Shown: positions 1-64,000 of the stretch, in pieces
Layout of the letters: each line of letters opens with the position of its first letter
How positions within the stretch are numbered: position 1 is the stretch's first letter
Assembly: GCA_964649415.1 (NCBI GenBank)
Contig: CAZYSK010000024.1
Coordinates: 4,711 to 68,710 of the forward strand
From: an uncultured Anaerolineales bacterium
Lineage (GTDB): Bacteria > Chloroflexota > Anaerolineae > B4-G1
Length of the DNA: 64,000 nt
Direction of reading: 5' to 3'
Notes under the pieces: generated by a model
The model's database searches: none
Told to the model about the DNA's origin: nothing
The model's input: only the letters and a program-made list of their open reading frames with translations
Position numbers and translations under genes: made by a program

Positions 1-108
1 ACCGGCGTGCTGTTCGGCCTGGCCACAGTCTGGCTGGCCTATCCATACGTGCAGGAGGCGATGGACGAGTTCCGCGAGTCGCTGCGCCGGCGCCGTGGCT
101 GGGAATGA
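1..108 (+). CDS. 3' end of an unidentified CDS entering from the left edge (last 35 codons)
   Basis: Frame +1 is open from nt 1 to TGA 106-108 (TGVLFGLATVWLAYPYVQEAMDEFRESLRRRRGWE*). The stop overlaps ATG 105 (ATGA). Too short to name. Confidence 0.35.
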   Translation, partial: TGVLFGLATVWLAYPYVQEAMDEFRESLRRRRGWE

Positions 109-962
109 GGCGCACGTCACGGAGTCTGGACTGTGCCGATGCTGCACGTGATTGGTTCGGGCCTGGTCTCATGATACGCGCGTGTGTGGACGGCGTGGTG
201 TTGTACCGCTTCGAGGGGCTGGACGGCGTCGAGGGCGTGCGTCACGCCGTACTGACGCGTATCGGCGGCGTGAGCCGGGGGCCATACGCCACGCTCAACC
301 TGGGGCACACGGTGGGTGACGATCTGGCCGCTGTGGAGGAGAACCACCGGCGGGCTTTCCGCGTGCTGGGGTTGGCGTCCGGCAAGGTGGTCAGCCCGTA
401 CCAGGTACACGGGGCGCGGGTGGGTGTCGTCGGGCGCGCGCATCTGGGCACCGTCCAGCCGGCCACCGACGCGTTGGTGACCGCCACACCGGGCGTGCCG
501 CTGCTCATGCGCTTCGGCGACTGCGCGCCGGTGCTGTTCTTCGATCCGGCGCGGCGCGTGATCGGGATGGCGCACGCGGGCTGGCGCGGGGTCGTGGCGG
601 GAACGGTGGAAGCGACAGTGCGGACGATGGCGGAGCGGCTGGGCTGCGATCCGGCTAACCTGTGGGCGGGTATCGGCCCGACCATCGGACCGTGCTGTTA
701 CGAGGTTGGACCGGAGACCGTGACGGCGGTGCAGGGGGCGTGCCCGCCGGGGGCGGGCGTGGCGCGTCGCGTCAATGGGCGGGTACATCTTGACCTGCCG
801 GCGGCGGTGGGGGCTCAACTGCGCGCTGCCGGGGTGGGGGAGATCGAGGCCGCGGGACTGTGCACCGCGTGCCACGTGGACGAGTTTTTCTCGCATCGAG
901 CGGAGCACGGACGCACGGGGCGCTTTGGCGTGGCTATGGAGTTGCGGAGTAGCGAGACCTGA
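105..962 (+). CDS. pgeF: PgeF/YfiH-family protein (DUF152 laccase-domain; peptidoglycan editing factor-like)
   Basis: 285-aa ORF with family motifs HAVLTRIGGVS, LNLGHTVGD, QVHG, TDALVT, FGDCAPVLF, AHAGWRG, GPCCYEV, CTACHVDEFFSHR. ATG 105 is coupled (ATGA) to the upstream stop. ATG 171 is an alternative start. Confidence 0.85.
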   Translation: MRRTSRSLDCADAARDWFGPGLMIRACVDGVVLYRFEGLDGVEGVRHAVLTRIGGVSRGPYATLNLGHTVGDDLAAVEENHRRAFRVLGLASGKVVSPYQVHGARVGVVGRAHLGTVQPATDALVTATPGVPLLMRFGDCAPVLFFDPARRVIGMAHAGWRGVVAGTVEATVRTMAERLGCDPANLWAGIGPTIGPCCYEVGPETVTAVQGACPPGAGVARRVNGRVHLDLPAAVGAQLRAAGVGEIEAAGLCTACHVDEFFSHRAEHGRTGRFGVAMELRSSET

Positions 963-1011
963 CAGGTTCTCCGAAACCTGCCGGGTCTGCCTGGGTAGCG
1001 GAGGTGGCGAG

Positions 1012-1755
1012 GTGGTTGACGTCGCGCACAAGTTGGCACAGGTGCAGGAGCGCATTGGCGAGGCGGCACTGCGGGTGGGGCGGGATCCGGGTGAGGTCAC
1101 GCTGGTCGCCGTGAGCAAGACCCATCCACCCGAGGCGGTCGTGGCTGTCTATCAGGCGGGGGTGCGTCACTTTGGCGAGAACCGCGTCGAAGAGGGGATG
1201 GCCAAGATCCCGGCCGTGCACGTCGCCCTCGCCGGCCCACGGCCGACCTGGCACATGGTGGGCCACGTGCAGAGCCGGAAGGCACAGGAAGCCGTGGCGC
1301 ACTTCGACTACGTGCACTCGGTGGATCGGGTGAAGATCGCGCGGCGGCTGAGCCGTTTCGCGCAAGAGGCCGGACGCACGCTGCCCGTGCTGCTCGAGTG
1401 CAACGTCTCGGGCGAGGCGTCGAAGTTCGGCTTCGACGCGCGGAACTGGGAGGGCGATGCGGGACAGCGGGGGGCATTGTTCGCCGCTGTCGAGGAGGTA
1501 TCGGCGCTGCCGGGTCTCTTGGTCCAGGGTCTGATGACGATGGCTCCGCTTGTGTCCGATCCCGAGATTGTGCGGCCGGTCTTCGTTGGGCTGCGCGTGC
1601 TGCGGGATGCGCTGCGCGAGCGCTATCCGGATTGCCATTGGCCCCACCTCTCAATGGGTATGACCGATGACTTCGAGGTCGCCGTGGAGGAGGGGGCGAC
1701 CATGGTGCGCATTGGACGCGCCATCTTTGGGGAACGGAGGAGCGATCAGTGCTGA
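1012..1755 (+). CDS. yggS: YggS-family pyridoxal-phosphate homeostasis protein
   Basis: Motifs LVAVSKTHP, HFGENRVEEG, WHMVGHVQSRK, LLECNVSGEASKFGF, GLMTMAP, LSMGMTDDFEVAVEEGATMVRIG. GTG 1012 is preceded by GGAGGTGG. The ORF-track start at 775 overlaps pgeF and is unlikely. Confidence 0.85.
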   Translation: MVDVAHKLAQVQERIGEAALRVGRDPGEVTLVAVSKTHPPEAVVAVYQAGVRHFGENRVEEGMAKIPAVHVALAGPRPTWHMVGHVQSRKAQEAVAHFDYVHSVDRVKIARRLSRFAQEAGRTLPVLLECNVSGEASKFGFDARNWEGDAGQRGALFAAVEEVSALPGLLVQGLMTMAPLVSDPEIVRPVFVGLRVLRDALRERYPDCHWPHLSMGMTDDFEVAVEEGATMVRIGRAIFGERRSDQC

Positions 1756-1774
1756 GTGGGGAAGCGGAGAGCCA

Positions 1775-2053
1775 ATGAGTGTACTACCGATTGGCGCGTT
1801 GTTGCGATTCTTGAACCTGCTATTCACGCTTTACTCGTTTGCGATCATCGCCCGTTCGTTGCTGTCGTGGTTTCGGATCAGCTACTACCACCCGATAGCA
1901 CGTTTCTTGATCCAGATCACCGAGCCGGTGCTGGCCCCGCTGCGTCGACACATTCCACCTGTGGGGGGACTGGACTTCACGCCTATGGTGGCGCTGGTCT
2001 TGATCTGGGTGGTCGAGCAAGTCCTGCAGATGGTGATCTTGGCACTGTTCTAG
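1775..2053 (+). CDS. yggT: YggT-family small membrane protein
   Basis: 92 aa from ATG 1775, with two hydrophobic helices. LLRFLNLLFTLYSFAIIARSLLSW and ITEPVLAPLRRHIPPVGGLDFTPMVALVLI are typical of YggT. It follows yggS as in many bacteria. Confidence 0.75.
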   Translation: MSVLPIGALLRFLNLLFTLYSFAIIARSLLSWFRISYYHPIARFLIQITEPVLAPLRRHIPPVGGLDFTPMVALVLIWVVEQVLQMVILALF

Positions 2054-2059
2054 GCGGTC

Positions 2060-2347
2060 ATGGGGCTGTTGGTCAGTCAGGGGGATGACGGGTCTGTCTT
2101 CCCGGTGCACGTCGTGCCTCGGGGCAGGCGGAACGAGGTCGTGGGGCTGTATGGCGATGCGCTGAAGGTGCGGCTGACGGCCCCGCCGGTGCAAGGTAAG
2201 GCGAACCGGGCACTGCGCGAATTCCTGGCCGAGCGGCTTGGTGTCCCGACCGCGCAGGTCGAGGTGATCAGCGGGCATACCTCGCGTCACAAGCGGGTGC
2301 GTGTTTGGGGCGTGTCGGGCGATGAGGTCCGGGGGTTGCTGGACTAA
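2060..2347 (+). CDS. yggU: DUF167/YggU-family protein
   Basis: 95 aa. VHVVPRGRRNEVVG, LKVRLTAPPVQGKANRALREFLAERLGV and VISGHTSRHKRV match the YggU pattern. Confidence 0.75.
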   Translation: MGLLVSQGDDGSVFPVHVVPRGRRNEVVGLYGDALKVRLTAPPVQGKANRALREFLAERLGVPTAQVEVISGHTSRHKRVRVWGVSGDEVRGLLD

Positions 2348-2374
2348 GCCCGAATTGCCAAGGCTAAGTCTGAT

Positions 2375-4891
2375 TCAGGTGATGAGTAGGTCGTAGCGCC
2401 TGCTGATCCGGTCGAGTGCCTCCAAGGCCGCGCCGACGACTTCCGGATCGGGGTCCAACAGCGCGGTTTGCAGGAGTTCGACGTCGTCCAGCCGGCCGAT
2501 CTGGGCCAGCGCTTGCGCTGCGGCCAAGCGGATTGGTACGTCTCCTTCCCCCAGGGCACGGCGCAGCACGTGGCGCGCGGCCTCGCCGAGTCCAACGGCC
2601 TGTCCCCGGGCCGCTGCCCACGAGATGAGCCAGGGCAACTGGTCGGCCCGTGGCAGGGGGGCCACGCCGGCGGTCTTCTCCTGTTCGTCCATTTCGTCCA
2701 GCGCCGCCGTCGCTGCCGAGCGCACGATCCACTGCTCGTCCTCGCGCGCCACCTCCTCCAGCGCGTCGCGCGCTTCCAGTTGCACCAGCCCAAAGACGGC
2801 CGCGCGACGGGCGACCACGTCTTCTGCCTGGGTGGCTTCGCGCAGGAGGCTCAGCCCTTCCTCTCCCCACGTGGCCAATGCCTCGGCGGCTGCCGGTCTG
2901 AGTGCGTCGTCCCCTTCGAGCAGTAACCGCGCCAGCAGGCGCTTGGCAGCATCGCTTTCCAGGTGCGCAAGCCGCCGCACGGCCGCTTCGCGCACGGTGG
3001 ATGAGCTGTTCTGTAGCATGGCTTCCAGCAAGGCCAGGTCCCCGTCGCCCGCCGTCCTGATCAACCCCAACGCAGCGGCGACGCGCACTTCGACGTCTGG
3101 GTGCTTCAGGGCCTGCTTGAAGAAGTAGACGACGCCCTGCATGTTGGTCGCCGCCAGCGTTTCGGCTAACGCCTGCCGGATTCGGGCGGCATGGCCGGCC
3201 TGGAGGAACGCACGGGCCAGCACGGCCATCGCCCCGTCTCGCCAGGCGGCGTCCTGCGGAGCCATGCCGATCCAGGAGCTGAGCGTGTGGAGTCGCCTGT
3301 GGAAGATGTCATCTGGCCCGTTGAGCCAGGCTGCCACCAGCGGCCCCATGTCGCCGATCTCGGCATAGAAGCGCAGAGTCTCAGACCAGCGCTCGTCCTC
3401 CAGCCGTTCGATGAGCGCTGCGGGATTGGTGGCGATCAGTTGCCGGGCGGCCAGGTACGCCTGCCACAGCGGGTGGACGAAGGCATAGGAACTGGAGCCG
3501 TTGCGCTTCCCGTTGCTTAGAATGGTGCCGGTGGAACGCAGCAAGCCCCGCTCGCCGGTGATTGTGTGGAGGACGTCGGCGGCCGCACGGACCGGGCGTT
3601 CCTCGACCGGGGGCAGTGCCGCCTCGATAGCCGCCTCGATTTCCTTGCGGGTTGCGGACCCCCGGCCCTCCTGCTGCAAGCTCAGCGCCACCTGTCCCAG
3701 CGCTGCCCGACAGGTGGCCGGGAACCAGGGTTCATCGTCGTGCCGGAGCAGCAGGTCCAGCGTGCGGTCGAACAGTACCACGCGCCTGTCGGGCGCGTGG
3801 CCGTCGGAGAGGTAGACGAACGCCCGCAGTGCCAGTTCCAGCGGGGAAGCGCCTTCCAGGATCGCGCGGCGCAGTTGGGCCATCACTTCGTGAGGCGGGA
3901 ACGGGGGCGATTCACCGTCCGGCGTATATGCCGCGATCCACTGCCTGACGAATGCGTCCACCTGAGCGGCTTTCCAGGGCGCCAGCGCCAGAGGAACGAA
4001 GCCTGCTTCCGTCCAGGGCGCGTAGCCCCGCACGCCCGTGCTGACCAGCCAGATGTTCCCAGGCAGAGCGCGTGCGAGCGCAGACAAGCACGCAGTGGCC
4101 CGTTGACGCTGCTGCGGGTTGAGTTCGTCCCAGCCGTCGGCGAGCACGATGGCTTGCCCCGCTTCCAGGTGCTGGCGCACCGGTTTCGTCATCCCGCCAC
4201 CACCTGCGATGGTTGCCACGGCGCCGCCAACAAGCCGCTCGATTTCCTCGCTGACCTGCCCGTCTGACTGCTCGCCTTCGCCGTCCGTCTCCGGCCATTC
4301 GATGGCCGGCATGTGGACACAGAGGGGCAGGTGGTCTTGGGCCAGGCCGAGCGTTTCCACACCGTCGTGGGCTCGCGCGGCGCACGTGAGCGCAAGGTGG
4401 GCCATGAGGGCCGTTCGACCTGCTCCTGGGGGGCCCAGGATCAGCAATTGGGTGTGCTGTCCCAACGTTCGGCTCAGGGGCAGGGCCAGCTTGCCCATAG
4501 GAGATGTCTCGATCTCGGAGATGGACTGGGGGAGTGGCCGAGGGGGACACAGTTCGGGCTCAACGAACACGGTGTCCAGGGGAGCGACGTGCTTCAGGAC
4601 GGCGAGGGAGCGTGCCCATTTAGCGACGCGCTCTCGATAGCGGTCCTCAGCGCTAGCCTGGAAACGGTGAAACACCCGGGCAAGCGGGGCCGTCACGGCT
4701 TCCCAACCCACGCGTAGTATGTCGCGGAAGTGGAATGCGAGCCACGCCAGGAGAAGGGCCACCGCAGCACCGATGAAGGCCGATGCGGGGTCAAACTGCC
4801 ACTGGCGCGCGATGAAACGGGTTGGTTCCAACCCGTGGGGCATCCGAGTTCCCGGCAGGTTGTGGGCAATGTGGCGGGCCACGTGAGCCAT
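2375..4891 (-). CDS. Membrane-anchored NACHT-family STAND NTPase with C-terminal HEAT/PBS-lyase-like repeats
   Basis: 838 aa. N-terminal TM helix FIGAAVALLLAWLAFHF. P-loop LILGPPGAGRT (nt 4412-4435) has an Arg codon (CGA) where the Walker-A Lys is expected. NACHT-type Walker B IVLADGWDEL. At least 7 HEAT-like repeats follow (DVEVRVAAALGL, STVREAAVRRL, VVARRAAVFGL, PIRLAAAQALAQIG, DPEVVGAALEAL). Confidence 0.7.
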   Translation of the reverse strand: MAHVARHIAHNLPGTRMPHGLEPTRFIARQWQFDPASAFIGAAVALLLAWLAFHFRDILRVGWEAVTAPLARVFHRFQASAEDRYRERVAKWARSLAVLKHVAPLDTVFVEPELCPPRPLPQSISEIETSPMGKLALPLSRTLGQHTQLLILGPPGAGRTALMAHLALTCAARAHDGVETLGLAQDHLPLCVHMPAIEWPETDGEGEQSDGQVSEEIERLVGGAVATIAGGGGMTKPVRQHLEAGQAIVLADGWDELNPQQRQRATACLSALARALPGNIWLVSTGVRGYAPWTEAGFVPLALAPWKAAQVDAFVRQWIAAYTPDGESPPFPPHEVMAQLRRAILEGASPLELALRAFVYLSDGHAPDRRVVLFDRTLDLLLRHDDEPWFPATCRAALGQVALSLQQEGRGSATRKEIEAAIEAALPPVEERPVRAAADVLHTITGERGLLRSTGTILSNGKRNGSSSYAFVHPLWQAYLAARQLIATNPAALIERLEDERWSETLRFYAEIGDMGPLVAAWLNGPDDIFHRRLHTLSSWIGMAPQDAAWRDGAMAVLARAFLQAGHAARIRQALAETLAATNMQGVVYFFKQALKHPDVEVRVAAALGLIRTAGDGDLALLEAMLQNSSSTVREAAVRRLAHLESDAAKRLLARLLLEGDDALRPAAAEALATWGEEGLSLLREATQAEDVVARRAAVFGLVQLEARDALEEVAREDEQWIVRSAATAALDEMDEQEKTAGVAPLPRADQLPWLISWAAARGQAVGLGEAARHVLRRALGEGDVPIRLAAAQALAQIGRLDDVELLQTALLDPDPEVVGAALEALDRISRRYDLLIT

Positions 4892-4914
4892 GGGGTTATC
4901 CTTGGGGATGGTGC

Positions 4915-5610
4915 CTAGTCTGCGTCCTCAGGGGCGGCCAACTGGTATCCGATCCCTCGCTCCGTGCGGACGAGGACGGGGTGGGCAGGGTCCACCTCGA
5001 TCTTCTGGCGGAGGTACCAGATGTACAGCTTCAGGTACTGCCGTCGCTCCTCGCATTGTGGTCCCCAGACGCGACGGAGCAGTATCTTGTGAGAGACCAC
5101 GTGTCCGGCCTCTCGAACCAACACGGCGAGCAGCTTGTATTCGAGGGGGGTGAGGGAGACGCGTTCGCCGTTGATCTCGACGAGGCGCCGGTTGAGGTCA
5201 ACCAGGAGCTGACCATTGCTGTAGATCCGGTGTCGAGATGCAGCGCGCTGTGCGCGGTGCAAGGCAGCCGTTACGCGGGCCAGGAGTTCCTTGTAGCTGA
5301 AAGGCTTGATGATGTAGTCGTCGGCGCCCATCTCAAGACCACGGATCACGTCCTTCTCAGCACCTAGCGCAGTGGTGAAGATGATGGGGGCGTTGGTGAT
5401 CTCCTGTAGCCTCTCGCACACGAACCAGCCATCCACGTCGGGCAGGAGGATGTCGAGTAGTATCAGGTCTAGATCAGAATCCTGAGCTGCCTGGATCCCG
5501 CTCATTCCATCCTGGGCGATCTTGACCTGGTAGCCTGCGTACTCAAGTTGCGCGTGCATCATCTCTGCCAACGCGTCATCATCTTCGATGAGCAAGATAT
5601 GCTCTTTCAC
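4915..5610 (-). CDS. OmpR/PhoB-family response regulator (receiver + winged-helix)
   Basis: Receiver motifs ILLIEDD, LDLILLDILLPDVDG, DDYIIKPF. C-terminal winged helix LTPLEYKLLAVL...ERGIGYQL. GTG 5610 lies 6 nt after GGAGGT. It sits 23 nt upstream of the NACHT gene on the same strand. No histidine kinase is in the window. Confidence 0.85.
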   Translation of the reverse strand: MKEHILLIEDDDALAEMMHAQLEYAGYQVKIAQDGMSGIQAAQDSDLDLILLDILLPDVDGWFVCERLQEITNAPIIFTTALGAEKDVIRGLEMGADDYIIKPFSYKELLARVTAALHRAQRAASRHRIYSNGQLLVDLNRRLVEINGERVSLTPLEYKLLAVLVREAGHVVSHKILLRRVWGPQCEERRQYLKLYIWYLRQKIEVDPAHPVLVRTERGIGYQLAAPEDAD

Positions 5611-5737
5611 TATCTGACCTCCGTGCCTAATGCCCTGACGAAATACGGGAGCCCCAAGCTCTGACTGCATCCTGATTGGCGTGAGTTCACTGGCCGTGCC
5701 ACAGATTCTTGGGTCCTGAAATGGTACGAGAGTACTA

Positions 5738-5766
5738 TTGACGTAGCATGTTCTATGTGCTAGAAT
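5738..5766 (+). promoter_or_regulatory. Sigma70-like promoter (TTGACG-17 nt-TAGAAT)
   Basis: TTGACG 5738-5743, 17-nt spacer, TAGAAT 5761-5766. It is divergent from the response-regulator gene. No credible CDS lies downstream before the terminator at 5843. Confidence 0.45.
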
Positions 5767-5772
5767 GAAATC

Positions 5773-5883
5773 GATGTCGGGACGGGTGTCCGCCCCCCGA
5801 AGCCCACATCAAAGGCTGTTTGTGGTTACCCTCCTTTCGCAAGTCACGGCCTCCTCTAGATGGGGAGGCCGTGACTTCTTTAT
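5773..5883 (+). ncRNA. Candidate ~110-nt small RNA (promoter-to-terminator unit without a closed ORF)
   Basis: Bounded by the promoter above and an intrinsic terminator. It contains ACCCUCCUUUC (5828-5838), which resembles the 16S rRNA 3' end and so could pair with GGAGG Shine-Dalgarno sites. The only ATG-initiated frame (5774) has no stop before the terminator. Confidence 0.35.
5843..5883 (+). terminator. Intrinsic terminator hairpin with T-tract
   Basis: GTCACGGCCTCC (5843-5854) pairs with GGAGGCCGTGAC (5864-5875), followed by TTCTTTAT. The T-tract is only on the + strand. The hairpin lies just past the stop of the convergent gene at 5889. Confidence 0.55.
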
Positions 5884-5888
5884 GCCGG

Positions 5889-6587
5889 TCATGTTCGTAC
5901 GACGATGCGGTCACAGTTGCTGCAGAAGGCCAGTCCATCCTGGCGCAACTGCCACTGCAGGCTGGCTGAGACGTTCACTCCACACCCGCCGCATGCGCCG
6001 TCGCGCACCTCGACCACTGCCAGACCTGCCTTCCTGCGTCGCAGATCCTGGTAGCTGGCCATGTGATCCGCTTCGATCTTGGGCACGAGTTCTTCCCGCG
6101 CCTGTCCGATTTTCAACAGTCCCTCCTGCAATTCCTCTCGCTCGGCTAGCAGGTCGCTCTGATCGGCCGACCACTGGGCCTCGATTTCGCCGAGGTGTTG
6201 TTGCGCCTGGGCGTGCGCGGCAACCGCTTCCTCCCGCCCAATCATCGTCTCCAGTAGATCGTCCTCCAGGCGTTGCCGTCGCCGCCGGAGCGCAGCGACG
6301 TCAGCCTGCAAATCCGTCAGTTCCTTCGGGTTCTTAACCACGCCGCTGTACAGTCGCTTCTCATTGCGCGAGATCTTGTCCAGCAGTCCTTGCGTCTGCA
6401 GCTCCAGGTCGCGCTGTCGGAGCGTGGTCTTCTGGACCACGACCCGCGTGCGTTCCAGTTCTCGTCGCGCGTGCTGCAGTGCCTCGCTCTCCCCGAGCGC
6501 GGCTTCCACCTCCGCCAGACGGTGCTGCATCTCGTCGGCCTGGCTGTCGAGACGCTGCAAGCGATAGAGATCCGCTCCTCTAGTCAT
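5889..6587 (-). CDS. Coiled-coil / C4 zinc-ribbon protein (COG1579-like)
   Basis: 232 aa. Long heptad-rich N-terminal part, then a C-terminal CxxC...CxxC ribbon (ACGGCGV ... FCSNCDRI). Confidence 0.65.
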   Translation of the reverse strand: MTRGADLYRLQRLDSQADEMQHRLAEVEAALGESEALQHARRELERTRVVVQKTTLRQRDLELQTQGLLDKISRNEKRLYSGVVKNPKELTDLQADVAALRRRRQRLEDDLLETMIGREEAVAAHAQAQQHLGEIEAQWSADQSDLLAEREELQEGLLKIGQAREELVPKIEADHMASYQDLRRRKAGLAVVEVRDGACGGCGVNVSASLQWQLRQDGLAFCSNCDRIVVRT

Positions 6588-6630
6588 TGGCCGAACCCCC
6601 GGTTGTCAAGCGTGTCTGATCTTCGATGGC

Positions 6631-7548
6631 CTATTCCTGTTCACTCTGCTCTGCGGGTGACTCGGTGGTCCTCGTCTCCCGCTCCGCAGCGTGATCGTCG
6701 ATGGGTGTGCCGGCGGACGGCTGACCGGGTCTGGCCTTCACGTGTCGCACGATCAACATGGCGGTCCCGCCGATCACGAAAATGATGGCGAATAGTTGGG
6801 CGGCCGCGAGCGAGCCGATCATCCAGGCGTCGGGACGCAGATACTCAATGAAGAAGCGGCCCAGTGGGTATCCAATGACGTAGCCCAGGAGGAGGTCTCC
6901 CTCAATCAGCTTGTCCTTGCACTTCTGCGCGATCAATGCCAGCGCGACAAACAGCGCCAGGCACCAGAGAGATTCGTACAGGAAGGTGGGATGGAATAGG
7001 GTGTCAGGTGGGAATGCGCTGAGATCGTTGTACGGGACAATGCGATGCTCTGCATCAATGATCAGACCCCAGGGGAGGTCCGTAGGAGGGCCGTACAGCT
7101 CCTGGTTGATGAAGTTACCCCAGCGGCCGATGGCCTGCCCCAGCGCCAGCCCTGGCGCGCCGTAGTCGAGCCACTGCAGGGGGCGCAGTTGGGCACGCCA
7201 GGCGTAGATGATCACCCCCAGCAGACCGCCGAGGATAGCGCCGTAGATTCCCAGGCCGCCATGCCAGATGTAGAGGATTTCAATCGGGTGCTGGCGGTAG
7301 TAGCTCCAACCCACCATCCCACCCGCTGGCTCGGAGAAGACGTGGTAGAGCCGGGCGCCGACGATGGCCAGGATGATGGCGGCGGTGAGGGCATTCCATG
7401 CGTGTTCGGGATCCTCCCCGTCCCGCTTGGCCCGCCAGGAGGCGTACATGGTTCCCATCATGACGCCAGTGACGATCAGAACGCCGTACCAGTGGATGCC
7501 GAAAGTTGGTGTGATGTGAATGAGAATGGGATCAAACGGCGGCCTCAT
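6631..7548 (-). CDS. lgt: Prolipoprotein diacylglyceryl transferase
   Basis: Motifs HWYGVLIVTG, GGLGIYGAILGG, GRWGNFINQELYG and multiple TM segments. ATG 7548 is preceded by AGGAGG. The ORF-track TTG 7566 is an alternative. Confidence 0.9.
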   Translation of the reverse strand: MRPPFDPILIHITPTFGIHWYGVLIVTGVMMGTMYASWRAKRDGEDPEHAWNALTAAIILAIVGARLYHVFSEPAGGMVGWSYYRQHPIEILYIWHGGLGIYGAILGGLLGVIIYAWRAQLRPLQWLDYGAPGLALGQAIGRWGNFINQELYGPPTDLPWGLIIDAEHRIVPYNDLSAFPPDTLFHPTFLYESLWCLALFVALALIAQKCKDKLIEGDLLLGYVIGYPLGRFFIEYLRPDAWMIGSLAAAQLFAIIFVIGGTAMLIVRHVKARPGQPSAGTPIDDHAAERETRTTESPAEQSEQE

Positions 7549-7619
7549 ACATTCCTCCTGCCACAATCGTGCAGTGGATTATACCACAGGCAAGCTGGTT
7601 ATCCAATCGGTTGCGAATC

Positions 7620-7687
7620 CCAGACCTGACAGGGCGGATGCCGCGGATGAGTACATCCGACATCCGTTCAAAACCTGTCAGGTCTGG
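7620..7687. repeat. 68-nt nested hairpin (14-bp outer stem, duplicated GCGGATG/CATCCG inner stems)
   Basis: CCAGACCTGACAGG (7620-7633) pairs with CCTGTCAGGTCTGG (7674-7687). The interior is GCGGATG-CC-GCGGATG-AGTA-CATCCG-A-CATCCG. It lies between the Yip1-like gene stop and the lgt start and has no T-tract. Confidence 0.6.
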
Positions 7688-7694
7688 TGCCTGG

Positions 7695-8447
7695 CTACGA
7701 ACTGGCACCCAGTAACGCCAGGATAAGCGTGGTGAGGCCGCCCATCAGGAGCAATGCCCCGAGGAGCAGCCCGGGCAATATCGTCGCGACGATGGCGCGC
7801 CCGATGCTAAGCCGATGGGACACCGCCACGGCCTTCACGTAGATGGCGATGCCCCACAGCGTCGCCGCCAGTCCAAGCAGCCCTCCCAGGCAGGGCACGA
7901 AACCCAGGATGCCCAGGACGTGCGGTGTGGCATAGAGCGCCGTCGCGCCCAGCATCTCGGAGGCTGTCGCCCGGCCTCCCAGCAGCTTGGCGGCCAGCAA
8001 GACCCAGATGGCGTAGCCGATCCACCCCGCCACGCGGCCAAAGGGCAGTGATAGCCACTGTCCCAGGTCCTGCAGTACGCGCCCCAGCGGTTTGGGTAGC
8101 GCCGTCGGCAGCGCCTCGATGCGCAAGCCCATATCTATTCCGGCCTCCATGTTGGCCACTATTTGGCGTTCGATGCCGGGCGGCAGGTCGATGAACTGCC
8201 GCATCGAGTCAAAGGTGGTGAGTAGCTCCTGGATGGCCTGATTCGCCTCGCGTCGCTGATCCTCGATGTCCACCGGACGGATGTCGCCGACAAAGCTGAT
8301 GAGGAACGGGACGAGGCCCGCGACCAGCGTCACCAGCGCGAGCAGCGCCAGACCGCGCTTCAGTGCGTCAGGGCGGGCGACGTGTTGCGCGTAGGCCTCG
8401 TGTCTGAGTAGCGCTGTGTCCACGGCCAGCTGAAGCAGCTCTTTCAT
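7695..8447 (-). CDS. Polytopic membrane protein, Yip1-like (paralog B)
   Basis: 250 aa from ATG 8447, which overlaps the upstream stop (ATGA). The N-terminus MKELLQLAVDTALLRHEAYAQHV...LKRGLALLALVTLV parallels paralog A, followed by 5 hydrophobic helices. The Yip1 assignment is by pattern only. Confidence 0.55.
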   Translation of the reverse strand: MKELLQLAVDTALLRHEAYAQHVARPDALKRGLALLALVTLVAGLVPFLISFVGDIRPVDIEDQRREANQAIQELLTTFDSMRQFIDLPPGIERQIVANMEAGIDMGLRIEALPTALPKPLGRVLQDLGQWLSLPFGRVAGWIGYAIWVLLAAKLLGGRATASEMLGATALYATPHVLGILGFVPCLGGLLGLAATLWGIAIYVKAVAVSHRLSIGRAIVATILPGLLLGALLLMGGLTTLILALLGASS

Positions 8448-9163
8448 TGCACTGCACCTCCTTCGAAGATCATAGCTGCGAGCACACCGCCCAGGCAGGT
8501 GAAGGACGCGACCACCAGCGCAAGGGCGGCATACGGCAACAGTGTCGCTGCCAGCGCACGCCCCCACGTCAATCGATGGCACGATTTCAGGGCCAGGTAG
8601 CGGCACAGGAGCGTCCACGTGCCCACGACAGCGCCGACGCCGACGTAGGGCAGGAAGGTTGCCAGGTTCAGCAGTTGAGGGGCTACGCTCAGTGCGGTGC
8701 AGCCCAGCATCTGGGAGAGGCTGCCCTGTCCCCCCATCAGCCGCGCGAAGAGATGCGCCACAGCCCCGTACAGCACCCAGATGATTAGCAGGCTCAGGGG
8801 CAGGAGGATGATGCGCAACGCGCCACTGACGAGGTCAGGCGCGCCGAACAACTGGGGGAAAACGCGCCAACCGATGTCGAACGAACGAAGGAACCCCTCG
8901 ACGAACTCGGGCTCATACTGTAGTTCTTTGTACCATGGCATCGCTTGCAGCCCCTCCAGAACGGTCTTCTGGATGTCCTGCAGGTTGGGCGAGGTCGCCC
9001 ACTCCAGCGCGGTGCCCACCAGGCCGGCTACTGCCACAACCAGGCCCACCAGCGCGACGAGACCTAATCCACGCAGCGCCGGCTTCGGGGTCTCCCGCAT
9101 TTCCGTGTAGGGCTCCTCGCGCAGGAAGAGCGCCTCCCACGCCAATCGGATGAGTGCTTTCAT
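8444..9163 (-). CDS. Polytopic membrane protein, Yip1-like (paralog A)
   Basis: 239 aa. MKALIRLAWEALFLREEPYTEMR...LRGLGLVALVGLVV, with the same topology as paralog B. GGAGAAACA precedes ATG 9163. Confidence 0.55.
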   Translation of the reverse strand: MKALIRLAWEALFLREEPYTEMRETPKPALRGLGLVALVGLVVAVAGLVGTALEWATSPNLQDIQKTVLEGLQAMPWYKELQYEPEFVEGFLRSFDIGWRVFPQLFGAPDLVSGALRIILLPLSLLIIWVLYGAVAHLFARLMGGQGSLSQMLGCTALSVAPQLLNLATFLPYVGVGAVVGTWTLLCRYLALKSCHRLTWGRALAATLLPYAALALVVASFTCLGGVLAAMIFEGGAVQ

Positions 9164-9184
9164 TGTTTCTCCTTTCGGTATCTC

Positions 9185-9595
9185 TCAGGATTCCTTGGGC
9201 GCAAAGATTCTGGCTAGCGCCAGAGTGGTCCAGAATACGGTCCAGCCGATGAGGAGCGCCCGGGCCAGCGTGAGCTTCCGCTCGTCGATGATCCCTTTCA
9301 CCTGCGTGCCCGCCGGCGTCACCTCGACGACGGCGAGGGGACGGGCCAGCAGGCCACCACCGCCGCCACTGCCAACGTCGACTTCGTCTCCTGTCGTCTC
9401 TCCGGGCTCTTCGGCCGTCGTTGGTTCTGACCCGATGCCCATCGCGAAGCCATAGGCCACCCCGGCGACGGGGATGACCGTGCGATCCCCGGCGGTCACC
9501 GGCTCGCCGAAGCAGGCGTTGACGTCGGCCTTCTCTCGCAGATCAGCGAGTGCGTCGAGCAGTGCGCTGACTTCCTTTTCCATCAGTTTGTCCAT
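9185..9595 (-). CDS. GerW/YtfJ-family protein
   Basis: 136 aa. FGEPVTAGDRTVIPVAGVAYGFAMG, a Gly-rich GSGGGGG stretch and PLAVVEVTP resemble the Bacillus YtfJ/GerW core. There is an extra C-terminal hydrophobic helix. Confidence 0.65.
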   Translation of the reverse strand: MDKLMEKEVSALLDALADLREKADVNACFGEPVTAGDRTVIPVAGVAYGFAMGIGSEPTTAEEPGETTGDEVDVGSGGGGGLLARPLAVVEVTPAGTQVKGIIDERKLTLARALLIGWTVFWTTLALARIFAPKES

Positions 9596-9653
9596 CCATC
9601 GCCTCCTCTCTTGCCTGTCTCTGCTTCTTGGGTTCGGACACGAGTGGGCCTGG

Positions 9654-9998
9654 TCAGCTGTTGCGCAATCTGCGCGCCAGATGCACGGCCAGGGCCAGCC
9701 AGAGCGGGATCAAGAGTGCTGCCAGGAGCAGGACACCGAGCGCGCGGGCCGTTTTGTCGTGGATCGGAATGCGGCGTTCACTTGCGGCGTCTCGTTCCAG
9801 GATCGCGATGGGCTTGAGGTGCACGAATCCGCCACCTCTTCCGGCAAGCCGGTCGCTGCCTATGAAGGCGTGGCGTCGTGCGTACGTCGTCACCCGTACG
9901 AGAGGCACCAGTTCTCGCTCGCCAACGCGCACGGGATTTCCTTCGACCGTCTCAGTCACGAGTGGCGTGGGCTTGTCCATATCCTGTCTGCCTGTCAT
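9654..9998 (-). CDS. Hypothetical protein with C-terminal membrane anchor
   Basis: 114-aa ORF. Its ATG 9998 overlaps the stop of the upstream 885-aa gene (ATGA). C-terminal helix LGVLLLAALLIPLWLALAVHL. No family recognised. Confidence 0.45.
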   Translation of the reverse strand: MTGRQDMDKPTPLVTETVEGNPVRVGERELVPLVRVTTYARRHAFIGSDRLAGRGGGFVHLKPIAILERDAASERRIPIHDKTARALGVLLLAALLIPLWLALAVHLARRLRNS

Positions 9999-12652
9999 CC
10001 TGCCTCCCGTTCGATTCCTTGTCCCCGTCCGGCCATCCCCTCGGCCGACAGCAGTTCGTCCAGCAGTGCTTCTTCCTCTTCTCTCGTGCTCACCTGGCCG
10101 TCCAGCCGGGCGTCGAGTAGACTCGCCAGTATCTGCCCGAAGAGCGGGCTGGGTCTCAGCCCCCGTGTTTTGAGATCGTCGCCGCTCAGCTCAGTCTCCA
10201 ATAGTCGCCAATCCGTCTCGTAGCGTAGCATACGCCTCCGCAGCCGCTTGCGGTCCGTGGCCACCCACGCGACGGCCAAGACGCGAGCCGGGTACGGTTG
10301 CAGCAGGCGATACGTAGCGCTGGGCCGGCGCGCCTTTGCCAGAGCGGGCAGATCCTCTCTCAGGCTGTGCAGAGAGCGCAGGTCGTCGGCATCGTCGCGG
10401 ACCATCTTCAGCCGGGCAATCAGCTCCTCCAGCTCTTCACCGCTGAGCCGATATGAGAGCAGTGCCAGGTAGGCAAAGGGCGTAACATCGGCCTCCAGTT
10501 TCCAGTGCTGATCGTCAAGCGCCCAGCCACCATTGTCCAGGTGTTCCCTGAACTCCCGGTATTTTCTGCAGATCCACTCGTCGCAGCGAAGATTGGGATG
10601 AATGTAGGCCAGCACGCCCAGTTCCTCCAGGCGACATAGGGCCTGTTCGGGTTCCCGCTCGCGGAAGATCAACTCCAGTTCGTGGCGGAGCCGATCACCG
10701 CTGACCCGTTTGAGGAGCGGCAGGCCTTCGGCGATCAGTTGCTCTGTGCGGGGGTCGAGGTGGAATCCGAGCCGGCTCTCCAGCCGGGCAGCGCGGAGCA
10801 TGCGGGTGGGATCATCCGCAAAGCTAAGGCTGTGCAGCACGCGGATGACGCCGCTCTGCAGGTCGGCCTCGCCGCCGTAGAAGTCCAGGATCTCCCCCCA
10901 GTGCTCTGGATCGAGGCGGATCGCCAGGGTGTTGATCGTGAAGTCGCGGCGGTGGAGATCCTGCCTGATTGAGCTGCGCTCTACCTGCGGCAGGGCCGTA
11001 GGGTGGGTGTAGAACTCGGTACGCGCCGTCACGAAGTCCACGCTGGGCGGCACTTCGTCGTGGGATGCGTCATCGACCACCTGCCGCCAGACCGGCTGCG
11101 AGAGGAGCCACTTGGCGGTGCCAAAGCGTCTGTGAGCGATCACGCGTCCTCCCAGGTCCTTGGCCAGCCGGTGTGCGAGGGCGATGGCGTCGCCCTCAAC
11201 GACCATGTCCACGTCCACGATGGGGCTGCCGAGCAGCAGATCGCGCACCAAGCCGCCGACGAAGTAGGGGACGGCCCCCATGGCGTGAGCTTCCCGTGAG
11301 ATGCGACGCACCAGCGCCAGCACGGGACGTGAGAGGGCGCTCTCTAGCCGTGCGGCGACTTCCTGGCGGCGGGGAGGTGTGGGGGGGGTGCCCCATAGCG
11401 TGATCAGGTCGGTGCGGGTGACCACGCCGACGATGCGTTCATCTTCAACTACGGGGATCTGGCCCCAGCCGCTTTCGATCATCTCCCGCTGGAGGTGGGC
11501 GACGGAATCCTGGCTACTGACCGAGACGTTGCCGGCCTCCATCACCTGGGTGACGGGGACGGCGGCCATCTTGAATTGGAGCGCCCGATCCACGGCCCGC
11601 CGGGTGAGCAGCCCGATCACGCGCCCGGCGTCCAGAACCGGATACCCCTCGTGCCCGGTGCGACGCATGCGCTCGGCGGCGTCGGCGACCGTGTCCTCGG
11701 GAGAGAGCACTTGCACGCCCCGTGACATGATCTCTGCGACGGTGACGCTGGGGCGTATCACCTTCGGCAGCAGGTGCAGCAACTCCTCGCGCACCATGCG
11801 CAGCGGCCGGCCGCGGATGAGCGCTGCCGCCGCGCGCTTGTGGCCCCCGCCGCCGAAGTGGGTGGTAACCACCGAGACGTCAATGTCGTCGGTGGTGCTG
11901 CGGGCGACGAGCTGGATGCGACCGTCGAGAGCGACGAGCACAAACAGGGCCGATGGTTCCAGGAGTTCGCGCAGTTTGTGCGCCAGTGTCGAGATTTCCT
12001 CGGTGAAATCTGGCGCCTCAGCCCAGGCGATGATGACGTGATGGCCTTCGATTTCGTGCGTCTCGCTTTGCCTCAGCAGCCGGTCGTAGAGCTCGCGTTG
12101 CTCTGGTGCGAGCGGGTGGTGGATAAACTCGTTGGCGATGTCGAGGCGGGCGCCTTGTTCCATCAGCCAGGCCGCTGCCCGTACGTCCCGGGGAGTCGTG
12201 CCGGTGTATGAGAGGGAACCGGTGTCTTCGTAGATGCCCAGCAGCAGCAGCGTGGCCTCGGCGCTGGTCAGTTTGAGGGCCCGGCCCGAGATCTCCTCGA
12301 TGAGCAATGTCGTCGTGGCCCCCAGCATCTCGCCGTAGAAGGTCCAATCGGGGGGCAGATCGGGACTGCGCTTGTGATGATCGATGATGTCCACGTGCAC
12401 GTCGGTGCCCATGCCCCTGAGCGTGGTCAGGCTCTGCGTGTCCACGAGGATGGCGCGCTTGATCTTGCGCCGGGGGAGGTCGTCGGGCTGGACCAAGGGG
12501 AGTTCAGCGCCGTATAGCGCCAGGAACGCGCGCCCGTTGCGGTTGACGCGCCTGGGCAGCACGGGCGTGGCCGCCGGGAACAGCTTACTTGCTCCGAGCA
12601 AGCTGGCGATGGCATCGAAATCCGCGTTCTCGTGGCTGAGGATGACCTCCAA
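9995..12652 (-). CDS. DHH/DHHA1 - CBS pair - poly(A) polymerase/CCA-adding tRNA nucleotidyltransferase fusion protein
   Basis: 885 aa. DHH motifs HENADFDAIAS, ILVDT, IIDHH. DHHA1 motif GGGGHKRAAAA. Two CBS modules. Nucleotidyltransferase head YFVGGLVRDLLLG...VDVDMVV and RRDFTINTLA. Confidence 0.85.
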   Translation of the reverse strand: MEVILSHENADFDAIASLLGASKLFPAATPVLPRRVNRNGRAFLALYGAELPLVQPDDLPRRKIKRAILVDTQSLTTLRGMGTDVHVDIIDHHKRSPDLPPDWTFYGEMLGATTTLLIEEISGRALKLTSAEATLLLLGIYEDTGSLSYTGTTPRDVRAAAWLMEQGARLDIANEFIHHPLAPEQRELYDRLLRQSETHEIEGHHVIIAWAEAPDFTEEISTLAHKLRELLEPSALFVLVALDGRIQLVARSTTDDIDVSVVTTHFGGGGHKRAAAALIRGRPLRMVREELLHLLPKVIRPSVTVAEIMSRGVQVLSPEDTVADAAERMRRTGHEGYPVLDAGRVIGLLTRRAVDRALQFKMAAVPVTQVMEAGNVSVSSQDSVAHLQREMIESGWGQIPVVEDERIVGVVTRTDLITLWGTPPTPPRRQEVAARLESALSRPVLALVRRISREAHAMGAVPYFVGGLVRDLLLGSPIVDVDMVVEGDAIALAHRLAKDLGGRVIAHRRFGTAKWLLSQPVWRQVVDDASHDEVPPSVDFVTARTEFYTHPTALPQVERSSIRQDLHRRDFTINTLAIRLDPEHWGEILDFYGGEADLQSGVIRVLHSLSFADDPTRMLRAARLESRLGFHLDPRTEQLIAEGLPLLKRVSGDRLRHELELIFREREPEQALCRLEELGVLAYIHPNLRCDEWICRKYREFREHLDNGGWALDDQHWKLEADVTPFAYLALLSYRLSGEELEELIARLKMVRDDADDLRSLHSLREDLPALAKARRPSATYRLLQPYPARVLAVAWVATDRKRLRRRMLRYETDWRLLETELSGDDLKTRGLRPSPLFGQILASLLDARLDGQVSTREEEEALLDELLSAEGMAGRGQGIEREAG

Positions 12653-12764
12653 ACGATACCTCTCTTAAGCAGGATGGATCATGTCCAGGATAGCACGATT
12701 CGCACAAAACATCAACTCAGGATCGGAGGTAGCTGGCCAGAGATTACGAACCGTGCGTATGATT

Positions 12765-13448
12765 TTATCTGCACCCTTCCAGACGCCAGTCCCCCCAGCC
12801 CGTGGGCGTGCATTCGCCTGCCACCAGACGGCTGATGCGGCGCGCCCGCTCATCGTTGGCCTCTGGTTGATGCTGCACGTTGAAGTTGGCTGGGCCGGGC
12901 AGCATGGCAACCAGTCTCAGGTACTCCTCCTCGCTCAGTTCAGGGAAAGCCTTCCCGAAGTAGGCTTGAGATGCTGCCGCGAATCCAATCACCTGTTCCC
13001 CGTCAACCTGTCCCAAGCGGGCCTCGTTGATGAAGAGCAGGAGTTGATCTCGTTTCGACACCAGGGGATCCATGGCAAACCTGGCGATGAATGTCTGCCG
13101 GATTTTCGGCAGCCCCTGCGTGAAGTGCTCGAAGTAGTGTATCTTCACGAGTGCCTGGGTTATCGTTGTCATTCCAGACCCCGGCGTGTGGAAATCCCAG
13201 CCACGATGGTGGTGGAAGTCGGGATCCTCGACGGCCAGCAGGATGTCAATCTGTCGCTGCGACAGATCGTCGATGTCCAGGGTAATTCTTTCCGGTTGCA
13301 TCGCCGCTTGCACAATGGACGGAGTCGCCTGACGCGCCTCGATGACCTCGACAGTGTAGTAGCCCGCCACAGCGGCAGCGGCCAGCGCCATTAGCGCGAG
13401 TAGCACACGTGCGAACCGCCTGGGTACGGATAGCTTATGCCGCTTCAT
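12765..13448 (-). CDS. Monofunctional peptidoglycan glycosyltransferase-like protein (GT51 domain) with N-terminal anchor
   Basis: 227 aa. Anchor VLLALMALAAAAVAGYY. GT51 donor-site motifs LLAVEDPDFHHHRGWD and TITQALVK. Confidence 0.7.
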   Translation of the reverse strand: MKRHKLSVPRRFARVLLALMALAAAAVAGYYTVEVIEARQATPSIVQAAMQPERITLDIDDLSQRQIDILLAVEDPDFHHHRGWDFHTPGSGMTTITQALVKIHYFEHFTQGLPKIRQTFIARFAMDPLVSKRDQLLLFINEARLGQVDGEQVIGFAAASQAYFGKAFPELSEEEYLRLVAMLPGPANFNVQHQPEANDERARRISRLVAGECTPTGWGDWRLEGCR

Positions 13449-13586
13449 TTCGATCTAGCCTCGTGGTCAATGGTGGAGTTGCCTGCGAGGGTGTCGACCT
13501 GGGTTGACGAGCGGACGTCGTCAGGGAGTGGTCCTGGCCCTCGAGGGTTGATTATAGGCATCCTGGCACGTAGGTCAAGGTGGGCG

Positions 13587-13620
13587 AGACCCTAAAGGTT
13601 TCAGAGAACCTTTAGGGTCT
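13587..13620. repeat. Palindromic element, family F (AGACCCTAAAGGTT-TCAGAG-AACCTTTAGGGTCT)
   Basis: Perfect 14-bp arms in the intergenic region upstream of ltaE. A second full copy lies inside a CDS at 43183-43216. Confidence 0.85.
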
Positions 13621-13698
13621 GTAAGAGTATGACCTCCCGCGTTTGACGCGGATTTCCTCGGGAAAACAGAGGAGAATGCAGGAACTTGTTCTCTTGCG

Positions 13699-13712
13699 AA
13701 CCTTTAGGGTCT
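13699..13712. repeat. Half copy of family F (AACCTTTAGGGTCT)
   Basis: Identical to the right arm at 13607-13620, 79 nt downstream of the full copy. Confidence 0.6.
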
Positions 13713-13730
13713 TGGGGGACCGCACGGCTG

Positions 13731-13758
13731 TTGACTAGGGTGGGATGGGTACTATAAT
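13731..13758 (+). promoter_or_regulatory. Sigma70-like promoter upstream of ltaE (TTGACT-16 nt-TATAAT)
   Basis: TTGACT 13731-13736 and TATAAT 13753-13758, about 80 nt upstream of ATG 13841, which has a GGAGGTG RBS. Confidence 0.5.
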
Positions 13759-13840
13759 CGGTCTCACGCATCACGAACGCTGACCCCAGCGGTCGGACCG
13801 CGATACGTGCTATACATCATGTCTATGGAGGTGCAACGGT

Positions 13841-14875
13841 ATGGATAGAATCATTGATCTACGCAGCGACACGGTAACCTGGCCGACGCCGGAGATGCGG
13901 GAGGCGATGTACCGGGCGGAGGTGGGCGACGACGTCTACGGAGAGGATCCGAGCGTCAACCGGCTCGAGGCGATGGCGGCGGAGCGACTGGGGAAGGAGG
14001 CGGCGCTGTTCGTCGTCAGTGGCACGATGGGGAACCTGGTGGCGCTGCTGACCCACTGCGGGCGGGGCGACGAGGTGATCCTGGGGCATCGGAGCCACAC
14101 GTTCATATACGAGCAGGGTGGCATGGCAGCGCTGGGGGGCATCATGCCGCACACGGTGCCCAACCAGGACGACGGCACGATGCGGCTGAATGACATCGAG
14201 GCGGCGATCCGGGGCGACAATGTCCACTACCCGCGCTCGCGCCTGGTGTGCCTGGAGAACACGCACAACGTATGCAACGGCTCGCCGGTGACTGCCGAGT
14301 ACACGGCGCAGGTGGCTCGTGTGGCCCACGAGCACGGCCTGGGGGTACACGTGGACGGGGCGCGCATTTTCAACGCAGCGGCGGCGCTGGAGGTGAACGT
14401 GCGGGAGTTGGTGCGGGACGTGGACTCGGTGCAGATCTGCCTTTCGAAGGGATTGTGCGCGCCGGTGGGTTCGCTGGTGTGCGGCAGCGCAGCTTTCATC
14501 GCCGAGGCGCGGCGGGCGCGAAAGGTGGTGGGCGGCGGGATGCGTCAGGCCGGGATATTGGCGGCGGCGGGGATCGTCGCGCTGGAGCGGATCGCGCCCC
14601 GTATGGGCGAGGATCACGCGCGGGCGAAGCAACTGGCGGAAGGGTTGGCTGAGATCCCGGGTCTTGAGGTTGCGCCGGTGGCGACCAATATCCTCTATTT
14701 CGGGCTGACGGACGCGGTGGAGCGGACGCCTGCAGAGGTGAGCGCGGCGCTGGAGGAAAGGGGTGTGCGGATACTGGGCCGGGTGGGCGGCCGCTTCCGA
14801 GCGGTGACGCACTATTGGATCACGGACGAGGACATTGAGCGAACGATCTCCGCGGTGCGGGAGGTGGTGGCGTAG
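13841..14875 (+). CDS. ltaE: Low-specificity L-threonine aldolase
   Basis: 344 aa. LRSDTVT, GDDVYGEDPS, SGTMGN, VHVDGARIFNAA and the PLP-lysine region CLSKGLCAPVGS. Confidence 0.9.
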   Translation: MDRIIDLRSDTVTWPTPEMREAMYRAEVGDDVYGEDPSVNRLEAMAAERLGKEAALFVVSGTMGNLVALLTHCGRGDEVILGHRSHTFIYEQGGMAALGGIMPHTVPNQDDGTMRLNDIEAAIRGDNVHYPRSRLVCLENTHNVCNGSPVTAEYTAQVARVAHEHGLGVHVDGARIFNAAAALEVNVRELVRDVDSVQICLSKGLCAPVGSLVCGSAAFIAEARRARKVVGGGMRQAGILAAAGIVALERIAPRMGEDHARAKQLAEGLAEIPGLEVAPVATNILYFGLTDAVERTPAEVSAALEERGVRILGRVGGRFRAVTHYWITDEDIERTISAVREVVA

Positions 14876-14879
14876 GCGG

Positions 14880-15223
14880 GGCGCACAACGGATTTCTCTT
14901 TCTCCGTCCTCGGAACGACAGACCAACTCCCGGGCCTGGGGATCGAACGTGATCTCCAGTTGCTGCTCAGCGAAGTCCTTTCCAGCATTGTAGAGCTGCG
15001 CACCGAGAGAGAACTGACCCTGCGAACTCGTGCGCCGAAACCACCGTCCTTGAGCGAGGTAGTCGTAGACTCGTTCGAGGTCGAGCATCGACTCTTCCCT
15101 GTCCGGACGATACGGTCTGCCAGAGTGCACAGCTTCTGGATAGGCCTCCAGCGGAGGACGCCGATCCGAGGCCTGGGTTGGAAAGTCGTGGTTGAGGAAA
15201 TGACGTCGATCGGTCAGTCTCAT
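14880..15223 (-). pseudogene. Remnant of the C-terminal part of a DDE (rve/Mu-like) transposase
   Basis: About 110 codons (…RPYRPDREESMLDLERVYDYLAQGRWFRRTSSQGQFSLGAQLYNAGKDFAEQQLEITFDPQARELVC…) resemble the non-catalytic C-terminus of integrase-core transposases. No catalytic domain lies upstream. The frame then runs antisense into ltaE. Recognition is weak. Confidence 0.35.
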
Positions 15224-15308
15224 TCGAGACTTTGCTAATGTGCAACCGGTACGACTTTATAGGACTTGACACCCGGACAGTACTATGCTTTCTATGTTCT
15301 TATCCTTT

Positions 15309-16229
15309 TCACCGGCCGTTCCGCTCTCGATACAGAATATACATCCCACTAGACAGCGTCAGAAAAGCACCTGCCAATGTCATCAACGTCGGGATCTCTT
15401 GCCAAATGACAAAGCCCCACATGATATTGATCGGCAGCGATACATATTCAAACGGGGCAACCACCGAGGCTTGAGCCGCGCTATAGGCACGCGCCATACA
15501 ATACATCCCACCAGCCCATACCAGCCCTAAACCGGACATGATGATCCAATCCAGGAATGTCGGCATGGTCCAGGTCCGAAGAAGAAAAGCAATACTCGGA
15601 TGAGCGTCGGGAATCTCTCCCACAATGCCAGGAAGTGGCACCAAAACAAAAGCGGCAACCAGGTAAACAAGCGAACTGTAGTAGGCCATTGTGGCGCTGC
15701 TGTCCGTTGTTTGCAGCCTACGTGTGAGCATGACATTAAGCGCATAGAACAGCACGGATATCAAAATGAAAATGGAACCCAGATTGAAGGTTACCGAACC
15801 GGGTCTGACAATAAAAAGGACACCCACAAAACCAACGATCAGCGCCAGCCAGCGACGTGGGCCAACCTTTTCGCCCAGCATCACGACCGATAAGAAGGTG
15901 ATCATCAGCGGAGCCGAGAAGCGAATCGATTCGACATCGGCCAGCGGCAGAGCAGCCAATCCCATAAAGTGGGTGGTGTAGGAGAGAAAAAGGAAAACTC
16001 CACGCACATATTCGAGCTTGTGCCGCTGCGTGGTTGGCAGCCCCCGCTTGCCTTCATAGCGATAAAAGAGCAGGGTGCAGGGCAAGGCAATCAAGCTGCG
16101 AAAAGTGACGATTTCCAATATGGAATAGTCGCCGCCAATCCATTTGACCGCGATATTTTGGAGGGAGAAGATCAGTGCAGACAGCATGAGAAAGCTGACG
16201 CCCGTGACGTTGGAACTAGTTTTCGTCAT
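15309..16229 (-). CDS. EamA/DMT-family transporter
   Basis: 306 aa from ATG 16229 (GAGGTAAACA upstream). About 10 TM segments in two EamA-like halves. The ORF-track extension to 16529 overlaps the upstream gene. Confidence 0.85.
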   Translation of the reverse strand: MTKTSSNVTGVSFLMLSALIFSLQNIAVKWIGGDYSILEIVTFRSLIALPCTLLFYRYEGKRGLPTTQRHKLEYVRGVFLFLSYTTHFMGLAALPLADVESIRFSAPLMITFLSVVMLGEKVGPRRWLALIVGFVGVLFIVRPGSVTFNLGSIFILISVLFYALNVMLTRRLQTTDSSATMAYYSSLVYLVAAFVLVPLPGIVGEIPDAHPSIAFLLRTWTMPTFLDWIIMSGLGLVWAGGMYCMARAYSAAQASVVAPFEYVSLPINIMWGFVIWQEIPTLMTLAGAFLTLSSGMYILYRERNGR

Positions 16230-16248
16230 GTGTTTACCTCGGTGATGT

Positions 16249-17967
16249 TCATCTTTCAATAATTGGGAGAACCAGACGCGATGGATACGCCGCGTCATGG
16301 AAGACACGGTTGATCGCGGGTTGGTATTGATCGGCAGTCTCACTGGCGATCTCCCCGCCCGTGTTGCTGTTGCGGTCGAACCGTGGGAAGTTGCTGCTGG
16401 AGACCTCCAACCGGATGCGGTGGCTTGGCAAGAACACGTTCGCCGTGGCCCACAAGTCGAGCCGGAGTTCGTAGATCGCATCAGGTTCGAGGAGTTCAGG
16501 CTCCGTGAACGAGTCGCGGTAGCGGGCACGCAGAATGCCCTCGGTCAGGATCATCGCCTGGCCATCTGGGTAGACATCCACCAGCTTGCCCGTAAAGTCC
16601 GTGTCACGCGCCGATGAGACCACGAACAGGCACAGTTCGATTGGACCGGTCACTTCCACCGGGCGATCCAGCACCGGGGTGCTATACACCAGCACGTCAT
16701 CGCGCAGTTCAACCTCGCGCTGGTCGCGCGGCCCCATGGCATTGCCACCAGGTAGGATGACTTGGCCGCCGACGGTTGGCACCGGACGCAAGGGGTTGTA
16801 CAGGTACACATCCGGCGGCTCGTCGCCCGGTGGCTCGGTTGATAGTGTGCCGTCGCCGTAAAGAGTGTTCGCCCCTCCGCTGCTGTGCAGGTAGTAAGGG
16901 CGGTATTGCGTGTTTGGTAGCGGCCAAGCGGCTTCGGTGCGCCATTCGTCAACGCCCATCACAAAGATCATCACCGGCGGCTCTTGGTCTATACCATTGT
17001 CCACATCTTTCAGCCAGCGGTCGAACCAACGAAGATGGATACCAGGCAGATCGATGGCAGCGCTGCTGCTGCCCCAGCCAAATTCGCGTTCCGGGAAACT
17101 GCCGCTGAAGTTCATATGTGTCCAGGGGCCGATGATCAGGCGCTGGTTCCGGCGGGCCTCTTCCGTGCCGCCTCGCTGCTTCATGCCCATGTAATTCTGG
17201 AAGGTGCTCCACAGAAAGATGTCGTACCAGCCGCTGACGTTGAGCGCGGGCACGCTGATCTGCTCGTATCCCGCCTGGGGTGAGGAAGGCAGCCAATAGT
17301 CATCCGCCGTTGGGTGAGCCAGCCAGTCAAGGTAGAAGTCTGCGTACTCCCGGATCAAAGGATGGGTGGCGAGCGGGAGTTCAGTCAGTGCCACATCCAC
17401 GTCTAAAGGGGTTTCACTATCTAACGGCTTCTCACCGCGGGCGACACGGCGCCCGACTTCTGCCGGAACGATGTTTGCGACCACCCAGCGGAGATCATGG
17501 AGTACCTTGGCTCCGCCCTGGTATGCGCAACCTTCGTACCCATCTGAGAAGGTGATCGATGGCGCCATCGCTCGCAAGGCCGGGGGCTGTTCACGGGCAG
17601 GCAACCACTGGGTGGAACCCAGGTAGGAGCCACCGAAGGTGCCCACCACCCCATTTGACCAGGGTTGAGCCGCCGCCCAGGCAAAGGCATCAAGGCCGTC
17701 GTCTGTTTCTTGAACGTGCGGGTTGAACGTCCCCTCGGAGGCATAGCGTCCCCGCACATCCTGAGCCACCACTGTGTAGCCAGCCTGCACCGCCCGCAAA
17801 ATGTTGAAGATATCCCCGCCGGCGACCACGTGGTCTTTGTTGTAGGGGGTGCGGACGACCAGCACAGGTGTAGGGCTTGCGCCCTCCAGCCGATAGATGT
17901 CGGTGGCGAGCTGTACTCCATCGCGCATGGGGACCATGATGTTCTTTTCAACTAGAATGGTTGTCAT
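16249..17967 (-). CDS. CocE/NonD-family hydrolase (S15 X-Pro dipeptidyl-peptidase fold)
   Basis: 572 aa. VVRTPYNK, QDVRGRYASEG and the nucleophile elbow GGSYLGSTQW (compare CocE GVSYLG). Confidence 0.85.
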   Translation of the reverse strand: MTTILVEKNIMVPMRDGVQLATDIYRLEGASPTPVLVVRTPYNKDHVVAGGDIFNILRAVQAGYTVVAQDVRGRYASEGTFNPHVQETDDGLDAFAWAAAQPWSNGVVGTFGGSYLGSTQWLPAREQPPALRAMAPSITFSDGYEGCAYQGGAKVLHDLRWVVANIVPAEVGRRVARGEKPLDSETPLDVDVALTELPLATHPLIREYADFYLDWLAHPTADDYWLPSSPQAGYEQISVPALNVSGWYDIFLWSTFQNYMGMKQRGGTEEARRNQRLIIGPWTHMNFSGSFPEREFGWGSSSAAIDLPGIHLRWFDRWLKDVDNGIDQEPPVMIFVMGVDEWRTEAAWPLPNTQYRPYYLHSSGGANTLYGDGTLSTEPPGDEPPDVYLYNPLRPVPTVGGQVILPGGNAMGPRDQREVELRDDVLVYSTPVLDRPVEVTGPIELCLFVVSSARDTDFTGKLVDVYPDGQAMILTEGILRARYRDSFTEPELLEPDAIYELRLDLWATANVFLPSHRIRLEVSSSNFPRFDRNSNTGGEIASETADQYQPAINRVFHDAAYPSRLVLPIIER

Positions 17968-20251
17968 TGCTGTGTACCTGCTTCAACAATTCGTCCACCA
18001 TTTCCTCGGGGTGCACGGTCCACGCGTCTCGCTGGAAAATCAGTACGCTCACCAGGGGCATGTCATTAAGCATTTCCATAATATCCATACCGATGGCGCC
18101 TTCGTTGCCATAACGCTCGTCGCCACCGCTGAACCTCTTGCGGGCTTGGGTTTCCATCTTTTCGTAGTGAGGGCCAAAGGCAGCCTTGCCGCGCGGGTCA
18201 GCCATCCACTCGCGGACGGTGGATTCCTTGTCGAGAATGCAGGGCAACTCGAGGGTTGATTCAAGCGTCACCGTCAGGGTGTGGCGAATGTCCGCCGCGG
18301 AGGCCGCGATGAGGAGGTCGAACTCCCCAGCTTCGGTAATCCACTGCTTATATTCGGGATGATAGTAAGCAAAGGCGCGGAAATCGAGAGGGATGGAGAT
18401 GGTTTTGGTCTCGCCCGGCTGGAGTTCCACTTTGGCGAAGCCTTTCAACTCCTTTTCTGGCCGCACCAACCCGGCTTCGTGGTCGTGGACATACACCTGG
18501 ACAATTTCCTTGCCTGCCACATCCCCGGTGTTGGTGACATCCACCGTAACCGTCACGCCCTCCGTGTCCTTGAAGGATTGCGCCGATACTTGCGGATTGC
18601 TGTATTCAAAGGTGGTGTAGCTCAGCCCGTAGCCGAAGGGGAAGAGGACGGGCATTTGCTTGGCATCGTAGTAGCGATAGCCGATGAACAGACCTTCGCC
18701 GTAGCGCACTGCGCCCGCGTCGCCCGGCCAGTTGAGATGGGAGGGAGTGTCGGCGAGTTTGAGAGGGAAGGTTTCCGCCAGCTTGCCGGAGGGATTGACT
18801 TTGCCAAACAGTACATCGGCAATCGCCGTGCCGCCTGCCTGCCCCATCAGCCAGCTTTCAAGGACGGCGGCCACATCGTCAATCCAGGCGCTCATGGCGA
18901 CCGGCGCGCCGTTGTTGAGCACCACGACGGTCTTGGACTGGACCGCGGCGACGGCTTTGATCAGCGCGATCTGCTGTTCGGTCAGGTCGAGGTCGGGGCG
19001 GTCGTAGCCCTCGGATTCCTTGAAGGTCGGCAGCGCGATGTACAGCACGGCTACGTCCGCATTCTGGGCGAGTGTCACGGCTTCGTCGATCAAATCCTGG
19101 CGGAAGGAATCATCTTTGGGGTAGCCTTCGCCGTAGGTCAGTCCGGCGTCTCTGGCCAGAGCTGCCAGCTCGTCGAACGGAACCGCCACTTTGGTCGGTT
19201 TGATGTGCGAACTGCCGCCGCCCTGGAAGTGAGCGTGTTGCGCGGAGCGACCGATCACGGCGATGCGCTGCTGGCCTTTGAGGGGCAGGATACCGTCGTT
19301 TTTGAGCAGCACGATGCCTTCCGCGGCGACGTGATGCGCCAGTTCGTGATGCGCGTCCACATCAAATTCGCCGCCTTTGGACGTTTCCGCGGCCTTGAAG
19401 ACGATGCCCAGAATGCGGCGAACGGATTCGTCCAGCACGGCTTCGTCCAGTTCGCCGGAGCGCACGGCGGCAATCACTTCTTTGACACGGCGATCCTGCG
19501 GGCCGGGCATTTCCCAATCCAGCCCGCCTTTCAGCGCCGCGACTCGGTCGCGCACCGCGCCCCAGTCGGAGACCACCAAACCTTGAAAGCCCCATTCGCC
19601 CTTGAGAACCTTGTTCAAAAGGCCGGCGTGCTCGGAGGCAAACGTGCCATTGACTTTGTTGTACGAACACATCACCGTCCAGGGTTGGGCCTGTTTGACG
19701 GCTTTCTCAAAGGCGGGTAGGTAGATTTCGCGCAGGGTACGCTCGTCCACTTCGGCGCTGATGCTGAAACGCTGGAATTCCTGGTTGTTGGCGGCGTAAT
19801 GCTTGAGGGAAGTTCCCACCCCTTTGCTTTGCACGCCATTGATGAAGTTGGCGGCCAGCTCCCCGGCCAGATAGGGGTCTTCGGAAAAGTACTCAAAGTC
19901 ACGGCCACCCAACGGGGAGCGTTTCATATTCGCGCCGGGGCCGAGGAGTACATCCACATTCAGGGCAATACATTCTTCGGCTAGGGCCTCGCCCACTGTG
20001 CGGATCAAATCCACATCCCAGGTGGACGCGAGACAAGATGCGGTGGGGAAACAGGTGGCAGGCAGACTGTCGTGCGCTATATCGTGGACATCCGGCACGC
20101 GGCGGACGCCGTGTGGCCCGTCCGAGACGATCATTTCCGGCACATCCAGGCGCTCGATGGGGGTGGTCGTCCATGCGCTTGCGCCGGTGCAGAGCGCGGC
20201 TTTCTCTTCGAGGGTCATTTGTGAAACGATAGATTGAATGTTTTTCATCAT
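17948..20251 (-). CDS. Glycoside hydrolase family 3 beta-glucosidase
   Basis: 767 aa. SDGPHGVR, GGRDFEYFSEDPYL, the nucleophile region LVVSDWGAV, and a C-terminal Fn3-like domain. Its 3' end overlaps the CocE-like start by 20 nt. Confidence 0.9.
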   Translation of the reverse strand: MMKNIQSIVSQMTLEEKAALCTGASAWTTTPIERLDVPEMIVSDGPHGVRRVPDVHDIAHDSLPATCFPTASCLASTWDVDLIRTVGEALAEECIALNVDVLLGPGANMKRSPLGGRDFEYFSEDPYLAGELAANFINGVQSKGVGTSLKHYAANNQEFQRFSISAEVDERTLREIYLPAFEKAVKQAQPWTVMCSYNKVNGTFASEHAGLLNKVLKGEWGFQGLVVSDWGAVRDRVAALKGGLDWEMPGPQDRRVKEVIAAVRSGELDEAVLDESVRRILGIVFKAAETSKGGEFDVDAHHELAHHVAAEGIVLLKNDGILPLKGQQRIAVIGRSAQHAHFQGGGSSHIKPTKVAVPFDELAALARDAGLTYGEGYPKDDSFRQDLIDEAVTLAQNADVAVLYIALPTFKESEGYDRPDLDLTEQQIALIKAVAAVQSKTVVVLNNGAPVAMSAWIDDVAAVLESWLMGQAGGTAIADVLFGKVNPSGKLAETFPLKLADTPSHLNWPGDAGAVRYGEGLFIGYRYYDAKQMPVLFPFGYGLSYTTFEYSNPQVSAQSFKDTEGVTVTVDVTNTGDVAGKEIVQVYVHDHEAGLVRPEKELKGFAKVELQPGETKTISIPLDFRAFAYYHPEYKQWITEAGEFDLLIAASAADIRHTLTVTLESTLELPCILDKESTVREWMADPRGKAAFGPHYEKMETQARKRFSGGDERYGNEGAIGMDIMEMLNDMPLVSVLIFQRDAWTVHPEEMVDELLKQVHSNDNHSS

Positions 20252-20408
20252 TTATTCTTCTCCTTATAGTGAAAGATTCATGATTAACCACTTGCTATAG
20301 ATTGTTCGCAAAACGCACTCCGGTTATCTATTGACTGGCAGTTCACAACCGATGATGCGCGTATCAAGCTCAAGCGTCTTTATCCGTCAATTCCAGATTG
20401 ACTGGGTA

Positions 20409-22856
20409 CTAGTGCGCACTGTACAGTGCCTGATAGACGGCGAGGTGTTCTCGGACGCGCCGGAGATAGAGGCGCGGTTCGTACAGCGTGACAAGTTCGA
20501 GGAACAGATCGGTGTCGTCGCCGGCAAGCTCCAGCCAACGCTCGGCGCGGGACGGGCCGGCGTTGTAGGCGGCCAGGGCGGCATCTATCCGGCCGTCGAA
20601 CCGGTCGCGCTGCTGGGCCAGGTAGTAGGTGCCGAAACGGAGGCTGACGTAGGGGAGGTAGAGGTCGGCGGTCTCGTAGCCGGGCGGCCAGTCCAATTCG
20701 GCGGCGATCTGTGCGCCGGTGGGGGGGACGACCTGCATCACTCCGTGGGCACTGGCCACCGAAGTGGCGAGGCTTTCGAAGAGGCTCTCCTGGCGGATGA
20801 GGGCGAAGACAAGGAGCGGGTTAAGGCCGCTCAGGCGGGCGTTGTCCAGTACGAGGTCTTCGTAGTAGGTGGGATAGACCAGGCGCGCGACGAAGGTGGG
20901 GGCGTCGAGGACGGTGTCGGCCGGGGAGAGGGACATGACCCGCGCGGCGCAGAGGATGGAGGAACGATACAGGCCGATGTCGCGGAACGCCAGGGCCAGT
21001 TGGTATTGGGCCAGTGCGTCTGCGCGGGTGGCCGTGCGCAGTGCTTCAAGTTCCCATTTGGCTTCCTCGAAGCGTCCCAGGCGCCACAGCGCCAGCCCGC
21101 GTTGGAGGCGGGGATCGGCAGCCAGGTCGGGGGAGAGCTCGCCCAGGCGCACGGCGGATTCCAGGCCCAGCCATCCGGCCAGCCACTCCTCCGCCTCGAC
21201 CTGGGCGGCTGCCGGATCGTATCCGGGATCGGGGCTGTAGCTGGCGGGCGGGAAAGGCGGGGATATGGGAGCGGCCAGCAGGTCGGCAGCCCGGAGGCCA
21301 TAGTAGCCCAGGGGATCAGTGGCGCTGGCGGCCTCAAACGCCTCCTGGGCGGCCTCGGCATCGCCCTGGTCGCGGCGGAGCTTGCCCAGCCAAAGGAGAG
21401 CAATGGGGCGGTAGGGCGAGTCGGGGTAGAGCGCGGCCAGGGTGTCCCAGGAGACCGCGGCGTCGACGAGTTCGCCCAGCCGGTAGGACTGGAGCCCGCT
21501 CCGGAAGAGGGCGGGGGGGGCGTAGTCAGAGTCAGGATAGCGCACGTGGGCGTCGAGGTAGGCCTCGGCAGCATCCTCCAGTTCATCGCCCCGCTCGAGA
21601 AGCTGTGCGGCCTCCCAGAGCGCCTGGGGCGCGTTCGGGTCGTCGGGGACGATCTCCGTAAACTGCGTGTAGGTCTCGATGGCGGCGTCCGCGTCACCGG
21701 CGTCGATGAAGGCCTCCGCCAGGCGCATCCAGGCGTCGCTCCAATGCGCGTTGCCCGGGAAAGAGTCAAGCAGGGTCTCGAACTCGGCGGCTGCCAGTTC
21801 CGGGCTGCCGGCGGCCAGGTACGATAGACCGGCGTACCAGTGGGCGTCGTCCGAGTACGTGTCTGGATAGGTGCGCATGTAGCGGTAGAGCGCCTCGACC
21901 GCCGGGCCGTATGCCTCCCCGTAGTAGTCCACCACGCCGCGCAGGAAGTCGTCCACCGGGCGTCCCGCCTCGACCAATTCGACCAGCGAGAGGTAGGCGT
22001 AGCGCTCATCGGGGTACGCCTCGACGACGGACGTGTGGCGCTCGTAGCCCGCCTCAACCTCGCCGGACAGGATCAGGGTCAGGGCGGCCTGGTGCTCAAT
22101 GCGGGCGCGATAGGCGCGGATCTGGGCGATGTCCAGGATGGCCTCGTATTGGGCGATGGCGGCGGGGTAGTCTTGCAGAGCGACGTGTGTCAGGGCCAGC
22201 TTCTCGCGCATGCCGACCTCGAAAGAGCGGTCAGGCGCATCGGCGAGCGCGGACTCGTAGGCTTCGACGGCGGGAAGATAGGCCCCGCCCGCGTAGAGCG
22301 CGTTTCCCAGCGACTCGTTGACGTACGCAGTGATGACCGTGCCTGCCGACAGGGCGGCCTGGTACGCCTCAGTGGCCGTCAGTGGGTGCCCCGCGCCCAC
22401 CAAAGCCTCGGCCAGGAGGAAGTGGCCGTCGAAAGCCCACTCCCTCTCAGGGTGGGTGGTCAGAAAGTCGCGGAAGGCCCCCGTGGCCGGGTCGTAGTCG
22501 CCCGCGCGCAGATAGGCCGTGCCCAGGCCAAGACGGGCCTGGGCGTCGCCGTCTTGGTCGAGCGGCAGGGCGAGCACGCGGCGGTAGATCCCGGCCGCGG
22601 CCTCGAAGTCACCGTTCTCCGTCGCCCGCGCGGCATCGGCGAGCCATTCGGCTGGGTCGGGCGTGGGTGTTGGTGTTGGTGTTGGGGTGGGGGTAGGCGT
22701 CGGGGTGGGCGTGGGCGTGGAAGTGGGGGTGAGGGTGGGTGTGGGCGTGTCGGTCGCGAGGAATGCCGGCGGCGTCAAACCGAAGGGCAGGTTGCAGGCC
22801 AGCGCAGCCACGGCCAGGGTGGCGAGAACACACAGGGCAATCCTTGCTCGGCTCAT
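20409..22856 (-). CDS. Lipoprotein-type lytic transglycosylase (TPR-like repeats + C-terminal SLT domain)
   Basis: 815 aa from ATG 22856. Signal/lipobox LAVAALAC. A (Thr-Pro)n linker. Many TPR-like helices. SLT motifs ALIRQESLFE, AHGVMQVVP, AYNAGPSRAERW. Confidence 0.8.
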   Translation of the reverse strand: MSRARIALCVLATLAVAALACNLPFGLTPPAFLATDTPTPTLTPTSTPTPTPTPTPTPTPTPTPTPDPAEWLADAARATENGDFEAAAGIYRRVLALPLDQDGDAQARLGLGTAYLRAGDYDPATGAFRDFLTTHPEREWAFDGHFLLAEALVGAGHPLTATEAYQAALSAGTVITAYVNESLGNALYAGGAYLPAVEAYESALADAPDRSFEVGMREKLALTHVALQDYPAAIAQYEAILDIAQIRAYRARIEHQAALTLILSGEVEAGYERHTSVVEAYPDERYAYLSLVELVEAGRPVDDFLRGVVDYYGEAYGPAVEALYRYMRTYPDTYSDDAHWYAGLSYLAAGSPELAAAEFETLLDSFPGNAHWSDAWMRLAEAFIDAGDADAAIETYTQFTEIVPDDPNAPQALWEAAQLLERGDELEDAAEAYLDAHVRYPDSDYAPPALFRSGLQSYRLGELVDAAVSWDTLAALYPDSPYRPIALLWLGKLRRDQGDAEAAQEAFEAASATDPLGYYGLRAADLLAAPISPPFPPASYSPDPGYDPAAAQVEAEEWLAGWLGLESAVRLGELSPDLAADPRLQRGLALWRLGRFEEAKWELEALRTATRADALAQYQLALAFRDIGLYRSSILCAARVMSLSPADTVLDAPTFVARLVYPTYYEDLVLDNARLSGLNPLLVFALIRQESLFESLATSVASAHGVMQVVPPTGAQIAAELDWPPGYETADLYLPYVSLRFGTYYLAQQRDRFDGRIDAALAAYNAGPSRAERWLELAGDDTDLFLELVTLYEPRLYLRRVREHLAVYQALYSAH

Positions 22857-22976
22857 GGTCTGATCGAGGCGTATTCTACCGCCGTCAGGTGGCTTTGGCA
22901 AGGGGCGCGCGCGGCGCCGATGCGGCCTGTTTTCTGTCAACAACGTGTTATTGAACCTCAAAACCCGGCGCGCGCG

Positions 22977-23005
22977 TTGACATACTTGTGGTTTTCGTGT
23001 ATAAT
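22977..23005 (+). promoter_or_regulatory. Consensus sigma70 promoter (TTGACA-17 nt-TATAAT) for the C1 operon
   Basis: TTGACA 22977-22982, 17-nt spacer, TATAAT 23000-23005. The first CDS starts about 390 nt downstream. Confidence 0.6.
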
Positions 23006-23011
23006 AGAGAA

Positions 23012-23397
23012 AATCCAATATTCCACTGCGCATACACTAGCTCCAACGAGCATTGCCGCATTGAGTAGCGTCCTCGTCTCATCAAGCGCGCTTTTTGGTA
23101 ACAGCTTTGGCCTCAGCGGCCTAAGCGTGGGGAACGTCTGGACGGCTCAATACAGCTACCCTGCGGATGGGATTGCGCGGCTGTTTAGCATGATCCGCTT
23201 AACCACAGCCGAGCCGCCGAGAGCCTTCTCTCAGCGGTTCGGTTGTTTGCATGTAGGGAGGTGATATAGCCACATAAGTACAGTCAAACAGGTAATGGTT
23301 AGGTAACTCAAGCAGGTTTCAGGGATTCCGATTAGGGTTGGAACGTTTGCGTATTTCAGGCTCTGAAGGGCCGACACAAATACCTGGAGGTGTTAAC
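23012..23397 (+). promoter_or_regulatory. Long (~385 nt) untranslated leader; candidate riboswitch/attenuator of unknown class
   Basis: No credible ORF. It contains several GC hairpins and a terminator-like stem at 23209-23250. Confidence 0.4.
23209..23250 (+). terminator. Terminator-like stem-loop inside the leader (attenuator candidate)
   Basis: CCGAGCCGCCGAGAG (23209-23223), loop CCTT, CTCTCAGCGGTTCGG (23228-23242). That is 15 positions with 1 wobble and 1 mismatch, followed by TTGTTTGC. Confidence 0.4.
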
Positions 23398-25176
23398 GTG
23401 GAGAAGGAACTTCTAGCGACCGTTATGGCGGTGACTTCGAACGTCGAGTATACGACCAGTGACCGGATTGAGGCCTTGACCAAGGGGCACGGGATGTTGA
23501 ACCTCTCGGCCCTGTGTGCGGCGAACGCGATGACACACGAGATTCTGCAGGGACGCGACATCGCCCTCTCAGATGCGAACCTTGAAGCGCTGCCTCTCGA
23601 CATGGTGGTTGAGGCAGGTGTGAATGCGGCTATGGAGGCGGGTGCAGCGCCTGCGAACGCGGCCCTGATTACTGCCTCTCTGCTCCTGATTGCGGGCACG
23701 GAATCGCGGGCCGGTGTACCCGCTGGCAACCGCAAGCTTGGGGCAATGGCTCGCCTGAAGGCAGGCGCGGGCCGCTCCGGCGTGGCAGCCATTCCCACAT
23801 CCAAGCTGACGAACAAGGTTTCGGGTTTTGCTGCCGTGCAGGCACTGTATGACGCGATGCAGAAAGGTGAGTTGGTCCGGGTAGACGGCGCTGCCGTGCC
23901 CGCCTTCGTGGCCGGTGGTGCTCCCATGGGCCACAGCGTGTTGGGCGAGGACATGGTCTACGTGGATCTGTGCATGAACGGCGGCAAGATCGCGGTGGAC
24001 GCGATGATGAAGGCCTACCACGGTGTGGGCATCAGCGCCAGCCCGATCCAGTGCGCCATGCTCGCCGCTGCCGCCGTGCTGGAGATCATCAACCCGGACG
24101 GGATGATCGGAGCCGAGTACGGCACTTTCTTTGTCGAGGGCACCGGCTATCTGGCGGGCAAGGGCGCGGCCGAGGCTGCCGGGCTCCCAGAGAAGCTCCA
24201 CCTGCGCGGCACGGGCACAGAGTACGACACAGCCGCGTTCATAGGCGGCATGGGCATGATCCTCAAGGACGTGGGTGCCCCCTCGGTGATCGGCATGATG
24301 ACGCTGAACGAGATACTGGCCGCTTTCGCGGAGGGCCCGATGATCGGGGCTGGCTTCGGCGGTGGCCCGGTCAATCCTCCGCTGGCTCACCTGTTGGCTG
24401 ACTGCGTCATCTCCATGAATTTGCTGATCGACCACAAGGGTGATGTGGAGGCATGCGCCGACGTCATCCACGAGGTCAAACTCACGCAGTGGATTGACGG
24501 TGAGATCGCCGCCTGCTGCACCAACACGATCGCTCGCAAGGCCGAGCAGGTCCGCCGCGGCCCGGTCACGGAGACCATCATCAAGGCCACCGACGGCATC
24601 CGGGCCAATGCTATCTACCGCCGGGCGAAGTTCGCTTACGACGAACTGAGCGCCGGCAAGGAACTGGCCGACGTGTGCGTGGCGCTGGATCAGGCGCGCA
24701 AGGAGAAGGTCGAGGCGAGCGCCGGCGTGATCCTGAGCGGTTTCTTCGGCAAGGAAATCGCCATCAAGTTCACCAAGCTGGAGGGTGGAGCGCGTCGCGA
24801 TCACCCCTTCGCCCAGTCCTACTGGGGCTTCGACGCTGACATTGACACCGTGGTGACCGTAGACGGTGAGGAGTTCGTGATGGAGGGTCTGAGCCACAAG
24901 GTGATCCCCGACGCCGTGCTCAACAAGAAAGCCGAGCTGTCATTGCCGATCACCGTCGCGGCAGCAGTGGCGCAGGAACTCATGTACGTCGGCTGCTGCA
25001 CGATTGACGCGGTCATTCCGGCCGTCGTGGCCGCGGCTATGGGCAAGTACACCTGGAAGGACGCGGGGAAGAAGGCGGAGAAGGCCGCCCGAATCACGTG
25101 CTCCATCCCAGGGGCGAAGGACACAGCCCGCGAGGTGGCCCGGCTCGCCGTGCGGATCTTGAAGGATCTGGAGTAG
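23398..25176 (+). CDS. Uncharacterised Ala/Gly-rich 592-aa protein; first gene of the C1/Lar operon
   Basis: GTG 23398 lies 7 nt after GGAGG. It appears soluble (no long hydrophobic stretch). Two vicinal Cys-Cys dipeptides: IAACCTNT (TGCTGC 24514-24519) and YVGCCTID (TGCTGC 24994-24999). No Walker A, Rossmann or LarA-like motif recognised. Confidence 0.7.
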
Positions 25177-25230
25177 TCTCCGGAGTTTGTCTTGCTCCGG
25201 GCAGTCCTAAGACCTGTCGCATCTGAGTAA

Positions 25231-25262
25231 GGGTAGGGGTGCGGGGGATCGTACCCCTACCC
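25231..25262 (+). other. 10-bp GC hairpin between the first two operon genes
   Basis: GGGTAGGGGT (25231-25240) pairs with ACCCCTACCC (25253-25262). No T-tract follows. Confidence 0.4.
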
Positions 25263-25315
25263 ATCTGGTGGTCGATCTCACACGGCCCTGAGCACTGGCG
25301 AGACGCTAACCTCTG

Positions 25316-25822
25316 ATGTTGCTTTTGGTGAATGTGGATGACATATCGGGTGAGGTGATCCCCCACGTCATTGATGGATTGATGGCGCGGGGGGCTATGA
25401 GTGTGCACGTGGTTCAGGCATTCACCAAGAAGGGGCGGCTGGACTATCTATTCTTCATAGACGCCCCGGAGGAGCGGGCCGAGGGATTGGGAGGCTACCT
25501 GGCCTGCGAGTTGGGCACGTTGGGTGTACGGGTCTTCGATCCACGCCACATCCGCTTCGAGTACCGCATGCAGCGGGTGCGACTGAGCGCTCAGGTGGAC
25601 GTGCGTGTGGAAGCGCTCGTGAGCGTGAAGGAGGTCCTCGGCCACGATGGGAGCGTTGTCCACGTCAAGGCCGAGTGGGGTGATCTGGAGGCGGCACTGA
25701 CCCAGCTTGAGCGGGCCGGTTGCCCTGTCTCCCTCACTGCACTCAAACGACTCGTCGAGCAGGCCGTGCTGGGGCGGAGGGACTGTTCCCTCTCGAACGT
25801 TCAGGCAGAGTATCTACCTTGA
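25316..25822 (+). CDS. Stand-alone LarC C-terminal-domain-like protein (DUF111 C-terminal half)
   Basis: 168 aa. LLLVNVDDISGEVIPHVIDGLMARGAMSVHVVQAFTKKGRLDYLFFID...TLGVRV aligns by eye with the in-window LarC segment [48 protein letters not shown]...TIGVRM. The N-terminal LarC domain is absent. Confidence 0.65.
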   Translation: MLLLVNVDDISGEVIPHVIDGLMARGAMSVHVVQAFTKKGRLDYLFFIDAPEERAEGLGGYLACELGTLGVRVFDPRHIRFEYRMQRVRLSAQVDVRVEALVSVKEVLGHDGSVVHVKAEWGDLEAALTQLERAGCPVSLTALKRLVEQAVLGRRDCSLSNVQAEYLP

Positions 25823-25839
25823 GTTGCAAGGAGATGATA

Positions 25840-26715
25840 ATGAAGCATATACTGATCTACTTCGACATGAACAAGCGGCCGAGTCCGTTCGACATCTTGT
25901 TCGCATACGACGTGGGCTTCGACATCGTGCTGCCGTTCAGCGGGGTGACGATGGAGGAGATCACGCCACTGGTGCAGGATGCCATGTTCCCCCGTGGACC
26001 GAAGGGGGCGACGTACACGACGATCTTCTTCGGGGGCAGCGACCTTGACGCCGTGGAGAAAATGGCCAAGAAGGCCAAGAAGACGATGTTCCCGCCGTTT
26101 CAGCTTTCCATCGCTGTTGACCCGAAGGGCGCTCACACGACGTCCTCAGCGATCGTAGCGAAGGTTTTAGAGGCCTTGGCCAGCAAGGGTGAGACGTTGG
26201 AGGGCAAGAAGGCCGCCGTTCTAGGGGGCTGTGGCCGTGTGGGCCGGGTGGCGAGCCGAATCCTGGCCAGGGAAGGCGTCGAGGTCACGATGTTGGACAT
26301 CGTCGAAGACGTGACCTCGCTTGCTCTTCAGATTTCTGAGATGGTGGAAGGGAAAGTGACGGGCGTGGTGGCCAAGTCGCCGCAGGAGATAGTGGCGGCA
26401 GCGAAAGAGTGCGAGATCGTGGTCTCTGCCGGCCCGGCGGGTGTCGAGCTGGTACCTGAGGAGTTCGTTCCCCAGTTGGAGAAGTGCATGGTCGCGGCCG
26501 ACGTGAACGCGGTCCCGCCGGCGGGCATCGCGGGCATCAAGGCGAAGTATGACAAGCGGGAGAAGAACGGGATTTTGACCATTGGTGCGCTCGCTGTCGG
26601 GAACCTCAGGAACAAGATCGAGGCCAAGATGCTGAAGACAGCGATGGAATCGGAGGGGGCGTTCCTGGACTACACCAACGCCTTCGAGTTCGCCAAGGAG
26701 TTGGCGGACATTTGA
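25840..26715 (+). CDS. NAD(P)-dependent methylene-tetrahydromethanopterin dehydrogenase (MtdA/MtdB family)
   Basis: 291 aa from ATG 25840 (AAGGAG upstream). FDMNKRPSPFDILFAYDVG, TTIFFGGSD, PFQLSIAVDPKGAHTTSSA, GKKAAVLGGCGRVG and IGALAVGNLRNKIE parallel Methylobacterium MtdA/MtdB. Confidence 0.85.
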   Translation: MKHILIYFDMNKRPSPFDILFAYDVGFDIVLPFSGVTMEEITPLVQDAMFPRGPKGATYTTIFFGGSDLDAVEKMAKKAKKTMFPPFQLSIAVDPKGAHTTSSAIVAKVLEALASKGETLEGKKAAVLGGCGRVGRVASRILAREGVEVTMLDIVEDVTSLALQISEMVEGKVTGVVAKSPQEIVAAAKECEIVVSAGPAGVELVPEEFVPQLEKCMVAADVNAVPPAGIAGIKAKYDKREKNGILTIGALAVGNLRNKIEAKMLKTAMESEGAFLDYTNAFEFAKELADI

Positions 26716-26790
26716 GTCGACCGAGTCTTTGAGACCAGCCATGGAGAACGGCTGGGAAGGAAACCGGGTTCTTGGCGACGCCATCTTGAT

Positions 26791-26824
26791 GGCGCGCCAT
26801 CGGAATGGCGCCTTTGTAGGAATG
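26791..26824. repeat. Hairpin+GTAG element related to families B2/C (GGCGCGCCAT-CGGA-ATGGCGCC-TTT-GTAGGAATG)
   Basis: Intergenic between mtd and the ATP-grasp gene. It is the reverse-complement counterpart of the 36-nt units at 45628-45735, with a few mismatches. A second small palindrome, GCCATC-TT-GATGGC, lies at 26780-26793. Confidence 0.6.
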
Positions 26825-26890
26825 CTGGGGCGCCGTCGCGGGAGCCTACGTCGTACGAGAGGCCCTGGTTTCTGAGGGTGGTGGAGCGGA

Positions 26891-28129
26891 GTGCGCACTG
26901 GCATTCTCATCGTCGGACTTAGCACACGCGCCATCGCCGAGTCGGCGGTGAGGGGGGGGCATCAGGTCGTCACACTGGACTACTTTGGCGATCGGGATCA
27001 GCGGGAGCTGGTGGAGAACCACGCGCTCCTGCGAGATCCTACACTGATTGGTGAGACCTGCCCCTCCTTCAGCGCCGCAGCACTGGAGCAAGCCAGCCGT
27101 TCTCTTGACTTCGAGTCAGTTGTGTACATCTCCAATCTGGAGAACCATCCCGAGGTGGTTGAAGAACTGGCACAGGGGCGCGTTCTGCTCGGGAACGCGC
27201 CCACTGTGCTCTATCAGGTGCGCGACTGGCGCACGCTGCGGGCCTTCTGCCATGAGGTTGGGGTTGCCTGTCCGCACACGTTGCTAGCTGGAGAGGGGGC
27301 GGCGGCTGACGGGGGCAACCGCTGGCTACGCAAGCCGGTCCGCAGCGGCGGAGGGCACGGCGTCCAGCCGTGGGATGGCAGGCCGTTAGGCCAGTCTCAC
27401 TTCCTGCAGGCGTATGTTGAAGGTCGGCCTGCGTCTGCGGCCTTCGTGGCCGATGGGAAGCGGTGCGTGGTGATCGGCCTGACGGAGCAACTCATTGGGC
27501 GGGGTGAGCTGGGGGCACAGGGCTTCGGCTGGTGTGGCAACATCCTTCCGTTGGCAGGGGGGGACAACGAATCGGGAAAGGAACGAAGGGGGGAAGGGGC
27601 GCAGCGGACTGCGCCTTGGAAGGACGAAGGGCTCGCCGTATTGGAGGAAGTGGAGCGGATGGCTGCTGCGCTCACTCGCCGCTTCGGTTTGCGGGGTGTG
27701 AACGGGCTGGATTTGATCGTGGCGCGCGACCGAGACGGTGGTCCACGCGCGATCCTGGTGGAGGTCAACCCCCGCTACACGGCCTCGATGGAATTGGTCG
27801 AGCGAGCATACGGGCTTAACATCTTCTCGCTGCACGTGGAAGCGATGGACGGTCGATTGCCTGACTTTCGGCTGGCGGAGCACTTGTACGCTCGGGGTCT
27901 GTGGTTTGCCAAAGGGATCGTCTACGCCAGGCGACCGGTGACTATGCCGGAGACAGGCGGGTGGGTGAAACGGGGCAGGCGGGACATTCCCTTCCCCGGC
28001 GAGCGGATCGAGGCTGGCCATCCCGTGTGTACGGTTCTAGCAGAAGGTGAGGGGCGAGATACGTGCTGGCAGCATTTGTTGGCGGGCGTCGCAGACGTCC
28101 GGCAGGAGATCGGAGACCTGACAGAGTGA
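26891..28129 (+). CDS. ATP-grasp domain protein of the C1-cofactor cluster (Orf17/OrfY- or MfnD-like)
   Basis: 412 aa from GTG 26891. ATP-grasp core: WLRKPVRSGGGHGV, FLQAYVEG, GVNGLDLIV, LVEVNPRYTASMEL. It carries the family B insert at 27559-27619. The exact substrate cannot be told from sequence. Confidence 0.7.
   Translation: MRTGILIVGLSTRAIAESAVRGGHQVVTLDYFGDRDQRELVENHALLRDPTLIGETCPSFSAAALEQASRSLDFESVVYISNLENHPEVVEELAQGRVLLGNAPTVLYQVRDWRTLRAFCHEVGVACPHTLLAGEGAAADGGNRWLRKPVRSGGGHGVQPWDGRPLGQSHFLQAYVEGRPASAAFVADGKRCVVIGLTEQLIGRGELGAQGFGWCGNILPLAGGDNESGKERRGEGAQRTAPWKDEGLAVLEEVERMAAALTRRFGLRGVNGLDLIVARDRDGGPRAILVEVNPRYTASMELVERAYGLNIFSLHVEAMDGRLPDFRLAEHLYARGLWFAKGIVYARRPVTMPETGGWVKRGRRDIPFPGERIEAGHPVCTVLAEGEGRDTCWQHLLAGVADVRQEIGDLTE
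27559..27619 (+). repeat. Composite repeat B (module B1 27559-27592 + hairpin module B2 27596-27619), in-frame in the ATP-grasp CDS
   Basis: GGGGGACAACGAATCGGGAAAGGAACGAAGGGGG is identical to 42664-42697. GGGGCGCAGCGGACTGCGCCTTGG is identical to the units at 44644-44742. It is translated as GDNESGKERRGEGAQRTAPW. Confidence 0.85.
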
Positions 28130-28143
28130 AGGAGACGAGGCGG

Positions 28144-28488
28144 ATGAGTACATCCGTGAGCAAGTGTTTCACGTTGATTACCGGGCGCACGCCTGAACAG
28201 GGGAAAGGGTTGCACGTGGGCAAGGATTCGGACGTGTACCGCGAGGCAACCGCTGCGGTGATGATGGGCGAAGGGGACATGGCCCACCTTGGCGTCAAGG
28301 AGGGGCAGATTGTCCGAGTCCGGACGGCGGCAGGACAGGTGGAAGTGCCGGTGCGGGCGGAGTCGCTTCCTGAGGGGCTGTTGTTTATGCCGATGGGGCC
28401 GATGGCGAATGTGCTGATTGGGACGGGCACGGAGGGGACGGGCATGCCCCACTTCAAGGGATTGGAGGCGGAGGTGGAGGCAGCATGA
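28144..28488 (+). CDS. fwdD: Formylmethanofuran dehydrogenase subunit D (molybdopterin-dinucleotide-binding-domain protein)
   Basis: 114 aa. FTLITGRT.EQG, GEGDMAHLGVKEGQIVRVRTAAGQVEVPV and GLLFMPMGP are typical of FwdD/FmdD. The stop overlaps the fwdB ATG (ATGA). Confidence 0.8.
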   Translation: MSTSVSKCFTLITGRTPEQGKGLHVGKDSDVYREATAAVMMGEGDMAHLGVKEGQIVRVRTAAGQVEVPVRAESLPEGLLFMPMGPMANVLIGTGTEGTGMPHFKGLEAEVEAA

Positions 28489-29783
28489 CGCGGACGCAGG
28501 AGTCCAACGTGTTCGAGAACGTGGTGTGTTCTTTCTGTGGCTGTCTGTGCGACGACCTGGCGGTAGAGGTGGATGGGGGGCGTATCACGCGGGTGCGCAG
28601 GGCATGCGCCAACGGGCGTGGGCTCTTCACGCACTACGATCCATCGCCCCGGCGACCTCGCGTGAATGGCCGGGAGGTGGATTGGGACGAAGCGGTTGCG
28701 GAGGCGGCACGCATCCTAAGCGCATCTGACAGCCCGTTGATCTATGGCCTCAGCTCCACGGCCACGGAAGCTCAGCGCAAGGCGGTGGAACTGGCGGACC
28801 GGCTGGGGGCGATGATAGACACCACGTCGTCGGTGTGCCACGGCCCCACAGGGCTGGCGATGCAGGCTGTGGGCGAGCCGACGTGTACACTGGGGGAGGT
28901 GCGGAACCGCGCTGATCTGCTGGTTTTCTGGGGCTGCAACCCAGCGGTCTCCCACATCCGCCACTTCTCGCGATATTCGGTGACGCCCAAGGGTATGCTC
29001 ACTCCCAATGGGCGCCGGGATCGGACCTTGGTCGTCGTGGACGTGCGGCCCACCGGCAGCACGAAGATGGCCGACCTCTTCCTGCAGGTGAAGCCGGGTT
29101 CCGACTTCGAGGTGCTGACGGCGCTGCGAGCGCTGGTAGGTGGGAAGGAACTCGACGCGGAGGCGGTGGGCGGCGTCCCGCTGTCGCAACTGCGAGACCT
29201 CGCGGAGCGGATGAAGACGTGCCGTTTCGGGGTGGCGTTTATGGGCATGGGGCTGACGCAGACCGGAGGGCGGGATCTCAACGTGAGCGAGCTTTTCACG
29301 TTAGTGGCCGAGTTGAACGCGCACACGCGTTTCACCGTCATCCCGATGCGAGGACACGGGAACGTGGCCGGAGCGGATCAGGTGGTGACCTGGCAGAGTG
29401 GCTATCCGTTCGCTGTCAGCTACTCACGTGGCTATCCCCGCTATGGCCCCGGCGAGTTCTCGGCGGTGGACGTGTTGGCACGAGGGGAGGCGGACGCGGC
29501 CCTGATTGTGGCCTCAGACCCGGTGGCCCATTTCCCGAAGGCGGCCGCCCAGCAATTGGAGCGCATCCCGGTCATCGCTCTCGACCCGATGCCGAGCCTG
29601 ACGACGGAGGTCGCGCAGGTGGTCTTTCCTACCGCCTGCTATGGCGTGGATGCGGCCGGCACGGCCTATCGCATGGATGGCGTGCCCATCCGGCTCCGGC
29701 CGGTGCTCCCTTCGGTGCGTCCGACCGACGAGAAGGTCTTGGGTGATATCAGTGCCTTAGTGCAGCCTGGGATGGTGATGTGA
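28485..29783 (+). CDS. fwdB: Formylmethanofuran dehydrogenase subunit B
   Basis: 432 aa. N-terminal Fe-S motif VVCSFCGCLCDD...ACANG. TTSSVCHGPTGLAMQ carries Cys118-His119 (TGC 28836-28838). RNRADLLVFWGCNP, IPMRGHGNVAG and GTAYRMDGVPIRL align closely with archaeal FwdB as I recall it. Confidence 0.9.
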   Translation: MTRTQESNVFENVVCSFCGCLCDDLAVEVDGGRITRVRRACANGRGLFTHYDPSPRRPRVNGREVDWDEAVAEAARILSASDSPLIYGLSSTATEAQRKAVELADRLGAMIDTTSSVCHGPTGLAMQAVGEPTCTLGEVRNRADLLVFWGCNPAVSHIRHFSRYSVTPKGMLTPNGRRDRTLVVVDVRPTGSTKMADLFLQVKPGSDFEVLTALRALVGGKELDAEAVGGVPLSQLRDLAERMKTCRFGVAFMGMGLTQTGGRDLNVSELFTLVAELNAHTRFTVIPMRGHGNVAGADQVVTWQSGYPFAVSYSRGYPRYGPGEFSAVDVLARGEADAALIVASDPVAHFPKAAAQQLERIPVIALDPMPSLTTEVAQVVFPTACYGVDAAGTAYRMDGVPIRLRPVLPSVRPTDEKVLGDISALVQPGMVM

Positions 29784-31471
29784 TGCTAGGAATCCTGAAC
29801 GGTCGAGTATACGACCCGATAAATGGGGTGAACGGCGAGGTCAAGGACCTGTGGATTGAGGACGGGCGGGTGGTTGCCCCGAGTGACGTGGATCGTGGCG
29901 GCGCGCAGACCATAGATGCGACGGACCTGGTGGTGATGCCCGGCGGTGTGGACGTCCACAGCCACTTTGCTGGGGCCAAGGTGAACTCGGGGCGCAAATT
30001 CCGTCCAGAGGATCACCGTGGGCACGTGCGGGCGCGGGGGAGTACGCCGGATGGGAGTGATACACGATGGCGTGGGGGGCGGATGGGCATGACCCGGTCC
30101 GGCGTGGGCTACACGACCCCAACGACGCATCTGACCGGATACCTCTACGCGGAGATGGGCTACACCACGGTGATGGAGGCTGCCTCTGCTCCCCTGGTGG
30201 CCCGCCATACCCACGAGGAGTTCGACGATGTCCCCATCTTGGACAAAGGCGCGTACATCACGATGGGCAACAATCACTTCATCATGCGCTGCATCCGTGA
30301 TGGGGAGCGGGAGAAGGCCCGGGACTACGTGGCCTGGTTGCTGGACGCGACCAAGGGTTACGCGATCAAGGTCGTCAACCCGGGTGGGGTAGAGAACTGG
30401 AAATGGGGCCAGAACGTGGCGCGCCTGGATGACGAAGTCATCGGTTTCGGTGTCACCCCCAGGCAGATTCTCACCACGCTGTCCTGGATCAATGACGACC
30501 TCGGCCTGCCTCACGTGCCGCACCTCCACAGCCTGAACCTGGGGCAGGCGGGGAACGTGCCCTCGACGATCGAGGTGATTGAGGCGCTCGACGGGCGACG
30601 GGCGCATATCTGTCACCTCCAGTTCTTCAGCTACGGCGGCGAGCCCGGCAAGATGCCGCGCTCCGGCGCGGTGGAGATCGCCCAGGCGGTGAACGCGCAC
30701 CCCCTCCTCACCGTGGATGTGGGGCAGGTGATCTTCGGCGAGGCAACGACGATGACGTCCGATGGCCCCCTCCAGTACCGGTTGCATCAGTTGACGGGCA
30801 ACAAGTGGTTGAACGACGATGTGGAGGGAGAGACGGGCGGCGGGCTGGTGCCCGTGCTCTACAAGCGGTCTAATGCGTTCAACGCGGTGCAATGGCTGAC
30901 CGGCATGGAGCTCTTCCTGCTCATCGAGGATCCGTGGCGGGTCTTCCTCACCACGGACCACCCGAATGCCGGCCCGTTCTTCTACTATCCGCGCGTGATC
31001 AAACTGTTGATGGACCGTGACTACCGGGCAGAGGCGTTGGCGGGCATATCGGCCCGGGTGCGAAGGGGGGCGCTGCTTCCCGAACTGGATCGGGAGTACT
31101 CGCTGTACGAAATCGCGATTATCACCCGAGCGGGCACGGCTCGCGTGCTGGGTCTCAAGAACAAGGGCCATCTGGGGGTGGGGGCCGACGCTGACGTGAC
31201 CATCTATGCACCGCTGGAGGATAAAGAGGAGATGTTCGCCCATCCTCGATACGTGCTCAAGGATGGTGAGGTGGTGGTGAAGGACGGCCGGCTCGTGAGC
31301 GAGCGACCGGGGCGCACGTTCTACGTCAGTCCACCGCACGATCCGGGGATCGAGGCGGACATCCGCGCCCACTTCGAGACGTGCTATAGCATGTCGTTCG
31401 ACAACTACCCGGTCCAGCCAGAGTATCTGCCCCACGGCGACGTTGTGGCCTGTGCAGGGGGCGGACATTGA
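29780..31471 (+). CDS. fwdA: Formylmethanofuran dehydrogenase subunit A (amidohydrolase)
   Basis: 563 aa. VVMPGGVDVHSHF (the HxH metal site), HVPHLHSLN, HICHLQF, FLTTDHPN. The start (GTG 29780 or ATG 29783) overlaps the fwdB stop. Confidence 0.9.
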   Translation: MMLGILNGRVYDPINGVNGEVKDLWIEDGRVVAPSDVDRGGAQTIDATDLVVMPGGVDVHSHFAGAKVNSGRKFRPEDHRGHVRARGSTPDGSDTRWRGGRMGMTRSGVGYTTPTTHLTGYLYAEMGYTTVMEAASAPLVARHTHEEFDDVPILDKGAYITMGNNHFIMRCIRDGEREKARDYVAWLLDATKGYAIKVVNPGGVENWKWGQNVARLDDEVIGFGVTPRQILTTLSWINDDLGLPHVPHLHSLNLGQAGNVPSTIEVIEALDGRRAHICHLQFFSYGGEPGKMPRSGAVEIAQAVNAHPLLTVDVGQVIFGEATTMTSDGPLQYRLHQLTGNKWLNDDVEGETGGGLVPVLYKRSNAFNAVQWLTGMELFLLIEDPWRVFLTTDHPNAGPFFYYPRVIKLLMDRDYRAEALAGISARVRRGALLPELDREYSLYEIAIITRAGTARVLGLKNKGHLGVGADADVTIYAPLEDKEEMFAHPRYVLKDGEVVVKDGRLVSERPGRTFYVSPPHDPGIEADIRAHFETCYSMSFDNYPVQPEYLPHGDVVACAGGGH

Positions 31472-31491
31472 CCGTGCGTCCAGGACACTTG

Positions 31492-32061
31492 ATGAGCATC
31501 GCCTGGGGAGTCACGGGCGGTGGTCATTTTCTGCAGGAGTGCGTCGACTTGGTTCGGGAGCTCGGTGAGGCGGAATTTGGGGGTGCGGCCAAGATGGCCG
31601 CGGTCCGAGTGGACGTCTTCCTCTCCCTCGCGGGTGAGGAGGTACTGCGCATGTATGGCCTGGCGGACGCGGTGCACCGGTCAGCCAGGGCGGTAGTGCG
31701 GGACAACATGAGCAGTGCGCCCGTCGTGGGTCGCTTTGCCCAACCCGACCGGTATCGCGCCCTGGTCATTGCCCCGGCCACGTCGAATACAGTGGCCAAG
31801 TTTGTCTTGGGCATCTCCGATTCCCTGATCACCAACCTGTTTGCCCAGGCCGGGAAAAACCGGGTGCCGACTCTGGTGCTACCCACGGATCTCGCGCCCG
31901 AGATGGACACCGTCACGCCCAGTGGAAGGACGATCAAGGTCTACCCGCGCGAGGTCGACCTGGAGAACACGGCCAGGCTGCGCGAGTTCCCGAACGTAGC
32001 GGTGGTGGAAGATCTGGAGGGACTTCGATGTCGGTTGCAGGGCCTAGATACCTGTTCGTAA
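31492..32061 (+). CDS. AfpA/DmrB-like flavoprotein (candidate dihydromethanopterin reductase)
   Basis: 189 aa from ATG 31492. MSIAWGVTGGGHFL and LVIAPATSNTVAKFVLGISDSLITNL are typical of the flavoprotein (PF02441-type) fold. Function is inferred from cluster context. TTG 31468 is an alternative start. Confidence 0.65.
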   Translation: MSIAWGVTGGGHFLQECVDLVRELGEAEFGGAAKMAAVRVDVFLSLAGEEVLRMYGLADAVHRSARAVVRDNMSSAPVVGRFAQPDRYRALVIAPATSNTVAKFVLGISDSLITNLFAQAGKNRVPTLVLPTDLAPEMDTVTPSGRTIKVYPREVDLENTARLREFPNVAVVEDLEGLRCRLQGLDTCS

Positions 32062-33380
32062 CCGGCAAGCTGGCGGCGGATGCGCTCACGGCGGCGCTGG
32101 AGCGGATGGCGCCCGATTTCGAGTACGAGGTGGCCGTGCTCGACTACTCGGTGGCGGCTCTGATGAGTACTGACTGGATCGCACGGCAACTGGTGGATGC
32201 CCGGCGGTGCGAGGAGATTATGATCTCCGGGTGGTGTCAGGGCGATCTATCCGTCATCGAGGAGCGGCTGGGGGTTCCGGTGACTCGCGGCCCCAAGGAT
32301 CTCAAGGACTTGCCCGCCCTATTCGGTCGCGAACGGGTGATGCCAGGCTACGGCCAGTACCGGGTGAAGATCCTGGCCGAGGTCGTGGACGCTCATCGGT
32401 TGCCCTGGGAGGACATTCTGACCCGGGCCGAGTACTACCACGCCAGCGGAGCCGACATCATTGACCTGGGGTGTCCGGTGCAGGGCGGTTTCCCCCACGT
32501 GGGCGAGGTCGTGAGGAAGCTGAAGGAGCGCGGCTTTCTCGTCAGTGTGGACACCTTTGATCACGAGACGATCCTGCACGCCGATGCGGCGGGCGTGGAC
32601 TTCCTGCTGAGTGTCAACTCGAAGAACATCGAACTGGCCCCGCGTCTTGGGTGCAAGGTGGTGGTTATCCCCGATTTCGACCAGGGGCTGCCTTCCCTGG
32701 AACGCAATATTGCCCGGCTGGAGGAATGGGGGGTTCCGTATATCGTTGACCCGGTGCTGAATCCCATCAGCTTCGGTTTCACGGAATCCATCCATCGGTT
32801 CTACGAGGTGAGGCAGCGATACCCGGATGCAGAGATGCTCATGGGGTTGGGGAACCTGACCGAGCTGACCGAGGCGGACAGCACCGGCATCAACGCCGTG
32901 ATGGCCGGGATGCTTTCGGAGTTGGAGATAGACTACGTCCTGACCACAGAGGTGATCAGTTGGGCCAGAGGAGCGGTGCGCGAACTGGATCTGGCGCGCA
33001 AGCTGATGTACTACTCTCGTCAGAACCAGGTTCTGCCCAAGCACGTGGACAGCAGCCTGGTGACGGTTAAGGACCCGCTGCACGGATACACGTACTATGG
33101 CGAAGCAGATCTACGGCTGATGCAATCCCAGGTGCGGGATCGGAACTTCCGTATCTTCACCGACGACGAGCAAATCACCGTGTTCAACAGTGAGATGTTT
33201 GTCGTGGGCACCGATCCGGATGAGGTTTTCGCCCGCCTTGGCGTGAGCGAGGGCTCACACGCCTTCTACCTGGGGCGGGAGTTGGAGCGGGCGGCTCTGG
33301 CTGTGAGGCTGGGCAAGAGATACACGCAGGAGGAGCCGCTGCGATGGGGGTACTTGAGCGATCGGATTCGGAAGGGCTGA
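32028..33380 (+). CDS. Dihydropteroate-synthase-like pterin-binding protein with N-terminal extension (Orf20/MJ0301-type H4MPT biosynthesis enzyme)
   Basis: 450 aa. RYLFVTGKLA N-domain, then a pterin-binding barrel (GADIIDLGC, VSVDTF, LLSVNS, IVDPVL, GLGNLTELTEADSTG). GGAGGG lies 6 nt before ATG 32028. Confidence 0.75.
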   Translation: MSVAGPRYLFVTGKLAADALTAALERMAPDFEYEVAVLDYSVAALMSTDWIARQLVDARRCEEIMISGWCQGDLSVIEERLGVPVTRGPKDLKDLPALFGRERVMPGYGQYRVKILAEVVDAHRLPWEDILTRAEYYHASGADIIDLGCPVQGGFPHVGEVVRKLKERGFLVSVDTFDHETILHADAAGVDFLLSVNSKNIELAPRLGCKVVVIPDFDQGLPSLERNIARLEEWGVPYIVDPVLNPISFGFTESIHRFYEVRQRYPDAEMLMGLGNLTELTEADSTGINAVMAGMLSELEIDYVLTTEVISWARGAVRELDLARKLMYYSRQNQVLPKHVDSSLVTVKDPLHGYTYYGEADLRLMQSQVRDRNFRIFTDDEQITVFNSEMFVVGTDPDEVFARLGVSEGSHAFYLGRELERAALAVRLGKRYTQEEPLRWGYLSDRIRKG

Positions 33381-33399
33381 TATTTGGAGGTAGTAGAGG

Positions 33400-34284
33400 A
33401 TGCACATCAACGGCGTTGAGATTGAGGACACCTTCGCCGAGGCGTTCAAGATGCGGGCTGCACGGTTGCTCATCACTGCGATTAACCCGCAGTGGGCGAT
33501 GACGGCGGCGCAAGTGAGCACGGGTTTCGCCACATCGGTCATCGCATGTGGCTGCGAGGCCGGCATCGAAGGGGTCGTCCCGTCGGACGTGACACCCGAT
33601 GGCCGCCCCGGCGTGAGTATTCTCATCTTCACAATGGGGCCAAAGGGGATGAAGGATCAGTTGATGCGCCGCGTGGGCCAGTGTATCATGACTTGTCCCA
33701 CGACGGCCTGCTTCAACGGCCTGGAGGGCGAGGAGTGGCTCAAGATCGGCGGGACGCTGCGCTACTTCGGCGATGGGTTCCAGGCGAGCAAGCTCGTGGG
33801 GGGGCGGAGGTTCTGGCGGATACCGGTGATGCAGGGCGAGTTCCTGGTGGAAGAGCAGTTCGGCATGAAGAAAGCCGTTGGCGGCGGGAACTTCCTTATC
33901 CTGGGCGAAAGCGTCGAGGCCACGCTTGGGGCGGCCGAACGGGCGGTGGAGGCGATGCACGCAGTGGAGGGGGTGGTGATGCCGTTCCCCGGTGGCATCG
34001 TACGCAGTGGCAGCAAGACGTCGTCACAGTACAAGTTCCTGCATGCCTCGACCAACACCGCGTACTGTCCTAGCCTCCGTCGCCAGACCGACAGCGCGCT
34101 GCCGGAGGGCGTCAATTCCGTGCTGGAGATCGTGATCGATGGGCTGGATGAGGATGCGGTGAGAGAGGCGACGCGGGTGGGCGTCGATGCGGCGTGCCGG
34201 CCCGGCATCGTGCGCATCTCGGCGGGCAACTACGGTGGCACTTTGGGGCAATACCAGATTCATCTGCAGGAGTTGTGGAAGTGA
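33400..34284 (+). CDS. ftr: Formylmethanofuran:tetrahydromethanopterin N-formyltransferase
   Basis: 294 aa. VEIEDTFAEAF.MRAARLLITA, GFATSVIACGCEAGIE, RIPVMQGEFLVEE, GGGNFLILG, MPFPGGIVRSGSK, ISAGNYGG.LG match Ftr/FhcD. Confidence 0.9.
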   Translation: MHINGVEIEDTFAEAFKMRAARLLITAINPQWAMTAAQVSTGFATSVIACGCEAGIEGVVPSDVTPDGRPGVSILIFTMGPKGMKDQLMRRVGQCIMTCPTTACFNGLEGEEWLKIGGTLRYFGDGFQASKLVGGRRFWRIPVMQGEFLVEEQFGMKKAVGGGNFLILGESVEATLGAAERAVEAMHAVEGVVMPFPGGIVRSGSKTSSQYKFLHASTNTAYCPSLRRQTDSALPEGVNSVLEIVIDGLDEDAVREATRVGVDAACRPGIVRISAGNYGGTLGQYQIHLQELWK

Positions 34285-35171
34285 GGAGCACTACACTGCG
34301 TTTGAGGGACTCGGTCACTCTCCCCGTCGAGGCGGAGAGTATATCGCCCGACCGGTTTGCCGGGCTCAGTCAGGAGGAGGTGGCGGCGCTACCACTCCTG
34401 TATGGGCGGCGACCGGTGACTGTCGGCGATCTGTTCGTGGTGGAAGGGGCGGACGTTGCGGACATTCAGGTGGGACGCACTTCAGAAAGTGCGTCCCACC
34501 TGGTTGGTCGTGCGTCCGATGGGGAGGAGATCCTCCTCGAAGGTGATCTCAGTCACGTGAAGCGGATCGGGCAGGGGATGGCCAGTGGACGGATCACCAT
34601 CCGAGGCAATGTCGGCATGCATCTTGGAGCCGAGATGAGCGGGGGGGAGATCGTCGTCCACGGGAACGCCGCGGCGTGGATGGGCGCGCACATGTCCGGT
34701 GGGGTCATCCGCGTGCGGGGGGACGTCGGCCCGATGGCCGGCGCTGCCTATCCGGGAGAGAAGCGCGGTATGCGCGGCGGTTCTATTCTCGTGGAAGGAA
34801 GCGCCGGGCCGCGGGTGGGGGAGCGCATGCGGCGCGGGCTGATCGCCGTCCAGGGCGACGTGGGAGAGTTCTCCGGGGTGCGGATGATCGCCGGATCGCT
34901 CTTCGTGTTTGGCACGTTGGGGCCGAGGGCGGGCGCTGGCATGAAGCGCGGCACGATCGTCGCGCTGGGATCTATTGAGGGCGACCTGCTGCCTGTGTTC
35001 CACTATGCCTGCTCCTATCAGCCGGCCTTCCTGCGCACTTATCTGCGCCACCTGCGCGGGTGGGGTTTGCCCGTCACGTCAGATCACGTCGAGGGAGTCT
35101 TTCGCCGCTACGTTGGTGACATCACGACTCTGGGAAAAGGGGAGATTCTGGTCTATGATCGGCGTCAATGA
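34281..35171 (+). CDS. fwdC: Formylmethanofuran dehydrogenase subunit C
   Basis: 296 aa from GTG 34281 (GTGA overlap with ftr). VTVGDLFVVEG, then the repeated G-x-x-x-G beta-helix motifs (GRITIRGNVGMHLGAEMSGGEIVVHGNAAAWMGAHMSGGVIRVRGDVG...). It carries the family A insert at 34449-34506. Confidence 0.85.
   Translation: MRSTTLRLRDSVTLPVEAESISPDRFAGLSQEEVAALPLLYGRRPVTVGDLFVVEGADVADIQVGRTSESASHLVGRASDGEEILLEGDLSHVKRIGQGMASGRITIRGNVGMHLGAEMSGGEIVVHGNAAAWMGAHMSGGVIRVRGDVGPMAGAAYPGEKRGMRGGSILVEGSAGPRVGERMRRGLIAVQGDVGEFSGVRMIAGSLFVFGTLGPRAGAGMKRGTIVALGSIEGDLLPVFHYACSYQPAFLRTYLRHLRGWGLPVTSDHVEGVFRRYVGDITTLGKGEILVYDRRQ
34449..34506 (+). repeat. Repeat family A copy 1 (58 nt, 16-bp hairpin), in-frame in fwdC
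   Basis: 58/58 identical to 39417-39474. The core is CAGGTGGGACGCACTT-CAGA-AAGTGCGTCCCACCTG (34467-34502). It is translated as ADVADIQVGRTSESASHLV. Confidence 0.9.
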
Positions 35172-36126
35172 ACGCGCAGTGGAGATCGTGCGGCGGATGA
35201 TCGCCGACGCGGAGGGATTGGGGTTGGCGGTGACGCGACTGCCGAACGGGACCACGGTGATCGATGCCGGTGTGCGGGTGCCCGGCTCGTTGGAGGCGGG
35301 ACGGCTGTTTGCTGAAGTATGCCTGGGGGGACTTGGCCAGGTTGGTTTCGCTGAGCTCGATTTCGACGACATGTGGCTGCCGGGAGTTTCCGTCTCGGTG
35401 AGCCACCCAGCGGTGGCGTGCATGGCGTCGCAGTATGCGGGGTGGTCGCTCGAGGCCAAGACCGAGAAGGGAAAGTACTTCGCGATGGGCTCCGGTCCAG
35501 CGCGGGCGCTTTACGCCGGGGAGCCGATCTTCGAGCGGCTGGTGATCCGGGACGAAGCCGATGTGGCAGTCCTGGCACTGGAGGGGCACGAGTTGCCGCC
35601 GGAGGTGGCAGCGGACAAGGTGGCCGAGAAGTGCGGGGTCTCTCCCGATGCGCTCTATCTTCTGGTTGCGCCTACCGCCAGCGTGGTGGGCTCGGTGCAG
35701 ATCGCTGCGCGTGTGGTGGAGACTGGGTTGCACAAGATGTTGGAGGTGTGCGACGGGGAAGACCTTGACATCGCTACGGTGGTGTCTGGCTTCGGCACCT
35801 GTCCCCTAGCGCCCGTCGCGGACGACGACCTGCGGGCCATCGGGCGCACCAACGACGCCGTGCTCTACGCTGGTCGGGCATGGTACACGATGAAGGCGGA
35901 CGACGCGCAGATCGAGGAGATGATTGACTGTTTACCCTCGTCGGCGTCACGGGACTACGGAACCTCCTTCTATGAGCTCTATCAGCGCTACAACGGTGAT
36001 TTCTACAAGATTGACCCGCTGCTCTTCAGTCCGGCCGAGGTGTTTATCAACAACCTGGGCAGTGGCCGCACGTTCCACGCCGGGCGCGTCAACGGCCGAA
36101 TGCTAAGGAAGGTGCTTCTGGAGTGA
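35155..36126 (+). CDS. mch: Methenyltetrahydromethanopterin cyclohydrolase
   Basis: 323 aa. Near-collinear with Methylobacterium/archaeal Mch: RMIADAE, LACMASQYAGW, FAMGSGPARA, GSVQIAARVVE, GRTNDA..YGG, SSASRDYG.F.E....YNGDFY.ID..LFSPAEV. Confidence 0.92.
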   Translation: MIGVNERAVEIVRRMIADAEGLGLAVTRLPNGTTVIDAGVRVPGSLEAGRLFAEVCLGGLGQVGFAELDFDDMWLPGVSVSVSHPAVACMASQYAGWSLEAKTEKGKYFAMGSGPARALYAGEPIFERLVIRDEADVAVLALEGHELPPEVAADKVAEKCGVSPDALYLLVAPTASVVGSVQIAARVVETGLHKMLEVCDGEDLDIATVVSGFGTCPLAPVADDDLRAIGRTNDAVLYAGRAWYTMKADDAQIEEMIDCLPSSASRDYGTSFYELYQRYNGDFYKIDPLLFSPAEVFINNLGSGRTFHAGRVNGRMLRKVLLE

Positions 36127-37043
36127 GAATCGGCATTCTTGGGCAGCGGGGGGGCTGGCACGTGCGTGCCCTGCAGCAGGCATTCGCTCGACGGGGCATC
36201 ACCGCCCCCTCGTTTTCTATTACGTGGCTGAAGGCGCGCCTGTCGGCGCGCCCATGGCTGACGGCCCCGGCCGATCAGGCCGACGCGGATGCGGGCATCC
36301 GCCTTCGGGATCTTGACGGAGCAGCACTGGAAAGCTACGACGTCTTGTTCGTGCGCGCGATCCCTGGGGGCTCCTTGGAGCAGATCATCTTCCGCGTGGA
36401 CGCGCTCCATCGCCTGGAAAACGCCGGCGTACGCATCGTCAACTCACCGGCGGCCATTGAGCGCACGGTGGACAAGTACTACACGTCGACGCTCCTGGAG
36501 GATGCGGGTCTGCCCACACCGCGCACAGTGGTCACCGAACGGTTCGCCGATGCGATGGCAGCGTTCCACGAGCTGGGGGGCGACGTTGTGGTCAAGCCCA
36601 TCTTTGGCTCGGAGGGACGGGGCATCGTGCGCGTCTTGGATCCGGACACGGCCTATCGGGTCTTCCGAGCGTTGGAACTGGGCCGCTACGTGTATTATCT
36701 TCAGGAGTTCGTGCCCCACGGCTGCCAGGACGTGCGTGTCTTTGTCGTCGGCCAGGAGGTGGTGGCCGCGATGACGCGCCGGGGAGAGACGTGGAAGACG
36801 AACGTGGCGCAGGGTGCTAAAGGCGAGCCGCTGGCGATCGACGACGAGCTGCGCGCGATGGCCCTCCAGGCAACCCGTGCATTGGGGGCCGATTACGCGG
36901 GCGTGGACATTCTCCCGCTTTCGGGCGGAGGCTATAGTGTGATCGAGGTCAACGGCATCCCCGGTTGGCGCGGTCTTCGGGCTGCGACCGGGGTGGATGC
37001 TGCTGACTGCCTGGTAGAATACGTTCTGGGAGAAGCGCGATGA
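36123..37043 (+). CDS. mptN: RimK-family ATP-grasp ligase, MptN-like (tetrahydromethanopterin:alpha-L-glutamate ligase by context)
   Basis: 306 aa. DKYYTSTLLEDAGLPTP, VVVKPIFGSEGRGI, YLQEFV, DVRVFVVG, GVDILP, VIEVNGIPGWRG. GTG 36123 overlaps the mch stop. Confidence 0.65.
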   Translation: MRIGILGQRGGWHVRALQQAFARRGITAPSFSITWLKARLSARPWLTAPADQADADAGIRLRDLDGAALESYDVLFVRAIPGGSLEQIIFRVDALHRLENAGVRIVNSPAAIERTVDKYYTSTLLEDAGLPTPRTVVTERFADAMAAFHELGGDVVVKPIFGSEGRGIVRVLDPDTAYRVFRALELGRYVYYLQEFVPHGCQDVRVFVVGQEVVAAMTRRGETWKTNVAQGAKGEPLAIDDELRAMALQATRALGADYAGVDILPLSGGGYSVIEVNGIPGWRGLRAATGVDAADCLVEYVLGEAR

Positions 37044-37927
37044 CACCTCTAGGACTGGACAAGATCGCATGGGCTGTCCACATTGCATGCCTGTTCGAGG
37101 TATGTGCCGACAAGCCGGGCAACGTGACCTGGGGCAAGGATTTCTGGGACACGCGCTTTGTCGACTTCCTGGCCAGTGCTATCGCCATTGGGCCTGCCCT
37201 GCGGGACGCGACTCACACCTCCGTTGGCCAGACCATCCTGCGGGCGGTGAACGACACCCACCAATTCGTGAGCACTAATACCAACCTGGGGATGGTCCTT
37301 CTGCTGGCTCCGTTGGCAAAGGCGGCCGGGCGGGGTCATCCCAATGGACTGCGGCTGGCTGTGAGCGAGGTATTGGAGGCGTTGACCGTGGAGGATGCCC
37401 GCTTGACGTTCGAGGCGATCCGCCTTGCCGCTCCGGGGGGCCTGGGCAGCGATGGTCGCTACGACGTGCACAGGGCAGACGTGGACGTGACGCTCAGAGA
37501 AGCTATGCGGGTGGCTCAGGATCGAGATACCGTGGCGCGGGAGTACGTGACGGACTTCGAAGTGACTTTCGAGCTTGGATACGCGACGCTCCGCCGCTTG
37601 TGGGCAGAGGGCCGCGGATTCTCAGAGTCCATTGTCCAGACTTCCCTCACTATCCTGTCGCAGATGCCGGATACGCTGATCGCGCGCAAGGAAGGAATGG
37701 ACGTTGCTTTGGACGTATCGCGGCGCGCCGGTGTCGTGTTACAGCACGGAGGGGCTTTCTCCGAGCAGGGCCGGGCGGCGTTGCGGGCATTCGATCTGTC
37801 GATCCGGGATGACAAACATCGTCTGAATCCGGGCACCACGGCGGACTTGATCGCAGCTTCGCTCTTCGTCTTCCTGACGGAGGGGGGCGCGTTCGAGGAC
37901 TTCCCGGAGTTGCTTGCACGTTGGTGA
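37040..37927 (+). CDS. Triphosphoribosyl-dephospho-CoA synthase (CitG/MdcB)-family protein ('Orf7' of C1 clusters)
   Basis: 295 aa. EVCADKPGNV, TNTNLGMVLLLAPL, DTLIARK, NPGTTADLIAASLF. ATGA overlap with mptN. Confidence 0.7.
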   Translation: MTPLGLDKIAWAVHIACLFEVCADKPGNVTWGKDFWDTRFVDFLASAIAIGPALRDATHTSVGQTILRAVNDTHQFVSTNTNLGMVLLLAPLAKAAGRGHPNGLRLAVSEVLEALTVEDARLTFEAIRLAAPGGLGSDGRYDVHRADVDVTLREAMRVAQDRDTVAREYVTDFEVTFELGYATLRRLWAEGRGFSESIVQTSLTILSQMPDTLIARKEGMDVALDVSRRAGVVLQHGGAFSEQGRAALRAFDLSIRDDKHRLNPGTTADLIAASLFVFLTEGGAFEDFPELLARW

Positions 37928-38003
37928 GGCAGTCGGCAAAGCAGCAAATCGGCAGAGGGGAGATTGTTTGACACGGTCGCGAGGTGCGGGAGGAACATCG
38001 GGT

Positions 38004-39095
38004 ATGGACCGCCGGCATCCTGCCGGCATGACTCGGGCGCACGATACGGGTCCGCAAGGCCCGCGCTTGCTGTGCGAAGGGTTCGCGGTGTTGACGGCAG
38101 ATGGCCTGATCTTCACGGTCAAGGGGTTGGTTCATCCCCCTGAGCGGGTGATCGCGTATCTGCGGTATCTCCCCGATCCAGAGGGCGGTCGGGAGCGCCT
38201 GGGCGTGCGCTACCGGCGCGTCTACCACTTCGAGGAGCAATTGGAAGTGCTCCAGAATCGCTTCCCGCACTATCTGTGGGACGATGAGGTGTTCGGGGTG
38301 CGTTTGCAGAGCGTGCCTCGGCGTTTTGTCCGGGAGGCATTCGATCCCTGCCTCTGCCTGGCTGATCTCCGTGACCGGGGTCCGGCCGACCTGGTCGAGG
38401 AACACGCCCTGGGTCTGTCGGAGCTGCTGAGAGACGTGGCCGGTGTGCCCGGCGAGGATCTGGGTGTCTCGGGGTCGGTGATGGTGGGCACGCACACAGA
38501 GAACTCGGACATTGACCTCCTCGTATATGGTGACGCGTCGGGGCGGGCCGTCCACCGAGCGCTTCAGCGTCTGTTGGATGAGCCGGGGAGGCCCGTGCGT
38601 CGCCTTGACGGGCAGGAGATGGCCGCACTGCACGCCGAGCATCGGCCGGACACCCCACTGTCTTTCGAGGATTTCTCCCGGCTTCAGAATCGCAAGGTCA
38701 ACGAGGGGCGCTATCGGGGGCGGGAGTATTTCATCCGCTTCGTGAAGCGACCATCGGAGGTGAGTGAGCGGTATGGGGATCGCCGCTTTGAGGCACTGGG
38801 GCAGGCCACGATTCGGGCGGAGGTGACGGACGCCCGTGATGCGATTTTCACGCCCTGTCGCTACACCGTCGCAAACGCGACGGTTCTGGATGGCCCGCCC
38901 GCGCCCGACTTGCGCGAGGTGGTCTCCTTTCGGGGGCGCTTCAGCGACCAGGTGCGCGTAGGTGAGTGGGCCATCGCCCGGGGGAGCCTGGAGCGGGTTG
39001 TGGTCGAAGGCGAGCGGGTGTATCATCACCTGGTCGTCGGTGGACAGGCGGGCGACTACGTGCGCCCTGAGCGCGTGACGTCCCCCGTTCAGTAG
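38004..39095 (+). CDS. Pol-beta-superfamily nucleotidyltransferase-like protein with C-terminal OB-like domain (paralog 1)
   Basis: 363 aa from ATG 38004 (GGAGG 10 nt upstream; ORF-track TTG 37914 is an alternative). NTase signature LGVSGSVMVGTHTENSDIDLLVYG. Clearly paralogous to 42119-43303 over its full length. Confidence 0.6.
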   Translation: MDRRHPAGMTRAHDTGPQGPRLLCEGFAVLTADGLIFTVKGLVHPPERVIAYLRYLPDPEGGRERLGVRYRRVYHFEEQLEVLQNRFPHYLWDDEVFGVRLQSVPRRFVREAFDPCLCLADLRDRGPADLVEEHALGLSELLRDVAGVPGEDLGVSGSVMVGTHTENSDIDLLVYGDASGRAVHRALQRLLDEPGRPVRRLDGQEMAALHAEHRPDTPLSFEDFSRLQNRKVNEGRYRGREYFIRFVKRPSEVSERYGDRRFEALGQATIRAEVTDARDAIFTPCRYTVANATVLDGPPAPDLREVVSFRGRFSDQVRVGEWAIARGSLERVVVEGERVYHHLVVGGQAGDYVRPERVTSPVQ

Positions 39096-39128
39096 GGGCG
39101 CGGTTTCCGCGCCCGCCGGAGTGCCAGA

Positions 39129-40070
39129 GTGCCGGAGTTGATGGCTTTGGAGTCTGAAGACAGGGAGTTGGATACGAAACGGGCTGCGCTGAGGGAAACG
39201 TTCGCCGATATGGAGCGCGTGCTGGTCGCCTACTCTGGCGGCGTGGACAGCGCGTTTCTGCTGTGGGCTGCCTTGGACGCGCTGGGCCCGGAGCGTGTGC
39301 TGGCCGTGACCGCTTCCTCGCCCATATTCGCCCGCCGGGAGTTGAGGGCAGCCGAGGACTTGGCGCATCGCTTGGGGGCTCCCCATCGTTTCGTGCGCAC
39401 CATGCAACTGGAGGATGCGGACGTTGCGGACATTCAGGTGGGACGCACTTCAGAAAGTGCGTCCCACCTGGTTGATGGTGCGCCCGTGAAATTCGCGACG
39501 AATCCGCCGGAGCGATGCTATCTTTGCAAGCGGGAGATATTCGCCCGGCTGGTGGAGGTGGCCCGCGAGGAGGAAATACCCTGGGTCGTCGAGGGCTCCA
39601 ACCTGGACGACCGTGACGAGTACCGGCCAGGCACCCGGGCAGTGCGTGAGTTGGACGTGCGAAGCCCGTTGGAGGAGGTCGGACTGACCAAGGCGGACAT
39701 CCGGGCTCTCTCCCGGCGCGTGGGCTTGCCGACGTGGAATCAGCCAGCGCAGACCTGTTTGGCCACGCGCTTCCCGCACGGCACGCCGATCACGCGTGAG
39801 CGGCTGGAGCGGGTGGAGGCCGCTGAGGTGGTGTTGAGGGAGATGGGATTCGGCGAGCTGCGGGTGCGGGATCACGTCGACCCTGCGGCGGGTCCTATCG
39901 CCCGCATCGAGGTGCTCCGTGAGGATGTGGCACGGCTGGCGCGACCGGAAGCCGCGGAACGGGTGGTGGCCGCGCTGCGGGGGCTGGGCTACGACTACGT
40001 CACGTTGGACCTGGGGGGCTACCGGCGCGGTGGCCTCAGTGGGCAGGTTGGTGAAGTAGTAGATTGGTAG
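39129..40070 (+). CDS. larE: LarE, ATP-dependent sulfur transferase of nickel-pincer (NPN) cofactor biosynthesis (PP-loop ATP pyrophosphatase)
   Basis: 313 aa. PP-loop VAYSGGVDSAFL, DDRDEYRPG, CLATRFPHG, RVRDH, YVTLDLGGYRRG. There are three Cys: CYLC 39516-39527 and TGT 39756-39758. It carries the family A insert at 39417-39474. Confidence 0.85.
   Translation: MPELMALESEDRELDTKRAALRETFADMERVLVAYSGGVDSAFLLWAALDALGPERVLAVTASSPIFARRELRAAEDLAHRLGAPHRFVRTMQLEDADVADIQVGRTSESASHLVDGAPVKFATNPPERCYLCKREIFARLVEVAREEEIPWVVEGSNLDDRDEYRPGTRAVRELDVRSPLEEVGLTKADIRALSRRVGLPTWNQPAQTCLATRFPHGTPITRERLERVEAAEVVLREMGFGELRVRDHVDPAAGPIARIEVLREDVARLARPEAAERVVAALRGLGYDYVTLDLGGYRRGGLSGQVGEVVDW
39417..39474 (+). repeat. 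Repeat family A copy 2, in-frame in larE
   Basis: Identical to 34449-34506 and in the same reading frame (ADVADIQVGRTSESASHLV). The hairpin is at 39435-39470. Confidence 0.9.
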
Positions 40071-40131
40071 ATTGGTACATTGGTACATTGGTAGATTGGT
40101 AGATTGGTACATTGGTACATTGGTCAATCGG
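40060..40131. repeat. Octanucleotide tandem array [(TAGATTGG)2(TACATTGG)2]x2 + TCAATCGG
   Basis: Nine 8-nt units from 40060 to 40131. The second unit contains the larE stop codon TAG (40068-40070). The array fills the larE-larB spacer. Confidence 0.9.
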
Positions 40132-40143
40132 AGTGTGATATAG

Positions 40144-40887
40144 ATGGAAGTGAAGTGGTTGCGTGAGTTGTTGGAGAACGTACGAGAGGGCGAGACGGAC
40201 ATAGAGGATGCGTTGGCCCGGTTGCGGGGATTCCCCTACGAGGATCTGGGATTCGCCCGGCTGGACAGCCATCGCACCTTGCGCAAGGGTTTCCCCGAGG
40301 TGATATTCTGCCCGGGCAAGACTACCGGGCAGATCGTGCAGATCGTAGAGCGAATCCGGGCGCGGGAGGGGCGGGTGATGGCGGCGCGCGCCGAGCCAGC
40401 GGTGGCAGATGCGGTACAGCAGGCTTTTCCCGACGCGGTCTATCATCCTGCCGCGCGGATGATCGTCGTCGGTGAGCCGGCCCCCCAGCAGGGACGGGGG
40501 ACGGTGCTTGTGGTCAGCGCGGGCACCGCAGACATCCCGGTGGCCGACGAGGCCGTCGTGACGGCTGGGACGATGGGCAGCCCCGTGGAACGGCTGTACG
40601 ACGTCGGCGTGGCGGGCATTCACCGGCTGCTGGGCAACCGTGACCGCCTGTTCGCCGCCAATGTGCTGGTGGTTGTGGCCGGGATGGAGGGAGCGCTGGC
40701 CAGTGTCGTGGCCGGCCTGGTGGACCGGCCTGTTGTGGCTGTCCCCACCAGTGTCGGCTACGGGGCCAGTTTCGGCGGGTTGTCTGCGCTGCTGACGATG
40801 TTGAATAGCTGCTCACCCGGCGTGTGCACGGTCAACATCGACAATGGGTTTGGGGCGGGATACCTGGCTCACTTGATCAATCAGTGA
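40144..40887 (+). CDS. larB: LarB, NPN cofactor biosynthesis carboxylase/hydrolase (PurE-like)
   Basis: 247 aa. N-terminal LD.HR..R.GFPEVIFCPGKT, then a PurE-like core VLVVSAGTADIPVADEA, VVVAGMEGALASVVAG, VVAVPTSVGYG. Confidence 0.85.
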   Translation: MEVKWLRELLENVREGETDIEDALARLRGFPYEDLGFARLDSHRTLRKGFPEVIFCPGKTTGQIVQIVERIRAREGRVMAARAEPAVADAVQQAFPDAVYHPAARMIVVGEPAPQQGRGTVLVVSAGTADIPVADEAVVTAGTMGSPVERLYDVGVAGIHRLLGNRDRLFAANVLVVVAGMEGALASVVAGLVDRPVVAVPTSVGYGASFGGLSALLTMLNSCSPGVCTVNIDNGFGAGYLAHLINQ

Positions 40888-40915
40888 AAGGATTACTCTC
40901 AACGAGGGGTGACAG

Positions 40916-42115
40916 ATGAGGATTGCATATTTCGATTGCTTCTCGGGTATCAGTGGGAACATGGTTCTGGGGGCGCTGGTGGACGCCGGCCTGGACGTCG
41001 AGCGGTTAAGGGCCGAGTTAGCCCGTCTGCCGGTGTCCGGCTACGAACTGGTCGCCGAGCCGGTGCAGAAACGCGGTCTGCGCGGCACGCACGTCAGCGT
41101 TGAGGTGTCGGAGCACGGGGTGGAGCGTCACCTACATGACATTGAGGAGATCATCGGGGGGAGCGATCTGCCCGATGAGGTCAAGCGCACCGGTCTGGCG
41201 ATATTCCGACGATTGGCGGAGGCGGAGGCGGGGGTGCACGGCATGCCGCTGGATCACGTGCACTTCCACGAAGTGGGAGCGGTGGACGCCATCGTGGACG
41301 TGGTGGGGGCAGCAATTGGACTGTGGCTGATGGGCATAGAGCAGGTCTACGCATCGCCGGTGCACGTGGGATGTGGGACGGTGACGTGTGCCCACGGTAC
41401 ACTGCCGGTGCCTGCCCCGGCGACGCAGGAGCTGCTGCGTGGGGTGCCGATCTATGGGCGGGATGTGGAATCGGAACTGGTGACCCCAACGGGAGCGGCC
41501 ATCCTCACGACGCTGGCCGAGGCGTTTGGGAGCGCGCCCCCGATGCGTGTGGAACAGATGGGCTACGGCGCTGGGACCCGCGATCTGCCGCTGCCTAATC
41601 TGCTGCGCGTCTCGATCGGTGAGGTCGAGGCGGCGTTGGAGGAGATGGAGGGGTACGAGGCGGACGTCATCACCGTCATCGAGACCAACATCGACGACAT
41701 GAACCCACAGTTCTACGAGCACGTGATGGCCAAGTTGTTCGATGCGGGGGCGGTTGACGTGTTCCTGACGCCCATCCAGATGAAGGCGGGACGGCCGGGC
41801 GTGCAGTTGAGTGTGCTCGTGGCCCAGGCGCACGTTGCGGCTGCCACGGAGACCCTGTTCGCTGAGACGAGTACCATCGGGGTGCGGATGGCCTCAATGC
41901 GGCGGTGGAAACTGGGGCGCGAGCGCGTGGTGGTGGAGACGCGCTATGGGCCGATTGGCACGAAGGTGGCCCGGCGTGGGGAGGAAGTGGTGAACGCGGC
42001 TCCGGAGTATCGAGAATGCCGCCGCGTCGCCGAGGAGCTTGGCGTGCCGCTGAAGGACGTGTATCAGGCGGCTACGGAGGCTGTCCGCGCCTATGTCCAG
42101 CAGGAGACGGGTTAA
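40916..42115 (+). CDS. larC: LarC, nickel-inserting cyclometallase of NPN biosynthesis (DUF111)
   Basis: 399 aa in a single frame. MRIAYFDCFSGISGNMVLGALVDAG, HFHEVGAVDAIVDVVG, ETNIDDMNPQ, PIQMKAGRPG. Confidence 0.88.
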   Translation: MRIAYFDCFSGISGNMVLGALVDAGLDVERLRAELARLPVSGYELVAEPVQKRGLRGTHVSVEVSEHGVERHLHDIEEIIGGSDLPDEVKRTGLAIFRRLAEAEAGVHGMPLDHVHFHEVGAVDAIVDVVGAAIGLWLMGIEQVYASPVHVGCGTVTCAHGTLPVPAPATQELLRGVPIYGRDVESELVTPTGAAILTTLAEAFGSAPPMRVEQMGYGAGTRDLPLPNLLRVSIGEVEAALEEMEGYEADVITVIETNIDDMNPQFYEHVMAKLFDAGAVDVFLTPIQMKAGRPGVQLSVLVAQAHVAAATETLFAETSTIGVRMASMRRWKLGRERVVVETRYGPIGTKVARRGEEVVNAAPEYRECRRVAEELGVPLKDVYQAATEAVRAYVQQETG

Positions 42116-42118
42116 GCC

Positions 42119-43303
42119 GTGACAGATATGCAGGAGAGGCGCAAGCCCAAGGACCGGGACTTCCTCCGTACCCGCGAGGGCATGTTCTTCTGTGTGACCG
42201 GTTATCTGCACCCGCCGGATCGGTATACCGCCTATCTCAAGTATTCGCCTGCTGCGTCGGGGAAGTGGCACAATGCGGAGACGGCCTACCAGCGGGAACT
42301 GCCTTACTACCACGTCCGCAGTGTGGAGGATACAATCCAGCATCTGGAGGCGCATTACCCCTGGTACGTCGCGGATTGCCCCGTCCGGAATATCCGCTTC
42401 TCAATGGTGCCCCGGGAATACGTCGCCCGCTACTACGATCCACAGGAGCGGTTGAGGGAGATACTGGCGCATCCTGGCGACTCGCTGGAGGAGGAGGTGT
42501 GTGGTCTGGCGACCGAGATCGCCGAGACCGCCGGCGTGCCCGTCGGCGATCTGGGTATCACGGGATCGATCCTGATCGGATTGCACAACCCGACCTTCTC
42601 GGATATTGATCTGGTGGTGTATGGGCGGCAGAGCGCCCGTCGGGTGCGCCGGGCCTTGGGCGCGGGGGACAACGAATCGGGAAAGGAACGAAGGGGGAGA
42701 GCAGCGCAGTCCGCTGCGCCGCGAATCCGCGAGTTGGGCGCGGCGTTCATCGAGCGCTGGAGCCGGGGAATCGCGGAGCGCTTTCCCTTGACGGTGAGTG
42801 AGGCGCAGTATCTCGCCCGCCGGCGTTGGAACTACGGCTGGTACGGGGAGCGGTATTTCTCGATCCACCCGATCCGCACGGATGACGAGATCACCGAGCA
42901 CTACGGAGATCACATCTACCGCGGCCAGGGAGCCGCACGAATCCGGGCCACCGTTGTCGGCACGAGCGACGCGCTGTTCATGCCCGCCGGGTACCTGCTG
43001 GCGGACGTGGAGGTCTTGGAAGGCCTTGCAGAGGCGGCGGATGTCCGGGAACTGGTCTCCTACGAGGGTCTCTATCGCGACGTGGCCGACGTGGGGCAGA
43101 GAATCGAGGCCAAGGGGAACGTGGAGCGAGTGGACGCGGACATTGCGGACATTGATAGCGCGTCCGTCCGTGCGTCCGCGGCAGACCCTAAAGGTTTCGG
43201 AAAACCTTTAGGGTCTGACATCAGGCTGGTGGTCGGCACGAGCGCCCTCAAGGGTGAGGGGTACATACGGCCGCTTCCCGCCGGGGATAGCGCGGACAAC
43301 TGA
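42119..43303 (+). CDS. Pol-beta-superfamily nucleotidyltransferase-like protein (paralog 2)
   Basis: 394 aa. LGITGSILIGLHNPTFSDIDLVVYG. Collinear with paralog 1 except for two extra segments, which coincide with the repeat elements at 42664-42720 and 43136-43216. Its stop overlaps the next ATG (TGATG). Confidence 0.6.
   Translation: MTDMQERRKPKDRDFLRTREGMFFCVTGYLHPPDRYTAYLKYSPAASGKWHNAETAYQRELPYYHVRSVEDTIQHLEAHYPWYVADCPVRNIRFSMVPREYVARYYDPQERLREILAHPGDSLEEEVCGLATEIAETAGVPVGDLGITGSILIGLHNPTFSDIDLVVYGRQSARRVRRALGAGDNESGKERRGRAAQSAAPRIRELGAAFIERWSRGIAERFPLTVSEAQYLARRRWNYGWYGERYFSIHPIRTDDEITEHYGDHIYRGQGAARIRATVVGTSDALFMPAGYLLADVEVLEGLAEAADVRELVSYEGLYRDVADVGQRIEAKGNVERVDADIADIDSASVRASAADPKGFGKPLGSDIRLVVGTSALKGEGYIRPLPAGDSADN
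42664..42720 (+). repeat. Composite repeat B copy 2 (B1 42664-42697 + B2 hairpin with flipped loop 42704-42719), in-frame
   Basis: B1 is 34/34 identical to 27559-27592. The hairpin is GCGCAG-TCCG-CTGCGC, against GCGCAG-CGGA-CTGCGC in copy 1. It is translated as GDNESGKERRGRAAQSAAP. Confidence 0.85.
43136..43216 (+). repeat. Double hairpin element in-frame in paralog 2: GCGGAC-repeat hairpin (43136-43179) + family F palindrome (43183-43216)
   Basis: GCGGACATTGCGGACATT...GCGTCCGTCCGTGCGTCCGC, then AGACCCTAAAGGTTT-CGGA-AAACCTTTAGGGTCT. It is translated as DADIADIDSASVRASAADPKGFGKPLGSD. Confidence 0.8.
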
Positions 43304-44670
43304 TGGCGGAAGCGGTCTTCCTGATATACGTCGCCACGGTCATGGTGATGGGCGTCAAGGCCAAAGCTAAGACGCTGGAGACGTTCATCCTGGGCGACGT
43401 GCTGGACACGAAGACGATGGTGGCCACAATCGTGTCCACGTTCTACGGCGCGTCTGCCATCCTTGGCGGGGTGAGCCTGACGTACCAGTTGGGGCTGGAC
43501 GTAATCTGGTTCATGGTGCCCTTCTATCTGGGCAACGTGGCCATCATCCTCTTGCTCAAGCGGATCGCTTCCTCAGAAAGGTGCACGCTGCCAGGCTTCC
43601 TGGGCGACTTCTACGGCAATGGGTTCGCTGTGGCAAGTTCGATGCTGTTGGTGACTCTGTGCCTCGTTCCGGAGGAGATCATCGCCGGGGGAAAGATCCT
43701 ATCCCTGTTCACGTCAATGCCCGTGGAGGCGGCGATGGGCGCTATGACCTTCGTGTTGGTGGTGCCTGTTGCCATCGGCGGGATGAAAGCAGACGTGATA
43801 ACGGATATCGCTCAGTTCGCCCTGATGTTGATCATGCTTGGCGTCATGGTGCTGTTCCTCGGCCATACGGGCCGCCTGGGCCTGCAGCCGGACCTGGACT
43901 CGGGTGTCCCGCCCGGGCATCTGACTCTCTGCTCGTCTCTATCGCTGCAGGAAATCGCCGTGTTCTTCGTCTCCTTCTTCTTCCTGCCGATCACCTCAGC
44001 ACCTCTGTACCTGCGCTTCTTTGCCTCGGAGTCAGAAGCGTGCTCCAGGAAATCGGTGCTGTCGTCTGTCGCGATATGGATGGTCGTAGACGCGATCATC
44101 GTGCTCTGCGGCTTCGCGGCCCTGCGGATGTTTCCGAACCTGGACGATCCAGATATGTCGTTCGTCCTGCTTGGGATGGCGATGCCCCCGGTGGGTCGGG
44201 GCGTGTTCACTATAGGGCTGCTGGCCGCGATCATGAGCACGGTGAACTCCTTTCTCCAGTCCGGGGCGTCAAGCCTGGCGCACGACGCATTCAGGCATTT
44301 CATGCCTGGAACCAGTGACCGGCGATTGCTCGCGCTGTCCAGGGTGTTCGTGATTGTGCTGGGCTTGCTGAGCCTGGCGCTGGCTCTGTGGTTCCAGATG
44401 ATCGTGCCGGCGCTGTTGTTCACGTTGAGTATGTGGACGGCCGGGGTGCTGGTTCCCACTCTGGCGGCTCTCAGCGGCGTGCGGTTGAGGAAGCGGTCGG
44501 CGTGGGCCAGTCTGGCGGCCGGGACACTATCCTGTCTGGCCTGGCAGATGGCGCAGCCGTTTCAGGTAGATGCGTTGTTCGTCGGCCTGGGATGCTCTGT
44601 GCTCGCCGCGCTTATCTCGGAAGTCCTGCCCGGTCGCGCTCAGGGGGCGCAGCGGACTGCGCCTTGGTAG
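43303..44670 (+). CDS. Sodium:solute symporter (SSS) family transporter
   Basis: 455 aa with about 12 TM segments. GGMKADVITDIAQF-type motif. The last 8 codons and the stop (GAQRTAPW*) are encoded by repeat unit 1 at 44644. Confidence 0.75.
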   Translation: MAEAVFLIYVATVMVMGVKAKAKTLETFILGDVLDTKTMVATIVSTFYGASAILGGVSLTYQLGLDVIWFMVPFYLGNVAIILLLKRIASSERCTLPGFLGDFYGNGFAVASSMLLVTLCLVPEEIIAGGKILSLFTSMPVEAAMGAMTFVLVVPVAIGGMKADVITDIAQFALMLIMLGVMVLFLGHTGRLGLQPDLDSGVPPGHLTLCSSLSLQEIAVFFVSFFFLPITSAPLYLRFFASESEACSRKSVLSSVAIWMVVDAIIVLCGFAALRMFPNLDDPDMSFVLLGMAMPPVGRGVFTIGLLAAIMSTVNSFLQSGASSLAHDAFRHFMPGTSDRRLLALSRVFVIVLGLLSLALALWFQMIVPALLFTLSMWTAGVLVPTLAALSGVRLRKRSAWASLAAGTLSCLAWQMAQPFQVDALFVGLGCSVLAALISEVLPGRAQGAQRTAPW

Positions 44671-44742
44671 AGGAGCGGGGCGCAGCGGACTGCGCCTTGG
44701 TAGAGGAGCGGGGCGCAGCGGACTGCGCCTTGGTAGAGGAGC
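44644..44742 (+). repeat. Three perfect tandem 33-nt units of hairpin module B2 (GGGGCGCAGCGGACTGCGCCTTGGTAGAGGAGC)
   Basis: Units at 44644-44676, 44677-44709 and 44710-44742, then a degenerate start of a fourth unit. Each has the GGCGCAG-CGGA-CTGCGCC hairpin followed by TTGGTAG. Confidence 0.9.
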
Positions 44743-44798
44743 GGGGTGAAGCGGTGAATCCGCGAGGAGAAAGGGTCGGGCCACGACTGGGCCTCAAT

Positions 44799-45611
44799 AT
44801 GCATCCCCGGTGGGTGGGGGGCGGCACGCCTGGCGCGTTTCTCTTTCCCCTGAGGGAACTGGGCCTGAGCGTCCTCGAGTTCGGCTTGAACCTCACGGCT
44901 CCCGATTGGCCGGAGATGGACGCCTTGATCAAAGCGTGCCATCAGTTGGGGTTCCTGCTGAGCTTTCACGCGCCTTTCAAAGGCCCGCACAACCCGGCCG
45001 GTTTCTCTGGCCCCAAGCGGGGGGAACTCGAATCGCTGTATGCGCCGGCCATGCGCTATGCCGCTGGATTTGCCGAGGAGATGGGGCCTGTCAGTCTCGT
45101 CGTTCACGGGGCTAAGGGGAATCGCCCGCGCGAGGCGCTGCGGCGGGACACCGCGGCTTTCCTGACGTGGATATCGCAGGAGTGGCCGGACGTTCGCCCC
45201 TCCCTCGAGCTCCTGTATCGGGATGAGAACGTGGTCAAGGTCGGGGACAACAAGCCGGAACTGGTTGAGCTCGTCTCCGGGCTGGGGCTGGCGCAGGTCG
45301 GTATCTGCTGGGATATGGGTCACGATGCGCGCAACGGTTCGAAACCCGTTCCGCCTGGATTTCTGGCGCGGGTGAGACATGTGCATGCCCACGACGTCTC
45401 TCCCGATGGGAAGGATCACTGTCCACTGGTTTTCGGCAACGTGCCCTACGCCCGCCATCTGCGTCGCCTGGGGCAGGTGGGCTATGGTGGGACGATCATT
45501 CTCGAGGTGAACGGTGTCCGCGTGTGTGACCTGGCGACAGGGCGGGGGAAGAAGCCTATCGAGATTCTGCAGGATAGCTTCGTGGAGTTGGCCCGGGTAA
45601 TCTCTGTGTGA
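44799..45611 (+). CDS. Sugar phosphate isomerase/epimerase (xylose-isomerase-like TIM barrel)
   Basis: 270 aa from ATG 44799. FHAPF, LELLY, ICWDMGHD, HVHAHD, IILEVNG metal-ligand pattern. The ORF-track start at 44388 would read through the repeats and overlap the symporter. Confidence 0.75.
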   Translation: MHPRWVGGGTPGAFLFPLRELGLSVLEFGLNLTAPDWPEMDALIKACHQLGFLLSFHAPFKGPHNPAGFSGPKRGELESLYAPAMRYAAGFAEEMGPVSLVVHGAKGNRPREALRRDTAAFLTWISQEWPDVRPSLELLYRDENVVKVGDNKPELVELVSGLGLAQVGICWDMGHDARNGSKPVPPGFLARVRHVHAHDVSPDGKDHCPLVFGNVPYARHLRRLGQVGYGGTIILEVNGVRVCDLATGRGKKPIEILQDSFVELARVISV

Positions 45612-45627
45612 TGATATAGCGAGCCAT

Positions 45628-45735
45628 CATCCCTACAAAGGCGCCGTTCTGACGGCGCACTAACATCCCTACAAAGGCGCCGTTCTGACGGCGCGCTAAC
45701 ATCCCTACAAAGGCGCCGTTCTGACGGCGCGCTAA
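45628..45735. repeat. Three tandem 36-nt units, family C (CATCCCTACAAAGGCGCCGTTCTGACGGCGCRCTAA)
   Basis: Units at 45628-45663, 45664-45699 and 45700-45735, between convergent genes. Hairpin GCGCCGT-TCTG-ACGGCGC with CTAC 3 nt upstream. The last unit supplies the stop codon (45732-45734) of the minus-strand lipoprotein gene. Confidence 0.9.
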
Positions 45736-46598
45736 TCGCCGCTCAGGCCGTCGATCTTGCGGGCCTGGCGCGTTGTCAGGTCGAGCAGGTAGATGCCCTC
45801 TGTGTTGTCCTGCACCGGGCAGGCCCATTTCATGGCCGTTACCAGTTCGGTGTTGCTTCGCCACCTACCTGGGGCTGTCAGATCGCCCGCTGTCGTGGGA
45901 TAGAAGGAAGCCGCCTCGTCATCTCTTGGCAATCCTGCGAAATCTGTCTGATGGTAGACGGCCGCTGTCCGCATAGTCGCGTCCAGTTCAACGACCGTGA
46001 GCCTGTATCCCACATGGCAGGCGTCGCCCCATAGTACACCGGCAAGCACGGCCACATAGCGACCATCGGGCGAGACGCGCGGAGCGTGTCCCGTGCCGAT
46101 CTGGTGTCTCTCTCCGGTCTCGACGTCGCGGATGCAGACATCCGCCTCTAGAGGGGGGATTGATATGATCCACAATGTGTCTTCCCTGTTCACGACTGGC
46201 TGTGAAGGATCGCGGTCACTGTACACGATATGGTCCCCATTGGGGAACCAAGCCAGGCTGGAGATCTCATCGATGACCAGGATCTTGTGCTGTTGGCCAT
46301 CCGCGTCCTGCACGATCAGGGTGCCGAGGTCTTGCACGACTGCTAGGCGCGAGTTGTCCGGAGACGGGAATGGCAGGGTGGTTGTCGTTGCAGGGGAGGC
46401 CGTTGCGGTTGTTGGCGGGAGGGACGGGGGCGGCGTGCGGATGGCCGCATGAGGGCTTTCTGTCCCAGGTGCTACCGGCGTCGGATCTGGGGCAGAGGTG
46501 GGGGAGACCGCTGGAGCACAACTGAGAAACGTGACAATCAGTGCTGTGACTGTCAACGAAAGCCATCCTTTGCTGCTACTGATGTTGATCACTCTCAT
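45732..46598 (-). CDS. Lipoprotein with TolB/PD40-like beta-propeller repeats
   Basis: 288 aa. Signal plus lipobox LIVTFLSC. Pro/Thr-rich linker. Repeats such as WFPNGDHIVYSD and VSPDGRYVAV. Confidence 0.65.
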   Translation of the reverse strand: MRVINISSSKGWLSLTVTALIVTFLSCAPAVSPTSAPDPTPVAPGTESPHAAIRTPPPSLPPTTATASPATTTTLPFPSPDNSRLAVVQDLGTLIVQDADGQQHKILVIDEISSLAWFPNGDHIVYSDRDPSQPVVNREDTLWIISIPPLEADVCIRDVETGERHQIGTGHAPRVSPDGRYVAVLAGVLWGDACHVGYRLTVVELDATMRTAAVYHQTDFAGLPRDDEAASFYPTTAGDLTAPGRWRSNTELVTAMKWACPVQDNTEGIYLLDLTTRQARKIDGLSGD

Positions 46599-46608
46599 CC
46601 TCGCTTTT

Positions 46609-46734
46609 GGGGGCGGCGCGTATGGAAACGCGCCCTACGTTGGCCGATGGTTCGGCGGGGGCGGCGTGTATGGAAACGCGCCCTACGTTGGCTGATGGTT
46701 CGGCGGGGGCGGCGCGTATGGAAACGCGCCCTAC
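46609..46734. repeat. Tandem 48-nt units x2.6, family D (GGGGGCGGCGCGTATGGAAACGCGCCCTACGTTGGCYGATGGTTCGGC)
   Basis: Units at 46609-46656 and 46657-46704, plus a partial unit at 46705-46734. Hairpin GGCGCGT-ATGGAA-ACGCGCC is followed directly by CTAC. The array fills the spacer between the FtsX permease stop and the lipoprotein start. Confidence 0.9.
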
Positions 46735-46749
46735 AGGGATTGGGGATCG

Positions 46750-49311
46750 TCACTCGTATTGCACCGCCCGCACGATGTTGACTTTCGTGGCCCGCCACGC
46801 CGGGTAGAGGGACGCGAGCTGGGAGATGCCCAGCGCGAGGACCGCGCCGACGACAAGCAGGCTCTTGGGCAGGACGAACTCCAGTTCCCAGCCTGAGCTC
46901 TGTGCCATTCCCTGCACGGCGAAGTAAGCCACGTACGTCCCAACCGCCACCCCGAACAGCCCACCGAGGATGCCGATGATCAAGGCCTCGGCCAGGACCA
47001 TCCTGACCACCTGCCAGCGGGTCATGCCGACTGCCCGTAAGATTCCGATCTCCCGGATACGCTCCAGGACGTTCATCGTCATCGTGTTGGTCACGCCCAG
47101 CGTACCGATGACAATGCCGATTCCGACGACGATGTCGAAGAAGGTCATCACCGACATGAACTCCTTCAGCCATCTCTCCCTGTAATCCTGTCCGGACGCC
47201 ACCTCGATGTGCCGGCGCTTGCCGTACTGGTCCTCCATCCGCTGCTGTACCTGGTCGACATCGGCCCCTGGCGCGACGTCCACAACGAAGATGTCGGCCT
47301 TGTCCGTCCTGAAGTAGCGCTGTAGATCTGGCCAAGAGCCTGTGACCGACTGGCCGCCCCACGTATAGTCCGCGATCACGCCGGCCACGGCGAAGTCCTG
47401 TTCTCCACGGGACGTGCGGAGACGGATGGCGTCGCCCTTTCCGAAGTCATACTTCTCGCTCATCAGAGTGGAGATGAACACCGCGTTCCCCTCCACCAGG
47501 CGCTCCACCATCGCCTGCCCATCGCCCTGACCTGAAGCGAACTCGAATTCGCTGATCTGGATGTACTCCAGGGGTTTGACGGCTACAAAGGCGACGTCGT
47601 CGTCCTGGGGGGTGAAGCCCTCGTGTGTCGTGGTCCCCGCCACCTTAGTGTGCTGGTAGCGCATAGGTGTGATCCCGACCACGCCCTCGATGGTCGCCAG
47701 TTCCTCCCGCAGGTCGAGCCGCATGGGTTGGTAGGAGTCTACGAACAGATCCCCCTGCATGGCCGTTTGCATCCAGGCTCTTACGTCAGACGTCATACTC
47801 GTTGATTGCGCACCGATCACGATGAGCATGAGCACGCTCATCGTCAGAGCGCCGGCCGTGACGGTGGTGCGGCCCAGAGCCCGGTTGACGTTGCTGCCCC
47901 CGATCCGCCCCTCGGTGCCGTAGAGGAGGGCGATGGCGGGCCGGGCGAGCCGCTCCAGCAGGCGGATGACGAGGGGGAGGAGCAGCGTGACACCGGCCAG
48001 GAGGACCAGGAAGGTCATCTGGTCAAAGCCCATCTGGGCGACGTCCTCGGGGATGGGAATGAACGACGTGGACTCGGCCAGGAGTATGAGCGCCAGCCCG
48101 ACCTTCCAGCCGTGCCGGATGAGCCAACCTGCCTTGTGCCCTGTGCCTCTGACGGTCAGGGCCTGGATGGGTGAGATACGGCCGGCGCGGATGGCAGGAA
48201 TGAGCGCGCCGCCTATTGTCACTGCCATTCCCACGGCCAGTCCGGCGATGAGGCCGCTGGGTGGCACGGAAAGGGTCCACTCGGTCAATCCAAAGGGCGC
48301 ACTGAGCATGCGCGTCATCGCCAGGGACAGCAGCAGCCCAAGGAGGATGCCGAGGAGAGAGCCTGCGAGCCCTAGAATGAGGGCCTCGGACAGAATGAGG
48401 CGGAAGTTCTGCCCCTTGGTGGCGCCGACTGCCCTGAGCATCCCGATCTCGCGCATGCGCTCCACGACTGTCATCGAGAACGTGTTGAAGATCAGGTACG
48501 CGCCCCCGAACAGGGCTGTGGCGGCGAAGAAGCTGAGCCCCAGGGATATGCCCTCCAGCGCTTCGGTGATGGTCTTGGCCCTGGCGGCGGGGTATAGGGC
48601 TTCGTAGGACGCGCCCACTTCATCCTGGAGCGCGGCCTTCAGCCGATCCAGTGTGCTGGTGGATTGGGCAATCTCTTCCTTGGCGATGATGTCGATGGTG
48701 TCAATCCTGTGTCGCCGTGCAAAGATGTCCTGGGAGTCCGTGAGGGGCATCACGATCTGCGCCCGCCGGGCCGGTCCCTCCTTAGCCATGATGCCCACGA
48801 CCAGGACCTGCTCCGGCCCCTGGGCCCCCAGGAGTGTCACGTTCTCGCCTACCTCGATACCATGCTCGGTGGATAGATCCTTCACGACGATGGCCGTGTA
48901 CTGCCGGGCGGCGGACAGAAAGCTGCCTTCGACCATATGGTATGGGCGCACGCGTGCATCTATCTCCGGGTCGACGCCGTAGACTGTGAGGGCGATCTCT
49001 CTGTCTCCGAGCAAGAGCATGGTTTCGTTGGCGGTGCTGGGCACGGCCAGCGCGACTCCCTCGACGGCTCGAACCTGCTCCAGGAGGCGCTCGTCGAACC
49101 CGTCCTCGGATATGGAGGCGGCCTGGACTGTGAGGTGGGCGGAACCTGCCACGTCGGCGAAGAGGGCTTCGAAGCCGGCGAGTATGCTCTGGTTCGCGAT
49201 GGATATGCTGACAATCGTGGCTACTCCCAATATAATGCCGGCGGCCGTCAGCAGGGTGCGGCTAGGCCTGGTCCAAACGTTTCGGAGAGCTAGCGCGGAC
49301 AGACGTTGCAT
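46750..49311 (-). CDS. ABC transporter permease with two FtsX domains (MacB/YbbP-like)
   Basis: 853 aa. Two FtsX-type 4-TM modules, each preceded by a large extracytoplasmic domain. It lies downstream of the ATPase gene. Confidence 0.85.
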   Translation of the reverse strand: MQRLSALALRNVWTRPSRTLLTAAGIILGVATIVSISIANQSILAGFEALFADVAGSAHLTVQAASISEDGFDERLLEQVRAVEGVALAVPSTANETMLLLGDREIALTVYGVDPEIDARVRPYHMVEGSFLSAARQYTAIVVKDLSTEHGIEVGENVTLLGAQGPEQVLVVGIMAKEGPARRAQIVMPLTDSQDIFARRHRIDTIDIIAKEEIAQSTSTLDRLKAALQDEVGASYEALYPAARAKTITEALEGISLGLSFFAATALFGGAYLIFNTFSMTVVERMREIGMLRAVGATKGQNFRLILSEALILGLAGSLLGILLGLLLSLAMTRMLSAPFGLTEWTLSVPPSGLIAGLAVGMAVTIGGALIPAIRAGRISPIQALTVRGTGHKAGWLIRHGWKVGLALILLAESTSFIPIPEDVAQMGFDQMTFLVLLAGVTLLLPLVIRLLERLARPAIALLYGTEGRIGGSNVNRALGRTTVTAGALTMSVLMLIVIGAQSTSMTSDVRAWMQTAMQGDLFVDSYQPMRLDLREELATIEGVVGITPMRYQHTKVAGTTTHEGFTPQDDDVAFVAVKPLEYIQISEFEFASGQGDGQAMVERLVEGNAVFISTLMSEKYDFGKGDAIRLRTSRGEQDFAVAGVIADYTWGGQSVTGSWPDLQRYFRTDKADIFVVDVAPGADVDQVQQRMEDQYGKRRHIEVASGQDYRERWLKEFMSVMTFFDIVVGIGIVIGTLGVTNTMTMNVLERIREIGILRAVGMTRWQVVRMVLAEALIIGILGGLFGVAVGTYVAYFAVQGMAQSSGWELEFVLPKSLLVVGAVLALGISQLASLYPAWRATKVNIVRAVQYE

Positions 49312-49335
49312 GATGGTCTCCTCTTCCCCGTCAGA

Positions 49336-50073
<738 letters not shown>

Positions 50074-50105
50074 CTGGAGCCTCCTTCGGAGGACCGCGAA
50101 CTGTG

Positions 50106-50224
50106 ACTGGAAACGTCAAACGTTGAGAGTTGTCATTGGCAAACCGGGCCGACTACCGCGGATGGAGAAATACACGATAGTACACTGGAAACGTCAAACG
50201 TTGAGAGTTGTCATTGGCAAACCG
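50106..50224. repeat. Two identical 41-nt direct repeats, family E (ACTGGAAACGTCAAACGTTGAGAGTTGTCATTGGCAAACCG), 78 nt apart
   Basis: Copies at 50106-50146 and 50184-50224, immediately upstream of the ABC ATPase gene. Each contains the small palindrome AACGT-CAA-ACGTT. Confidence 0.85.
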
Positions 50225-50473
50225 TGTACTGTGCTCATTATAGCAGCAGTTGGCTGATTTGTCATCGGACCGGCGGATGAATGCGAGTTGTACTTGGGTA
50301 CAGTGTGCGGCTGCGGGGCAGGGATGGCTGCGCTCATTCTTGACTCCAGGCTGCTTTTGTGGTAGAACGACACCGTTGTAGGTACAAAGTCCCGCAGGAA
50401 TGGAACCAGCCAGGATGCAGGGTGCCGGGGTGTATAACGTGCCCTGCTTCACCGCCAACCCCGGAGGTGTCGC

Positions 50474-51523
50474 ATGCGCGTTGACCAATTGGATACACCG
50501 GTCGCCATTGTTGATCTGGATCGGCTAGCTGCAAACATCGCCAGGCTCCAGCGCTACCTGGATGAGCACGGTATCGCCAACCGGCCTCACATCAAGACCC
50601 ACAAGATCCCAGAGATCGCCCACATGCAGCTCAACGCCGGGGCGGTGGGGATCACGTGTCAGAAGTTGGGGGAGGCCGAGGTAATGGTCCAAGCGGGGAT
50701 TCGCGATGTCTTCTTGCCCTACAACATCGTGGGCCAGGCCAAGCTGGAGCGCCTGATGTGTATGGCTCGTCGGGCGCGCATGAGCGTCACCGCCGATTCA
50801 GAGGTCGTCGTGCGAGGGCTCTCGAGCGCGGCACAGCGCGCGGGGTTGACCTTGCCAGTGCTGGTGGAGTGCGATACCGGTGGAAAGCGCTGTGGGGTTC
50901 AGTCGCCCCACGAGGCCGCCGATCTGGCGCGCGCCATTGCGCGGTCGCCTGGCCTGCGCTTTGGCGGCCTGATGACGTTCCCCAACGGCGAAGGCACCGA
51001 TCGCTTCGTGCGCGAAGCCAAGGCGCTGCTGGCCGCGGATGGGCTCTCGGTAGAGCGTGTCAGCGGCGGGGGAACGCCCTGTATGTGGCAGGCCCATACC
51101 CTGGAAATGCTCACCGAGCACCGGGCCGGCACGTACGTCTATGGCGACCGCTGCACCCTCAAGTCAGGCGCGATGCAACTGGAGGATGTCGCCTTCAAGG
51201 TCGTCACCACTGTCGTCAGCCGGCCCACGCCAGATCGGGGGATTCTCGATGCGGGGAGCAAGACCTTCTCCTCCGATCTGCCTGGGTTGAGAGGATACGG
51301 CATCATCTTGGAGTATCCCGAGGCCGAATTCTATGGTCTGTCGGAGGAGCACGGCCACGTTGACTTTTCGAGGTGCCAACGCAAGCCGAAAATCGGCGAC
51401 CGGCTCAGCGTTGTCCCGAATCACGTTTGTGTGGTCTCCAATCTCTTCAACGAGGTTGTCGGCGTTCGCCAAGACACGGTCGAGGTCGTGTGGCCGGTCG
51501 CGTGTCGTGGCGCGTTGGGCTAG
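50474..51523 (+). CDS. D-threonine aldolase / D-serine dehydratase-like PLP enzyme (alanine-racemase-fold)
   Basis: 349 aa. TPVAIVDLDRL..N, PLP-lysine motif RPHIKTHK, ITCQKLGEAE, HGHV near the C-terminus. GGAGG lies 6 nt before the ATG. Confidence 0.78.
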   Translation: MRVDQLDTPVAIVDLDRLAANIARLQRYLDEHGIANRPHIKTHKIPEIAHMQLNAGAVGITCQKLGEAEVMVQAGIRDVFLPYNIVGQAKLERLMCMARRARMSVTADSEVVVRGLSSAAQRAGLTLPVLVECDTGGKRCGVQSPHEAADLARAIARSPGLRFGGLMTFPNGEGTDRFVREAKALLAADGLSVERVSGGGTPCMWQAHTLEMLTEHRAGTYVYGDRCTLKSGAMQLEDVAFKVVTTVVSRPTPDRGILDAGSKTFSSDLPGLRGYGIILEYPEAEFYGLSEEHGHVDFSRCQRKPKIGDRLSVVPNHVCVVSNLFNEVVGVRQDTVEVVWPVACRGALG

Positions 51524-51634
51524 CACCCAGGTAGCCGTGGCACCCATCTGGCCAGTTGAGAGTGGGCCCCACCACGAATCACCACTCTTGATCTGCTGAA
51601 GCGTGCCAGGTTTCTCGACTCCTTCCTTGATTAT

Positions 51635-52672
51635 TCAGCGTGAGACACGTCCGGAGACGTCGCCGCCCATGAGTTTCTCGACCTCAGCGACGGTCACTAG
51701 ATTGAAGTCACCAAAGATCGAGTGTTTCAGGCAAGAAGCAGCCACGGCAAACTCGAGAGCCGTCTGCCGGTTTGCCCCATAGTTGCGCAGGCCATAGATT
51801 AGCCCTCCCACGAACGAATCTCCGCCCCCCACCCGGTCCACAATGTGGGTAATATCATAGATGGGAGCCACATAAAACTCTCCCTGATCCCACAGTACTC
51901 CTGACCAGGTATTGTGATTGGCCGAAATCGAGCCCCGCAAAGTGATGGCAACAGCATTCAGGTTAGAGAATCGCTTCTTCAATTCCTCACACACGTAGCG
52001 ATATCCATCGGCGTCGACCTTGCCCGCAATCACATTAACATCAGGTGCCTTGATGCCGAGCACCTTGTCGGCATCCTCCTCGTTGCCAACGGCCACATCA
52101 CAGTATTTCAATAACTCTGGCATCACTTGGTTCGGCTTCTTTCCCCATTTCCACAGCTTCCTGCGGTAGTTCAAGTCGCACGACACTGTGAGTCCCGATT
52201 CTTTCGCTACCTGAACTGCCTCCAGACAGGTGTCTGCTGCCCCTGCCGAGAGAGCTGGGGTGATACCGGTCCAGTGGAACCAGTCAGCGCCCGTGAAAAC
52301 CTTCTTCCAGTCAATCATTCCGCGTTCGATCGTAGCGATGGCTGAGTTGGCTCGGTCATACACCACCTTGCTAGCGCGCTGAATTGCACCTATCTCGAGA
52401 AAATAGGCACCCAGGCGGTCACCGCCGCGTACAATTTCGTCTACACCTACGCCGTGCTGTCGGAGGAACTGAATACACGCATCGCCCAGGTCGTTATCGG
52501 GCAGACGCGTGACGTAATCAACCGGCACCCCGAAATTGGCCAGTGACACAGCTACATTGGCCTCACCCCCGCCATAGCATACGTCAAATGAGCGTGCCTG
52601 CCCGAACCGTAAGAACCTCGGCGGCGATAACCGCATCATGATTTCGCCAAAGGTCACCACTTTCTTGGTCAT
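51635..52672 (-). CDS. kdgK: 2-dehydro-3-deoxygluconokinase
   Basis: 345 aa from ATG 52672. Near-collinear with Thermotoga-type KdgK: VVTFGEIMMRLSPP, YGGGEANVA, GAYFLEIGA.QR.SKVVYDR, VSCDLNYR.KLW, DRVGGGDSF, ASCLKH.I.GDF. Confidence 0.88.
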   Translation of the reverse strand: MTKKVVTFGEIMMRLSPPRFLRFGQARSFDVCYGGGEANVAVSLANFGVPVDYVTRLPDNDLGDACIQFLRQHGVGVDEIVRGGDRLGAYFLEIGAIQRASKVVYDRANSAIATIERGMIDWKKVFTGADWFHWTGITPALSAGAADTCLEAVQVAKESGLTVSCDLNYRRKLWKWGKKPNQVMPELLKYCDVAVGNEEDADKVLGIKAPDVNVIAGKVDADGYRYVCEELKKRFSNLNAVAITLRGSISANHNTWSGVLWDQGEFYVAPIYDITHIVDRVGGGDSFVGGLIYGLRNYGANRQTALEFAVAASCLKHSIFGDFNLVTVAEVEKLMGGDVSGRVSR

Positions 52673-52696
52673 TGTATCGGCCCCTATCGCAAATGT

Positions 52697-52726
52697 GCAG
52701 AACCGGCCTTCCCTGGCCGGTTCTGC
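52697..52726 (-). other. 12-bp intercistronic hairpin between kduD and kdgK
   Basis: GCAGAACCGGCC-TTCCCT-GGCCGGTTCTGC. It has no clear T-tract, so it may be a partial terminator or an mRNA stabiliser. Confidence 0.45.
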
Positions 52727-52809
52727 TACAATTCTGAACACATATCCGTCTCGATCACTTGGCCTATGCTTCGCCCTCCCCATAAGGGTAAGGCCAGGAT
52801 AAGTAAACT

Positions 52810-53577
52810 CTATCGAGCCAACCACCCGCCGTCCACCGGCACGATCGCGCCATGCATGTAATCCGAGGCTGACGAGGCCAAGAATACTACTACTCCCACC
52901 AAATCGGTTGGTTCTCCCCACCGGCCTGTCGGGATGTGGGCCAGGATGGCCTGACTGCGTTGTGGGTCGGCGCGTAGGGGAGCGGTGTTGTCGGTCGCCA
53001 TATAGCCCGGCGCGATGGCGTTCACGTTGATGCCCTTCGATGCCCATTCGTTGGCCAGGGCGCGGGTGAGCCCGGCTACCCCGCTCTTGGCCGCCGTGTA
53101 GGAGGGAACCAGAATCCCGCCCTGAAACGAGAGCATGGAGGCCACGTTGATGACCTTTCCTTTCCCCTGCTGGTCCATCACGCGGGCCACGGCCTGCGAG
53201 AGGAAGAAGAGCGCCTTCAGGTTGATCTGAAGCACATCGTCCCAGTATTGCTCGCTGAATTCAAGCGCAGGCGCGCGGCGGATGATCCCGGCGTTGTTGA
53301 CCAGGACGTCCAGCCGTCCCAGTTTGCGGACTACCTGATCGACCACCTCGTTCAGCCGGGCGACAGTGGCCTCCCGTAGATCGCACTGCACCGGCAGAAA
53401 GCGCCTGCCCAATGCTTCCACCTGAGCCTGTGTGTCCTCGTAGCGGGTCAGATACAGACCGGCGATTTCCGCACCGGCCTCTGCCAGTCCAACGGCCATA
53501 GCCTGTCCCAGACCCCGTCCCGCACCGGTGACCATGGCGACCTTTCCGTCTAGCTGAAACAAGTCTAGTATGCCCAT
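52810..53577 (-). CDS. kduD: 2-dehydro-3-deoxy-D-gluconate 5-dehydrogenase (SDR)
   Basis: 255 aa. Strongly collinear with E. coli KduD: GKVAMVTGAGRGLGQ, VNNAGIIRR, INVASMLSFQGG, VPSYTAAKSG, NAIAPGYMATDNT, VDGGWLAR. Confidence 0.9.
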   Translation of the reverse strand: MGILDLFQLDGKVAMVTGAGRGLGQAMAVGLAEAGAEIAGLYLTRYEDTQAQVEALGRRFLPVQCDLREATVARLNEVVDQVVRKLGRLDVLVNNAGIIRRAPALEFSEQYWDDVLQINLKALFFLSQAVARVMDQQGKGKVINVASMLSFQGGILVPSYTAAKSGVAGLTRALANEWASKGINVNAIAPGYMATDNTAPLRADPQRSQAILAHIPTGRWGEPTDLVGVVVFLASSASDYMHGAIVPVDGGWLAR

Positions 53578-53696
53578 CTCAATGTCTCCTTAAATATGCA
53601 ATGTAATACGACTGGTTGGGGCTGTTGGCCCCTGGCAATGGGTGGAGGTTTTTATCAAGCCAATGGCTATTTTCGTTTGTGCCGTTGCGAGGATGA

Positions 53697-54716
53697 TTAA
53701 GCGATGAGGATTTTCCCCCGATTCTTTCCCTCCTTCATGGTCTGAAGCGATGTTTCCAATTCGTCCAGGCTGCGCAGTTCGTAGATCAGCTGGTCCACAT
53801 CAAACAGTTTGGTTATGCCCTCCAGTATTTTGGTGGTTCGCTTAAAGTGATCGAAACTGTAGACTCTACTCCCGATGATGGTCAGTTCTTTGAATATCAC
53901 CTGTAAGATATCGCACTCTGGTTTGCTGGCGGGGAATCCCACTGGGACGATAGTGCCCCTGATCCTGCAAGCTTGGGTCGCCATCAATTGTCCTGCTTGC
54001 GACCCTGACACTTCAAAAACGATGTCAAAGCCGATGTCTTCGGTAAGTTCACTGATACGGGCTATGGCGCCTTCTTCAGTGGGGTTAACGGCAGTGAAGC
54101 CAAATTCTCGGATCATCTCCACTCTGGCTGGATTGATCTCTGAGAAGACAACCTGGGCCGCTCCACTCATTTTCGCCACCATGCCCACAATTAAACCAAT
54201 GGGACCACCGCCAATGACGAGGGCCGTGTCCCCAATACCTAATCCTGCCCTTTGATTGACGTGAAAGCCGACCGCAAAGGGTTCGGTGAGAGCCGCAACG
54301 CTATCAGGTAGCGTGTTGTTGACTTTGATCACCTTGTCTGCCGGCACTTTGACGTATTCTGCAAACCCGCCATTGATATGAATCCCCAGAAGCTTCAGGT
54401 TTCGGCATACGTGCCAGTTTCCTTCCTGGCAGGCTTCACACACGCCGCAGCTGATCAAGGGACAGACCACAACTTTGTCTCCAACTGCCACATCAGTTGG
54501 ACCTTGCGGCTTTATCTCTTCCACAATACCGACGAACTCGTGGCCTAATACGAGCGGTGTGACCGCAGTAGGATGATGCCCCTCATATATGTGCACATCT
54601 GAGCCACATATGCTTGCACATTTTACTCTTATCAAGCATTCTCCCTCGCTGATTTCCGGCACTGGGATGTCTTGAAGTTCGATATGTTTCCATTCAGTCA
54701 ATACCGCTGCTTTCAT
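53697..54716 (-). CDS. Zinc-dependent medium-chain alcohol/polyol dehydrogenase
   Basis: 339 aa. CGSD.H, GHEFVG, the structural zinc site CGVCEACQEGNWHVC, and the NAD site VIGGGPIGL. Confidence 0.85.
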   Translation of the reverse strand: MKAAVLTEWKHIELQDIPVPEISEGECLIRVKCASICGSDVHIYEGHHPTAVTPLVLGHEFVGIVEEIKPQGPTDVAVGDKVVVCPLISCGVCEACQEGNWHVCRNLKLLGIHINGGFAEYVKVPADKVIKVNNTLPDSVAALTEPFAVGFHVNQRAGLGIGDTALVIGGGPIGLIVGMVAKMSGAAQVVFSEINPARVEMIREFGFTAVNPTEEGAIARISELTEDIGFDIVFEVSGSQAGQLMATQACRIRGTIVPVGFPASKPECDILQVIFKELTIIGSRVYSFDHFKRTTKILEGITKLFDVDQLIYELRSLDELETSLQTMKEGKNRGKILIA

Positions 54717-54834
54717 CGTAATGCACCTCCTGGGAAATGTTTGAGGTTCACGGGGCCAAGCTGTTTCCTACACGAATAGGGTAGACTACCAACTCACGGG
54801 GTTGGTCTTGGCGAATTTTCGGTATTTCATGTCG

Positions 54835-54845
54835 CCCCCCCCCCC
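54835..54845. repeat. Homopolymeric C11 tract (G11 on the coding strand)
   Basis: Eleven consecutive C residues between the uxuA stop (54860) and the dehydrogenase start (54716). Confidence 0.9.
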
Positions 54846-54859
54846 GTGTCTTGACCCGG

Positions 54860-55825
54860 TCACGAAGCCGCTGCAAGCAGGGCCGTCATGTATCCAATCG
54901 CGTAGGCTCGCCCTCGGTGCCCCCACGGTGTGTCACCTGCCATTTGCGGTACGTGGTCGGGCAAAAGGGATCCGGTGAACCCCACCTCTCTGAGGGTCCT
55001 CACTACCTCGAACAAGTCAGTGTTCCCCTCATTGATGAAACACTCTTGAAACCCGGGTACTGCACCTTGCACGTCTCGAAAGTGTATGTAAAAGATTTTA
55101 TCTCGCTCTCCAAAGTAACGGATAGACTCGATCACTCCCGTGCCCATCTCAGACAGGCAACCCAGACACAGATTCAGACCGTGCACAGGACTTTCTATGA
55201 CTTCCATTGCCCGCTTGAGACCCTCGAAATTACGAAAGATGCGTGCGATCCCGCCCAGGGACTCAACCGGTGGGTCGTCTGGGTGGAGGGCTAACTTGAC
55301 ACCCGCCTGCTCCGCAACGGGGACGATGGCTCTCACAAAGTACTCATAGTTGGCCCACATCGCCTCCTCGGTGTATATCCGGTTATGGGATAGCGGTGCA
55401 TTCTTGGCCAGTTCCATATCAAAGCTCATGCACTTTGCACCACCTCTGCCGAGTGTGGTGCGCGATGTCCGCCACACGAAGTTGGGCATCCAGTGGTAGC
55501 TGAAGATTGAGATGCCGGCTCGGCCCATGTTCTCGATAGTAGTGGCCAGTTGATCGATTTCCTCGTCCCGTCCCGGTAGCCCCAGCATAACCTTGTCATA
55601 GGAGCCAATCGGAACACCCTCAATTGCCTCCAATATCAGCCCGGCGTCTTCGCACCGTGTTCGAAGATGTAGCAGATCCATGAACCGATAATGCTTCTCG
55701 TTGAACAGAAGCGGTCTGCTGAGATGAACCACGTCCACGCCGAGCTGCTTGATGAAGTGTAACGTCTCGTCAGTCAGGTCCTCGACGTGGCGTAATTCCT
55801 TAATATGTCCTAGAGCCAGCCTCAT
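54860..55825 (-). CDS. uxuA: Mannonate dehydratase (UxuA family)
   Basis: 321 aa from ATG 55825. TIM-barrel UxuA pattern, including HFRDVQG, FQECFINEGNTD, LLPDHVPQM and GRAYAIGYM. Confidence 0.8.
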   Translation of the reverse strand: MRLALGHIKELRHVEDLTDETLHFIKQLGVDVVHLSRPLLFNEKHYRFMDLLHLRTRCEDAGLILEAIEGVPIGSYDKVMLGLPGRDEEIDQLATTIENMGRAGISIFSYHWMPNFVWRTSRTTLGRGGAKCMSFDMELAKNAPLSHNRIYTEEAMWANYEYFVRAIVPVAEQAGVKLALHPDDPPVESLGGIARIFRNFEGLKRAMEVIESPVHGLNLCLGCLSEMGTGVIESIRYFGERDKIFYIHFRDVQGAVPGFQECFINEGNTDLFEVVRTLREVGFTGSLLPDHVPQMAGDTPWGHRGRAYAIGYMTALLAAAS

Positions 55826-55964
55826 TTTCTTTTCCACGATGATCTTATTCCTTTTTTGCGAATTAGCAGAGAGCACAAACTGTCGCTCAACTTAATTGTA
55901 CTGTGCCGTTGGACTTCCAGGATAGCGCGTGCAGCATAGGTGGGTCATTTCCTTTGGGGACTGA

Positions 55965-57077
55965 CTACCAGTCTGTTACGCTGCCGTCGTCATCGTGGAA
56001 CCAGGAAGTGAGCGCAAAGTCGCCGTCGAAGGACCCCTTGAGAGCCTCTTCGTCAATCTCAAATCCAAGCCCTGGTTTCTGGGGAAGTTCGATGTATCCG
56101 TCCTTCACCTCCCAGTCTTCTTTGAGAATGCCCCAACCGCAAGTATAGTCGTGTAGCTCCTGGATCAAGAAATTTGGGATGCAGGCATCCAATTGGAGAG
56201 AGGCAGCGAAAGCTACTGGCCCGATGGCAGAGTGAGGTGCCAGGTAAATATAGTACATCTCTGCCAGTGCGGCAATTTTCCTTGTCTCCAAGATGCCTCC
56301 CGCATGAGCGAGGTCTGGCTGCAGGATAGCTGCTGCCTGCTTTTCGACGATGTCCCGGAAACCCCATCGGGTGATCAGCCGCTCGCCGGTGGCGATGGGA
56401 ATAGTGGTGGAGCGGGCGATAGTGGCCAGCACATCAGGGTTTTCCTGAGGAACCGGCTCCTCCACCCATAAAGGATGTGCATCCTCGAGTTCTTTGCACA
56501 CTCGGATGGCTTGAGCCGGACTCATCTTTCCGTGCAGTTCCACAGCGATATCTACGCTTGGGCCCACGTGCTCCCTCGCCTTGTAGACCAGGTCGATGAA
56601 TTCCTGTGTGCGCTGAGGTGTCTCGATGCCGTGCCATTTTCCCGGCACTTTACACTTGATCGCTTTGAACCCTTTCTCCTTGACGAGATAGTCCATACGA
56701 TCGTAGTCATCCCAAGCAGAGTGCGCGTACACCTTGATCCGATCACGTGTGGGACCACCCAGGAGCCAGTACGAAGGTACACCGAAGTGTTTTCCGGCGA
56801 TGTCGTACAGCGCGTGCTCAATGCCGGAGATCGCGGTCATGTTCTGGGGACCCCCACGGTAAAAAGCGCTACGATACATACTCTGCCAGTGATGTTCGAT
56901 TCTGAGGGGGTCTTGGCCGATCAAATAGCCTGACAGTTCCTTGACAGCCGCCGAGGCACTATCCAATTTCCCCTCTAGAGTGATCTCGCCCCAACCCACC
57001 AACCCGGTGTCGGTGGTCACTTTCACGAGCTGGCAACGGTGTCTAAGCCTGTACTGCTCGATGCTCACGATTCTCAT
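55965..57077 (-). CDS. Enolase-superfamily dehydratase, galactonate-dehydratase (DgoD)-like
   Basis: 370 aa. LVKVTTDTGLVGWGE, HWQSMYRSAFYRGGP, SGIEHALYDIAGK, LLGGPTRD. Metal/acid-base residues are in the usual MR/MLE positions. Confidence 0.82.
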   Translation of the reverse strand: MRIVSIEQYRLRHRCQLVKVTTDTGLVGWGEITLEGKLDSASAAVKELSGYLIGQDPLRIEHHWQSMYRSAFYRGGPQNMTAISGIEHALYDIAGKHFGVPSYWLLGGPTRDRIKVYAHSAWDDYDRMDYLVKEKGFKAIKCKVPGKWHGIETPQRTQEFIDLVYKAREHVGPSVDIAVELHGKMSPAQAIRVCKELEDAHPLWVEEPVPQENPDVLATIARSTTIPIATGERLITRWGFRDIVEKQAAAILQPDLAHAGGILETRKIAALAEMYYIYLAPHSAIGPVAFAASLQLDACIPNFLIQELHDYTCGWGILKEDWEVKDGYIELPQKPGLGFEIDEEALKGSFDGDFALTSWFHDDDGSVTDW

Positions 57078-57128
57078 AGTATCTCCTCATTCGACATTGT
57101 ATGGTTCCCGGTCAAGGTGCTCCCAATG

Positions 57129-57977
57129 TCAGGCCTCATTGGATTGGAGACCACCCTTTCGCGGGCCGATCAAGTTGTAGATGGTGTCCAAGACAGCAAG
57201 CTGGGCTACGCGAGAGGGACTCAAGTTCGCAGCCATAAGCCCTCCCGGTGTGCCAGTGACGAGTTTTATGTCCGAGATTTCGGTGATGGGTGTGCCTGCG
57301 AAATTGGTGAGGCAAATAGTGGTGCTTCCGCTTTCTTTGGCCTCAGCCAATACATCAACGATAGCTTTGTTGGAGCCTCCAAATGAAATCCCGATAGCTA
57401 CCGCTGTGGGTCCGGCCAGCGAAGCTTGAGTCATTTGAGAGGCGACATCGGGATGAGCTGTCGCCAAGTATCCCATGCGCATAAGCTTGAAGGCTGAGAG
57501 TTGTGCTATGCGCATCGAACCGCCGATGGAAAAAAGGTGCACACACTCGGCAGCCGATATGGCCTCCACTGCTCGGGCCAATTCGTCGACGTCCAGAACT
57601 GTAAGCACGTTTTGCAGTGCCTGTGAACAGAGGGATACAACCTTTGACAGCACATCTGTAGGCGAGTCTTCAGGGGAGAAGGGCGCGGTTACTGGCGACT
57701 TGGAACTGGCGACCTCCTGGAGCAGTGCCTCCCTGAATGCGGATAAACCTTCATATCCTACTTTCCGTACGAAGCGAATGACCGACGCTTCACTGACGCC
57801 GCACCGACGGCCTAACTCTCGTGATGAGAAACTGGCAACTGCTGTTGGGTAACTGATGGTTAAATCGGCTATGGCCCGGTCGGCCCGGGTGAAGTGAGGA
57901 TACAGTGTGTGAATTCTCGCGGTGCACGTCGTTTCACCCCTAGACGATTGTGTCAAGAGAGTTTCAGTCATTTTCAT
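57129..57977 (-). CDS. RpiR/MurR-family transcriptional regulator (HTH + SIS domain)
   Basis: 282 aa. HTH region SSRELGRRCGVSEASVIRFVRKVGYEG. SIS domain with VHLFSIGGS and ISFGGSN. Confidence 0.88.
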   Translation of the reverse strand: MKMTETLLTQSSRGETTCTARIHTLYPHFTRADRAIADLTISYPTAVASFSSRELGRRCGVSEASVIRFVRKVGYEGLSAFREALLQEVASSKSPVTAPFSPEDSPTDVLSKVVSLCSQALQNVLTVLDVDELARAVEAISAAECVHLFSIGGSMRIAQLSAFKLMRMGYLATAHPDVASQMTQASLAGPTAVAIGISFGGSNKAIVDVLAEAKESGSTTICLTNFAGTPITEISDIKLVTGTPGGLMAANLSPSRVAQLAVLDTIYNLIGPRKGGLQSNEA

Positions 57978-58036
57978 ACCTCGTCAGTTGCTACACTGAA
58001 TGTCGGTTCTATGTAACACAGACCTTCACTGGCGTC

Positions 58037-58065
58037 ATTCTACCATAATCGATCCATAATGTCAA
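58037..58065 (-). promoter_or_regulatory. Sigma70-like promoter for rpiR (TTGACA-17 nt-TAGAAT on the minus strand)
   Basis: -35 at 58065-58060 and -10 at 58042-58037, read on the minus strand. Confidence 0.55.
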
Positions 58066-58137
58066 GCATAGATGTAACAAACGGCCCCTGATTGTGGTAT
58101 TTAAACCTTAAAAAACGCGATTTTGTTACACTAGTGC

Positions 58138-58166
58138 TTGACAGTATGTAACAGCTATGATATAAT
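58138..58166 (+). promoter_or_regulatory. Consensus sigma70 promoter for the sugar ABC operon (TTGACA-17 nt-TATAAT)
   Basis: TTGACA 58138-58143, 17-nt spacer, TATAAT 58161-58166. A TGTAACA box sits in the spacer. Confidence 0.6.
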
Positions 58167-58329
58167 ATCCACTGTGTTACATTTTGTCTCGATAAATGTA
58201 ACAGTTACTCTGGGCTGAGTTCAACCAGCAAAGAGCCACGCGCTGAATGAGTGAGATTGAGGATGTGCATTGGCTCAACTCGCAAGGCTGGTTCTGCTGG
58301 TTCTGATCGTAAAGATGGAGAATCATGAC

Positions 58330-59247
58330 ATGTTATTTCAGAGTGTTCCGATCTCAACTCATCACCCTGATCACCGTACACCAATCTGGTACAGACGTAG
58401 GAATCGTATTGCCAAGACGCTGCGGATAGCCAATAGAGCAGCAGCCTATCTACTGCTCATTATCTTGGTGTCCAGTATGGCGCTGCCGCTCTTCTGGATG
58501 CTTATGTCGTCTCTCAAGACGGACGGTGAGCTCCTTTCTTACCCACCTACGATCTTCCCCCAGAAGTGGACTCTGGAACACTATCGGATACTGTTCGACA
58601 CCACACTGTTCCCGATATGGTTCCGCAACAGTCTTCTTGTTTCTATCGGCACTACGTTGACCTCGATTGCGGTGAGCGTCGCGGGAGCGTATGCCTTCTC
58701 GAGATTCCGTTACCGGGCGTTTGAAGTGTTCTCCCGCGTGATCCTGTTTGCCTACATGGTACCCCGAGTTCTGCTCCTCATCCCAGTGTTCAAGATTATC
58801 TATTCACTCAAACTGAACGACTCCCTGTATGGGCTGCTGCTTACCAATAATGCTTTCCTAATCCCGTATGGTCTTTGGACACTGCGTTCCTACTTCGCCG
58901 GGATACCACACGAGATTGAGGAAGCAGCCTGGATAGACGGATGTAGCCGCTGGCGCGCTTTTGTCCACGCGGTCCTTCCTCAGGCACTTCCAGGCATCAT
59001 TTCTGCAGCCTTGTTCGCTTTCCATGTGGCCTGGAATGAATACCTCTTCTCCTCAGTTCTTCTTTGGTCATCCAATCACCAGACACTAAGTGCAGGCGTC
59101 GCAACTTTCATGGGCAAGGTTGGCCCTAACTCTTGGGGTTTGTTGATGGCTGCCTCGGTGATGATCACTTTGCCGGTTGTCATTCTGTTTTCTTTCATGC
59201 AGAGTTTCCTGGTAGCGGGATGGGGCGGAGGGGCGGTGAAAGGGTAG
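58330..59247 (+). CDS. Carbohydrate ABC transporter permease (MalG-like)
   Basis: 305 aa from ATG 58330 (GGAGAA 7 nt upstream; TTG 58270 and ATG 58315 are alternatives). Six TM segments. EAA loop EEAAWIDGCSRWRAF. Confidence 0.85.
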   Translation: MLFQSVPISTHHPDHRTPIWYRRRNRIAKTLRIANRAAAYLLLIILVSSMALPLFWMLMSSLKTDGELLSYPPTIFPQKWTLEHYRILFDTTLFPIWFRNSLLVSIGTTLTSIAVSVAGAYAFSRFRYRAFEVFSRVILFAYMVPRVLLLIPVFKIIYSLKLNDSLYGLLLTNNAFLIPYGLWTLRSYFAGIPHEIEEAAWIDGCSRWRAFVHAVLPQALPGIISAALFAFHVAWNEYLFSSVLLWSSNHQTLSAGVATFMGKVGPNSWGLLMAASVMITLPVVILFSFMQSFLVAGWGGGAVKG

Positions 59248-59392
59248 ACCTAACTCTGACCCCGCCTGGGAGCGACACAATTAAAAGGAGGTGGATAGGG
59301 AAGGAGATACATGGCCAGTTCCGGTTGAGTACCGTTGGATGCTCTTTGGTCCAAAAGAACCGACATCAGAATCAAGAGAGGAGTACGCAACA

Positions 59393-60910
59393 ATGAAGAG
59401 AAGGGATTTGAAGCGAGGGCTGATTGGGGGCACGTTGGTGCTTCTCCTCAGCATAGGGATCGTAGCATGTGGCCCGGCGCCAACACCAGAGGTGGTCGAG
59501 GTCACCAAGGTAGTAGAGGTAGAAATCGAGAAGGAGACGGAGGTCGAGGTCGAGGTCGAGGTCGAGGTAGTGGTGACACCAACTCCGGCCCCACTCCCTG
59601 AAGGATCAGTCAAAACGATCTCCTTAGGCACGACTGAATCTGACCCCGAATCGGTGGTTGTCTGGCAGGAGATTATTGCCGAATATGAGGAACTTCACCC
59701 GGACGTCCGCATTGACCTGGTGCTCATGCCACATGGCACGGAAATGGAGCGACTGGTAACAGCCCAGGCTGTGGGAGCGGAGCTGGGTATAATGTCGCCG
59801 GAGCGCGAATACTTCAGCGATTATGTTGAGGCTGGTTACCTGATTCCACTGGATGATGTAGTCGACGGTATTGGCCGCGACAAGTTCAAGCCGAACGCGG
59901 TGTTGAGCCTGGATGGCCACGATTACGCTATCGGCTATGCTGGGGGCACGCAAACCACGCTGTGGGTGCGGAAGGATCTTTTCGATGCAGCCGGTCTTGA
60001 ACTCCCGACCAACTACGACGAATTGTTGGCGGCTGCCAAGGCGCTGACCCAGGACACGGACGGAGACGGAGACATCGATATCTATGGTATCGGTCTTCCG
60101 GCGGCTGCAAATGGCGCGACTCAAAACCGGTTTATTCCCTTCGTCTACCAGAACGGCGGCGACTGGTTTGACAAAGAGGGCAACCTGACATTTGACAGTC
60201 CCAATGTTCTTGAGGCCCTCGAGAGGTATGTCGCGCTCCTGGAGTACGCGCCCCCTGATGTCACTGGCTGGTCATACTCCGATGGCATTACCGCGTTCAC
60301 CGCGGGCAGAATTGCTATGCATCCCTATGGTGGTCGCTTGGGCTACAACCTTTTCCGCGACAAGCCAGAAATGCGCGAGAAGACCACGGCCATTTGGTTC
60401 CCTGTGGGCGAAAAGGTCTATGCAGGGCGTGGATCGTACGATTACCTGGCGGTTTCTAGCACCTGTCGCTGGCCTGAGGAGACGAAGGACTTCCTGGAGT
60501 TTTTCTTCACCGGTGACAGGCTGGCTCGTTTCTTGATGACTGTACCCGGTCACCTGATCCCACCGACGACTGACCTCGACCAGGTCGTCTTTGAATCCGA
60601 TCATCCGTATGTGCAGCAGTACGCCGACGATGTCCATACACTCTTCGGCGCGCTGACACACGATTGCTTCCCTCAGCTCCAGATGGGGGGAGTGGATGTC
60701 AAGACGGGCACGTTTGACTGTGCCTACAATCCTTGTCCGTGGTCTGGTGGAGTCTTTGGCGCCAAACTCGGTGTCCAGATGATCGTAGACGTGTACGTGG
60801 GTGGTGATACGCCTGAGGACGCCTGGACCCGGGCGTACACCGAAATGCAGAGAGTTGCAGACGAGTGGAAGGCCGAGCATCCAGATTGGAAACCTGTGGT
60901 TAGCCAGTAG
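59393..60910 (+). CDS. ABC transporter extracellular solute-binding lipoprotein (family 1)
   Basis: 505 aa from ATG 59393. Signal/lipobox LLLSIGIVACG. An acidic (Glu-Val)n linker. SBP-like body. Confidence 0.85.
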   Translation: MKRRDLKRGLIGGTLVLLLSIGIVACGPAPTPEVVEVTKVVEVEIEKETEVEVEVEVEVVVTPTPAPLPEGSVKTISLGTTESDPESVVVWQEIIAEYEELHPDVRIDLVLMPHGTEMERLVTAQAVGAELGIMSPEREYFSDYVEAGYLIPLDDVVDGIGRDKFKPNAVLSLDGHDYAIGYAGGTQTTLWVRKDLFDAAGLELPTNYDELLAAAKALTQDTDGDGDIDIYGIGLPAAANGATQNRFIPFVYQNGGDWFDKEGNLTFDSPNVLEALERYVALLEYAPPDVTGWSYSDGITAFTAGRIAMHPYGGRLGYNLFRDKPEMREKTTAIWFPVGEKVYAGRGSYDYLAVSSTCRWPEETKDFLEFFFTGDRLARFLMTVPGHLIPPTTDLDQVVFESDHPYVQQYADDVHTLFGALTHDCFPQLQMGGVDVKTGTFDCAYNPCPWSGGVFGAKLGVQMIVDVYVGGDTPEDAWTRAYTEMQRVADEWKAEHPDWKPVVSQ

Positions 60911-60925
60911 CCTTACTGCAACGTT

Positions 60926-60957
60926 CAGGTTGGGAGCCCGCGTGGGCTCCCAACCTG
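60926..60957 (+). other. 14-bp perfect hairpin after the binding-protein gene
   Basis: CAGGTTGGGAGCCC-GCGT-GGGCTCCCAACCTG with no T-tract. It is positioned like the mRNA-stabilising hairpins that follow SBP genes in sugar ABC operons. Confidence 0.5.
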
Positions 60958-61016
60958 TAAGGGGAACATAGGAGTCCCTTCTTGGCACTAGACTTAGCAT
61001 TAGTTGGAGTTTAAAC

Positions 61017-61922
61017 ATGGAGTTCAAGTTGGGCGAGCGTCTGGGAGCTAAGGTTTTTGCCTGGGGTCTGGTTGCACCTTCAATCATCTGTCTGACCGCG
61101 CTTTCGATCTATCCCTTCCTGACGGCGGTTCAGAGTAGCTTCTACTGCATCCATACCATCACTCGTGAGTCCTCCTACGTTGGGTTGGACAACTACGTCT
61201 GGGTTCTCCATTCGCCGATGTTTTGGGCATCGTTGAGACGGTCCTTTATCTGGTCGTTTTTCGGGGTGGGTATCCAGCTTGTCTTGGGCATCGTATTTTC
61301 GCTAGTCCTGCATCAAGAACTCAAAGGCCGGGTTATCGCTCGTGGCCTGGTCTTGTTTCCATATCTCATCCCTGCTGTTGTGGCGGCAAGTGTCTGGCGG
61401 TTCATGCTGAGTCCATCAGTCGGCGTCATCAATTATCTGCTGGTCGACGTGCTCCATCTGCTCAAGGGTCCCCTGACGTGGCTGATGCGTCCCGAAACGG
61501 CTTTGCCTGGCGTGATCCTGGTGGGAATCTGGAAGTACATTCCATTTATGGTCATCTTGTTCCTGGGGCGCTTGCAGACCACGCCCCTCGAACTCTATGA
61601 TGCGGCAAAGATCGACGGTGCTAATGCGTGGCAATCGTTTCGGTACATTACGTTTGCTTGGCTGAAGCCCATCATCCTGGTGGCTCTCATGCTGCGTACC
61701 ATCTGGCTTTTTAATCATTTCGATCTGGTCTACCTGTTGACGTTCGGCGGCCCGATGCACGCTACGACGACTGTTCCCGTGCTGATTCGCCACACTGCCT
61801 TTGAGGAGCTTCAAATGGGAAGGGCCGCCACTATCAGTATGGTCCTTGTAGTCGTCCTGCTGATCGCTTCCATCGGATACACATGGGCCTATGCTCGGTC
61901 AGAGGAAGAGCTTCGGCATTAG
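61017..61922 (+). CDS. Carbohydrate ABC transporter permease (MalF-like)
   Basis: 301 aa with six TM segments. EAA loop YDAAKIDGANAWQSFRYIT. Confidence 0.88.
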   Translation: MEFKLGERLGAKVFAWGLVAPSIICLTALSIYPFLTAVQSSFYCIHTITRESSYVGLDNYVWVLHSPMFWASLRRSFIWSFFGVGIQLVLGIVFSLVLHQELKGRVIARGLVLFPYLIPAVVAASVWRFMLSPSVGVINYLLVDVLHLLKGPLTWLMRPETALPGVILVGIWKYIPFMVILFLGRLQTTPLELYDAAKIDGANAWQSFRYITFAWLKPIILVALMLRTIWLFNHFDLVYLLTFGGPMHATTTVPVLIRHTAFEELQMGRAATISMVLVVVLLIASIGYTWAYARSEEELRH

Positions 61923-62046
61923 CCCTTGTTCTGCTTACAATCGTTTGGTGGCATGGAAAGCGGCTGGATCCAGTCGATTGTTCAGAACCGAGTGCCGTTC
62001 CTGGCCCCCAGGACCATGCCAACATCACCACGGAAGAGGTCGTAGA

Positions 62047-63237
62047 ATGAGGATCACCGAAGTACGCGTTATTGTAACCTGCCCTAATCGGAATTTCGTT
62101 CTCGCCAAAGTCATGACAGACCAGGATGGCCTGTACGGCGTAGGCGGGGGAACGCTCAATGGGAACGAGCTGACTGTCGCTCAGGCTATCGAGCACGCGT
62201 CACATCTGATCATCGGGCGCGACCCGTTGGACACTGAGGATACGTGGCAGTTGCTCTATCACTGGAGCTACTGGCGTGGAGGCCCGATTTTCATGCCTGC
62301 CATCGCCGCGATTGATCTGGCTCTGTGGGATATCAAAGGAAAGGTTGCTGGCCTCCCTGTCTACCAGCTTCTGGGGGGCAAGTCCCGAGAGGGAGTTGCC
62401 TGTTACGAGCATGCGGACGGGAACAATCCGGTTGAGGTAGAGGACAGCGTGCGCAGCTTTATCGAAAAGGGGTACAAGTACGTCCGAGCCCAACTGAACG
62501 GCTACGGTGGGCCAGGGAAGGTCAGGTACGAGCCGCCCACACAGCCGGGTATTCCCGGCACCAGTTTCTTCACTCCTAGGCCCTACTTGCTGAGCACACC
62601 CAAGCTGTTTGAACACCTGCGTAAGACGCTTGGCGAGGAGGTGAATCTCGTACACGACGTCCACGAACGGTTGACGCCCATTGAGGCAGCCTGGCTCGCC
62701 AAGCGATTGGAGCCACATGGCCTCTTCTATTTGGAGGACCCTATCCGGCCAGAGCACAGGGAGAGTCTTAGGCTCGTTCGTCAAGCGTCTACGACTCCTA
62801 TTGCAATGGGGGAACTCTTTACTTCCCGCTGGGATTGTCTGCCTCTCTTCCAGGAGCAGCTAATAGACTTCATCCGTGTCGGGCCTATTCACGTCGGGGG
62901 CATTACAGAGGCAAAAAGAATCTCCACACTGGCTGAGACTTTCCAGATTCGCACTGCTTTCCATGGTCCCCCCGACATAGATCCTATTGGCCAGGCGGCC
63001 GCCGTTCACATTGGCATGGTCATCCCCAACTTTGGTGTGCAGGAGTGGTCGACCTTTCCCGACTTGGTGCACGAAATCATGCCTGGAGCCTGTGAGTTCC
63101 GTGATGGCTATGCTTACCCCAGCGACAAGCCGGGGTTGGGTATGGACATCAACGAAGAGTTGGCAAAGAAATATCCTTATCAGCGCGCCTACATGTCGAT
63201 CGTTCGTCGGCAGGACGGCAGCATGCATGTCTACTAG
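62047..63237 (+). CDS. manD: Enolase-superfamily D-mannonate dehydratase (ManD/RspA-like)
   Basis: 396 aa from ATG 62047. VIVTCPNRNFVLAKV, GGGTLNGNELTVA, YWRGGP, AIDLALWDIKGK, YQLLGG match the ManD subgroup pattern. Confidence 0.85.
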   Translation: MRITEVRVIVTCPNRNFVLAKVMTDQDGLYGVGGGTLNGNELTVAQAIEHASHLIIGRDPLDTEDTWQLLYHWSYWRGGPIFMPAIAAIDLALWDIKGKVAGLPVYQLLGGKSREGVACYEHADGNNPVEVEDSVRSFIEKGYKYVRAQLNGYGGPGKVRYEPPTQPGIPGTSFFTPRPYLLSTPKLFEHLRKTLGEEVNLVHDVHERLTPIEAAWLAKRLEPHGLFYLEDPIRPEHRESLRLVRQASTTPIAMGELFTSRWDCLPLFQEQLIDFIRVGPIHVGGITEAKRISTLAETFQIRTAFHGPPDIDPIGQAAAVHIGMVIPNFGVQEWSTFPDLVHEIMPGACEFRDGYAYPSDKPGLGMDINEELAKKYPYQRAYMSIVRRQDGSMHVY

Positions 63238-63288
63238 GACGCCTACATCCTATTTGGTCGAGAACAAGACAAAAGGAGGCTGCTAACA

Positions 63289-64000
63289 ATGAGAATTGAT
63301 CCTAACAGCTGTGTTGGCTGCGGACAGTGTATTTCCTATTGCCCTATGGAGGCCATTCACCTGACGGACGCGGGTGTATCCGAGGTCGATCAAGAGGAAT
63401 GCGTGGAGTGTGGTGTCTGCCTGCGGAATGCAAGTTGCCCCACAGATGCGATCATCGAGACAGAAAATCCATGGCCCCGTTCGGTGCGTGCTTCGTTCTC
63501 CAATCCATTGATGGAACATAAAGAAACTCGCATCCCTGGCCGTGGTACCGAGGAGATGAAGACCAACGACGTGACTGGGCGATTCAGATATGGCCAGGTC
63601 GGGATGGCTATGGAAGTGGGGCGTCCGGGCACTGGTACGCGCTTCCGTGACGTACAGATTCTGACGATGATGCTGGCGGAACTAGGCATTCACCTTGAGG
63701 TCCAGAACCCTGTGACGTCTCTCATCGTAGACGAGGACAAGGGCTTACTCAATCCTGATGTGCTAAATGAGAAGGTCTTATCGGCAATCGTTGAGTTTAC
63801 CATCCCCATTGAGAAAGTGCCGGGAGTCATCGAACGGCTGCGCGAGGTGGAAGGACAGTTGAACACCGTGTTTAGTGTCGATTTGATCTGCAAGGTGCGG
63901 CAAAATGACTTCGTGGCTACTGTCCCGCTGATGGAGCGACTCGGCGTCTCACTTTCGGCGAATGGCAAGAATAACTTGGGTCTGGGACGACCGTACTTCG
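63289..64000 (+). CDS. 4Fe-4S dicluster-domain protein, 5' part (runs off the right edge)
   Basis: ATG 63289 lies 9 nt after GGAGG, and the frame is open to the window end. Two ferredoxin motifs, CVGCGQCISYCP and CVECGVCLRNASCP, then at least 190 aa without a motif I recognise. Not listed in the ORF track because it is incomplete. Confidence 0.7.
   Translation, partial: MRIDPNSCVGCGQCISYCPMEAIHLTDAGVSEVDQEECVECGVCLRNASCPTDAIIETENPWPRSVRASFSNPLMEHKETRIPGRGTEEMKTNDVTGRFRYGQVGMAMEVGRPGTGTRFRDVQILTMMLAELGIHLEVQNPVTSLIVDEDKGLLNPDVLNEKVLSAIVEFTIPIEKVPGVIERLREVEGQLNTVFSVDLICKVRQNDFVATVPLMERLGVSLSANGKNNLGLGRPYF

Follow-up and report, generated by a model that had tools for sequence, protein, structure and literature searches.

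A 64-kb stretch of Chloroflexota DNA probably carries several REP-type hairpin families, including the cognate repeat of a RAYT encoded elsewhere

The REP/BIME repeats of E. coli and their transposase TnpA-REP (a RAYT), which together form a REPtron (Nunvar 2010; Ton-Hoang 2012; Messing 2012, PMC3479197), are the first term of comparison for the hairpin repeats described here, which come from a window of 64 kb (the whole stretch of DNA that was analysed). As in E. coli, the repeats are short GC-rich palindromes present in many copies, some of them clustered in intergenic gaps after genes, and the RAYT flanked by one family, A, as its own REP is a small (~190 aa) Y1 HUH protein with the motif Y-x-x-x-N. 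Unlike the E. coli elements, they occur in the phylum Chloroflexota, the stem of family A is perfect (15-17 bp, without a bulge), its GT[AG]G reads GTGG and is mirrored by CCAC, the arrays run head-to-tail instead of alternating as in BIMEs, and many copies are intragenic. The kind of element (REP/RAYT) is already known; what is particular here is a common C(A/G)GA loop (CRGA) and the fact that about one third of the units lie in frame inside genes.

Among TnpA-Y1 proteins, subclass 2.4 is associated with 'double-foot' long REPs, in which a 5' GT[AG]G and its 3' complement C[TC]AC belong to one long hairpin (Quentin et al. 2018, PMC6006769). Family A, with GTGG...CCAC on a single hairpin, resembles these by its foot. 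The same study describes REPs inserted in genes with the reading frame intact; its cases lie in tnpA itself, unlike those of the window, which lie in metabolic genes. The hairpins on either side of class 3 TnpA-Y1 genes have CnGA as their 5' foot and read CnGA-GCCGCGACC-GTNA-GGGAGCGG (Quentin et al. 2018). CnGA recurs in the window, where family F starts with CAGA and ends with TCTG, but CRGA forms the loop and not the foot, the sequences are unrelated, and the RAYT carries Y...N instead of Y....Q.

GTAG-tagged REPs, among them the GTAG-23 family of Thermomicrobium roseum, which belongs to the Chloroflexi (Di Nocera et al. 2013, PMC3733652), consist of a 6-13-bp stem and a short loop, mostly of 2-3 nt (TY, CMA). 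They form tandemly reiterated clusters that include flanking DNA, with head-to-tail dimers rare and intragenic copies occasional, and several families may coexist in one genome (PMC3733652). The window shares the stem, short loop and GTAG tag, the tandem clusters, the coexisting families and the intragenic copies; in its families B2 and C, however, the tag, read on the CRGA strand, stands 3' of the stem at a distance of 3-4 nt, within a longer conserved tail, the 5' side reads CTAC, and the loops are CRGA.

Rickettsia palindromic elements (RPEs) are 100-150 nt long and CGTC-tagged, and add a peptide segment missing in homologues; Ogata and colleagues reportedly described them in 2000 as lying in frame in unrelated functional protein-coding genes, and no transposase is known to be associated with them. 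RPEs have been linked to CGTC REPs (PMC3733652). The window resembles this system in that palindromic repeats stand in frame in working genes and add a peptide that homologues lack, and differs from it in that there is no sequence relationship and the insertions, of 50-70 nt, surround a RAYT-type REP.

Hairpin units of the window

The hairpins of families A, F, B2 and C and the 26794 copy, listed in the initial annotation, are all present with the positions and loops given there. All units fold far more stably than shuffles (z -3 to -8.6), and Logan short-read contigs break at A, at the D7 block and at the 8-mer array described below.

Family A has the sequence (C)AGGTGGGACGCACTT-CAGA-AAGTGCGTCCCACCT(G). 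Its first composite (34441..34518, + strand), inside fhcC (34281-35171), contains a 36-nt perfect palindrome (34467-34502; 16-bp stem, loop CAGA) with the GTGG...CCAC double foot, enclosed by an imperfect long hairpin of ~70 nt. The second (39409..39486, +; palindrome 39435-39470, 16-bp stem, loop CAGA), in larE, is 92% identical to it. An A-like palindrome at 60926..60957, CAGGTTGGGAGCCC-GCGT-GGGCTCCCAACCTG, is intergenic. It lies inside one of two low-GC blocks (15.3-20.3 and 51.6-64 kb) that had been described as free of the repeat families, which holds for the CRGA families and not for this hairpin.

Family F is represented by an intergenic palindrome between divergent genes (13587..13621, +), which has a 14-bp stem and the loop TCAGAG and is immediately preceded by half an A-like arm (AGGTGGGCG), and by a unit near the C-terminus of a nucleotidyltransferase-like gene (43136..43217, +), in which two copies of GCGGACATT with GTCCG inverted repeats are followed by a palindrome (43182-43217) with a 16-bp stem and the loop CGGA. 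A degenerate F-like hairpin (955..989, - strand; AGACCTGACAGGTT-CTCCGA-AACCTGCCGGGTCT), with GTAG 3 nt upstream and 6 nt downstream, sits inside the 50-nt spacer between Cu-oxidase_4 and YggS-like genes.

The remaining units have shorter stems. B2 occurs next to a purine-rich 'D7' block (27551..27625, +) inside an ATP-grasp gene (26891-28129), where the hairpin at 27598 reads GGCGCAG-CGGA-CTGCGCC with the tail TTGGAAGG. It occurs flipped next to a second D7 block (42656..42720, -) in the nucleotidyltransferase-like gene (42119-43303), where the copy at 42702-42719 reads GCGCAG-TCCG-CTGCGC on the + strand. In addition, 3.4 copies of 33 nt, GGCGCAG-CGGA-CTGCGCC-TTGGTAGAGGAGC, form an array (44644..44754, +; hairpins at 44646, 44679 and 44712) that overlaps the last codons of an SSF transporter gene and fills the gap up to an AP_endonuc_2 gene. 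The 3' tail of B2 is also the octamer of a tandem array of ~8 copies of an 8-nt unit, TTGGTAGA/TTGGTACA, between larE and larB (40059..40124, +).

Family C comprises an array of 3 copies of 36 nt between convergent genes (45628..45735, -; hairpins at 45641, 45677 and 45713), which reads GCGCCGT-CAGA-ACGGCGC-CTTTGTAGGGATG on the - strand and has TCTG as its + strand loop, and a C-type unit of two abutting hairpins with arms CGCCAT/ATGGCG (26779..26822, +), in an intergenic region with an mtd-like gene on one side and the ATP-grasp gene on the other; its second hairpin (26794-26811) is GCGCCAT-CGGA-ATGGCGC, followed by the tail CTTTGTAGG. The hairpin GCGGATG-CAGA-CATCCGC with the tail CTCTAGAG (46128..46153, +) belongs to the same family as the GCGGACG-CAGA arrays of two related contigs (L025 and L029), and a hairpin with an identical stem, GCGGATG-CGGG-CATCCGC, inside a RimK-like gene (36285..36302) is a candidate member. 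Finally, the D array (46609..46752, -) holds 2.6 copies of 48 nt, GTAG-GGCGCGT-TTCCAT-ACGCGCC on the - strand, and is intergenic within a - strand operon. Among the loci compared, only the window's own record held exact copies of B2, C, D and F.

The feet are less uniform than the initial annotation had proposed. GTAG stands 3 nt from the stem in B2 and 4 nt in C, on the 3' side in both and within the longer tail CTYYGTRR, and D is the only unit with a canonical 5' GTAG abutting the stem (CTAC at 0 nt), so that the 0-3 nt spacing assigned to these families applies to B2 and D, C lying just beyond it. Families A and F lack GTAG, F lacks any GT[AG]G, and the loop of D (ATGGAA on the + strand) is not CRGA. 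GTAG or CTAC falls by chance within six offsets on either side of a hairpin with a probability of 0.066, which makes the foot alone only modestly significant. The stems had been called unrelated, which does not hold for all of them: C and the 26794 copy form a single family, and B2, C and the 46128 unit have a common 3' tail.

Family A, its RAYT and the shared loop

Family A is a REP. Further copies are abundant; exact ones, with unrelated flanks, occur on 25 metagenome contigs and in 4 Chloroflexota MAGs, and most copies are the bare palindrome of 34-36 nt. A 192-aa Y1/HUH RAYT ORF is flanked by exact family A palindromes on contigs L019, L031, L038 and L061, whereas on L037 the flanking hairpins are A-type variants; L038 also shows a compensatory stem variant, GGGTCGCAC/GTGCGACCC. 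The protein matches Pfam Y1_Tnp with 31.8-33.3 bits (cut-off 23) and carries the motifs PNHYHFLI and YIHGNPVKHG. E. coli TnpA-REP (4er8) is its sole match in the PDB and a weak one, with E 0.027 and 17.6 bits over 26 residues spanning the motif YI..NPVKHG..WP.S. The protein has 4017 relatives, many of which bear the name RayT or are assigned to Chloroflexi, Anaerolineae or Chloroflexota. The REP/RAYT character suggested in the initial annotation is borne out by these loci, as is its remark that the window holds no transposase: gene tables with Pfam list no Y1 transposase there, and tblastn of the RAYT against the window gave a best E of 2.5. One RAYT contig, L061, belongs to ENA assembly ERZ27256778, in which the window's DNA is present too (as L003); the two are linked by the shared sample and the identical REP sequence alone, without physical linkage, and the L061 copy of the gene has a premature stop (W136*).

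From these observations, we consider it probable (about three in four) that the window carries several REP-type families and that A is the cognate REP of a RAYT encoded elsewhere. The host, a bacterium of high GC content, is most probably an Anaerolineae-like member of the Chloroflexota. Family A would form a REPtron with a class-2-type RAYT, a Y1 HUH single-strand DNA transposase; across the families, some units are solitary and others are arranged in head-to-tail arrays. If it acts as TnpA-REP does in E. coli, the enzyme would bind single-stranded DNA at the folded hairpin and foot, cut close by and rejoin the strands, and copies may then have been seeded wherever they were tolerated. B2, C with the 26794 copy, the 46128 unit and probably D would form a second, related superfamily, whose members combine a GC-rich stem of 7 bp, variable in sequence, with the CRGA loop and with CTYYGTRR or CTCTAGAG as the 3' tail; these short-stem units are probably REPs too, served by the same or another RAYT.

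The sharing of the loop goes well beyond chance. The window has 17 perfect hairpins whose loop is 4 nt and whose stem is 7 bp or longer; 12 of them carry CRGA/TCYG, as do 6 of the 11 distinct sequences (binomial P 9e-9, the four tetramers having a background frequency of 0.0167), and 100 dinucleotide-preserving shuffles gave a mean of 5.6 hairpins of this geometry, 0.09 of them with this loop. Collapsing homologous families (B2/C/26794) leaves 4 of 9 (P ~1e-5). Related contigs show the loop again on other stems, in 5 of 32 distinct non-A tetraloop hairpins against 0.5 expected, and L012, L025 and L029 hold further short-stem families with CRGA, which form 34-36-nt arrays and have the same tails. 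Its variation consists of transitions only (CGGA, CAGA, CGAA), and across different stems it is the most conserved part. The shared loop is a real, lineage-specific trait.

A single protein, either one RAYT or another factor, that reads the CRGA loop and the GTAG/CTAC foot and serves all families whatever their stem had been suggested as the cause, and this we regard as unlikely. The strong over-representation of the loop on at least six stems, in the window and related contigs, speaks for it, as does a 3' tail with GT[AG][AG] or CTAGAG common to 5 of 6 short-stem families. The RAYT orthologues (63-88% identity), however, are always flanked by the stem AGGTG...CGCACYT, with loops that vary in length and sequence (TCTG, CAGA, CGGA, TTCG, GGG, CGG, TAG, CCC, CAG, GCG, CAA), and E. 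coli TnpA-REP, in the solved structure of its complex, makes no contact with the 5 bp next to the tip of the hairpin (PMC3479197). The feet also differ: GTGG lies within the stem on both sides in A, the tag is 3' at 3-4 nt in B2 and C and 5' at 0 nt in D, and F has none. Finally, the hairpins flanking the RAYT gene at ~15 loci examined are A-type only, none being a B2, C, D or F unit. As the source of the shared loop, we favour a constraint on the hairpin tip, or common descent, over reading by a RAYT. Conservation of the loop across stems is explained neither by E. coli-type RAYT binding nor by simple descent.

It is improbable that the hairpins are mainly signals at the RNA level, selected in place as intrinsic terminators, attenuators or 3' stabilisers of mRNA, and not mobile DNA, even though the B2, C and D arrays lie directly after stop codons or between convergent genes and REPs of E. 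coli stabilise upstream mRNA (PMC3479197). No repeat coincides with a terminator-like site or has a T-run, such sites number 5 against 9.9 expected and are all away from repeats, and Rfam gave no match. Moreover, loops are oriented both ways relative to transcription (the flipped 42702 copy, opposed arrays in L012), and identical units occur in unrelated contexts, within genes and beside a transposase.

Very improbable, too, is an origin of the units as miniature non-autonomous IS200/IS605 derivatives (PATE/MITE-like) that transpose as discrete units and bear the transposase's own ends, in place of REPs of a domesticated RAYT. The enzyme is a Y1_Tnp, its genes lie in several differing neighbourhoods, and a unit of ~70-78 nt, longer than the bare palindrome, is common to both genic A copies; yet the bare palindrome makes up most copies, the same perfect palindrome stands on both sides of the gene instead of distinct left and right ends, a tnpB partner is absent, and the catalytic Y-x-x-x-N (YIHGN) is that of TnpA-REP and not the Y-x-x-x-Q of IS200 (PMC6006769).

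Copies in frame inside genes

About one third of the units (6 or 7 of ~20) are not extragenic but in frame inside genes. The family A composite of fhcC encodes ADVADIQVGRTSESASHLV, and in larE an in-frame insertion of 69 nt (23 codons; 39420-39488) is absent from 14 homologues and from LarE crystal-structure sequences. In the ATP-grasp gene, D7 and B2 encode GDNESGKERRGEGAQRTAP, a segment of which ~20 residues are missing from most aligned homologues; P0242 has a shorter insert at the same site. The nucleotidyltransferase-like gene contains both D7 with the flipped B2 and the F unit in frame, the latter giving ~20 extra residues compared with its paralogue (38004-39095), and the 46128 unit can be read in frame (PPLEADVCIRD) inside a PD40 lipoprotein gene (45732-46598, -). 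Under the REP/RAYT reading, in tightly packed gene clusters, stop-free copies in frame in protein surface loops may have persisted in these fhcC, larE, ATP-grasp, nucleotidyltransferase-like and lipoprotein genes, as RPEs do in Rickettsia.

It is extremely improbable that such copies represent a common peptide module maintained by selection on the proteins, the DNA hairpin being incidental: both A copies, like both D7 copies, do share a reading frame and yield the same peptides, but this DNA is mostly intergenic, occurs in either orientation and is read in a different frame in L011, the segments are missing in homologues, the three peptides had no match among 5.8 billion proteins, and GC3 drops within the repeats. 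The in-frame gene copies had been overlooked in the initial annotation.

Family A and its RAYT

To our knowledge, REP elements and RAYTs, the Y1 HUH transposases of REPs, have been studied almost entirely in Proteobacteria. The present case provides a clear REPtron (a RAYT gene with its flanking REPs), with exact REP-RAYT pairing, from uncultured Chloroflexota. When all copies of family A are aligned, the repeated unit proves to be the palindrome alone, (C)AGGTGGGACGCACTT-CAGA-AAGTGCGTCCCACCT(G). Scans of metagenomes and genomes with its 26-nt core as query brought to light, beyond the pair in the window, 28 copies across 25 metagenome contigs and six across four MAG contigs, the MAGs with the exact core being labelled Thermoflexia, Anaerolineae (two) and Chloroflexota. 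The flanks of the copies are unrelated and the majority of copies are intergenic. In one copy, on contig L038, a change in the stem is matched by a compensating one (GGGTCGCAC/GTGCGACCC), an argument that pairing is kept. GTGG forms part of the basal stem near the 5' end, with CCAC opposite, near the 3' end, as in the double foot described for the long REPs of TnpA-Y1 subclass 2.4 (PMC6006769).

On contig L019, three A copies lie within 1.9 kb, and two of them bracket an ORF of 192 aa. The encoded protein scores above the curated cut-off of Pfam Y1_Tnp and contains the motifs PNHYHFLI and YIHGNPVKHG...WPYS, its tyrosine motif, Y-x-x-x-N, being of the RAYT type. Its sole PDB match is E. coli TnpA-REP (4er8), a weak one (E 0.027 over 26 residues) that covers the YI..NPVKHG..WP.S motif. 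The gene stands between A-type palindromes at L019, L031, L037, L038 and L061, and orthologues with variant stems show the same layout in L040-L059, about a dozen loci having been fetched via the protein family. This family has 4017 members at E <=1e-10, many of them labelled 'REP element-mobilizing transposase RayT', and the names of relatives include Chloroflexi, Anaerolineae and Chloroflexota. Together, the palindrome copies, the flanked RAYT and the double foot make family A, paired with its RAYT, a REP in the narrow meaning of the term. By analogy, the enzyme would cleave and rejoin single-stranded family A REP DNA. The REP/RAYT reading of the initial annotation was right in kind, with a cognate transposase as backing in one family; a common reader of loop and foot finds no support. 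It is unlikely that the palindromes are instead MITEs derived from IS200/IS605 elements: the enzyme has the tyrosine motif Y...N, a tnpB is missing and the gene is flanked on either side by the same palindrome. A link with class 3 TnpA-Y1, in which CnGA lies 5' of the imperfect hairpin GCCGCGACC-GTNA-GGGAGCGG and the enzyme has Y....Q (Quentin et al., Table S1, PMC6006769), was rejected, as here CRGA, that is C(A/G)GA, is in the loop, the stems are unrelated to those of Table S1 and the RAYT has Y...N.

The window itself has no Y1 transposase, as had been noted from its sequence: Pfam gene tables and tblastn found no RAYT in it or in the 4.8 kb and 8 kb next to it (best tblastn E with the RAYT, 2.5). 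The window DNA corresponds to bases 4800-68799 of the 125-kb JGI metagenome contig Ga0309772_1000138 (3300029258), and occurs again in two ENA assemblies, ERZ27256770 and ERZ27256778, as well as in Logan runs. ERZ27256778 includes a 1.7-kb contig (L061), reached via cluster member P0407, with three exact family A palindromes and a RAYT gene, and its tie to the window is this shared assembly. The protein is identical to that of L019 at 191 of 192 residues and falls in the same 90% cluster; its gene, at L061:956-1534, has a TGG-to-TAG stop at codon 136 (W136*), after the catalytic tyrosine, with loss of the C-terminal 57 residues. Messing et al. reported that C-terminal truncation raises the cleavage activity of E. 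coli TnpA-REP (PMC3479197), so that the L061 copy is not necessarily inactive, but it may also represent a pseudogene or a variant within the population. Other candidates, chosen by source pattern (P0012, P0053, P0006, P0017 and P0001), were discarded, as they came from other samples or had a GCAAC-stem variant.

Some RAYT orthologues are encoded within type I restriction-modification operons (L040-L045, as at L040:10001-10609, and L050-L053, 3001-3585), in the order hsdM-RAYT-hsdS-hsdR in one set and hsdM-hsdS-RAYT-hsdR in another; in L052 and L053 the upstream hsdS seems to be split or shortened. The RAYT at L031:648-1226 adjoins an ORF that looks HsdM-like from its sequence. Immediately to the left of the window, an N6_N4 methyltransferase and an XcyI-type restriction enzyme are encoded (L003:18178-21208); in its ENA version, the contig then continues with a pair of IS3-type transposase genes (HTH_Tnp_1, rve). 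Contig L032, which also has an A copy, carries the palindrome ACGGGCCAGGTTTCT-TTTC-AGAAACCTGGCCCGT, with a non-CRGA loop, twice (6280-6313 and 8423-8452).

Loops, feet and the other hairpin families

A de novo list of perfect hairpins (stem of at least 7 bp, loop of 3-8 nt) recovered every hairpin named in the initial annotation at the coordinates given there, and the loop sharing reported there is real: CAGA, CGGA or their complements occupy the loop in 12 of the 17 hairpins with 4-nt loops, corresponding to 6 of 11 distinct sequences. These four tetramers occupy 1.67% of window positions (binomial P = 9e-9), and dinucleotide-preserving shuffles yield on average 5.6 hairpins with 4-nt loops, 0.09 of them with a CRGA-type loop, so that the sharing is far beyond chance, and stays so once homologous families are collapsed. 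The foot carries less weight than the loop, the chance of GTAG/CTAC within six offsets either side of a hairpin being 0.066. It is present at B2 (3 nt from the stem), C and the hairpin at 26794 (4 nt), D (0 nt) and, in family F, a degenerate copy at 955, but not at A or at either of the good F copies. In B2 and C, GTAG lies 3-4 nt 3' of the hairpin, unlike the GT[AG]G found 0-2 nt 5' in a REP foot, and on the strand where the tag precedes the hairpin it reads CTAC, the opposite of the canonical layout. D alone reads 5'-GTAG-stem (- strand, abutting the stem), with the loop TTCCAT. The two lower-GC blocks described earlier do appear in the GC profile and are free of CRGA families, although position 60926 has a palindrome that is A-like, its loop being GCGT.

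The stems are less unrelated than was first proposed. C and the 26794 copy constitute a single family, GCGCCRT-CRGA-AYGGCGC-CTTTGTAGG, and B2 (GGCGCAG-CGGA-CTGCGCC-TTGGTAGAGG) follows the same plan as C-type units and those of the type found at 46128. Among all fetched loci, searches for B2, C, D, F and D7 units (D7 being a purine-rich block joined to a B2 hairpin) at 2-4 mismatches returned only the window's own record; relaxing the search to any 7-bp stem with a CRGA loop revealed related families. Further C- and 46128-type units form 34-36-nt head-to-tail arrays on contigs of the Ga0180432 sample (L012, L025 and L029): GCGCCAT-CAGA or -CGGA, followed by CTTCGTAAG, CTCTGTAGG or CTTTGTGGT as the tail; GCGGACG-CAGA, followed by CTCTAGAG; and CCGACCG-CAGA or -CGGA. 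The window hairpin at 46128, GCGGATG-CAGA-CATCCGC-CTCTAGAG, belongs to the second type. Outside the window, CRGA occurs in 5 of 32 distinct non-A tetraloop hairpins, against 0.5 expected. These units thus form a second superfamily, with a 7-bp GC-rich stem that varies in sequence by compensated changes, a CRGA loop and a conserved 3' tail with embedded GT[AG][AG]. Family F has a 16-bp stem with CAG...CTG ends and a TT-CRGA-AA tip, without GT[AG]G; it resembles A in architecture, but not in sequence. On the grounds of form, arrays and company, B2, C, D and F are regarded as putative REPs; in L012 a C-type array abuts an A palindrome. None of the RAYT loci fetched has a RAYT flanked by B2, C, D or F.

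That the hairpins are primarily intrinsic terminators is excluded: they are followed by the tails TTGGTAG, CTTTGTAG and GTTGG, without T-runs, and no terminator-like site coincides with any repeat between 27001 and 47000. An Rfam search gave no family match. In the B2, C and D arrays, whole units of 33, 36 and 48 nt, respectively, follow one another in tandem at 96-98% identity throughout, and CRISPR arrays are excluded because unique spacers are missing. A MAFFT alignment of the hairpin units was out of register. Between larE and larB, at 40059-40124, about eight copies of an 8-nt tandem unit (TTGGTAGA/TTGGTACA) are identical to the B2 3' tail, and Logan contig L002 begins inside this array. 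The two D7 blocks, 27551-27615 and 42656-42720, have the purine-rich 5' part in the same orientation and the B2 hairpin flipped (CGGA vs TCCG), the outcome expected if the palindrome inverted in place, for example by hairpin- or cruciform-mediated template switching.

Repeat units within genes

The centre of the window is occupied by tightly packed + strand genes for H4MPT-linked C1 transfer (fhc, ftr, mch, mtd-like) and by larB, larC and larE; a full C1-transfer cluster, interleaved with the lar genes, lies within 25316-43303. A separate 168-aa ORF (25316-25822) matches the C-terminal part of LarC only, and two nucleotidyltransferase-like paralogues are encoded at 38004-39095 and 42119-43303. 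LarE relatives that bear names are from Anaerolineae or Anaerolineales; with the MAG labels and the names of the RAYT relatives, this makes Chloroflexota the most probable phylum of the source organism.

Six or seven of the approximately 20 repeat units are located inside genes, in frame, within 20 kb of housekeeping operons, a feature missed by the initial annotation. The GC3 signal of the host frame persists to either side of the repeats and falls inside them. Both A copies of the window are read in the same frame, giving ADVADIQVGRTSESASHLV. In larE, the A copy belongs to an insertion of 69 nt, or 23 codons (39420-39488), that is missing from 14 homologues and from LarE crystal-structure sequences, and in FhcC solved homologues show a gap of about 17 residues at the A site (about 17 or more codons inserted). 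A unit of 70-78 nt is common to the two genic A copies and folds into a single long, imperfect hairpin (-29.4 kcal/mol, z -8.6), which indicates that the element copied between the two genes is larger than a bare REP. The D7/B2 block lengthens a variable loop of an ATP-grasp protein by about 20 residues, and gene 42119-43303 has gained about 12 residues at D7 and, relative to its paralogue 38004-39095, about 20 near the C-terminus at F. Finally, the 46128 unit encodes PPLEADVCIRD in frame in a PD40 lipoprotein gene.

The Rickettsia RPE is the classic case of in-frame palindromic insertion. The likeness lies in a repeat within an ORF, a frame that is kept and a segment missing from homologues (larE, fhcC, the ATP-grasp gene and 42119-43303); the differences are another unit length and the lack of a terminal CGTC, which in A occurs only inside the stem. 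Frame-preserving intragenic REPs have also been documented (PMC3733652, PMC6006769), so that in-frame residence is known as a phenomenon, but its density here is notable. The concentration of these insertions in genes for the H4MPT pathway and the nickel-pincer cofactor (Lar) shows that REPs in coding sequences are not peculiar to obligate intracellular bacteria. The repeats cannot be a conserved peptide module, since copies lie between genes in both orientations and a protein search came back empty: three repeat-encoded peptides, joined and compared with 5.8 billion proteins, gave 10 word candidates, none of which scored, a result uninformative save for showing that such composite peptides are rare.

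Repeats of this kind also have practical consequences, breaking short-read assemblies at predictable places, here at A and D7, and inflating gene calls. At 44664-44798, the database call of an AP_endonuc_2 gene begins in the B2 array, and its N-terminus, with LVEERGAADCA three times, is translated array; the real start is probably the ATG at 44799. In-frame repeat growth of a different kind occurs in the same protein as one of the A insertions: LarE homologues P0125, P0131 and P0134 have one or two extra tandem copies of a 9-residue segment (GVRSPLQ.I) before the conserved VRSPLEE. At 22654-22749, about 16 copies of a GGGTGG/GGGCGTGG hexamer-dodecamer tandem repeat lie inside a TPR/SLT-domain gene (20409-23033, - strand).

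Constancy of the loop

Two features are worth the attention of specialists: the frequent in-frame residence in genes and a loop that stays constant across changing stems. From different stems with a common loop and foot, the initial annotation had proposed one shared machinery, a proposal that is not supported. RAYT orthologues of 63-88% identity conserve the flanking stem, AGGTG-GGA or -CAA-CGCACYT, whereas their loops vary in length and sequence (TCTG, CAGA, CGGA, TTCG, GGG, CGG, TAG, CCC, CAG, CTG, CAA, GCG). In the solved structure of the E. coli complex, the protein does not touch the five base pairs next to the tip, and specificity resides in the foot (PMC3479197). Both observations argue against a loop-reading RAYT, and hence against a single machinery.

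In this lineage, by contrast, it is the loop that stays most constant over at least six stems, its changes being transitions only: CGGA, CAGA and CGAA (TCCG, TCTG and TTCG on the other strand). These might reflect deamination of exposed loop cytosines, which is speculation. The constancy itself has three possible explanations: common descent with rapid compensated turnover of the stems, a structural demand on the tip of the single-stranded hairpin, or a putative loop-binding factor. A bolder version, which we consider improbable, is that the CRGA tip, rather than the stem or the 5' GTAG, would be the part under constraint in a whole REP superfamily, whose stems, at least six in number, would be interchangeable, the tip being read by a RAYT or another ssDNA-binding factor, in a system that routinely colonises essential metabolic genes in frame. 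If true, loop recognition would depart from the E. coli TnpA-REP paradigm, and the system would be a free-living counterpart of the Rickettsia RPE phenomenon. Stem kept and loop varying across orthologous RAYTs, against loop kept and stem varying within one genome, amounts to a natural experiment that can help to tell features recognised by the transposase from those that the hairpin needs for itself.

Two other ideas about the loop were rejected. Pairing of a guide dinucleotide (GTAG to CT, GTGG to CC) with a TCTG or TCCG loop fails because foot and loop types are uncorrelated, and a loop-tail pseudoknot (a CAGA loop with TCTG in the tail) was ruled out by reasoning, on steric grounds. A GCGGAC/GTCCGC motif, found in the B2 loop region, also recurs at 34449-34466, 39417-39434 and 43136-43181 and in L015, L023, L027 and L029, in the last as CGGACGCACGACC beside hairpins; GCGGAC(A/G)TT forms 9-nt tandem copies beside A and F. 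The motif might mark a favoured target site or be what is left of older elements.

Follow-up and report, generated by a model that had tools for sequence, protein, structure and literature searches.

The window analysed here, a stretch of 64,000 nucleotides from an uncultured Anaerolineales bacterium, carries a 22-kb co-directional operon of H4MPT/methanofuran genes on the forward strand. The operon is headed by gene X (23398-25176), which encodes a 592-aa orphan protein proposed below to be a client of the nickel-pincer cofactor, and by a second gene (25316-25822), which encodes a divergent, stand-alone LarC2-like protein of 168 aa and is referred to as larC2 in the following. The open reading frame of gene X extends from 23338 to 25176. 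Its actual start was assigned to the GTG at 23398, because the sequence GGAGGTG (23386-23392) lies just 5' of this codon, and because the homologues start with MEKE at the same codon. The original prediction, made before this analysis from the nucleotide sequence alone, gave the coordinates of this first gene and of its two Cys-Cys dipeptides exactly.

The two leading genes are followed by a gene for an MtdB-like methylene-H4MPT dehydrogenase with an Mpt_N domain (25720-26715, actual start probably near 25855) and by an H4MPT/methanofuran module (26891-39095), whose genes code for an ATP-grasp protein, a FwdD-like protein (28063-28488), FhcB/FwdB, FhcA/FwdA, a DmrX-like flavoprotein, a DHPS-like MptH, Ftr, FhcC, Mch, MptN, a CitG-like protein and an NTP_transf_2 protein. 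Next come the lar genes for nickel-pincer nucleotide biosynthesis (39129-42115), which are larE (39129-40070), larB (40144-40887) and a full-length larC (40916-42115) encoding both LarC1 and LarC2. The tail of the operon (42119-45611) contains genes for a second NTP_transf_2 protein, a sodium:solute symporter and an AP_endonuc_2/CbiR-like TIM-barrel protein. All these genes are on the forward strand, and the presence of larE, larB and larC in the same co-directional array bears out the earlier statement that the pair heads an operon that also makes NPN. The operon contains no gene for a LarA, AKR or OCD client and no Fae, and DUF2193 is absent from the window. That the operon is an H4MPT/methanofuran C1 cluster, that the X family is widespread among methanogens and that the transcript has a riboswitch-like leader RNA had been overlooked in the original prediction.

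A sigma-70 consensus promoter (TTGACA-17-TATAAT, 12/12; 22977-23005, forward strand) is located ~390 nt upstream of gene X. Downstream of it on the same strand lies a riboswitch-like aptamer (23154-23221) of the form GCUACCC-NN-CGGA-N-GGGA...GGCUGU...AUCCGC...ACAGCC-GAGCYGCC, which includes a helix b and a 6-bp kissing-loop/pseudoknot helix. The structure is backed by covariation: in 60 distinct copies 93.6% of the cells were paired and nine pairs were changed on both sides, none of 500 shuffles reached the observed score, and slid controls scored far lower. The 5' arm of a terminator-like hairpin with a U-rich tail (23205-23253, forward strand; MFE -51.9 kcal/mol, z -3.6) overlaps ACAGCC, the 3' strand of the aptamer, and the hairpin is therefore a putative expression platform; the same layout is repeated at other loci. 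The leader RNA was found upstream of X, DUF2193 or fhcB in H4MPT clusters, occasionally in tandem copies. Neither the leader in the window nor those of five other loci had a match in Rfam 15 at E ≤ 1. As a covariation-backed, conserved aptamer in the 5' leaders of related genes, the RNA at 23154-23253 is a strong candidate for a new riboswitch class. Further downstream, the spacer between X and larC2 contains, as read from the sequence, a perfect 10-bp GC-rich hairpin with the arms GGGTAGGGGT and ACCCCTACCC, a 12-nt loop and no U tail (25231-25262, forward strand), and a weaker terminator-like site was noticed near the end of X (25167-25184).

The product of larC2 corresponds, by homology to LarC, to the half of the LarC cyclometallase that binds CTP, CMPylates P2TMN and has a hexameric core. 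It matched the Pfam model Ni_insertion (PF01969) at profile positions 248-364 of 375 (E 2.6e-18) and passed the NCBIfam LarC2 model (NF052512) with 63.6 bits (cutoff 50), whereas the N-terminal nickel-binding domain LarC1 was absent by both Pfam and NCBIfam from this protein of just 168 aa. In BLASTP it aligned solely to residues 257-338 of the in-window LarC. This result and the two profile matches agree with the alignment by eye in the original prediction, which was limited to the C-terminal half of LarC. The N-x-D-D, K-K-G-R and T-L-G-V-R motifs common to LarC are retained, and the best PDB sequence match is the stand-alone archaeal LarC2-like protein MK0293 of Methanopyrus kandleri (3C19). 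The protein is divergent, scoring 64 bits vs 145 bits for the LarC2 domain of the in-window LarC. The same applies to the stand-alone LarC2 proteins found beside X in general (35-64 bits vs 120-145 bits for canonical LarC2 domains); the Thermoleophilia orthologues, with 42-46 bits, fall under the LarC2 cutoff. Thus larC2 encodes a protein that shares its profile and motifs with LarC/LarC2 (L. plantarum LarC2 crystal structures; M. thermoacetica LarC cryo-EM, PMC13510736) but differs from LarC in lacking LarC1, in its constant location beside X and, in the window, in its coexistence with a complete LarC.

In line with the original prediction, which could place protein X in no recognisable family, searches of Pfam and of PDB sequences with X gave no matches, and the NCBIfam search gave nothing beyond a spurious 16-bit match. 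The AF2 model of X (pLDDT 90.5, pTM 0.91) is a compact, mostly helical globule with a beta-sheet subdomain at residues 454-496. A Foldseek comparison of a predicted model, as had been proposed with the original prediction, yielded no useful match in the PDB (best E 0.16, TM ≤ 0.15). An exhaustive HMMER scan of 1.84 billion representatives detected 178 X proteins in ~16 full-length clusters and no link to any larger family. Identity is 77-93% across Chloroflexota and Thermoleophilia and 55-72% to Synergistota, Desulfobacterota and Firmicutes, and 48% between the bacterial clade and a large archaeal clade (Methanothrix, Methanomicrobiales, Archaeoglobus). X occurs in abundance in Methanothrix and Methanomicrobiales, both important sources of methane, and is present in many uncultured anaerobic bacteria with 'archaeal' H4MPT/methanofuran genes. 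X can thus be described as a small, very conserved, undescribed family, for which the model confidently predicts a new fold. In some sources the archaeal homologues carry the name 'Methylthioribose-1-phosphate isomerase', which found no support in the profile and fold searches and was treated as a misannotation.

The neighbourhoods of X were read within 10-kb flanks rather than in whole genomes. A stand-alone larC2 was located at most 200 bp from X in 44 of the 46 bacterial loci, frequent gene orders being larB-larC1-X-larC2 and X-larC2-larB-larC1, and X was often placed between larC1 and larC2. In distant X clades (35-40% identity) larC2 was kept, and at times larB and larC1 as well, while at most loci larE was absent from the stretch read. 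The larC gene near X encodes LarC1 alone in every bacterial locus read other than the window, and a full-length LarC alongside a stand-alone LarC2 was seen, among the bacterial loci read, in the window only. A stand-alone LarC2 beside a LarC1-only larC therefore usually represents the C-terminal half of a LarC that is divided over two genes. The earlier description of the second gene as a truncated cyclometallase module was correct in that the protein consists of LarC2 alone with no LarC1. As a general statement, an extra truncated LarC module is ruled out, because elsewhere the neighbouring larC is LarC1-only and the LarC2 protein represents the missing half. In archaea, a full-length larC with both LarC1 and LarC2 domains directly follows X in four of the five loci read (Methanothrix, Methanofollis, Methanocorpusculum), and in one Archaeoglobus-like locus X has no adjoining larC. 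The Thermoleophilia operons have the layout NikR-CbiQO | X-larC2-larB-larC1-CbiM, in which every gene other than X is a transporter or cofactor-biosynthesis gene. X-larC2 pairs without larB, larC1 or larE within 10 kb occur at Halanaerobium, Acetomicrobium and Desulfovibrionaceae loci, and the contexts of these pairs outside H4MPT clusters gave no consistent functional hint.

X heads H4MPT/methanofuran clusters in Chloroflexota, Desulfobacterota, Synergistota, Clostridia and Thermoleophilia. H4MPT is used by the archaeal hosts of X. In one of them, Methanocorpusculum, the gene immediately upstream of X is mptA, with which H4MPT biosynthesis begins. Taking into account that in Sporomusa and Halanaerobium the genes around X concern sugars or sugar acids instead of H4MPT, the assignment to the H4MPT pathway may apply to only part of the family. 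Other H4MPT clusters are led by DUF2193 (PF09959), an alpha-helical [4Fe-4S]-binding protein of methanogens (PMC12375889). DUF2193 resembles X in being a large, helical and very conserved methanogen orphan, and in bacteria it heads the same H4MPT/methanofuran clusters behind the same leader RNA. It differs from X in that the two are not homologous (hhalign probability 0.7%; no Pfam match of X), in its C-terminal Cys motif, which is absent from X, and in that lar genes were seen beside it only where X is also present. Four X-less, DUF2193-led H4MPT clusters, each of at least 12 kb (L105, L108, L117 and L139), contained no lar genes, and judged from these clusters the lar genes appear to track X rather than H4MPT. 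Literature linking the nickel-pincer cofactor to methanopterin or to methanogens was searched for, and nothing relevant was found.

These observations lead us to propose that X, with its new fold, is a client protein that uses the nickel-pincer cofactor in C1 metabolism linked to H4MPT and methanofuran, a reading to which we assign about an even chance of being right. To our knowledge, only three scaffolds are known for this cofactor: LarA, one ornithine cyclodeaminase and the AKR-fold NphT. X is encoded together with larB, larC and larE with no other nickel-pincer client present, and the lack of a LarA, AKR or OCD gene in the window operon favours X as the client. Hundreds of prokaryotes make the nickel-pincer cofactor yet have no LarA, and new-fold clients have been found through adjacency of this sort (PMC13524815). 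As originally predicted, X thus still appears to be the best candidate for a new NPN- or Ni-dependent enzyme, and its adjacency to LarC2 or LarC turned out to be far stronger than could be seen at that time.

On this proposal, X would be the catalytic component of an enzyme family not described before and would most likely depend on the nickel-pincer nucleotide that LarB, LarE and LarC produce, either as NPN/NPMN or in a nucleotidylated version. The 168-aa protein would serve as a LarC2-type, CTP-dependent activating module. In most X-bearing bacteria a LarC2 of this type is the sole LarC2 seen by the LarC1-only gene and probably completes cofactor synthesis, and its near-constant position beside X suggests that it also passes the cofactor to X or serves as a subunit of X. 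Both the divergence of the protein and the fact that it strictly adjoins X would agree with a role as dedicated maturase or subunit. X itself, by analogy with LarA and NphT, would transfer a hydride reversibly on its substrate ('hidden redox'). Since in the window a putatively riboswitch-controlled H4MPT/methanofuran C1 operon without Fae starts with X, the most likely role of X is to convert a substrate that enters this pathway, or to take part in making the pathway cofactors. The analysis itself establishes the family with its conservation and novel fold, the synteny with lar and H4MPT genes and the leader RNA; cofactor use, hydride-transfer chemistry and pathway role are all things that we infer. 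The proposal can be extended to the effect that X is the missing nickel-pincer client of methanogens and related anaerobes on a fourth, unprecedented scaffold, performing hydride transfer on methanopterin-bound C1 or in methanopterin/methanofuran biosynthesis, with the cofactor delivered by a dedicated LarC2 and the bacterial operon controlled by a new riboswitch for an H4MPT metabolite; this extended version is tentative, and as a whole we regard it as rather doubtful.

By sequence and predicted fold, X is not LarA-, AKR- or cyclodeaminase-like. Membership in the LarA superfamily (NPN-dependent 2-hydroxyacid racemases/epimerases) was not indicated by any PF09861, other Pfam, NCBIfam, PDB sequence or Foldseek PDB match. 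X resembles LarA in being encoded by a lar-adjacent gene, in having some of its loci (in Sporomusa and Halanaerobium) amid sugar-acid or sugar genes, as is the case for LarA homologues, and in probably using the same pincer cofactor for hydride transfer; it is, however, ~170 residues longer, mostly alpha-helical and tied specifically to LarC2. With NphT and the other AKR-fold nickel-pincer hydride transferases (Semersky et al. 2026, PMC13524815) X has in common nearly invariant Lys and His residues. NphT is a ~290-aa TIM barrel of PF00248 with solved structures and shown cofactor binding, whereas X, the cofactor binding of which is predicted, has no Pfam family (PF00248 included), no structural relative in the PDB and a mostly helical model that is not a TIM barrel. 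The ornithine cyclodeaminase type (OCD/mu-crystallin Rossmann fold) was likewise not indicated by any Pfam or structural match. In the family alignment K136, H179 and H268 of X are nearly invariant and constitute candidate cofactor residues; H31, K136 and H179 are jointly lost in P0135, the sole divergent paralogue. Enzymes that depend on nickel-pincer cofactors have a Lys that anchors the cofactor and a His that ligates the nickel within a single pocket.

The same neighbourhoods might mean that X belongs to the cofactor-making machinery, as an accessory, scaffold or carrier for the split LarC (LarC1 + LarC2), or as a modifier of the pincer nucleotide that, for example, makes or holds a dinucleotide form. 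X adjoins the LarC2 domain specifically, rather than any lar gene, its frequent position between larC1 and larC2 and the divergence of the stand-alone LarC2 proteins would suit such a role, and LarC2 CMPylates the NPN precursor, a dinucleotide variant of the cofactor existing in nature (PMC13510736, PMC13524815). However, the characterised synthesis of NPN requires LarB, LarE and LarC only (PMC13510736, PMC13524815), the full-length LarC of the window and of the four archaeal loci makes a split-LarC helper unneeded there, a protein of ~600 aa with 48% identity between bacteria and archaea resembles more an enzyme of central metabolism, and an accessory X would leave the X operons without any client enzyme. 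We consider this explanation unlikely. X might also be an enzyme of H4MPT/methanofuran metabolism or biosynthesis that works without the pincer cofactor, its LarC2-like neighbour having been co-opted from LarC to act as a small subunit that binds nucleotides, or as a regulator. The leading position of X in clusters of five bacterial phyla, the leader RNA that X has in common with DUF2193- and FhcB-led clusters, mptA upstream of X in Methanocorpusculum and the X-larC2 pairs with no other lar genes nearby are consistent with this possibility. It appears distinctly improbable to us in view of the many loci where larB and larC1 adjoin X, some of them with no H4MPT genes in the stretch read, the NikR/CbiMQO nickel-uptake genes framing the Thermoleophilia operon, the complete LarC, not a stripped-down subunit, that follows X in four of five archaeal loci, and the lack of lar genes in the X-less H4MPT clusters.

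Two other explanations concern the nature of protein X (17% Ala, 10% Gly; pI 5.3; GRAVY +0.27). The original prediction laid emphasis on the vicinal cysteines at residues 373-374 (nt 24514-24519) and 533-534 (nt 24994-24999), which would suggest a Cys-based metal-binding or redox protein. Two such dipeptides were observed where ~0.2 are expected by chance, and the second is invariant within the clade of at least 77% identity, but only there: it is replaced by H-T, N-N or A-V, among others, in relatives of 34-53% identity, the archaeal clade included, and the first is F-S in most close homologues. Alignment with distant relatives revealed no cysteine conserved across the family, so the pairs cannot form a catalytic or metal-binding core; this explanation is contradicted at the family level and has very little probability left. 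That X could be embedded in the membrane or act as a transporter, with nickel or a C1 solute as conceivable cargo, is suggested by its GRAVY value, by three 19-residue windows with Kyte-Doolittle values of 1.6-1.9 and by the helical transporters among its weak top Foldseek matches. These matches are at TM ≤ 0.15 and E > 0.1, however, polar or charged residues occur within the hydrophobic stretches, which are rich in Ala, the model forms a compact globule that includes a beta-sheet subdomain, and dedicated transporters (CbiMQO, SSF) have separate genes. From the model, the Foldseek scores and the residue content of the stretches we judged a membrane protein to be highly unlikely.

X as a nickel-pincer client is a concrete, testable candidate in organisms without LarA. 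If confirmed, it would join nickel-pincer chemistry to methanopterin-linked C1 metabolism and would explain the retention of lar genes in these organisms.

For the leader RNA, the closest comparison is with the THF-I and THF-II riboswitches, which are pterin-cofactor sensing leaders of folate genes. Nothing relevant was found in the literature on a methanopterin riboswitch. The candidate described here resembles the THF riboswitches in having a compact pseudoknotted aptamer upstream of one-carbon cofactor or pathway genes, a terminator-type expression platform and occasional tandem copies, but differs from them in sequence and architecture and precedes H4MPT, not folate, genes. Its ligand, once found, could reveal a substrate or product of X and DUF2193.

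The 592-aa orphan protein X is encoded within a plus-strand ORF (23338-25176), where translation starts at a GTG (23398) with a GGAGGTG Shine-Dalgarno sequence ahead of it; the N-terminal M-E-K-E from this codon onward is common to all X homologues. The original prediction, made from the sequence, had the gene coordinates (23398-25176), the product length and both Cys-Cys dipeptides (residues 373-374, nt 24514-24519, and residues 533-534, nt 24994-24999) correct in every particular. X contains 17% Ala and 10% Gly, with a pI of 5.3 and a GRAVY of +0.27, and its two Cys-Cys dipeptides compare with a chance expectation of about 0.2. The prediction that it belongs to no recognisable family was borne out: there was no match in Pfam, NCBIfam or PDB sequences, and when 1.84 billion cluster representatives were scanned exhaustively with HMMER, 178 proteins came up, mostly fragments, with about 16 full-length clusters (587-627 aa) and no larger family connected to them. 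The AlphaFold2 model (pLDDT 90.5, pTM 0.91), built from an alignment of 28 sequences with 34-93% identity, consists largely of alpha-helices, plus a small beta subdomain (454-496), and in a Foldseek comparison with 350,542 PDB chains the best match reached only E 0.16 and TM 0.15. Three scaffolds are known to use the nickel-pincer nucleotide (NPN): LarA, AKR-fold NphT and cyclodeaminase (PMC13524815). Because neither sequence nor Foldseek searches gave a match, X is unrelated to these, and every membership test placed it outside all three. X is thus a true orphan of unprecedented fold and family, and no description of it was found in the literature searched.

The product of the next gene (25316-25822, +, 168 aa) resembles, as had been predicted, only the C-terminal part of LarC: its match in the Pfam nickel-insertion model is confined to the C-terminal third (profile positions 248-364 of 375), it scores 63.6 bits with NCBIfam LarC2 (cutoff 50), and it aligns with the later in-window LarC over residues 257-338 only. 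When ORFs were called throughout the X loci and each was scored against the window proteins, in 44 of 46 bacterial loci a LarC2-like gene turned out to lie no more than 200 bp from X; in the other two the order was larC2-larB-larC1-X and X was frameshifted, respectively. The Thermoleophilia operon reads X-larC2-larB-larC1-CbiM with a divergent NikR-CbiQ-CbiO; larE/larB-larC1-X-larC2 or permutations of it occur in Desulfobacterota, Synergistota, Gracilibacter and Sporomusa. All bacterial larC genes beside X except that of the window encode LarC1 only (250-300 aa, Pfam positions 1-243, 220+ bits on the LarC1 model, no LarC2 domain). The CTP-binding core is LarC2, which CMPylates the precursor; LarC1 then inserts nickel (PMC13510736). 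Since the neighbouring larC is LarC1 only, the stand-alone LarC2 of these bacteria is the other half of a split LarC, and not the "truncated" extra module for which it had been taken. The stand-alone proteins are divergent (35-64 bits, versus 120-145 bits for LarC2 within full-length LarC), and their closest solved relative, MK0293 of Methanopyrus kandleri, likewise stands alone. One distant X clade has the order PNPOx-X-ferredoxin-larC2-(two-component system)-larB-larC1, and others show TetR-larC2-X, radical SAM-larC2-X or, in Bacteroidota, larC2-X. The coupling of X to Lar proteins is therefore family-wide, with larC2 retained even in rare distant clades: among the loci read, X adjoins LarC2 or LarC in almost every bacterial one and in most of the archaeal ones, and larB, larC1 and nickel-uptake genes frequently flank it. 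The 140-nt X-larC2 spacer of the window contains a perfect 10-bp GC-rich hairpin without a U tail (25231-25262, +; GGGTAGGGGT ... ACCCCTACCC), which may stabilise the mRNA or mark a processing site, so that X and the downstream genes are expressed at different levels.

The archaeal clade was represented by P0122, an X homologue (48% identity) on a Methanothrix-like contig (L060:3605-11078, JGI 3300001866) with the order mcrB-mcrD-mcrG-mcrA-X-larC, in which X and a full-length larC follow the mcr genes immediately. With P0122 as query 418 relatives were obtained, from Methanothrix, Methanoculleus, Methanofollis, Methanomicrobium, Methanocorpusculum, Methanolacinia and Archaeoglobus veneficus, one Methanothrix cluster being present on 297 contigs. 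They are either unnamed or labelled "methylthioribose-1-phosphate isomerase", a label that no search backed. In Methanofollis ethanolicus, Methanothrix and Methanocorpusculum a larC with a strong LarC2 domain lies directly 3' of X, often with a 4-nt overlap. The Methanocorpusculum order is mptA-X-larC-frhADGB, mptA encoding the first enzyme of tetrahydromethanopterin (H4MPT) biosynthesis. One Archaeoglobus-like contig carries X without larC. Besides L060, the archaeal loci are L063 and L065-L067. The literature search returned nothing joining nickel-pincer chemistry to methanogens or methanopterin. X is more than a routine orphan in that it occurs in methanogens, is tied to methanopterin metabolism and comes with a new leader RNA.

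In the window, X and the LarC2-like gene stand first in an array of co-directional genes some 22 kb long. They are followed by genes for an MtdB-like dehydrogenase, an ATP-grasp protein, an FwdD-like protein (28063-28488), FhcB/FwdB, FhcA/FwdA, a DmrX-like flavoprotein, DHPS-like MptH, Ftr, FhcC, Mch, MptN, a CitG-like protein and an NTP_transf_2 protein, then by larE, larB and full-length larC, as expected from the prediction that the operon also makes NPN, and finally by genes for a second NTP_transf_2 protein, a sodium:solute symporter and an AP_endonuc_2 TIM-barrel protein. The array is a complete bacterial H4MPT/methanofuran (MFR) C1 module fused to three NPN-making genes; it contains no gene for Fae, LarA, an AKR or ornithine cyclodeaminase. 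Because the FwdD-like small ORF (+), located between the ATP-grasp gene and fhcB, carries a Molydop_binding domain, what the cluster encodes may be a formylmethanofuran dehydrogenase proper, with a pterin, and not the Fhc complex of hydrolase type found in aerobic methylotrophs. The CitG-like triphosphoribosyl transferase and the two NTP_transf_2 proteins (37040-39095 and 42119-43303, +) could, by analogy with CitG/CitX, build the side chain of methanopterin from ribose-phosphate and hydroxyglutarate.

A sigma-70 promoter with 12/12 consensus positions (TTGACA-17-TATAAT, 22977-23005, +) gives X a leader of about 390 nt. When the sequences preceding X were aligned, a conserved 68-nt element emerged (window 23154-23221, +), which lies outside 23398-25822 yet belongs to the unit. 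A 21-nt pattern taken from it matched more than 119 metagenome contigs, about 65 with the full element. The proposed fold is made up of a hairpin, helix b, and a 6-bp loop-loop interaction of two hairpins (pseudoknot). Among 60 distinct copies 93.6% of cells were paired and both sides had changed in 9 pairs, including 7 of the 8 in helix b; none of 500 shuffles reached the observed score, and the covariation score was 0.21 versus at most 0.083 with the partners slid. Since covariation is strong and no Rfam 15 family matched even at E <= 1, we regard the RNA as a candidate for a new class of riboswitch. A strong hairpin and U-rich tract come after it in the window (element to 23253); the 5' arm of this hairpin overlaps the 3' strand of the aptamer, an arrangement like that of expression platforms that terminate transcription. 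From this overlap, ligand binding may weaken the terminator, and the RNA would then be an ON switch. Copies occur at L009:6343, L014:5308, L026:7856, L035:6317 and about 60 metagenome loci (L068-L186), at some in tandem (two or three copies), and almost all lie inside H4MPT/MFR clusters. The gene behind the RNA is DUF2193 at 40 or more loci and X at 19 or more; the RNA also precedes fhcB-fhcA-ftr-fhcC (one locus) and GHMP kinase-larB-larC1-X (two loci). Bacterial X is usually the first gene of a putatively riboswitch-controlled H4MPT/MFR operon.

DUF2193 (PF09959), an alpha-helical [4Fe-4S]-binding methanogen protein with no function assigned (PMC12375889), is about 510 aa long, very conserved, and heads the same bacterial clusters as X with the same leader RNA, usually followed by a DmrX-like flavoprotein (L009:6955-8562, L014:5897-7450, L026:8445-10040, L035:6811-8400, L068:334-1866 and many others). 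Comparison of the two proteins indicated no homology. The window has no DUF2193 gene; in Thermoleophilia RNA-DUF2193-DmrX-MtdB-ATP-grasp-FhcBA comes after X-larC2-larB-larC1. DUF2193 might work as a partner of X or substitute for it. Since no lar genes were seen in four X-less clusters headed by DUF2193 (12 kb or longer), the lar genes travel with X and not with the H4MPT pathway itself.

The best 120 database matches to X are about 593 aa long, 77-93% identical and all "hypothetical protein". In GTDB species genomes X occurs in Anaerolineae and other Chloroflexota, Thermoleophilia, Clostridia, Gracilibacter, Halanaerobium, Synergistota, Desulfobacterota (including the isolate Dethiosulfatarculus sandiegensis), Sporomusa acidovorans DSM 3132 and a single Bacteroidota MAG (35% identity). 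The family is compact, ancient and under strong constraint, with a fold without known relative. Its conserved polar residues are H31, N43, R112, K113, R119, K136, N139, H179, E184, D185, E229, D234, H268, K290, D291, E312, E369, K381, R466, D479 and E527. The emphasis originally placed on the vicinal cysteines was misplaced: the first pair is Phe-Ser in most close homologues, and the second, invariant in the close clade only, is replaced by His-Thr, Asn-Asn, Ala-Val etc. in relatives of 34-53% identity. With no family-wide conserved cysteine in the alignment reaching distant relatives, it is highly improbable that X is a cysteine-based metalloprotein, and the data speak just as strongly against a membrane protein. 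A divergent 627-aa paralogue, P0135 (L055:358-2241, 34% identity), has lost H31, K136 and H179, a joint loss hinting that these residues may work as one unit; it is perhaps a non-catalytic relative helpful in pinpointing functional residues.

The central idea of a new NPN- or Ni-dependent enzyme stands as a reading of the family-wide Lar coupling, from which we infer that X is a nickel-pincer-cofactor client, one with a new scaffold. The system would then work like the known arrangement of client enzyme plus larBCE. Reversible hydride transfer would be the most likely chemistry, since the known clients LarA and NphT perform it; LarC2 may hand the cofactor, possibly still CMP-activated, to X, or may alternatively be a subunit of X. 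As the operon lacks Fae, X might act on C1 units at the level of formaldehyde or methylene-H4MPT; equally, it might catalyse a step in H4MPT or MFR biosynthesis. Substrates may differ across the family, because the Sporomusa and Halanaerobium loci have sugar-acid or PTS contexts. That X is an accessory in cofactor synthesis appears unlikely, and that it is an H4MPT enzyme not using the nickel-pincer cofactor, quite unlikely.

In Thermoleophilia, an MfnA-like PLP-dependent decarboxylase and a B12-binding radical-SAM enzyme resembling the methanopterin C-methylase type are encoded just upstream of the NikR/CbiQO-X-lar operon (L001:4448-7678), which fits a methanofuran/methanopterin biosynthesis neighbourhood. 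Between 50000 and 64000 of the window G+C falls from about 0.63 to 0.52-0.56, and this part, which may be an acquired island, carries sugar-acid catabolism genes (UxuA, two enolase-superfamily dehydratases, PfkB kinase, Zn-ADH, RpiR regulator, ABC sugar transporter). The Sporomusa X locus (L045) is likewise flanked by enolase-superfamily genes.

Follow-up and report, generated by a model that had tools for sequence, protein, structure and literature searches.

A composite hairpin repeat lying in frame in two unrelated enzyme genes of an uncultured Anaerolineae-type Chloroflexota

In this work we have analysed a stretch of 64,000 nt from an uncultured Anaerolineales bacterium (the whole of it is called the window here) and have found that a composite repeat, formed by a 34-nt module (B1) followed by a hairpin module (B2), is present in frame in two unrelated genes, one encoding an ATP-grasp protein and the other a nucleotidyltransferase. 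We consider it probable, at about 60%, that this repeat, composite B, is a REP/RPE-like hairpin repeat that was copied into coding DNA and is tolerated in permissive protein loops. It would be, according to this, a small non-coding hairpin repeat that survives in ORFs as a neutral "decoration" of the protein. The phenomenon is already known, as palindromic repeats decorate proteins in Rickettsia and in some other bacteria, and composite B is a nice example of it and not a new kind; the window shows this known in-frame repeat phenomenon in an uncultured Anaerolineae-type Chloroflexota.

The two modules and their copies

The copies of both modules, together with those of a sister hairpin family and the symporter gene that adjoins one of them, are located in the window as follows:

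27559..27592, + strand: B1 copy 1, a purine-rich, non-palindromic 34-nt module, within the ATP-grasp gene
42664..42697, + strand: B1 copy 2, an exact duplicate of copy 1, within the nucleotidyltransferase gene
27596..27622, + strand: B2 unit of the ATP-grasp copy, hairpin GGCGCAG-CGGA-CTGCGCC (27598-27615) with the tail TTG-GAAG
42703..42720, - strand: B2 core of the nucleotidyltransferase copy, whose loop has the opposite orientation with respect to B1 (+ strand TCCG); it has 1 mismatch and no TTGG/GTAG tail
44644..44754, + strand: B2 tandem array, 33-nt period, 3.4 copies (GGGGCGCAGCGGACTGCGCCTTGGTAGAGGAGC), between the symporter gene and the AP_endonuc_2 gene
43303..44670, + strand: symporter gene (sodium:solute symporter, Pfam SSF), with its C-terminus from the first B2 unit
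26787..26837, + strand: lone unit of the sister family, GCGCCAT-CGGA-ATGGCGC-C-TTT-GTAG, placed in the gap of 175 nt that separates Mtd from the ATP-grasp gene
45628..45735, - strand: array of the sister family (D4), 3 x 36 nt, reading GCGCCGT-CAGA-ACGGCGCC-TTT-GTAG on the minus strand, between convergent genes

The original prediction, made from the sequence alone, had stated that the 34-nt module recurs exactly at a second place. In fact, a scan of the window allowing 3 mismatches found B1 (GGGGGACAACGAATCGGGAAAGGAACGAAGGGGG) at those two + strand sites only, 27559-27592 and 42664-42697, both with 0 mismatches, and none of 100 shuffled sequences gave a match. No third copy was found at 11 or fewer mismatches in the whole window and its ~13 kb of flanking contig, which make up the ~77 kb of the source genome that were scanned for repeats. 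B1 is read in the same frame at both loci, encoding GDNESGKERRG, and the ATP-grasp copy is free of stop codons in all six frames. The module has no secondary structure of its own (its fold has -0.9 kcal/mol, z = -1.0) and no inverted partner anywhere in the window, and TTGG precedes both composite sites. When the two loci were compared (family D7), the shared region extended over 65 nt with 83% identity, and its 11 differences were distributed between the 8 nt preceding B1 (4 differences) and the 23 nt after it (7 differences), with 0/34 within the module. As all the differences lie outside B1, it is a discrete block with sharp edges. The idea that B1 was duplicated from the native loop of its hosts was also considered, and dropped because alignments of B1 to the native loop DNA of two relatives (L001 and L135) were no better than shuffles. 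Our reading is that B1 is a module of a mosaic element, either a linker or a passenger in it, and not a functional unit.

The B2 module (GGGGCGCAGCGGACTGCGCCTTGG, 24 nt) is found exactly at 27596-27619 and at 44644, 44677 and 44710, the last three being units of the tandem array with which it had been identified beforehand; the TRF analysis of 44644-44754 gave a period of 33 nt, 3.4 copies and a score of 208. B2 is folded into a hairpin in both the MFE and the centroid structures, its stem having 7 bp and its loop 4 nt, and the fold of the array is much more stable than those of shuffles (z = -4.8). In the array B2 stands without B1 and this, together with the sharp edges of the 34/34 identical B1, bears out the idea that the element is modular. 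In the nucleotidyltransferase gene, 6 nt past the second B1, we found GCGCAGTCCGCTGCGCC (42704-42720), which is the B2 stem with an inverted 4-nt loop and, when read on the minus strand, differs from B2 by 1 mismatch. This flip of the loop could most simply be explained by a secondary inversion between the perfectly complementary arms of the stem. So far, B1 is known from two copies and B2 from three loci, all of them within 17 kb. A sequence of 11 nt present at 42724 and 44757 (GAATCCGCGAG) was considered as a third module and dropped, as its presence in the relative L001 led us to judge it native at both places.

The single unit at 26787-26837 is an inverted match to the array at 45628, and the gap that holds it is absent in relatives, in which Mtd and the ATP-grasp gene abut or overlap. 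This sister family and B2 have in common the stem ends, the loop and a TTK-GTAG tail, and their joint pattern can be written as GGCGC-NN-C(G/A)GA-NN-GCGCC-TT(G/T)-GTAG. This local GC-rich hairpin family is placed also at gene ends and between genes, either single or in tandem. In the case of the symporter ORF (43303..44670), the last 8 codons (GAQRTAPW) and the TAG come from the first unit of the array; a relative at least 90% identical (P0125) ends in ...EVLYMRSPRARR and the window protein in ...EVLPGRAQGAQRTAPW. The "GTAG-type" label that the original prediction gave to the hairpin module holds for the three array units, in which the tag follows a TTG spacer, and fails for the two intragenic copies, one of them with GAAG (ATP-grasp) and the other without any tag (nucleotidyltransferase); its polarity is also opposite to that of canonical REPs, GTAG being located, in 3/5 B2 copies (the array units) and in 4/4 D4 copies, always 3 nt 3' of the stem. 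The change from the TTGGTAG of the array to the TTGGAAG of the ATP-grasp copy removes what would be an in-frame TAG stop.

The inserts in the two enzymes

The host genes and the segments that concern us in them are the following:

26891..28129, + strand: ATP-grasp gene, 412 aa, in an H4MPT/formylmethanofuran cluster; Pfam PF02655 (ATP-grasp_3), E = 2.3e-16
27557..27622, + strand: inserted/replaced segment, encoding residues 223-244 (GGDNESGKERRGEGAQRTAPWK), with a net gain of 19 codons when compared with the orthologues, whose loop has 7 residues
42119..43303, + strand: nucleotidyltransferase gene (NTP_transf_2), 394 aa, Pfam PF01909, unrelated to ATP-grasp
43182..43217: separate 36-nt perfect palindrome within the nucleotidyltransferase gene, net +33 nt versus L001, in frame

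The translation of the ORF at 26891..28129 contains ...GNILPLAGGDNESGKERRGEGAQRTAPWKDEGLAVLEEVERMAAAL..., exactly as had been read before, and this in-frame peptide is inside the ATP-grasp domain; the 412-aa protein includes GDNESGKERRGEGAQRTAPW and reads GNILPL-AGGDNESGKERRGEGAQRTAPWKDEG-LAVLEEVERMAAAL around the insert. We found 1639 homologues of this protein, mostly of 380-390 aa, and aligned the best 120 of them, mostly metagenome proteins (the few with a taxon label belong to Anaerolineae, Thermoflexia and other Chloroflexota MAGs, and one to Smithellaceae). The loop has ~7 residues (e.g. ALPP-AEG) in 119/119 of these relatives versus 26 in the window protein. The comparison with orthologues that the original prediction had proposed therefore reveals a real insertion, the segment being absent from all of them, and, as judged from this alignment, the composite B of the ATP-grasp gene is an insert specific to its lineage. 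At the codon level, the closest relative (L135, 74% aa identity) and the window share CCG TTG GCA on the left of the insert, the right side is GAC GAA GGG (DEG in the window versus AER in L135), and 22 codons (27557-27622) stand in place of 3 in L135, a net gain of 57 nt. The gene order Mtd, ATP-grasp, FwdD/B/A is kept in relatives.

Structure modelling, also proposed at the outset as a way of locating the segment, was done with AlphaFold2 (67 sequences; mean pLDDT 90.3, pTM 0.90) and gave a standard fold of the biotin-carboxylase/PylC type, in which pLDDT falls below 50 only at residues 226-240, in the loop between the strand 216-219 and the helix 243-265. In this model the insert is a predicted disordered loop. 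Furthermore, the lineage of P0013 and P0019 (locus L134) has an unrelated 13-aa insert (GACCCCCCACTGCGTGGGGGGTT) at this loop, immediately behind the same Pro-Leu, and its DNA contains an 8-bp GC hairpin of its own, CCCCCCAC-TGC-GTGGGGGG. This independent insert indicates that the loop is permissive and has been hit repeatedly. Inserts of this kind mark permissive loops, which makes them of use in protein engineering.

In the nucleotidyltransferase, the loop has ~6 residues (RE-GRSA) in 119/119 orthologues versus 21 in the window protein, and composite B gives both unrelated enzymes an extra floppy surface loop. A sister lineage allowed a closer comparison: through the 90% protein cluster of the symporter we reached L001, a 9.6-kb contig of JGI 3300057034 with ~90% nt identity, whose nucleotidyltransferase loop reads AL-REGTGAGG-RIRELG versus AL-GAGDNESGKERRGRAAQSAAP-RIRELG in the window (net +39 nt in the window). 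Both the composite B of this gene and the palindrome at 43182-43217 are missing from L001, as is a stretch of the B2 array that measures exactly 99 nt (3 x 33), and the symporter stop overlaps the AP_endonuc_2 start in this lineage. These three differences therefore arose after ~10% divergence and, because the sister lineage is devoid of every comparable insert, the inserts can be dated as recent. At the level of sequence comparison, it is shown that the copies examined were gained or lost recently with respect to the sister lineage of ~90% identity. The net gains of +57 and +39 nt compare with ~61 and 57 nt of shared sequence, and both events look like the replacement of part of the native loop and not like a clean insertion.

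Other hairpin families in the window

At least two further hairpin families have in-frame copies in genes nearby, among them the following:

34441-34518 and 39409-39486: A element, a 78-nt repeat with a 16-bp stem, in frame in FwdC-like and LarE-like proteins

With the A element, the FwdC-like protein is longer by 20 aa (taking L134 as reference) and the LarE-like protein by ~23 aa (taking the PDB LarE as reference), and both copies encode ADVADIQVGRTSESASHLV. In all, five intragenic hairpin inserts from at least three families are present in 64 kb, and their hosts (the ATP-grasp, FwdC-like and LarE-like proteins and, twice, the nucleotidyltransferase) are all encoded by central C1/cofactor genes. 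Inserts of this sort make proteins longer, disrupt k-mer assemblies and can lead to errors in the orthology or domain calls of MAGs. The loop C(G/A)GA is common to four families and is found in most copies on the + strand, the sense strand for the intragenic ones; it lies on the opposite strand in the D4 array, in C3 and in the nucleotidyltransferase B2 copy. This shared loop and the sharply bounded B1 are leads to the copying mechanism. The A-family leader GCGGACGTTGCGGAC has a 17/18 match in the L134 ATP-grasp gene; this match, which encodes the conserved WRTLRT and is itself a 9-nt tandem, was judged coincidental.

Origin of the copies

A hairpin repeat copied into an ORF would persist only if the added length is a multiple of 3, if it brings no stop and if the surface loop that receives it is permissive. 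All three would apply to the ATP-grasp copy, with its net +57 nt, the TAG turned into AAG and the disordered strand-helix loop, and the unrelated hairpin insert at the same loop in another lineage would also fit a permissive site. B1, located 5' of the hairpin at both intragenic sites, might be comparable to the non-palindromic motifs of BIMEs. As for the copying machinery, a candidate could be a tyrosine transposase of the REP-associated type, with its gene in another part of the genome or, alternatively, template switching promoted by the hairpin during replication.

Several searches bear on mobility. No Y1/RAYT transposase (Y1_Tnp) was found among the genes of the window and flank with Pfam calls, no terminal inverted repeats were found for composite B, and Rfam gave no family on the whole window. 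The test for direct repeats in the flanks gave p ~0.07 at the ATP-grasp locus and p ~0.016 at the nucleotidyltransferase; the 10-nt TTGGGCGCGG that flanks the nucleotidyltransferase copy was rejected as a target-site duplication, both of its halves being native in L001 and the flank tests weak. A B1 20-mer gave 5 chance matches in the JGI metagenome contigs, AT-rich and with unrelated flanks; as the B1 copies of the window were not returned, the source contig is not in that collection. A B2 18-mer, too short a pattern to be specific, gave at least 119 single matches in unrelated genomes of the genome contig collection; among the 119 matches listed 12 were from Chloroflexota, one of which (L059) reads GTAGGGGCGCAGCGGACTGCGCCCTAC. 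No copy was found in viral contigs. The 34-aa insert peptide had 0 matches among 1.84 billion protein representatives, and a six-frame peptide query of a 5.8-billion protein index returned 47 word-sharing candidates, none of which scored, a result that is uninformative because short queries cannot reach significance. The mobility suggested by the original prediction is thus not fully borne out, as B1 was found at no other locus in the ~77 kb of source genome scanned, the JGI metagenome contigs or the viral contigs.

The main rival to this reading, conceivable though unlikely, is that the copies come from local templated patch-copying, that is, that a break or a stalled fork was repaired by template switching or microhomology-mediated synthesis and not by transposition. 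In that case one locus would have served as the template for ~35-60 nt of the other, at a distance of 15 kb, or a third nearby locus would have been the source of both copies, the hairpin would have promoted the switch and B1 would be host sequence carried along. The 34/34 identity of B1, with sharp edges and differing adjoining bases, agrees with such an event, as do the TTGG before both sites, the replacement of part of the native loop at both of them without clean insertion, and the short distances between copies (15.1 kb for B1 and 5 kb for the A family). The same can be said of the failure to find a terminal inverted repeat, a clear target-site duplication or a transposase among the genes checked, or any other copy in the JGI metagenome contigs, the viral contigs and the ~13 kb of extra contig. 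However, no donor has been identified, since in relatives neither of the two genes has a native loop sequence significantly similar to B1. Moreover, the hairpin family occurs at further loci, in both orientations and in arrays, and several unrelated hairpin families behave alike, which is the pattern of dispersed mobile repeats; the census is also too small to call the modules unique.

A related idea, which seems to us quite improbable, is that B1 stands outside any mobile element and is a passenger patch of hairpin-primed copying of 30-80 nt of arbitrary neighbouring DNA. If this were true, short DNA would be moved between hairpin sites a few kb to tens of kb apart, the A pair (5 kb) and the B pair (15 kb) would be products of one process, and new in-frame enzyme loops would be generated within one gene neighbourhood by a transposase-independent route, distinct from REP/RAYT transposition.

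We find it very unlikely that the segment is functional, either as a selected peptide loop (an interaction or regulatory tag) in both enzymes or as an mRNA hairpin modulating translation or stability. Although the frame is the same in both proteins, this would occur by chance in 1 of 3 cases for two copies, and the stop-free six frames of the ATP-grasp copy, the location of both hosts in cofactor-related clusters (H4MPT and Lar genes) and the predominance of the C(G/A)GA loop on the + strand in four families have to be set against the absence of the segment from every orthologue compared and from the ~90%-identical sister lineage. In addition, it is predicted to be disordered, its peptide matches none of the 1.84 billion protein representatives, no Rfam family is present in the window and the hairpin orientation is unlike between the two copies. 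Finally, a repeat-induced chimera in a metagenome-assembled contig is hardly believable: although short-read assemblers can go wrong at repeats of at least 34 nt and the two host proteins are not listed in Logan assemblies, identical 412-aa and 394-aa proteins are present in independent JGI (125,113 bp) and ENA/NCBI (125,042 bp) assemblies, the reading frames stay open and no rearrangement is seen when the flanks of either side are aligned to orthologues.

The reading of composite B as a REP/RPE-like repeat tolerated in proteins can be compared with the systems already described. Bacterial MITEs such as Correia/NEMIS, Nezha and Chunjie are small non-autonomous repeats in or overlapping ORFs, with 15-30 bp terminal inverted repeats and target-site duplications as hallmarks (PMC10969869); composite B is like them a small repeat within ORFs, but it has neither of the two hallmarks. 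Rickettsia palindromic elements (RPEs) are found in frame in still-functional ORFs, as hydrophilic surface segments of unrelated proteins, and the short types, RPE-4/6, have a CGTC terminus (Di Nocera et al. 2013, PMC3733652). Composite B resembles RPEs in being inserted in frame in intact ORFs, in its absence from orthologues and in the presence of the same element in unrelated proteins, but it has only ~61 nt, is palindromic in its 3' third only, has no CGTC end and belongs to a Chloroflexota host. RPE-1 has ~100-150 bp and is palindromic over its full length, and RPEs are, to our knowledge, restricted to Rickettsia; in-frame palindromic repeats are best documented in this genus and in a few REP-rich genomes.

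BIMEs are formed by REP hairpins of either orientation joined by conserved non-palindromic linker motifs, and are extragenic, with at least two REPs of alternating orientation each. The 34/34 conserved B1 beside a B2 hairpin that is seen in either orientation recalls this arrangement; however, composite B has one hairpin per copy, inside genes, and two copies only. REPs of the GTAG superfamily are imperfect palindromes of 20-40 bp, with GTAG in >90% of the members, an association with RAYT (Y1, IS200/IS605-like) and a high dispersed copy number, and the canonical ones of E. coli and Pseudomonas have GTAG 5' of the stem. B2 differs from them in the place of its GTAG, which comes 3' of the stem with a TTK spacer in between, and in that neither intragenic copy has this tag; composite B differs in carrying the attached 34-nt non-palindromic B1. 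REPs of the GTAG/CGTC superfamily are located at gene 3' ends and between genes, with several families per genome, and BIMEs are mentioned as REP clusters; intragenic REPs, often dimers or groups, encode 20-30 aa and hit some genes twice, GTAG repeats have been reported from Chloroflexi, and REP clusters are reiterated with flanking DNA (Di Nocera et al. 2013, PMC3733652). In agreement with this, B2 is a short GC-rich stem-loop (7-bp stem, 4-nt loop), the symporter gene has the tandem units at its 3' end, the D4 array is intergenic, and the window has copies in ORFs of known enzymes, encoding ~20-30 aa, from several families and with one gene hit twice. A further family of the window, D3 (46609), reads stem-CTAC, that is, it has the canonical REP tag polarity.

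Hairpin families within and between genes

Besides composite repeat B, whose second module (B2) is an 18-nt stem-loop, the window carries further hairpin families, here called A and C, the latter comprising the 36-nt palindromes.

Hairpin repeats of families A and C, and hairpins with a common loop
34441-34518 and 39409-39486: A repeat, 78 nt, two copies with 92% identity between them
43182-43217: perfect 36-nt palindrome, CAGACCCTAAAGGTTT-CGGA-AAACCTTTAGGGTCTG
13586-13621: second copy of the 36-nt palindrome, intergenic
13699-13727: half-copy of the palindrome
955-989: degenerate copy of the palindrome
26796, 27598, 34467, 39435 and 43182, and 45640 on the minus strand: hairpins with a C(G/A)GA loop

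The A repeat contains a hairpin with a perfect 16-bp stem (CAGGTGGGACGCACTT-CAGA-AAGTGCGTCCCACCTG) and is carried in frame by two unrelated genes, one for a FwdC-like GXGXG protein (34281..35171) and the other for a LarE-like PP-loop protein (39129..40070), each copy encoding the peptide ADVADIQVGRTSESASHLV. In a comparison with the FwdC orthologue of L134, a locus of another Chloroflexota lineage, and with the LarE of the PDB, the A insert was missing from both. The palindrome at 43182-43217 is likewise in frame, within the nucleotidyltransferase gene that also hosts composite B, where it encodes ADPKGFGKPLGSD and represents a net gain of 33 nt with respect to L001, the relative with about 90% nucleotide identity.

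Four hairpin families with unrelated stems have in common the tetraloop C(G/A)GA, which most copies carry in the same direction as the transcript around them. This common loop sequence suggests that the four families could share one recognition factor or one origin.

Hairpins in other lineages

An identical 18-nt B2 core was found in the Anaerolineae MAG STL-CHL15 (JAXLWE010000006.1, 6143-6171 of the locus), where it is part of the intergenic sequence GTAGGGGCGCAGCGGACTGCGCCCTAC and is flanked by GTAG...CTAC. Among the genome matches listed for the B2 18-mer, 12 of 119 belong to Chloroflexota, and several of these extend the stem with GG...CC.

We also observed that L134 (JGI 3300028837, Ga0309839_1001981) has at 7182-7204 an unrelated 13-aa insert, GLAVTDPPLRGGF, at the same ATP-grasp loop, immediately 3' of the Pro-Leu codons. 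Its DNA contains an 8-bp hairpin (CCCCCCAC-TGC-GTGGGGGG), present as a single copy across the 17.7 kb that were read.

Gene content and surroundings of the contig

The contig, derived from an Anaerolineae-type organism, has a GC content of about 63% that drops to about 53% beyond 52 kb. Within 23338-43303, a complete-looking H4MPT/methanofuran C1 module (Mtd, ATP-grasp, FwdD/B/A/C-like, Ftr, Mch, RimK-type ligase and CitG-like genes) is adjoined by LarE/LarB/LarC-like genes and two NTP_transf_2 paralogues. The 592/612-aa ORF that opens the H4MPT cluster had no Pfam match.

Between AP_endonuc_2 and a MacB-type permease, gene content differs: L001 encodes CbiQ, an ECF S-component and two ABC ATPases (3090-6620), whereas the window has in their place (45611-46750) a single PD40-like ORF of 288 aa on the minus strand, with one REP-like array on either side (45628-45735 and 46609-46752).

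L126, a contig of the same strain (ENA ERZ27256778 k141_1178929, 10-1595), extends upstream past the start of the JGI contig, which stops at the point where L126 goes on to a transposase pair of the IS3 type (HTH_Tnp_1 + rve), itself adjoined by a restriction-modification pair.

Other repeats of the window

45628-45735: REP-like array, 3 x 36 nt
46609-46752: REP-like array, 3 x 48 nt, stem-CTAC
40040-40135: 8-nt tandem repeat, GTACATTG/GTAGATTG, about 8 copies
60926-60957: perfect 32-nt palindrome, CAGGTTGGGAGCCC-GCGT-GGGCTCCCAACCTG
50106-50146 and 50184-50224: exact 41-nt direct repeat, ACTGGAAACGTCAAACGTTGAGAGTTGTCATTGGCAAACCG, 78 nt apart
22654-22749: GGGTGG hexamer, about 16 copies, 12-nt super-period

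The 8-nt repeat starts inside the LarE-like ORF, in its final codons, and takes up the whole space between this ORF and the LarB-like gene, and the GGGTGG hexamers lie upstream of the first ORF of the H4MPT cluster. The 32-nt palindrome, present in all four assemblies of the same strain that were read, has the CAG...CTG format of the A and C hairpins, and an ABC permease gene begins just downstream of it. The 41-nt direct repeats sit in AT-richer intergenic DNA and are possibly paired operator or promoter elements.
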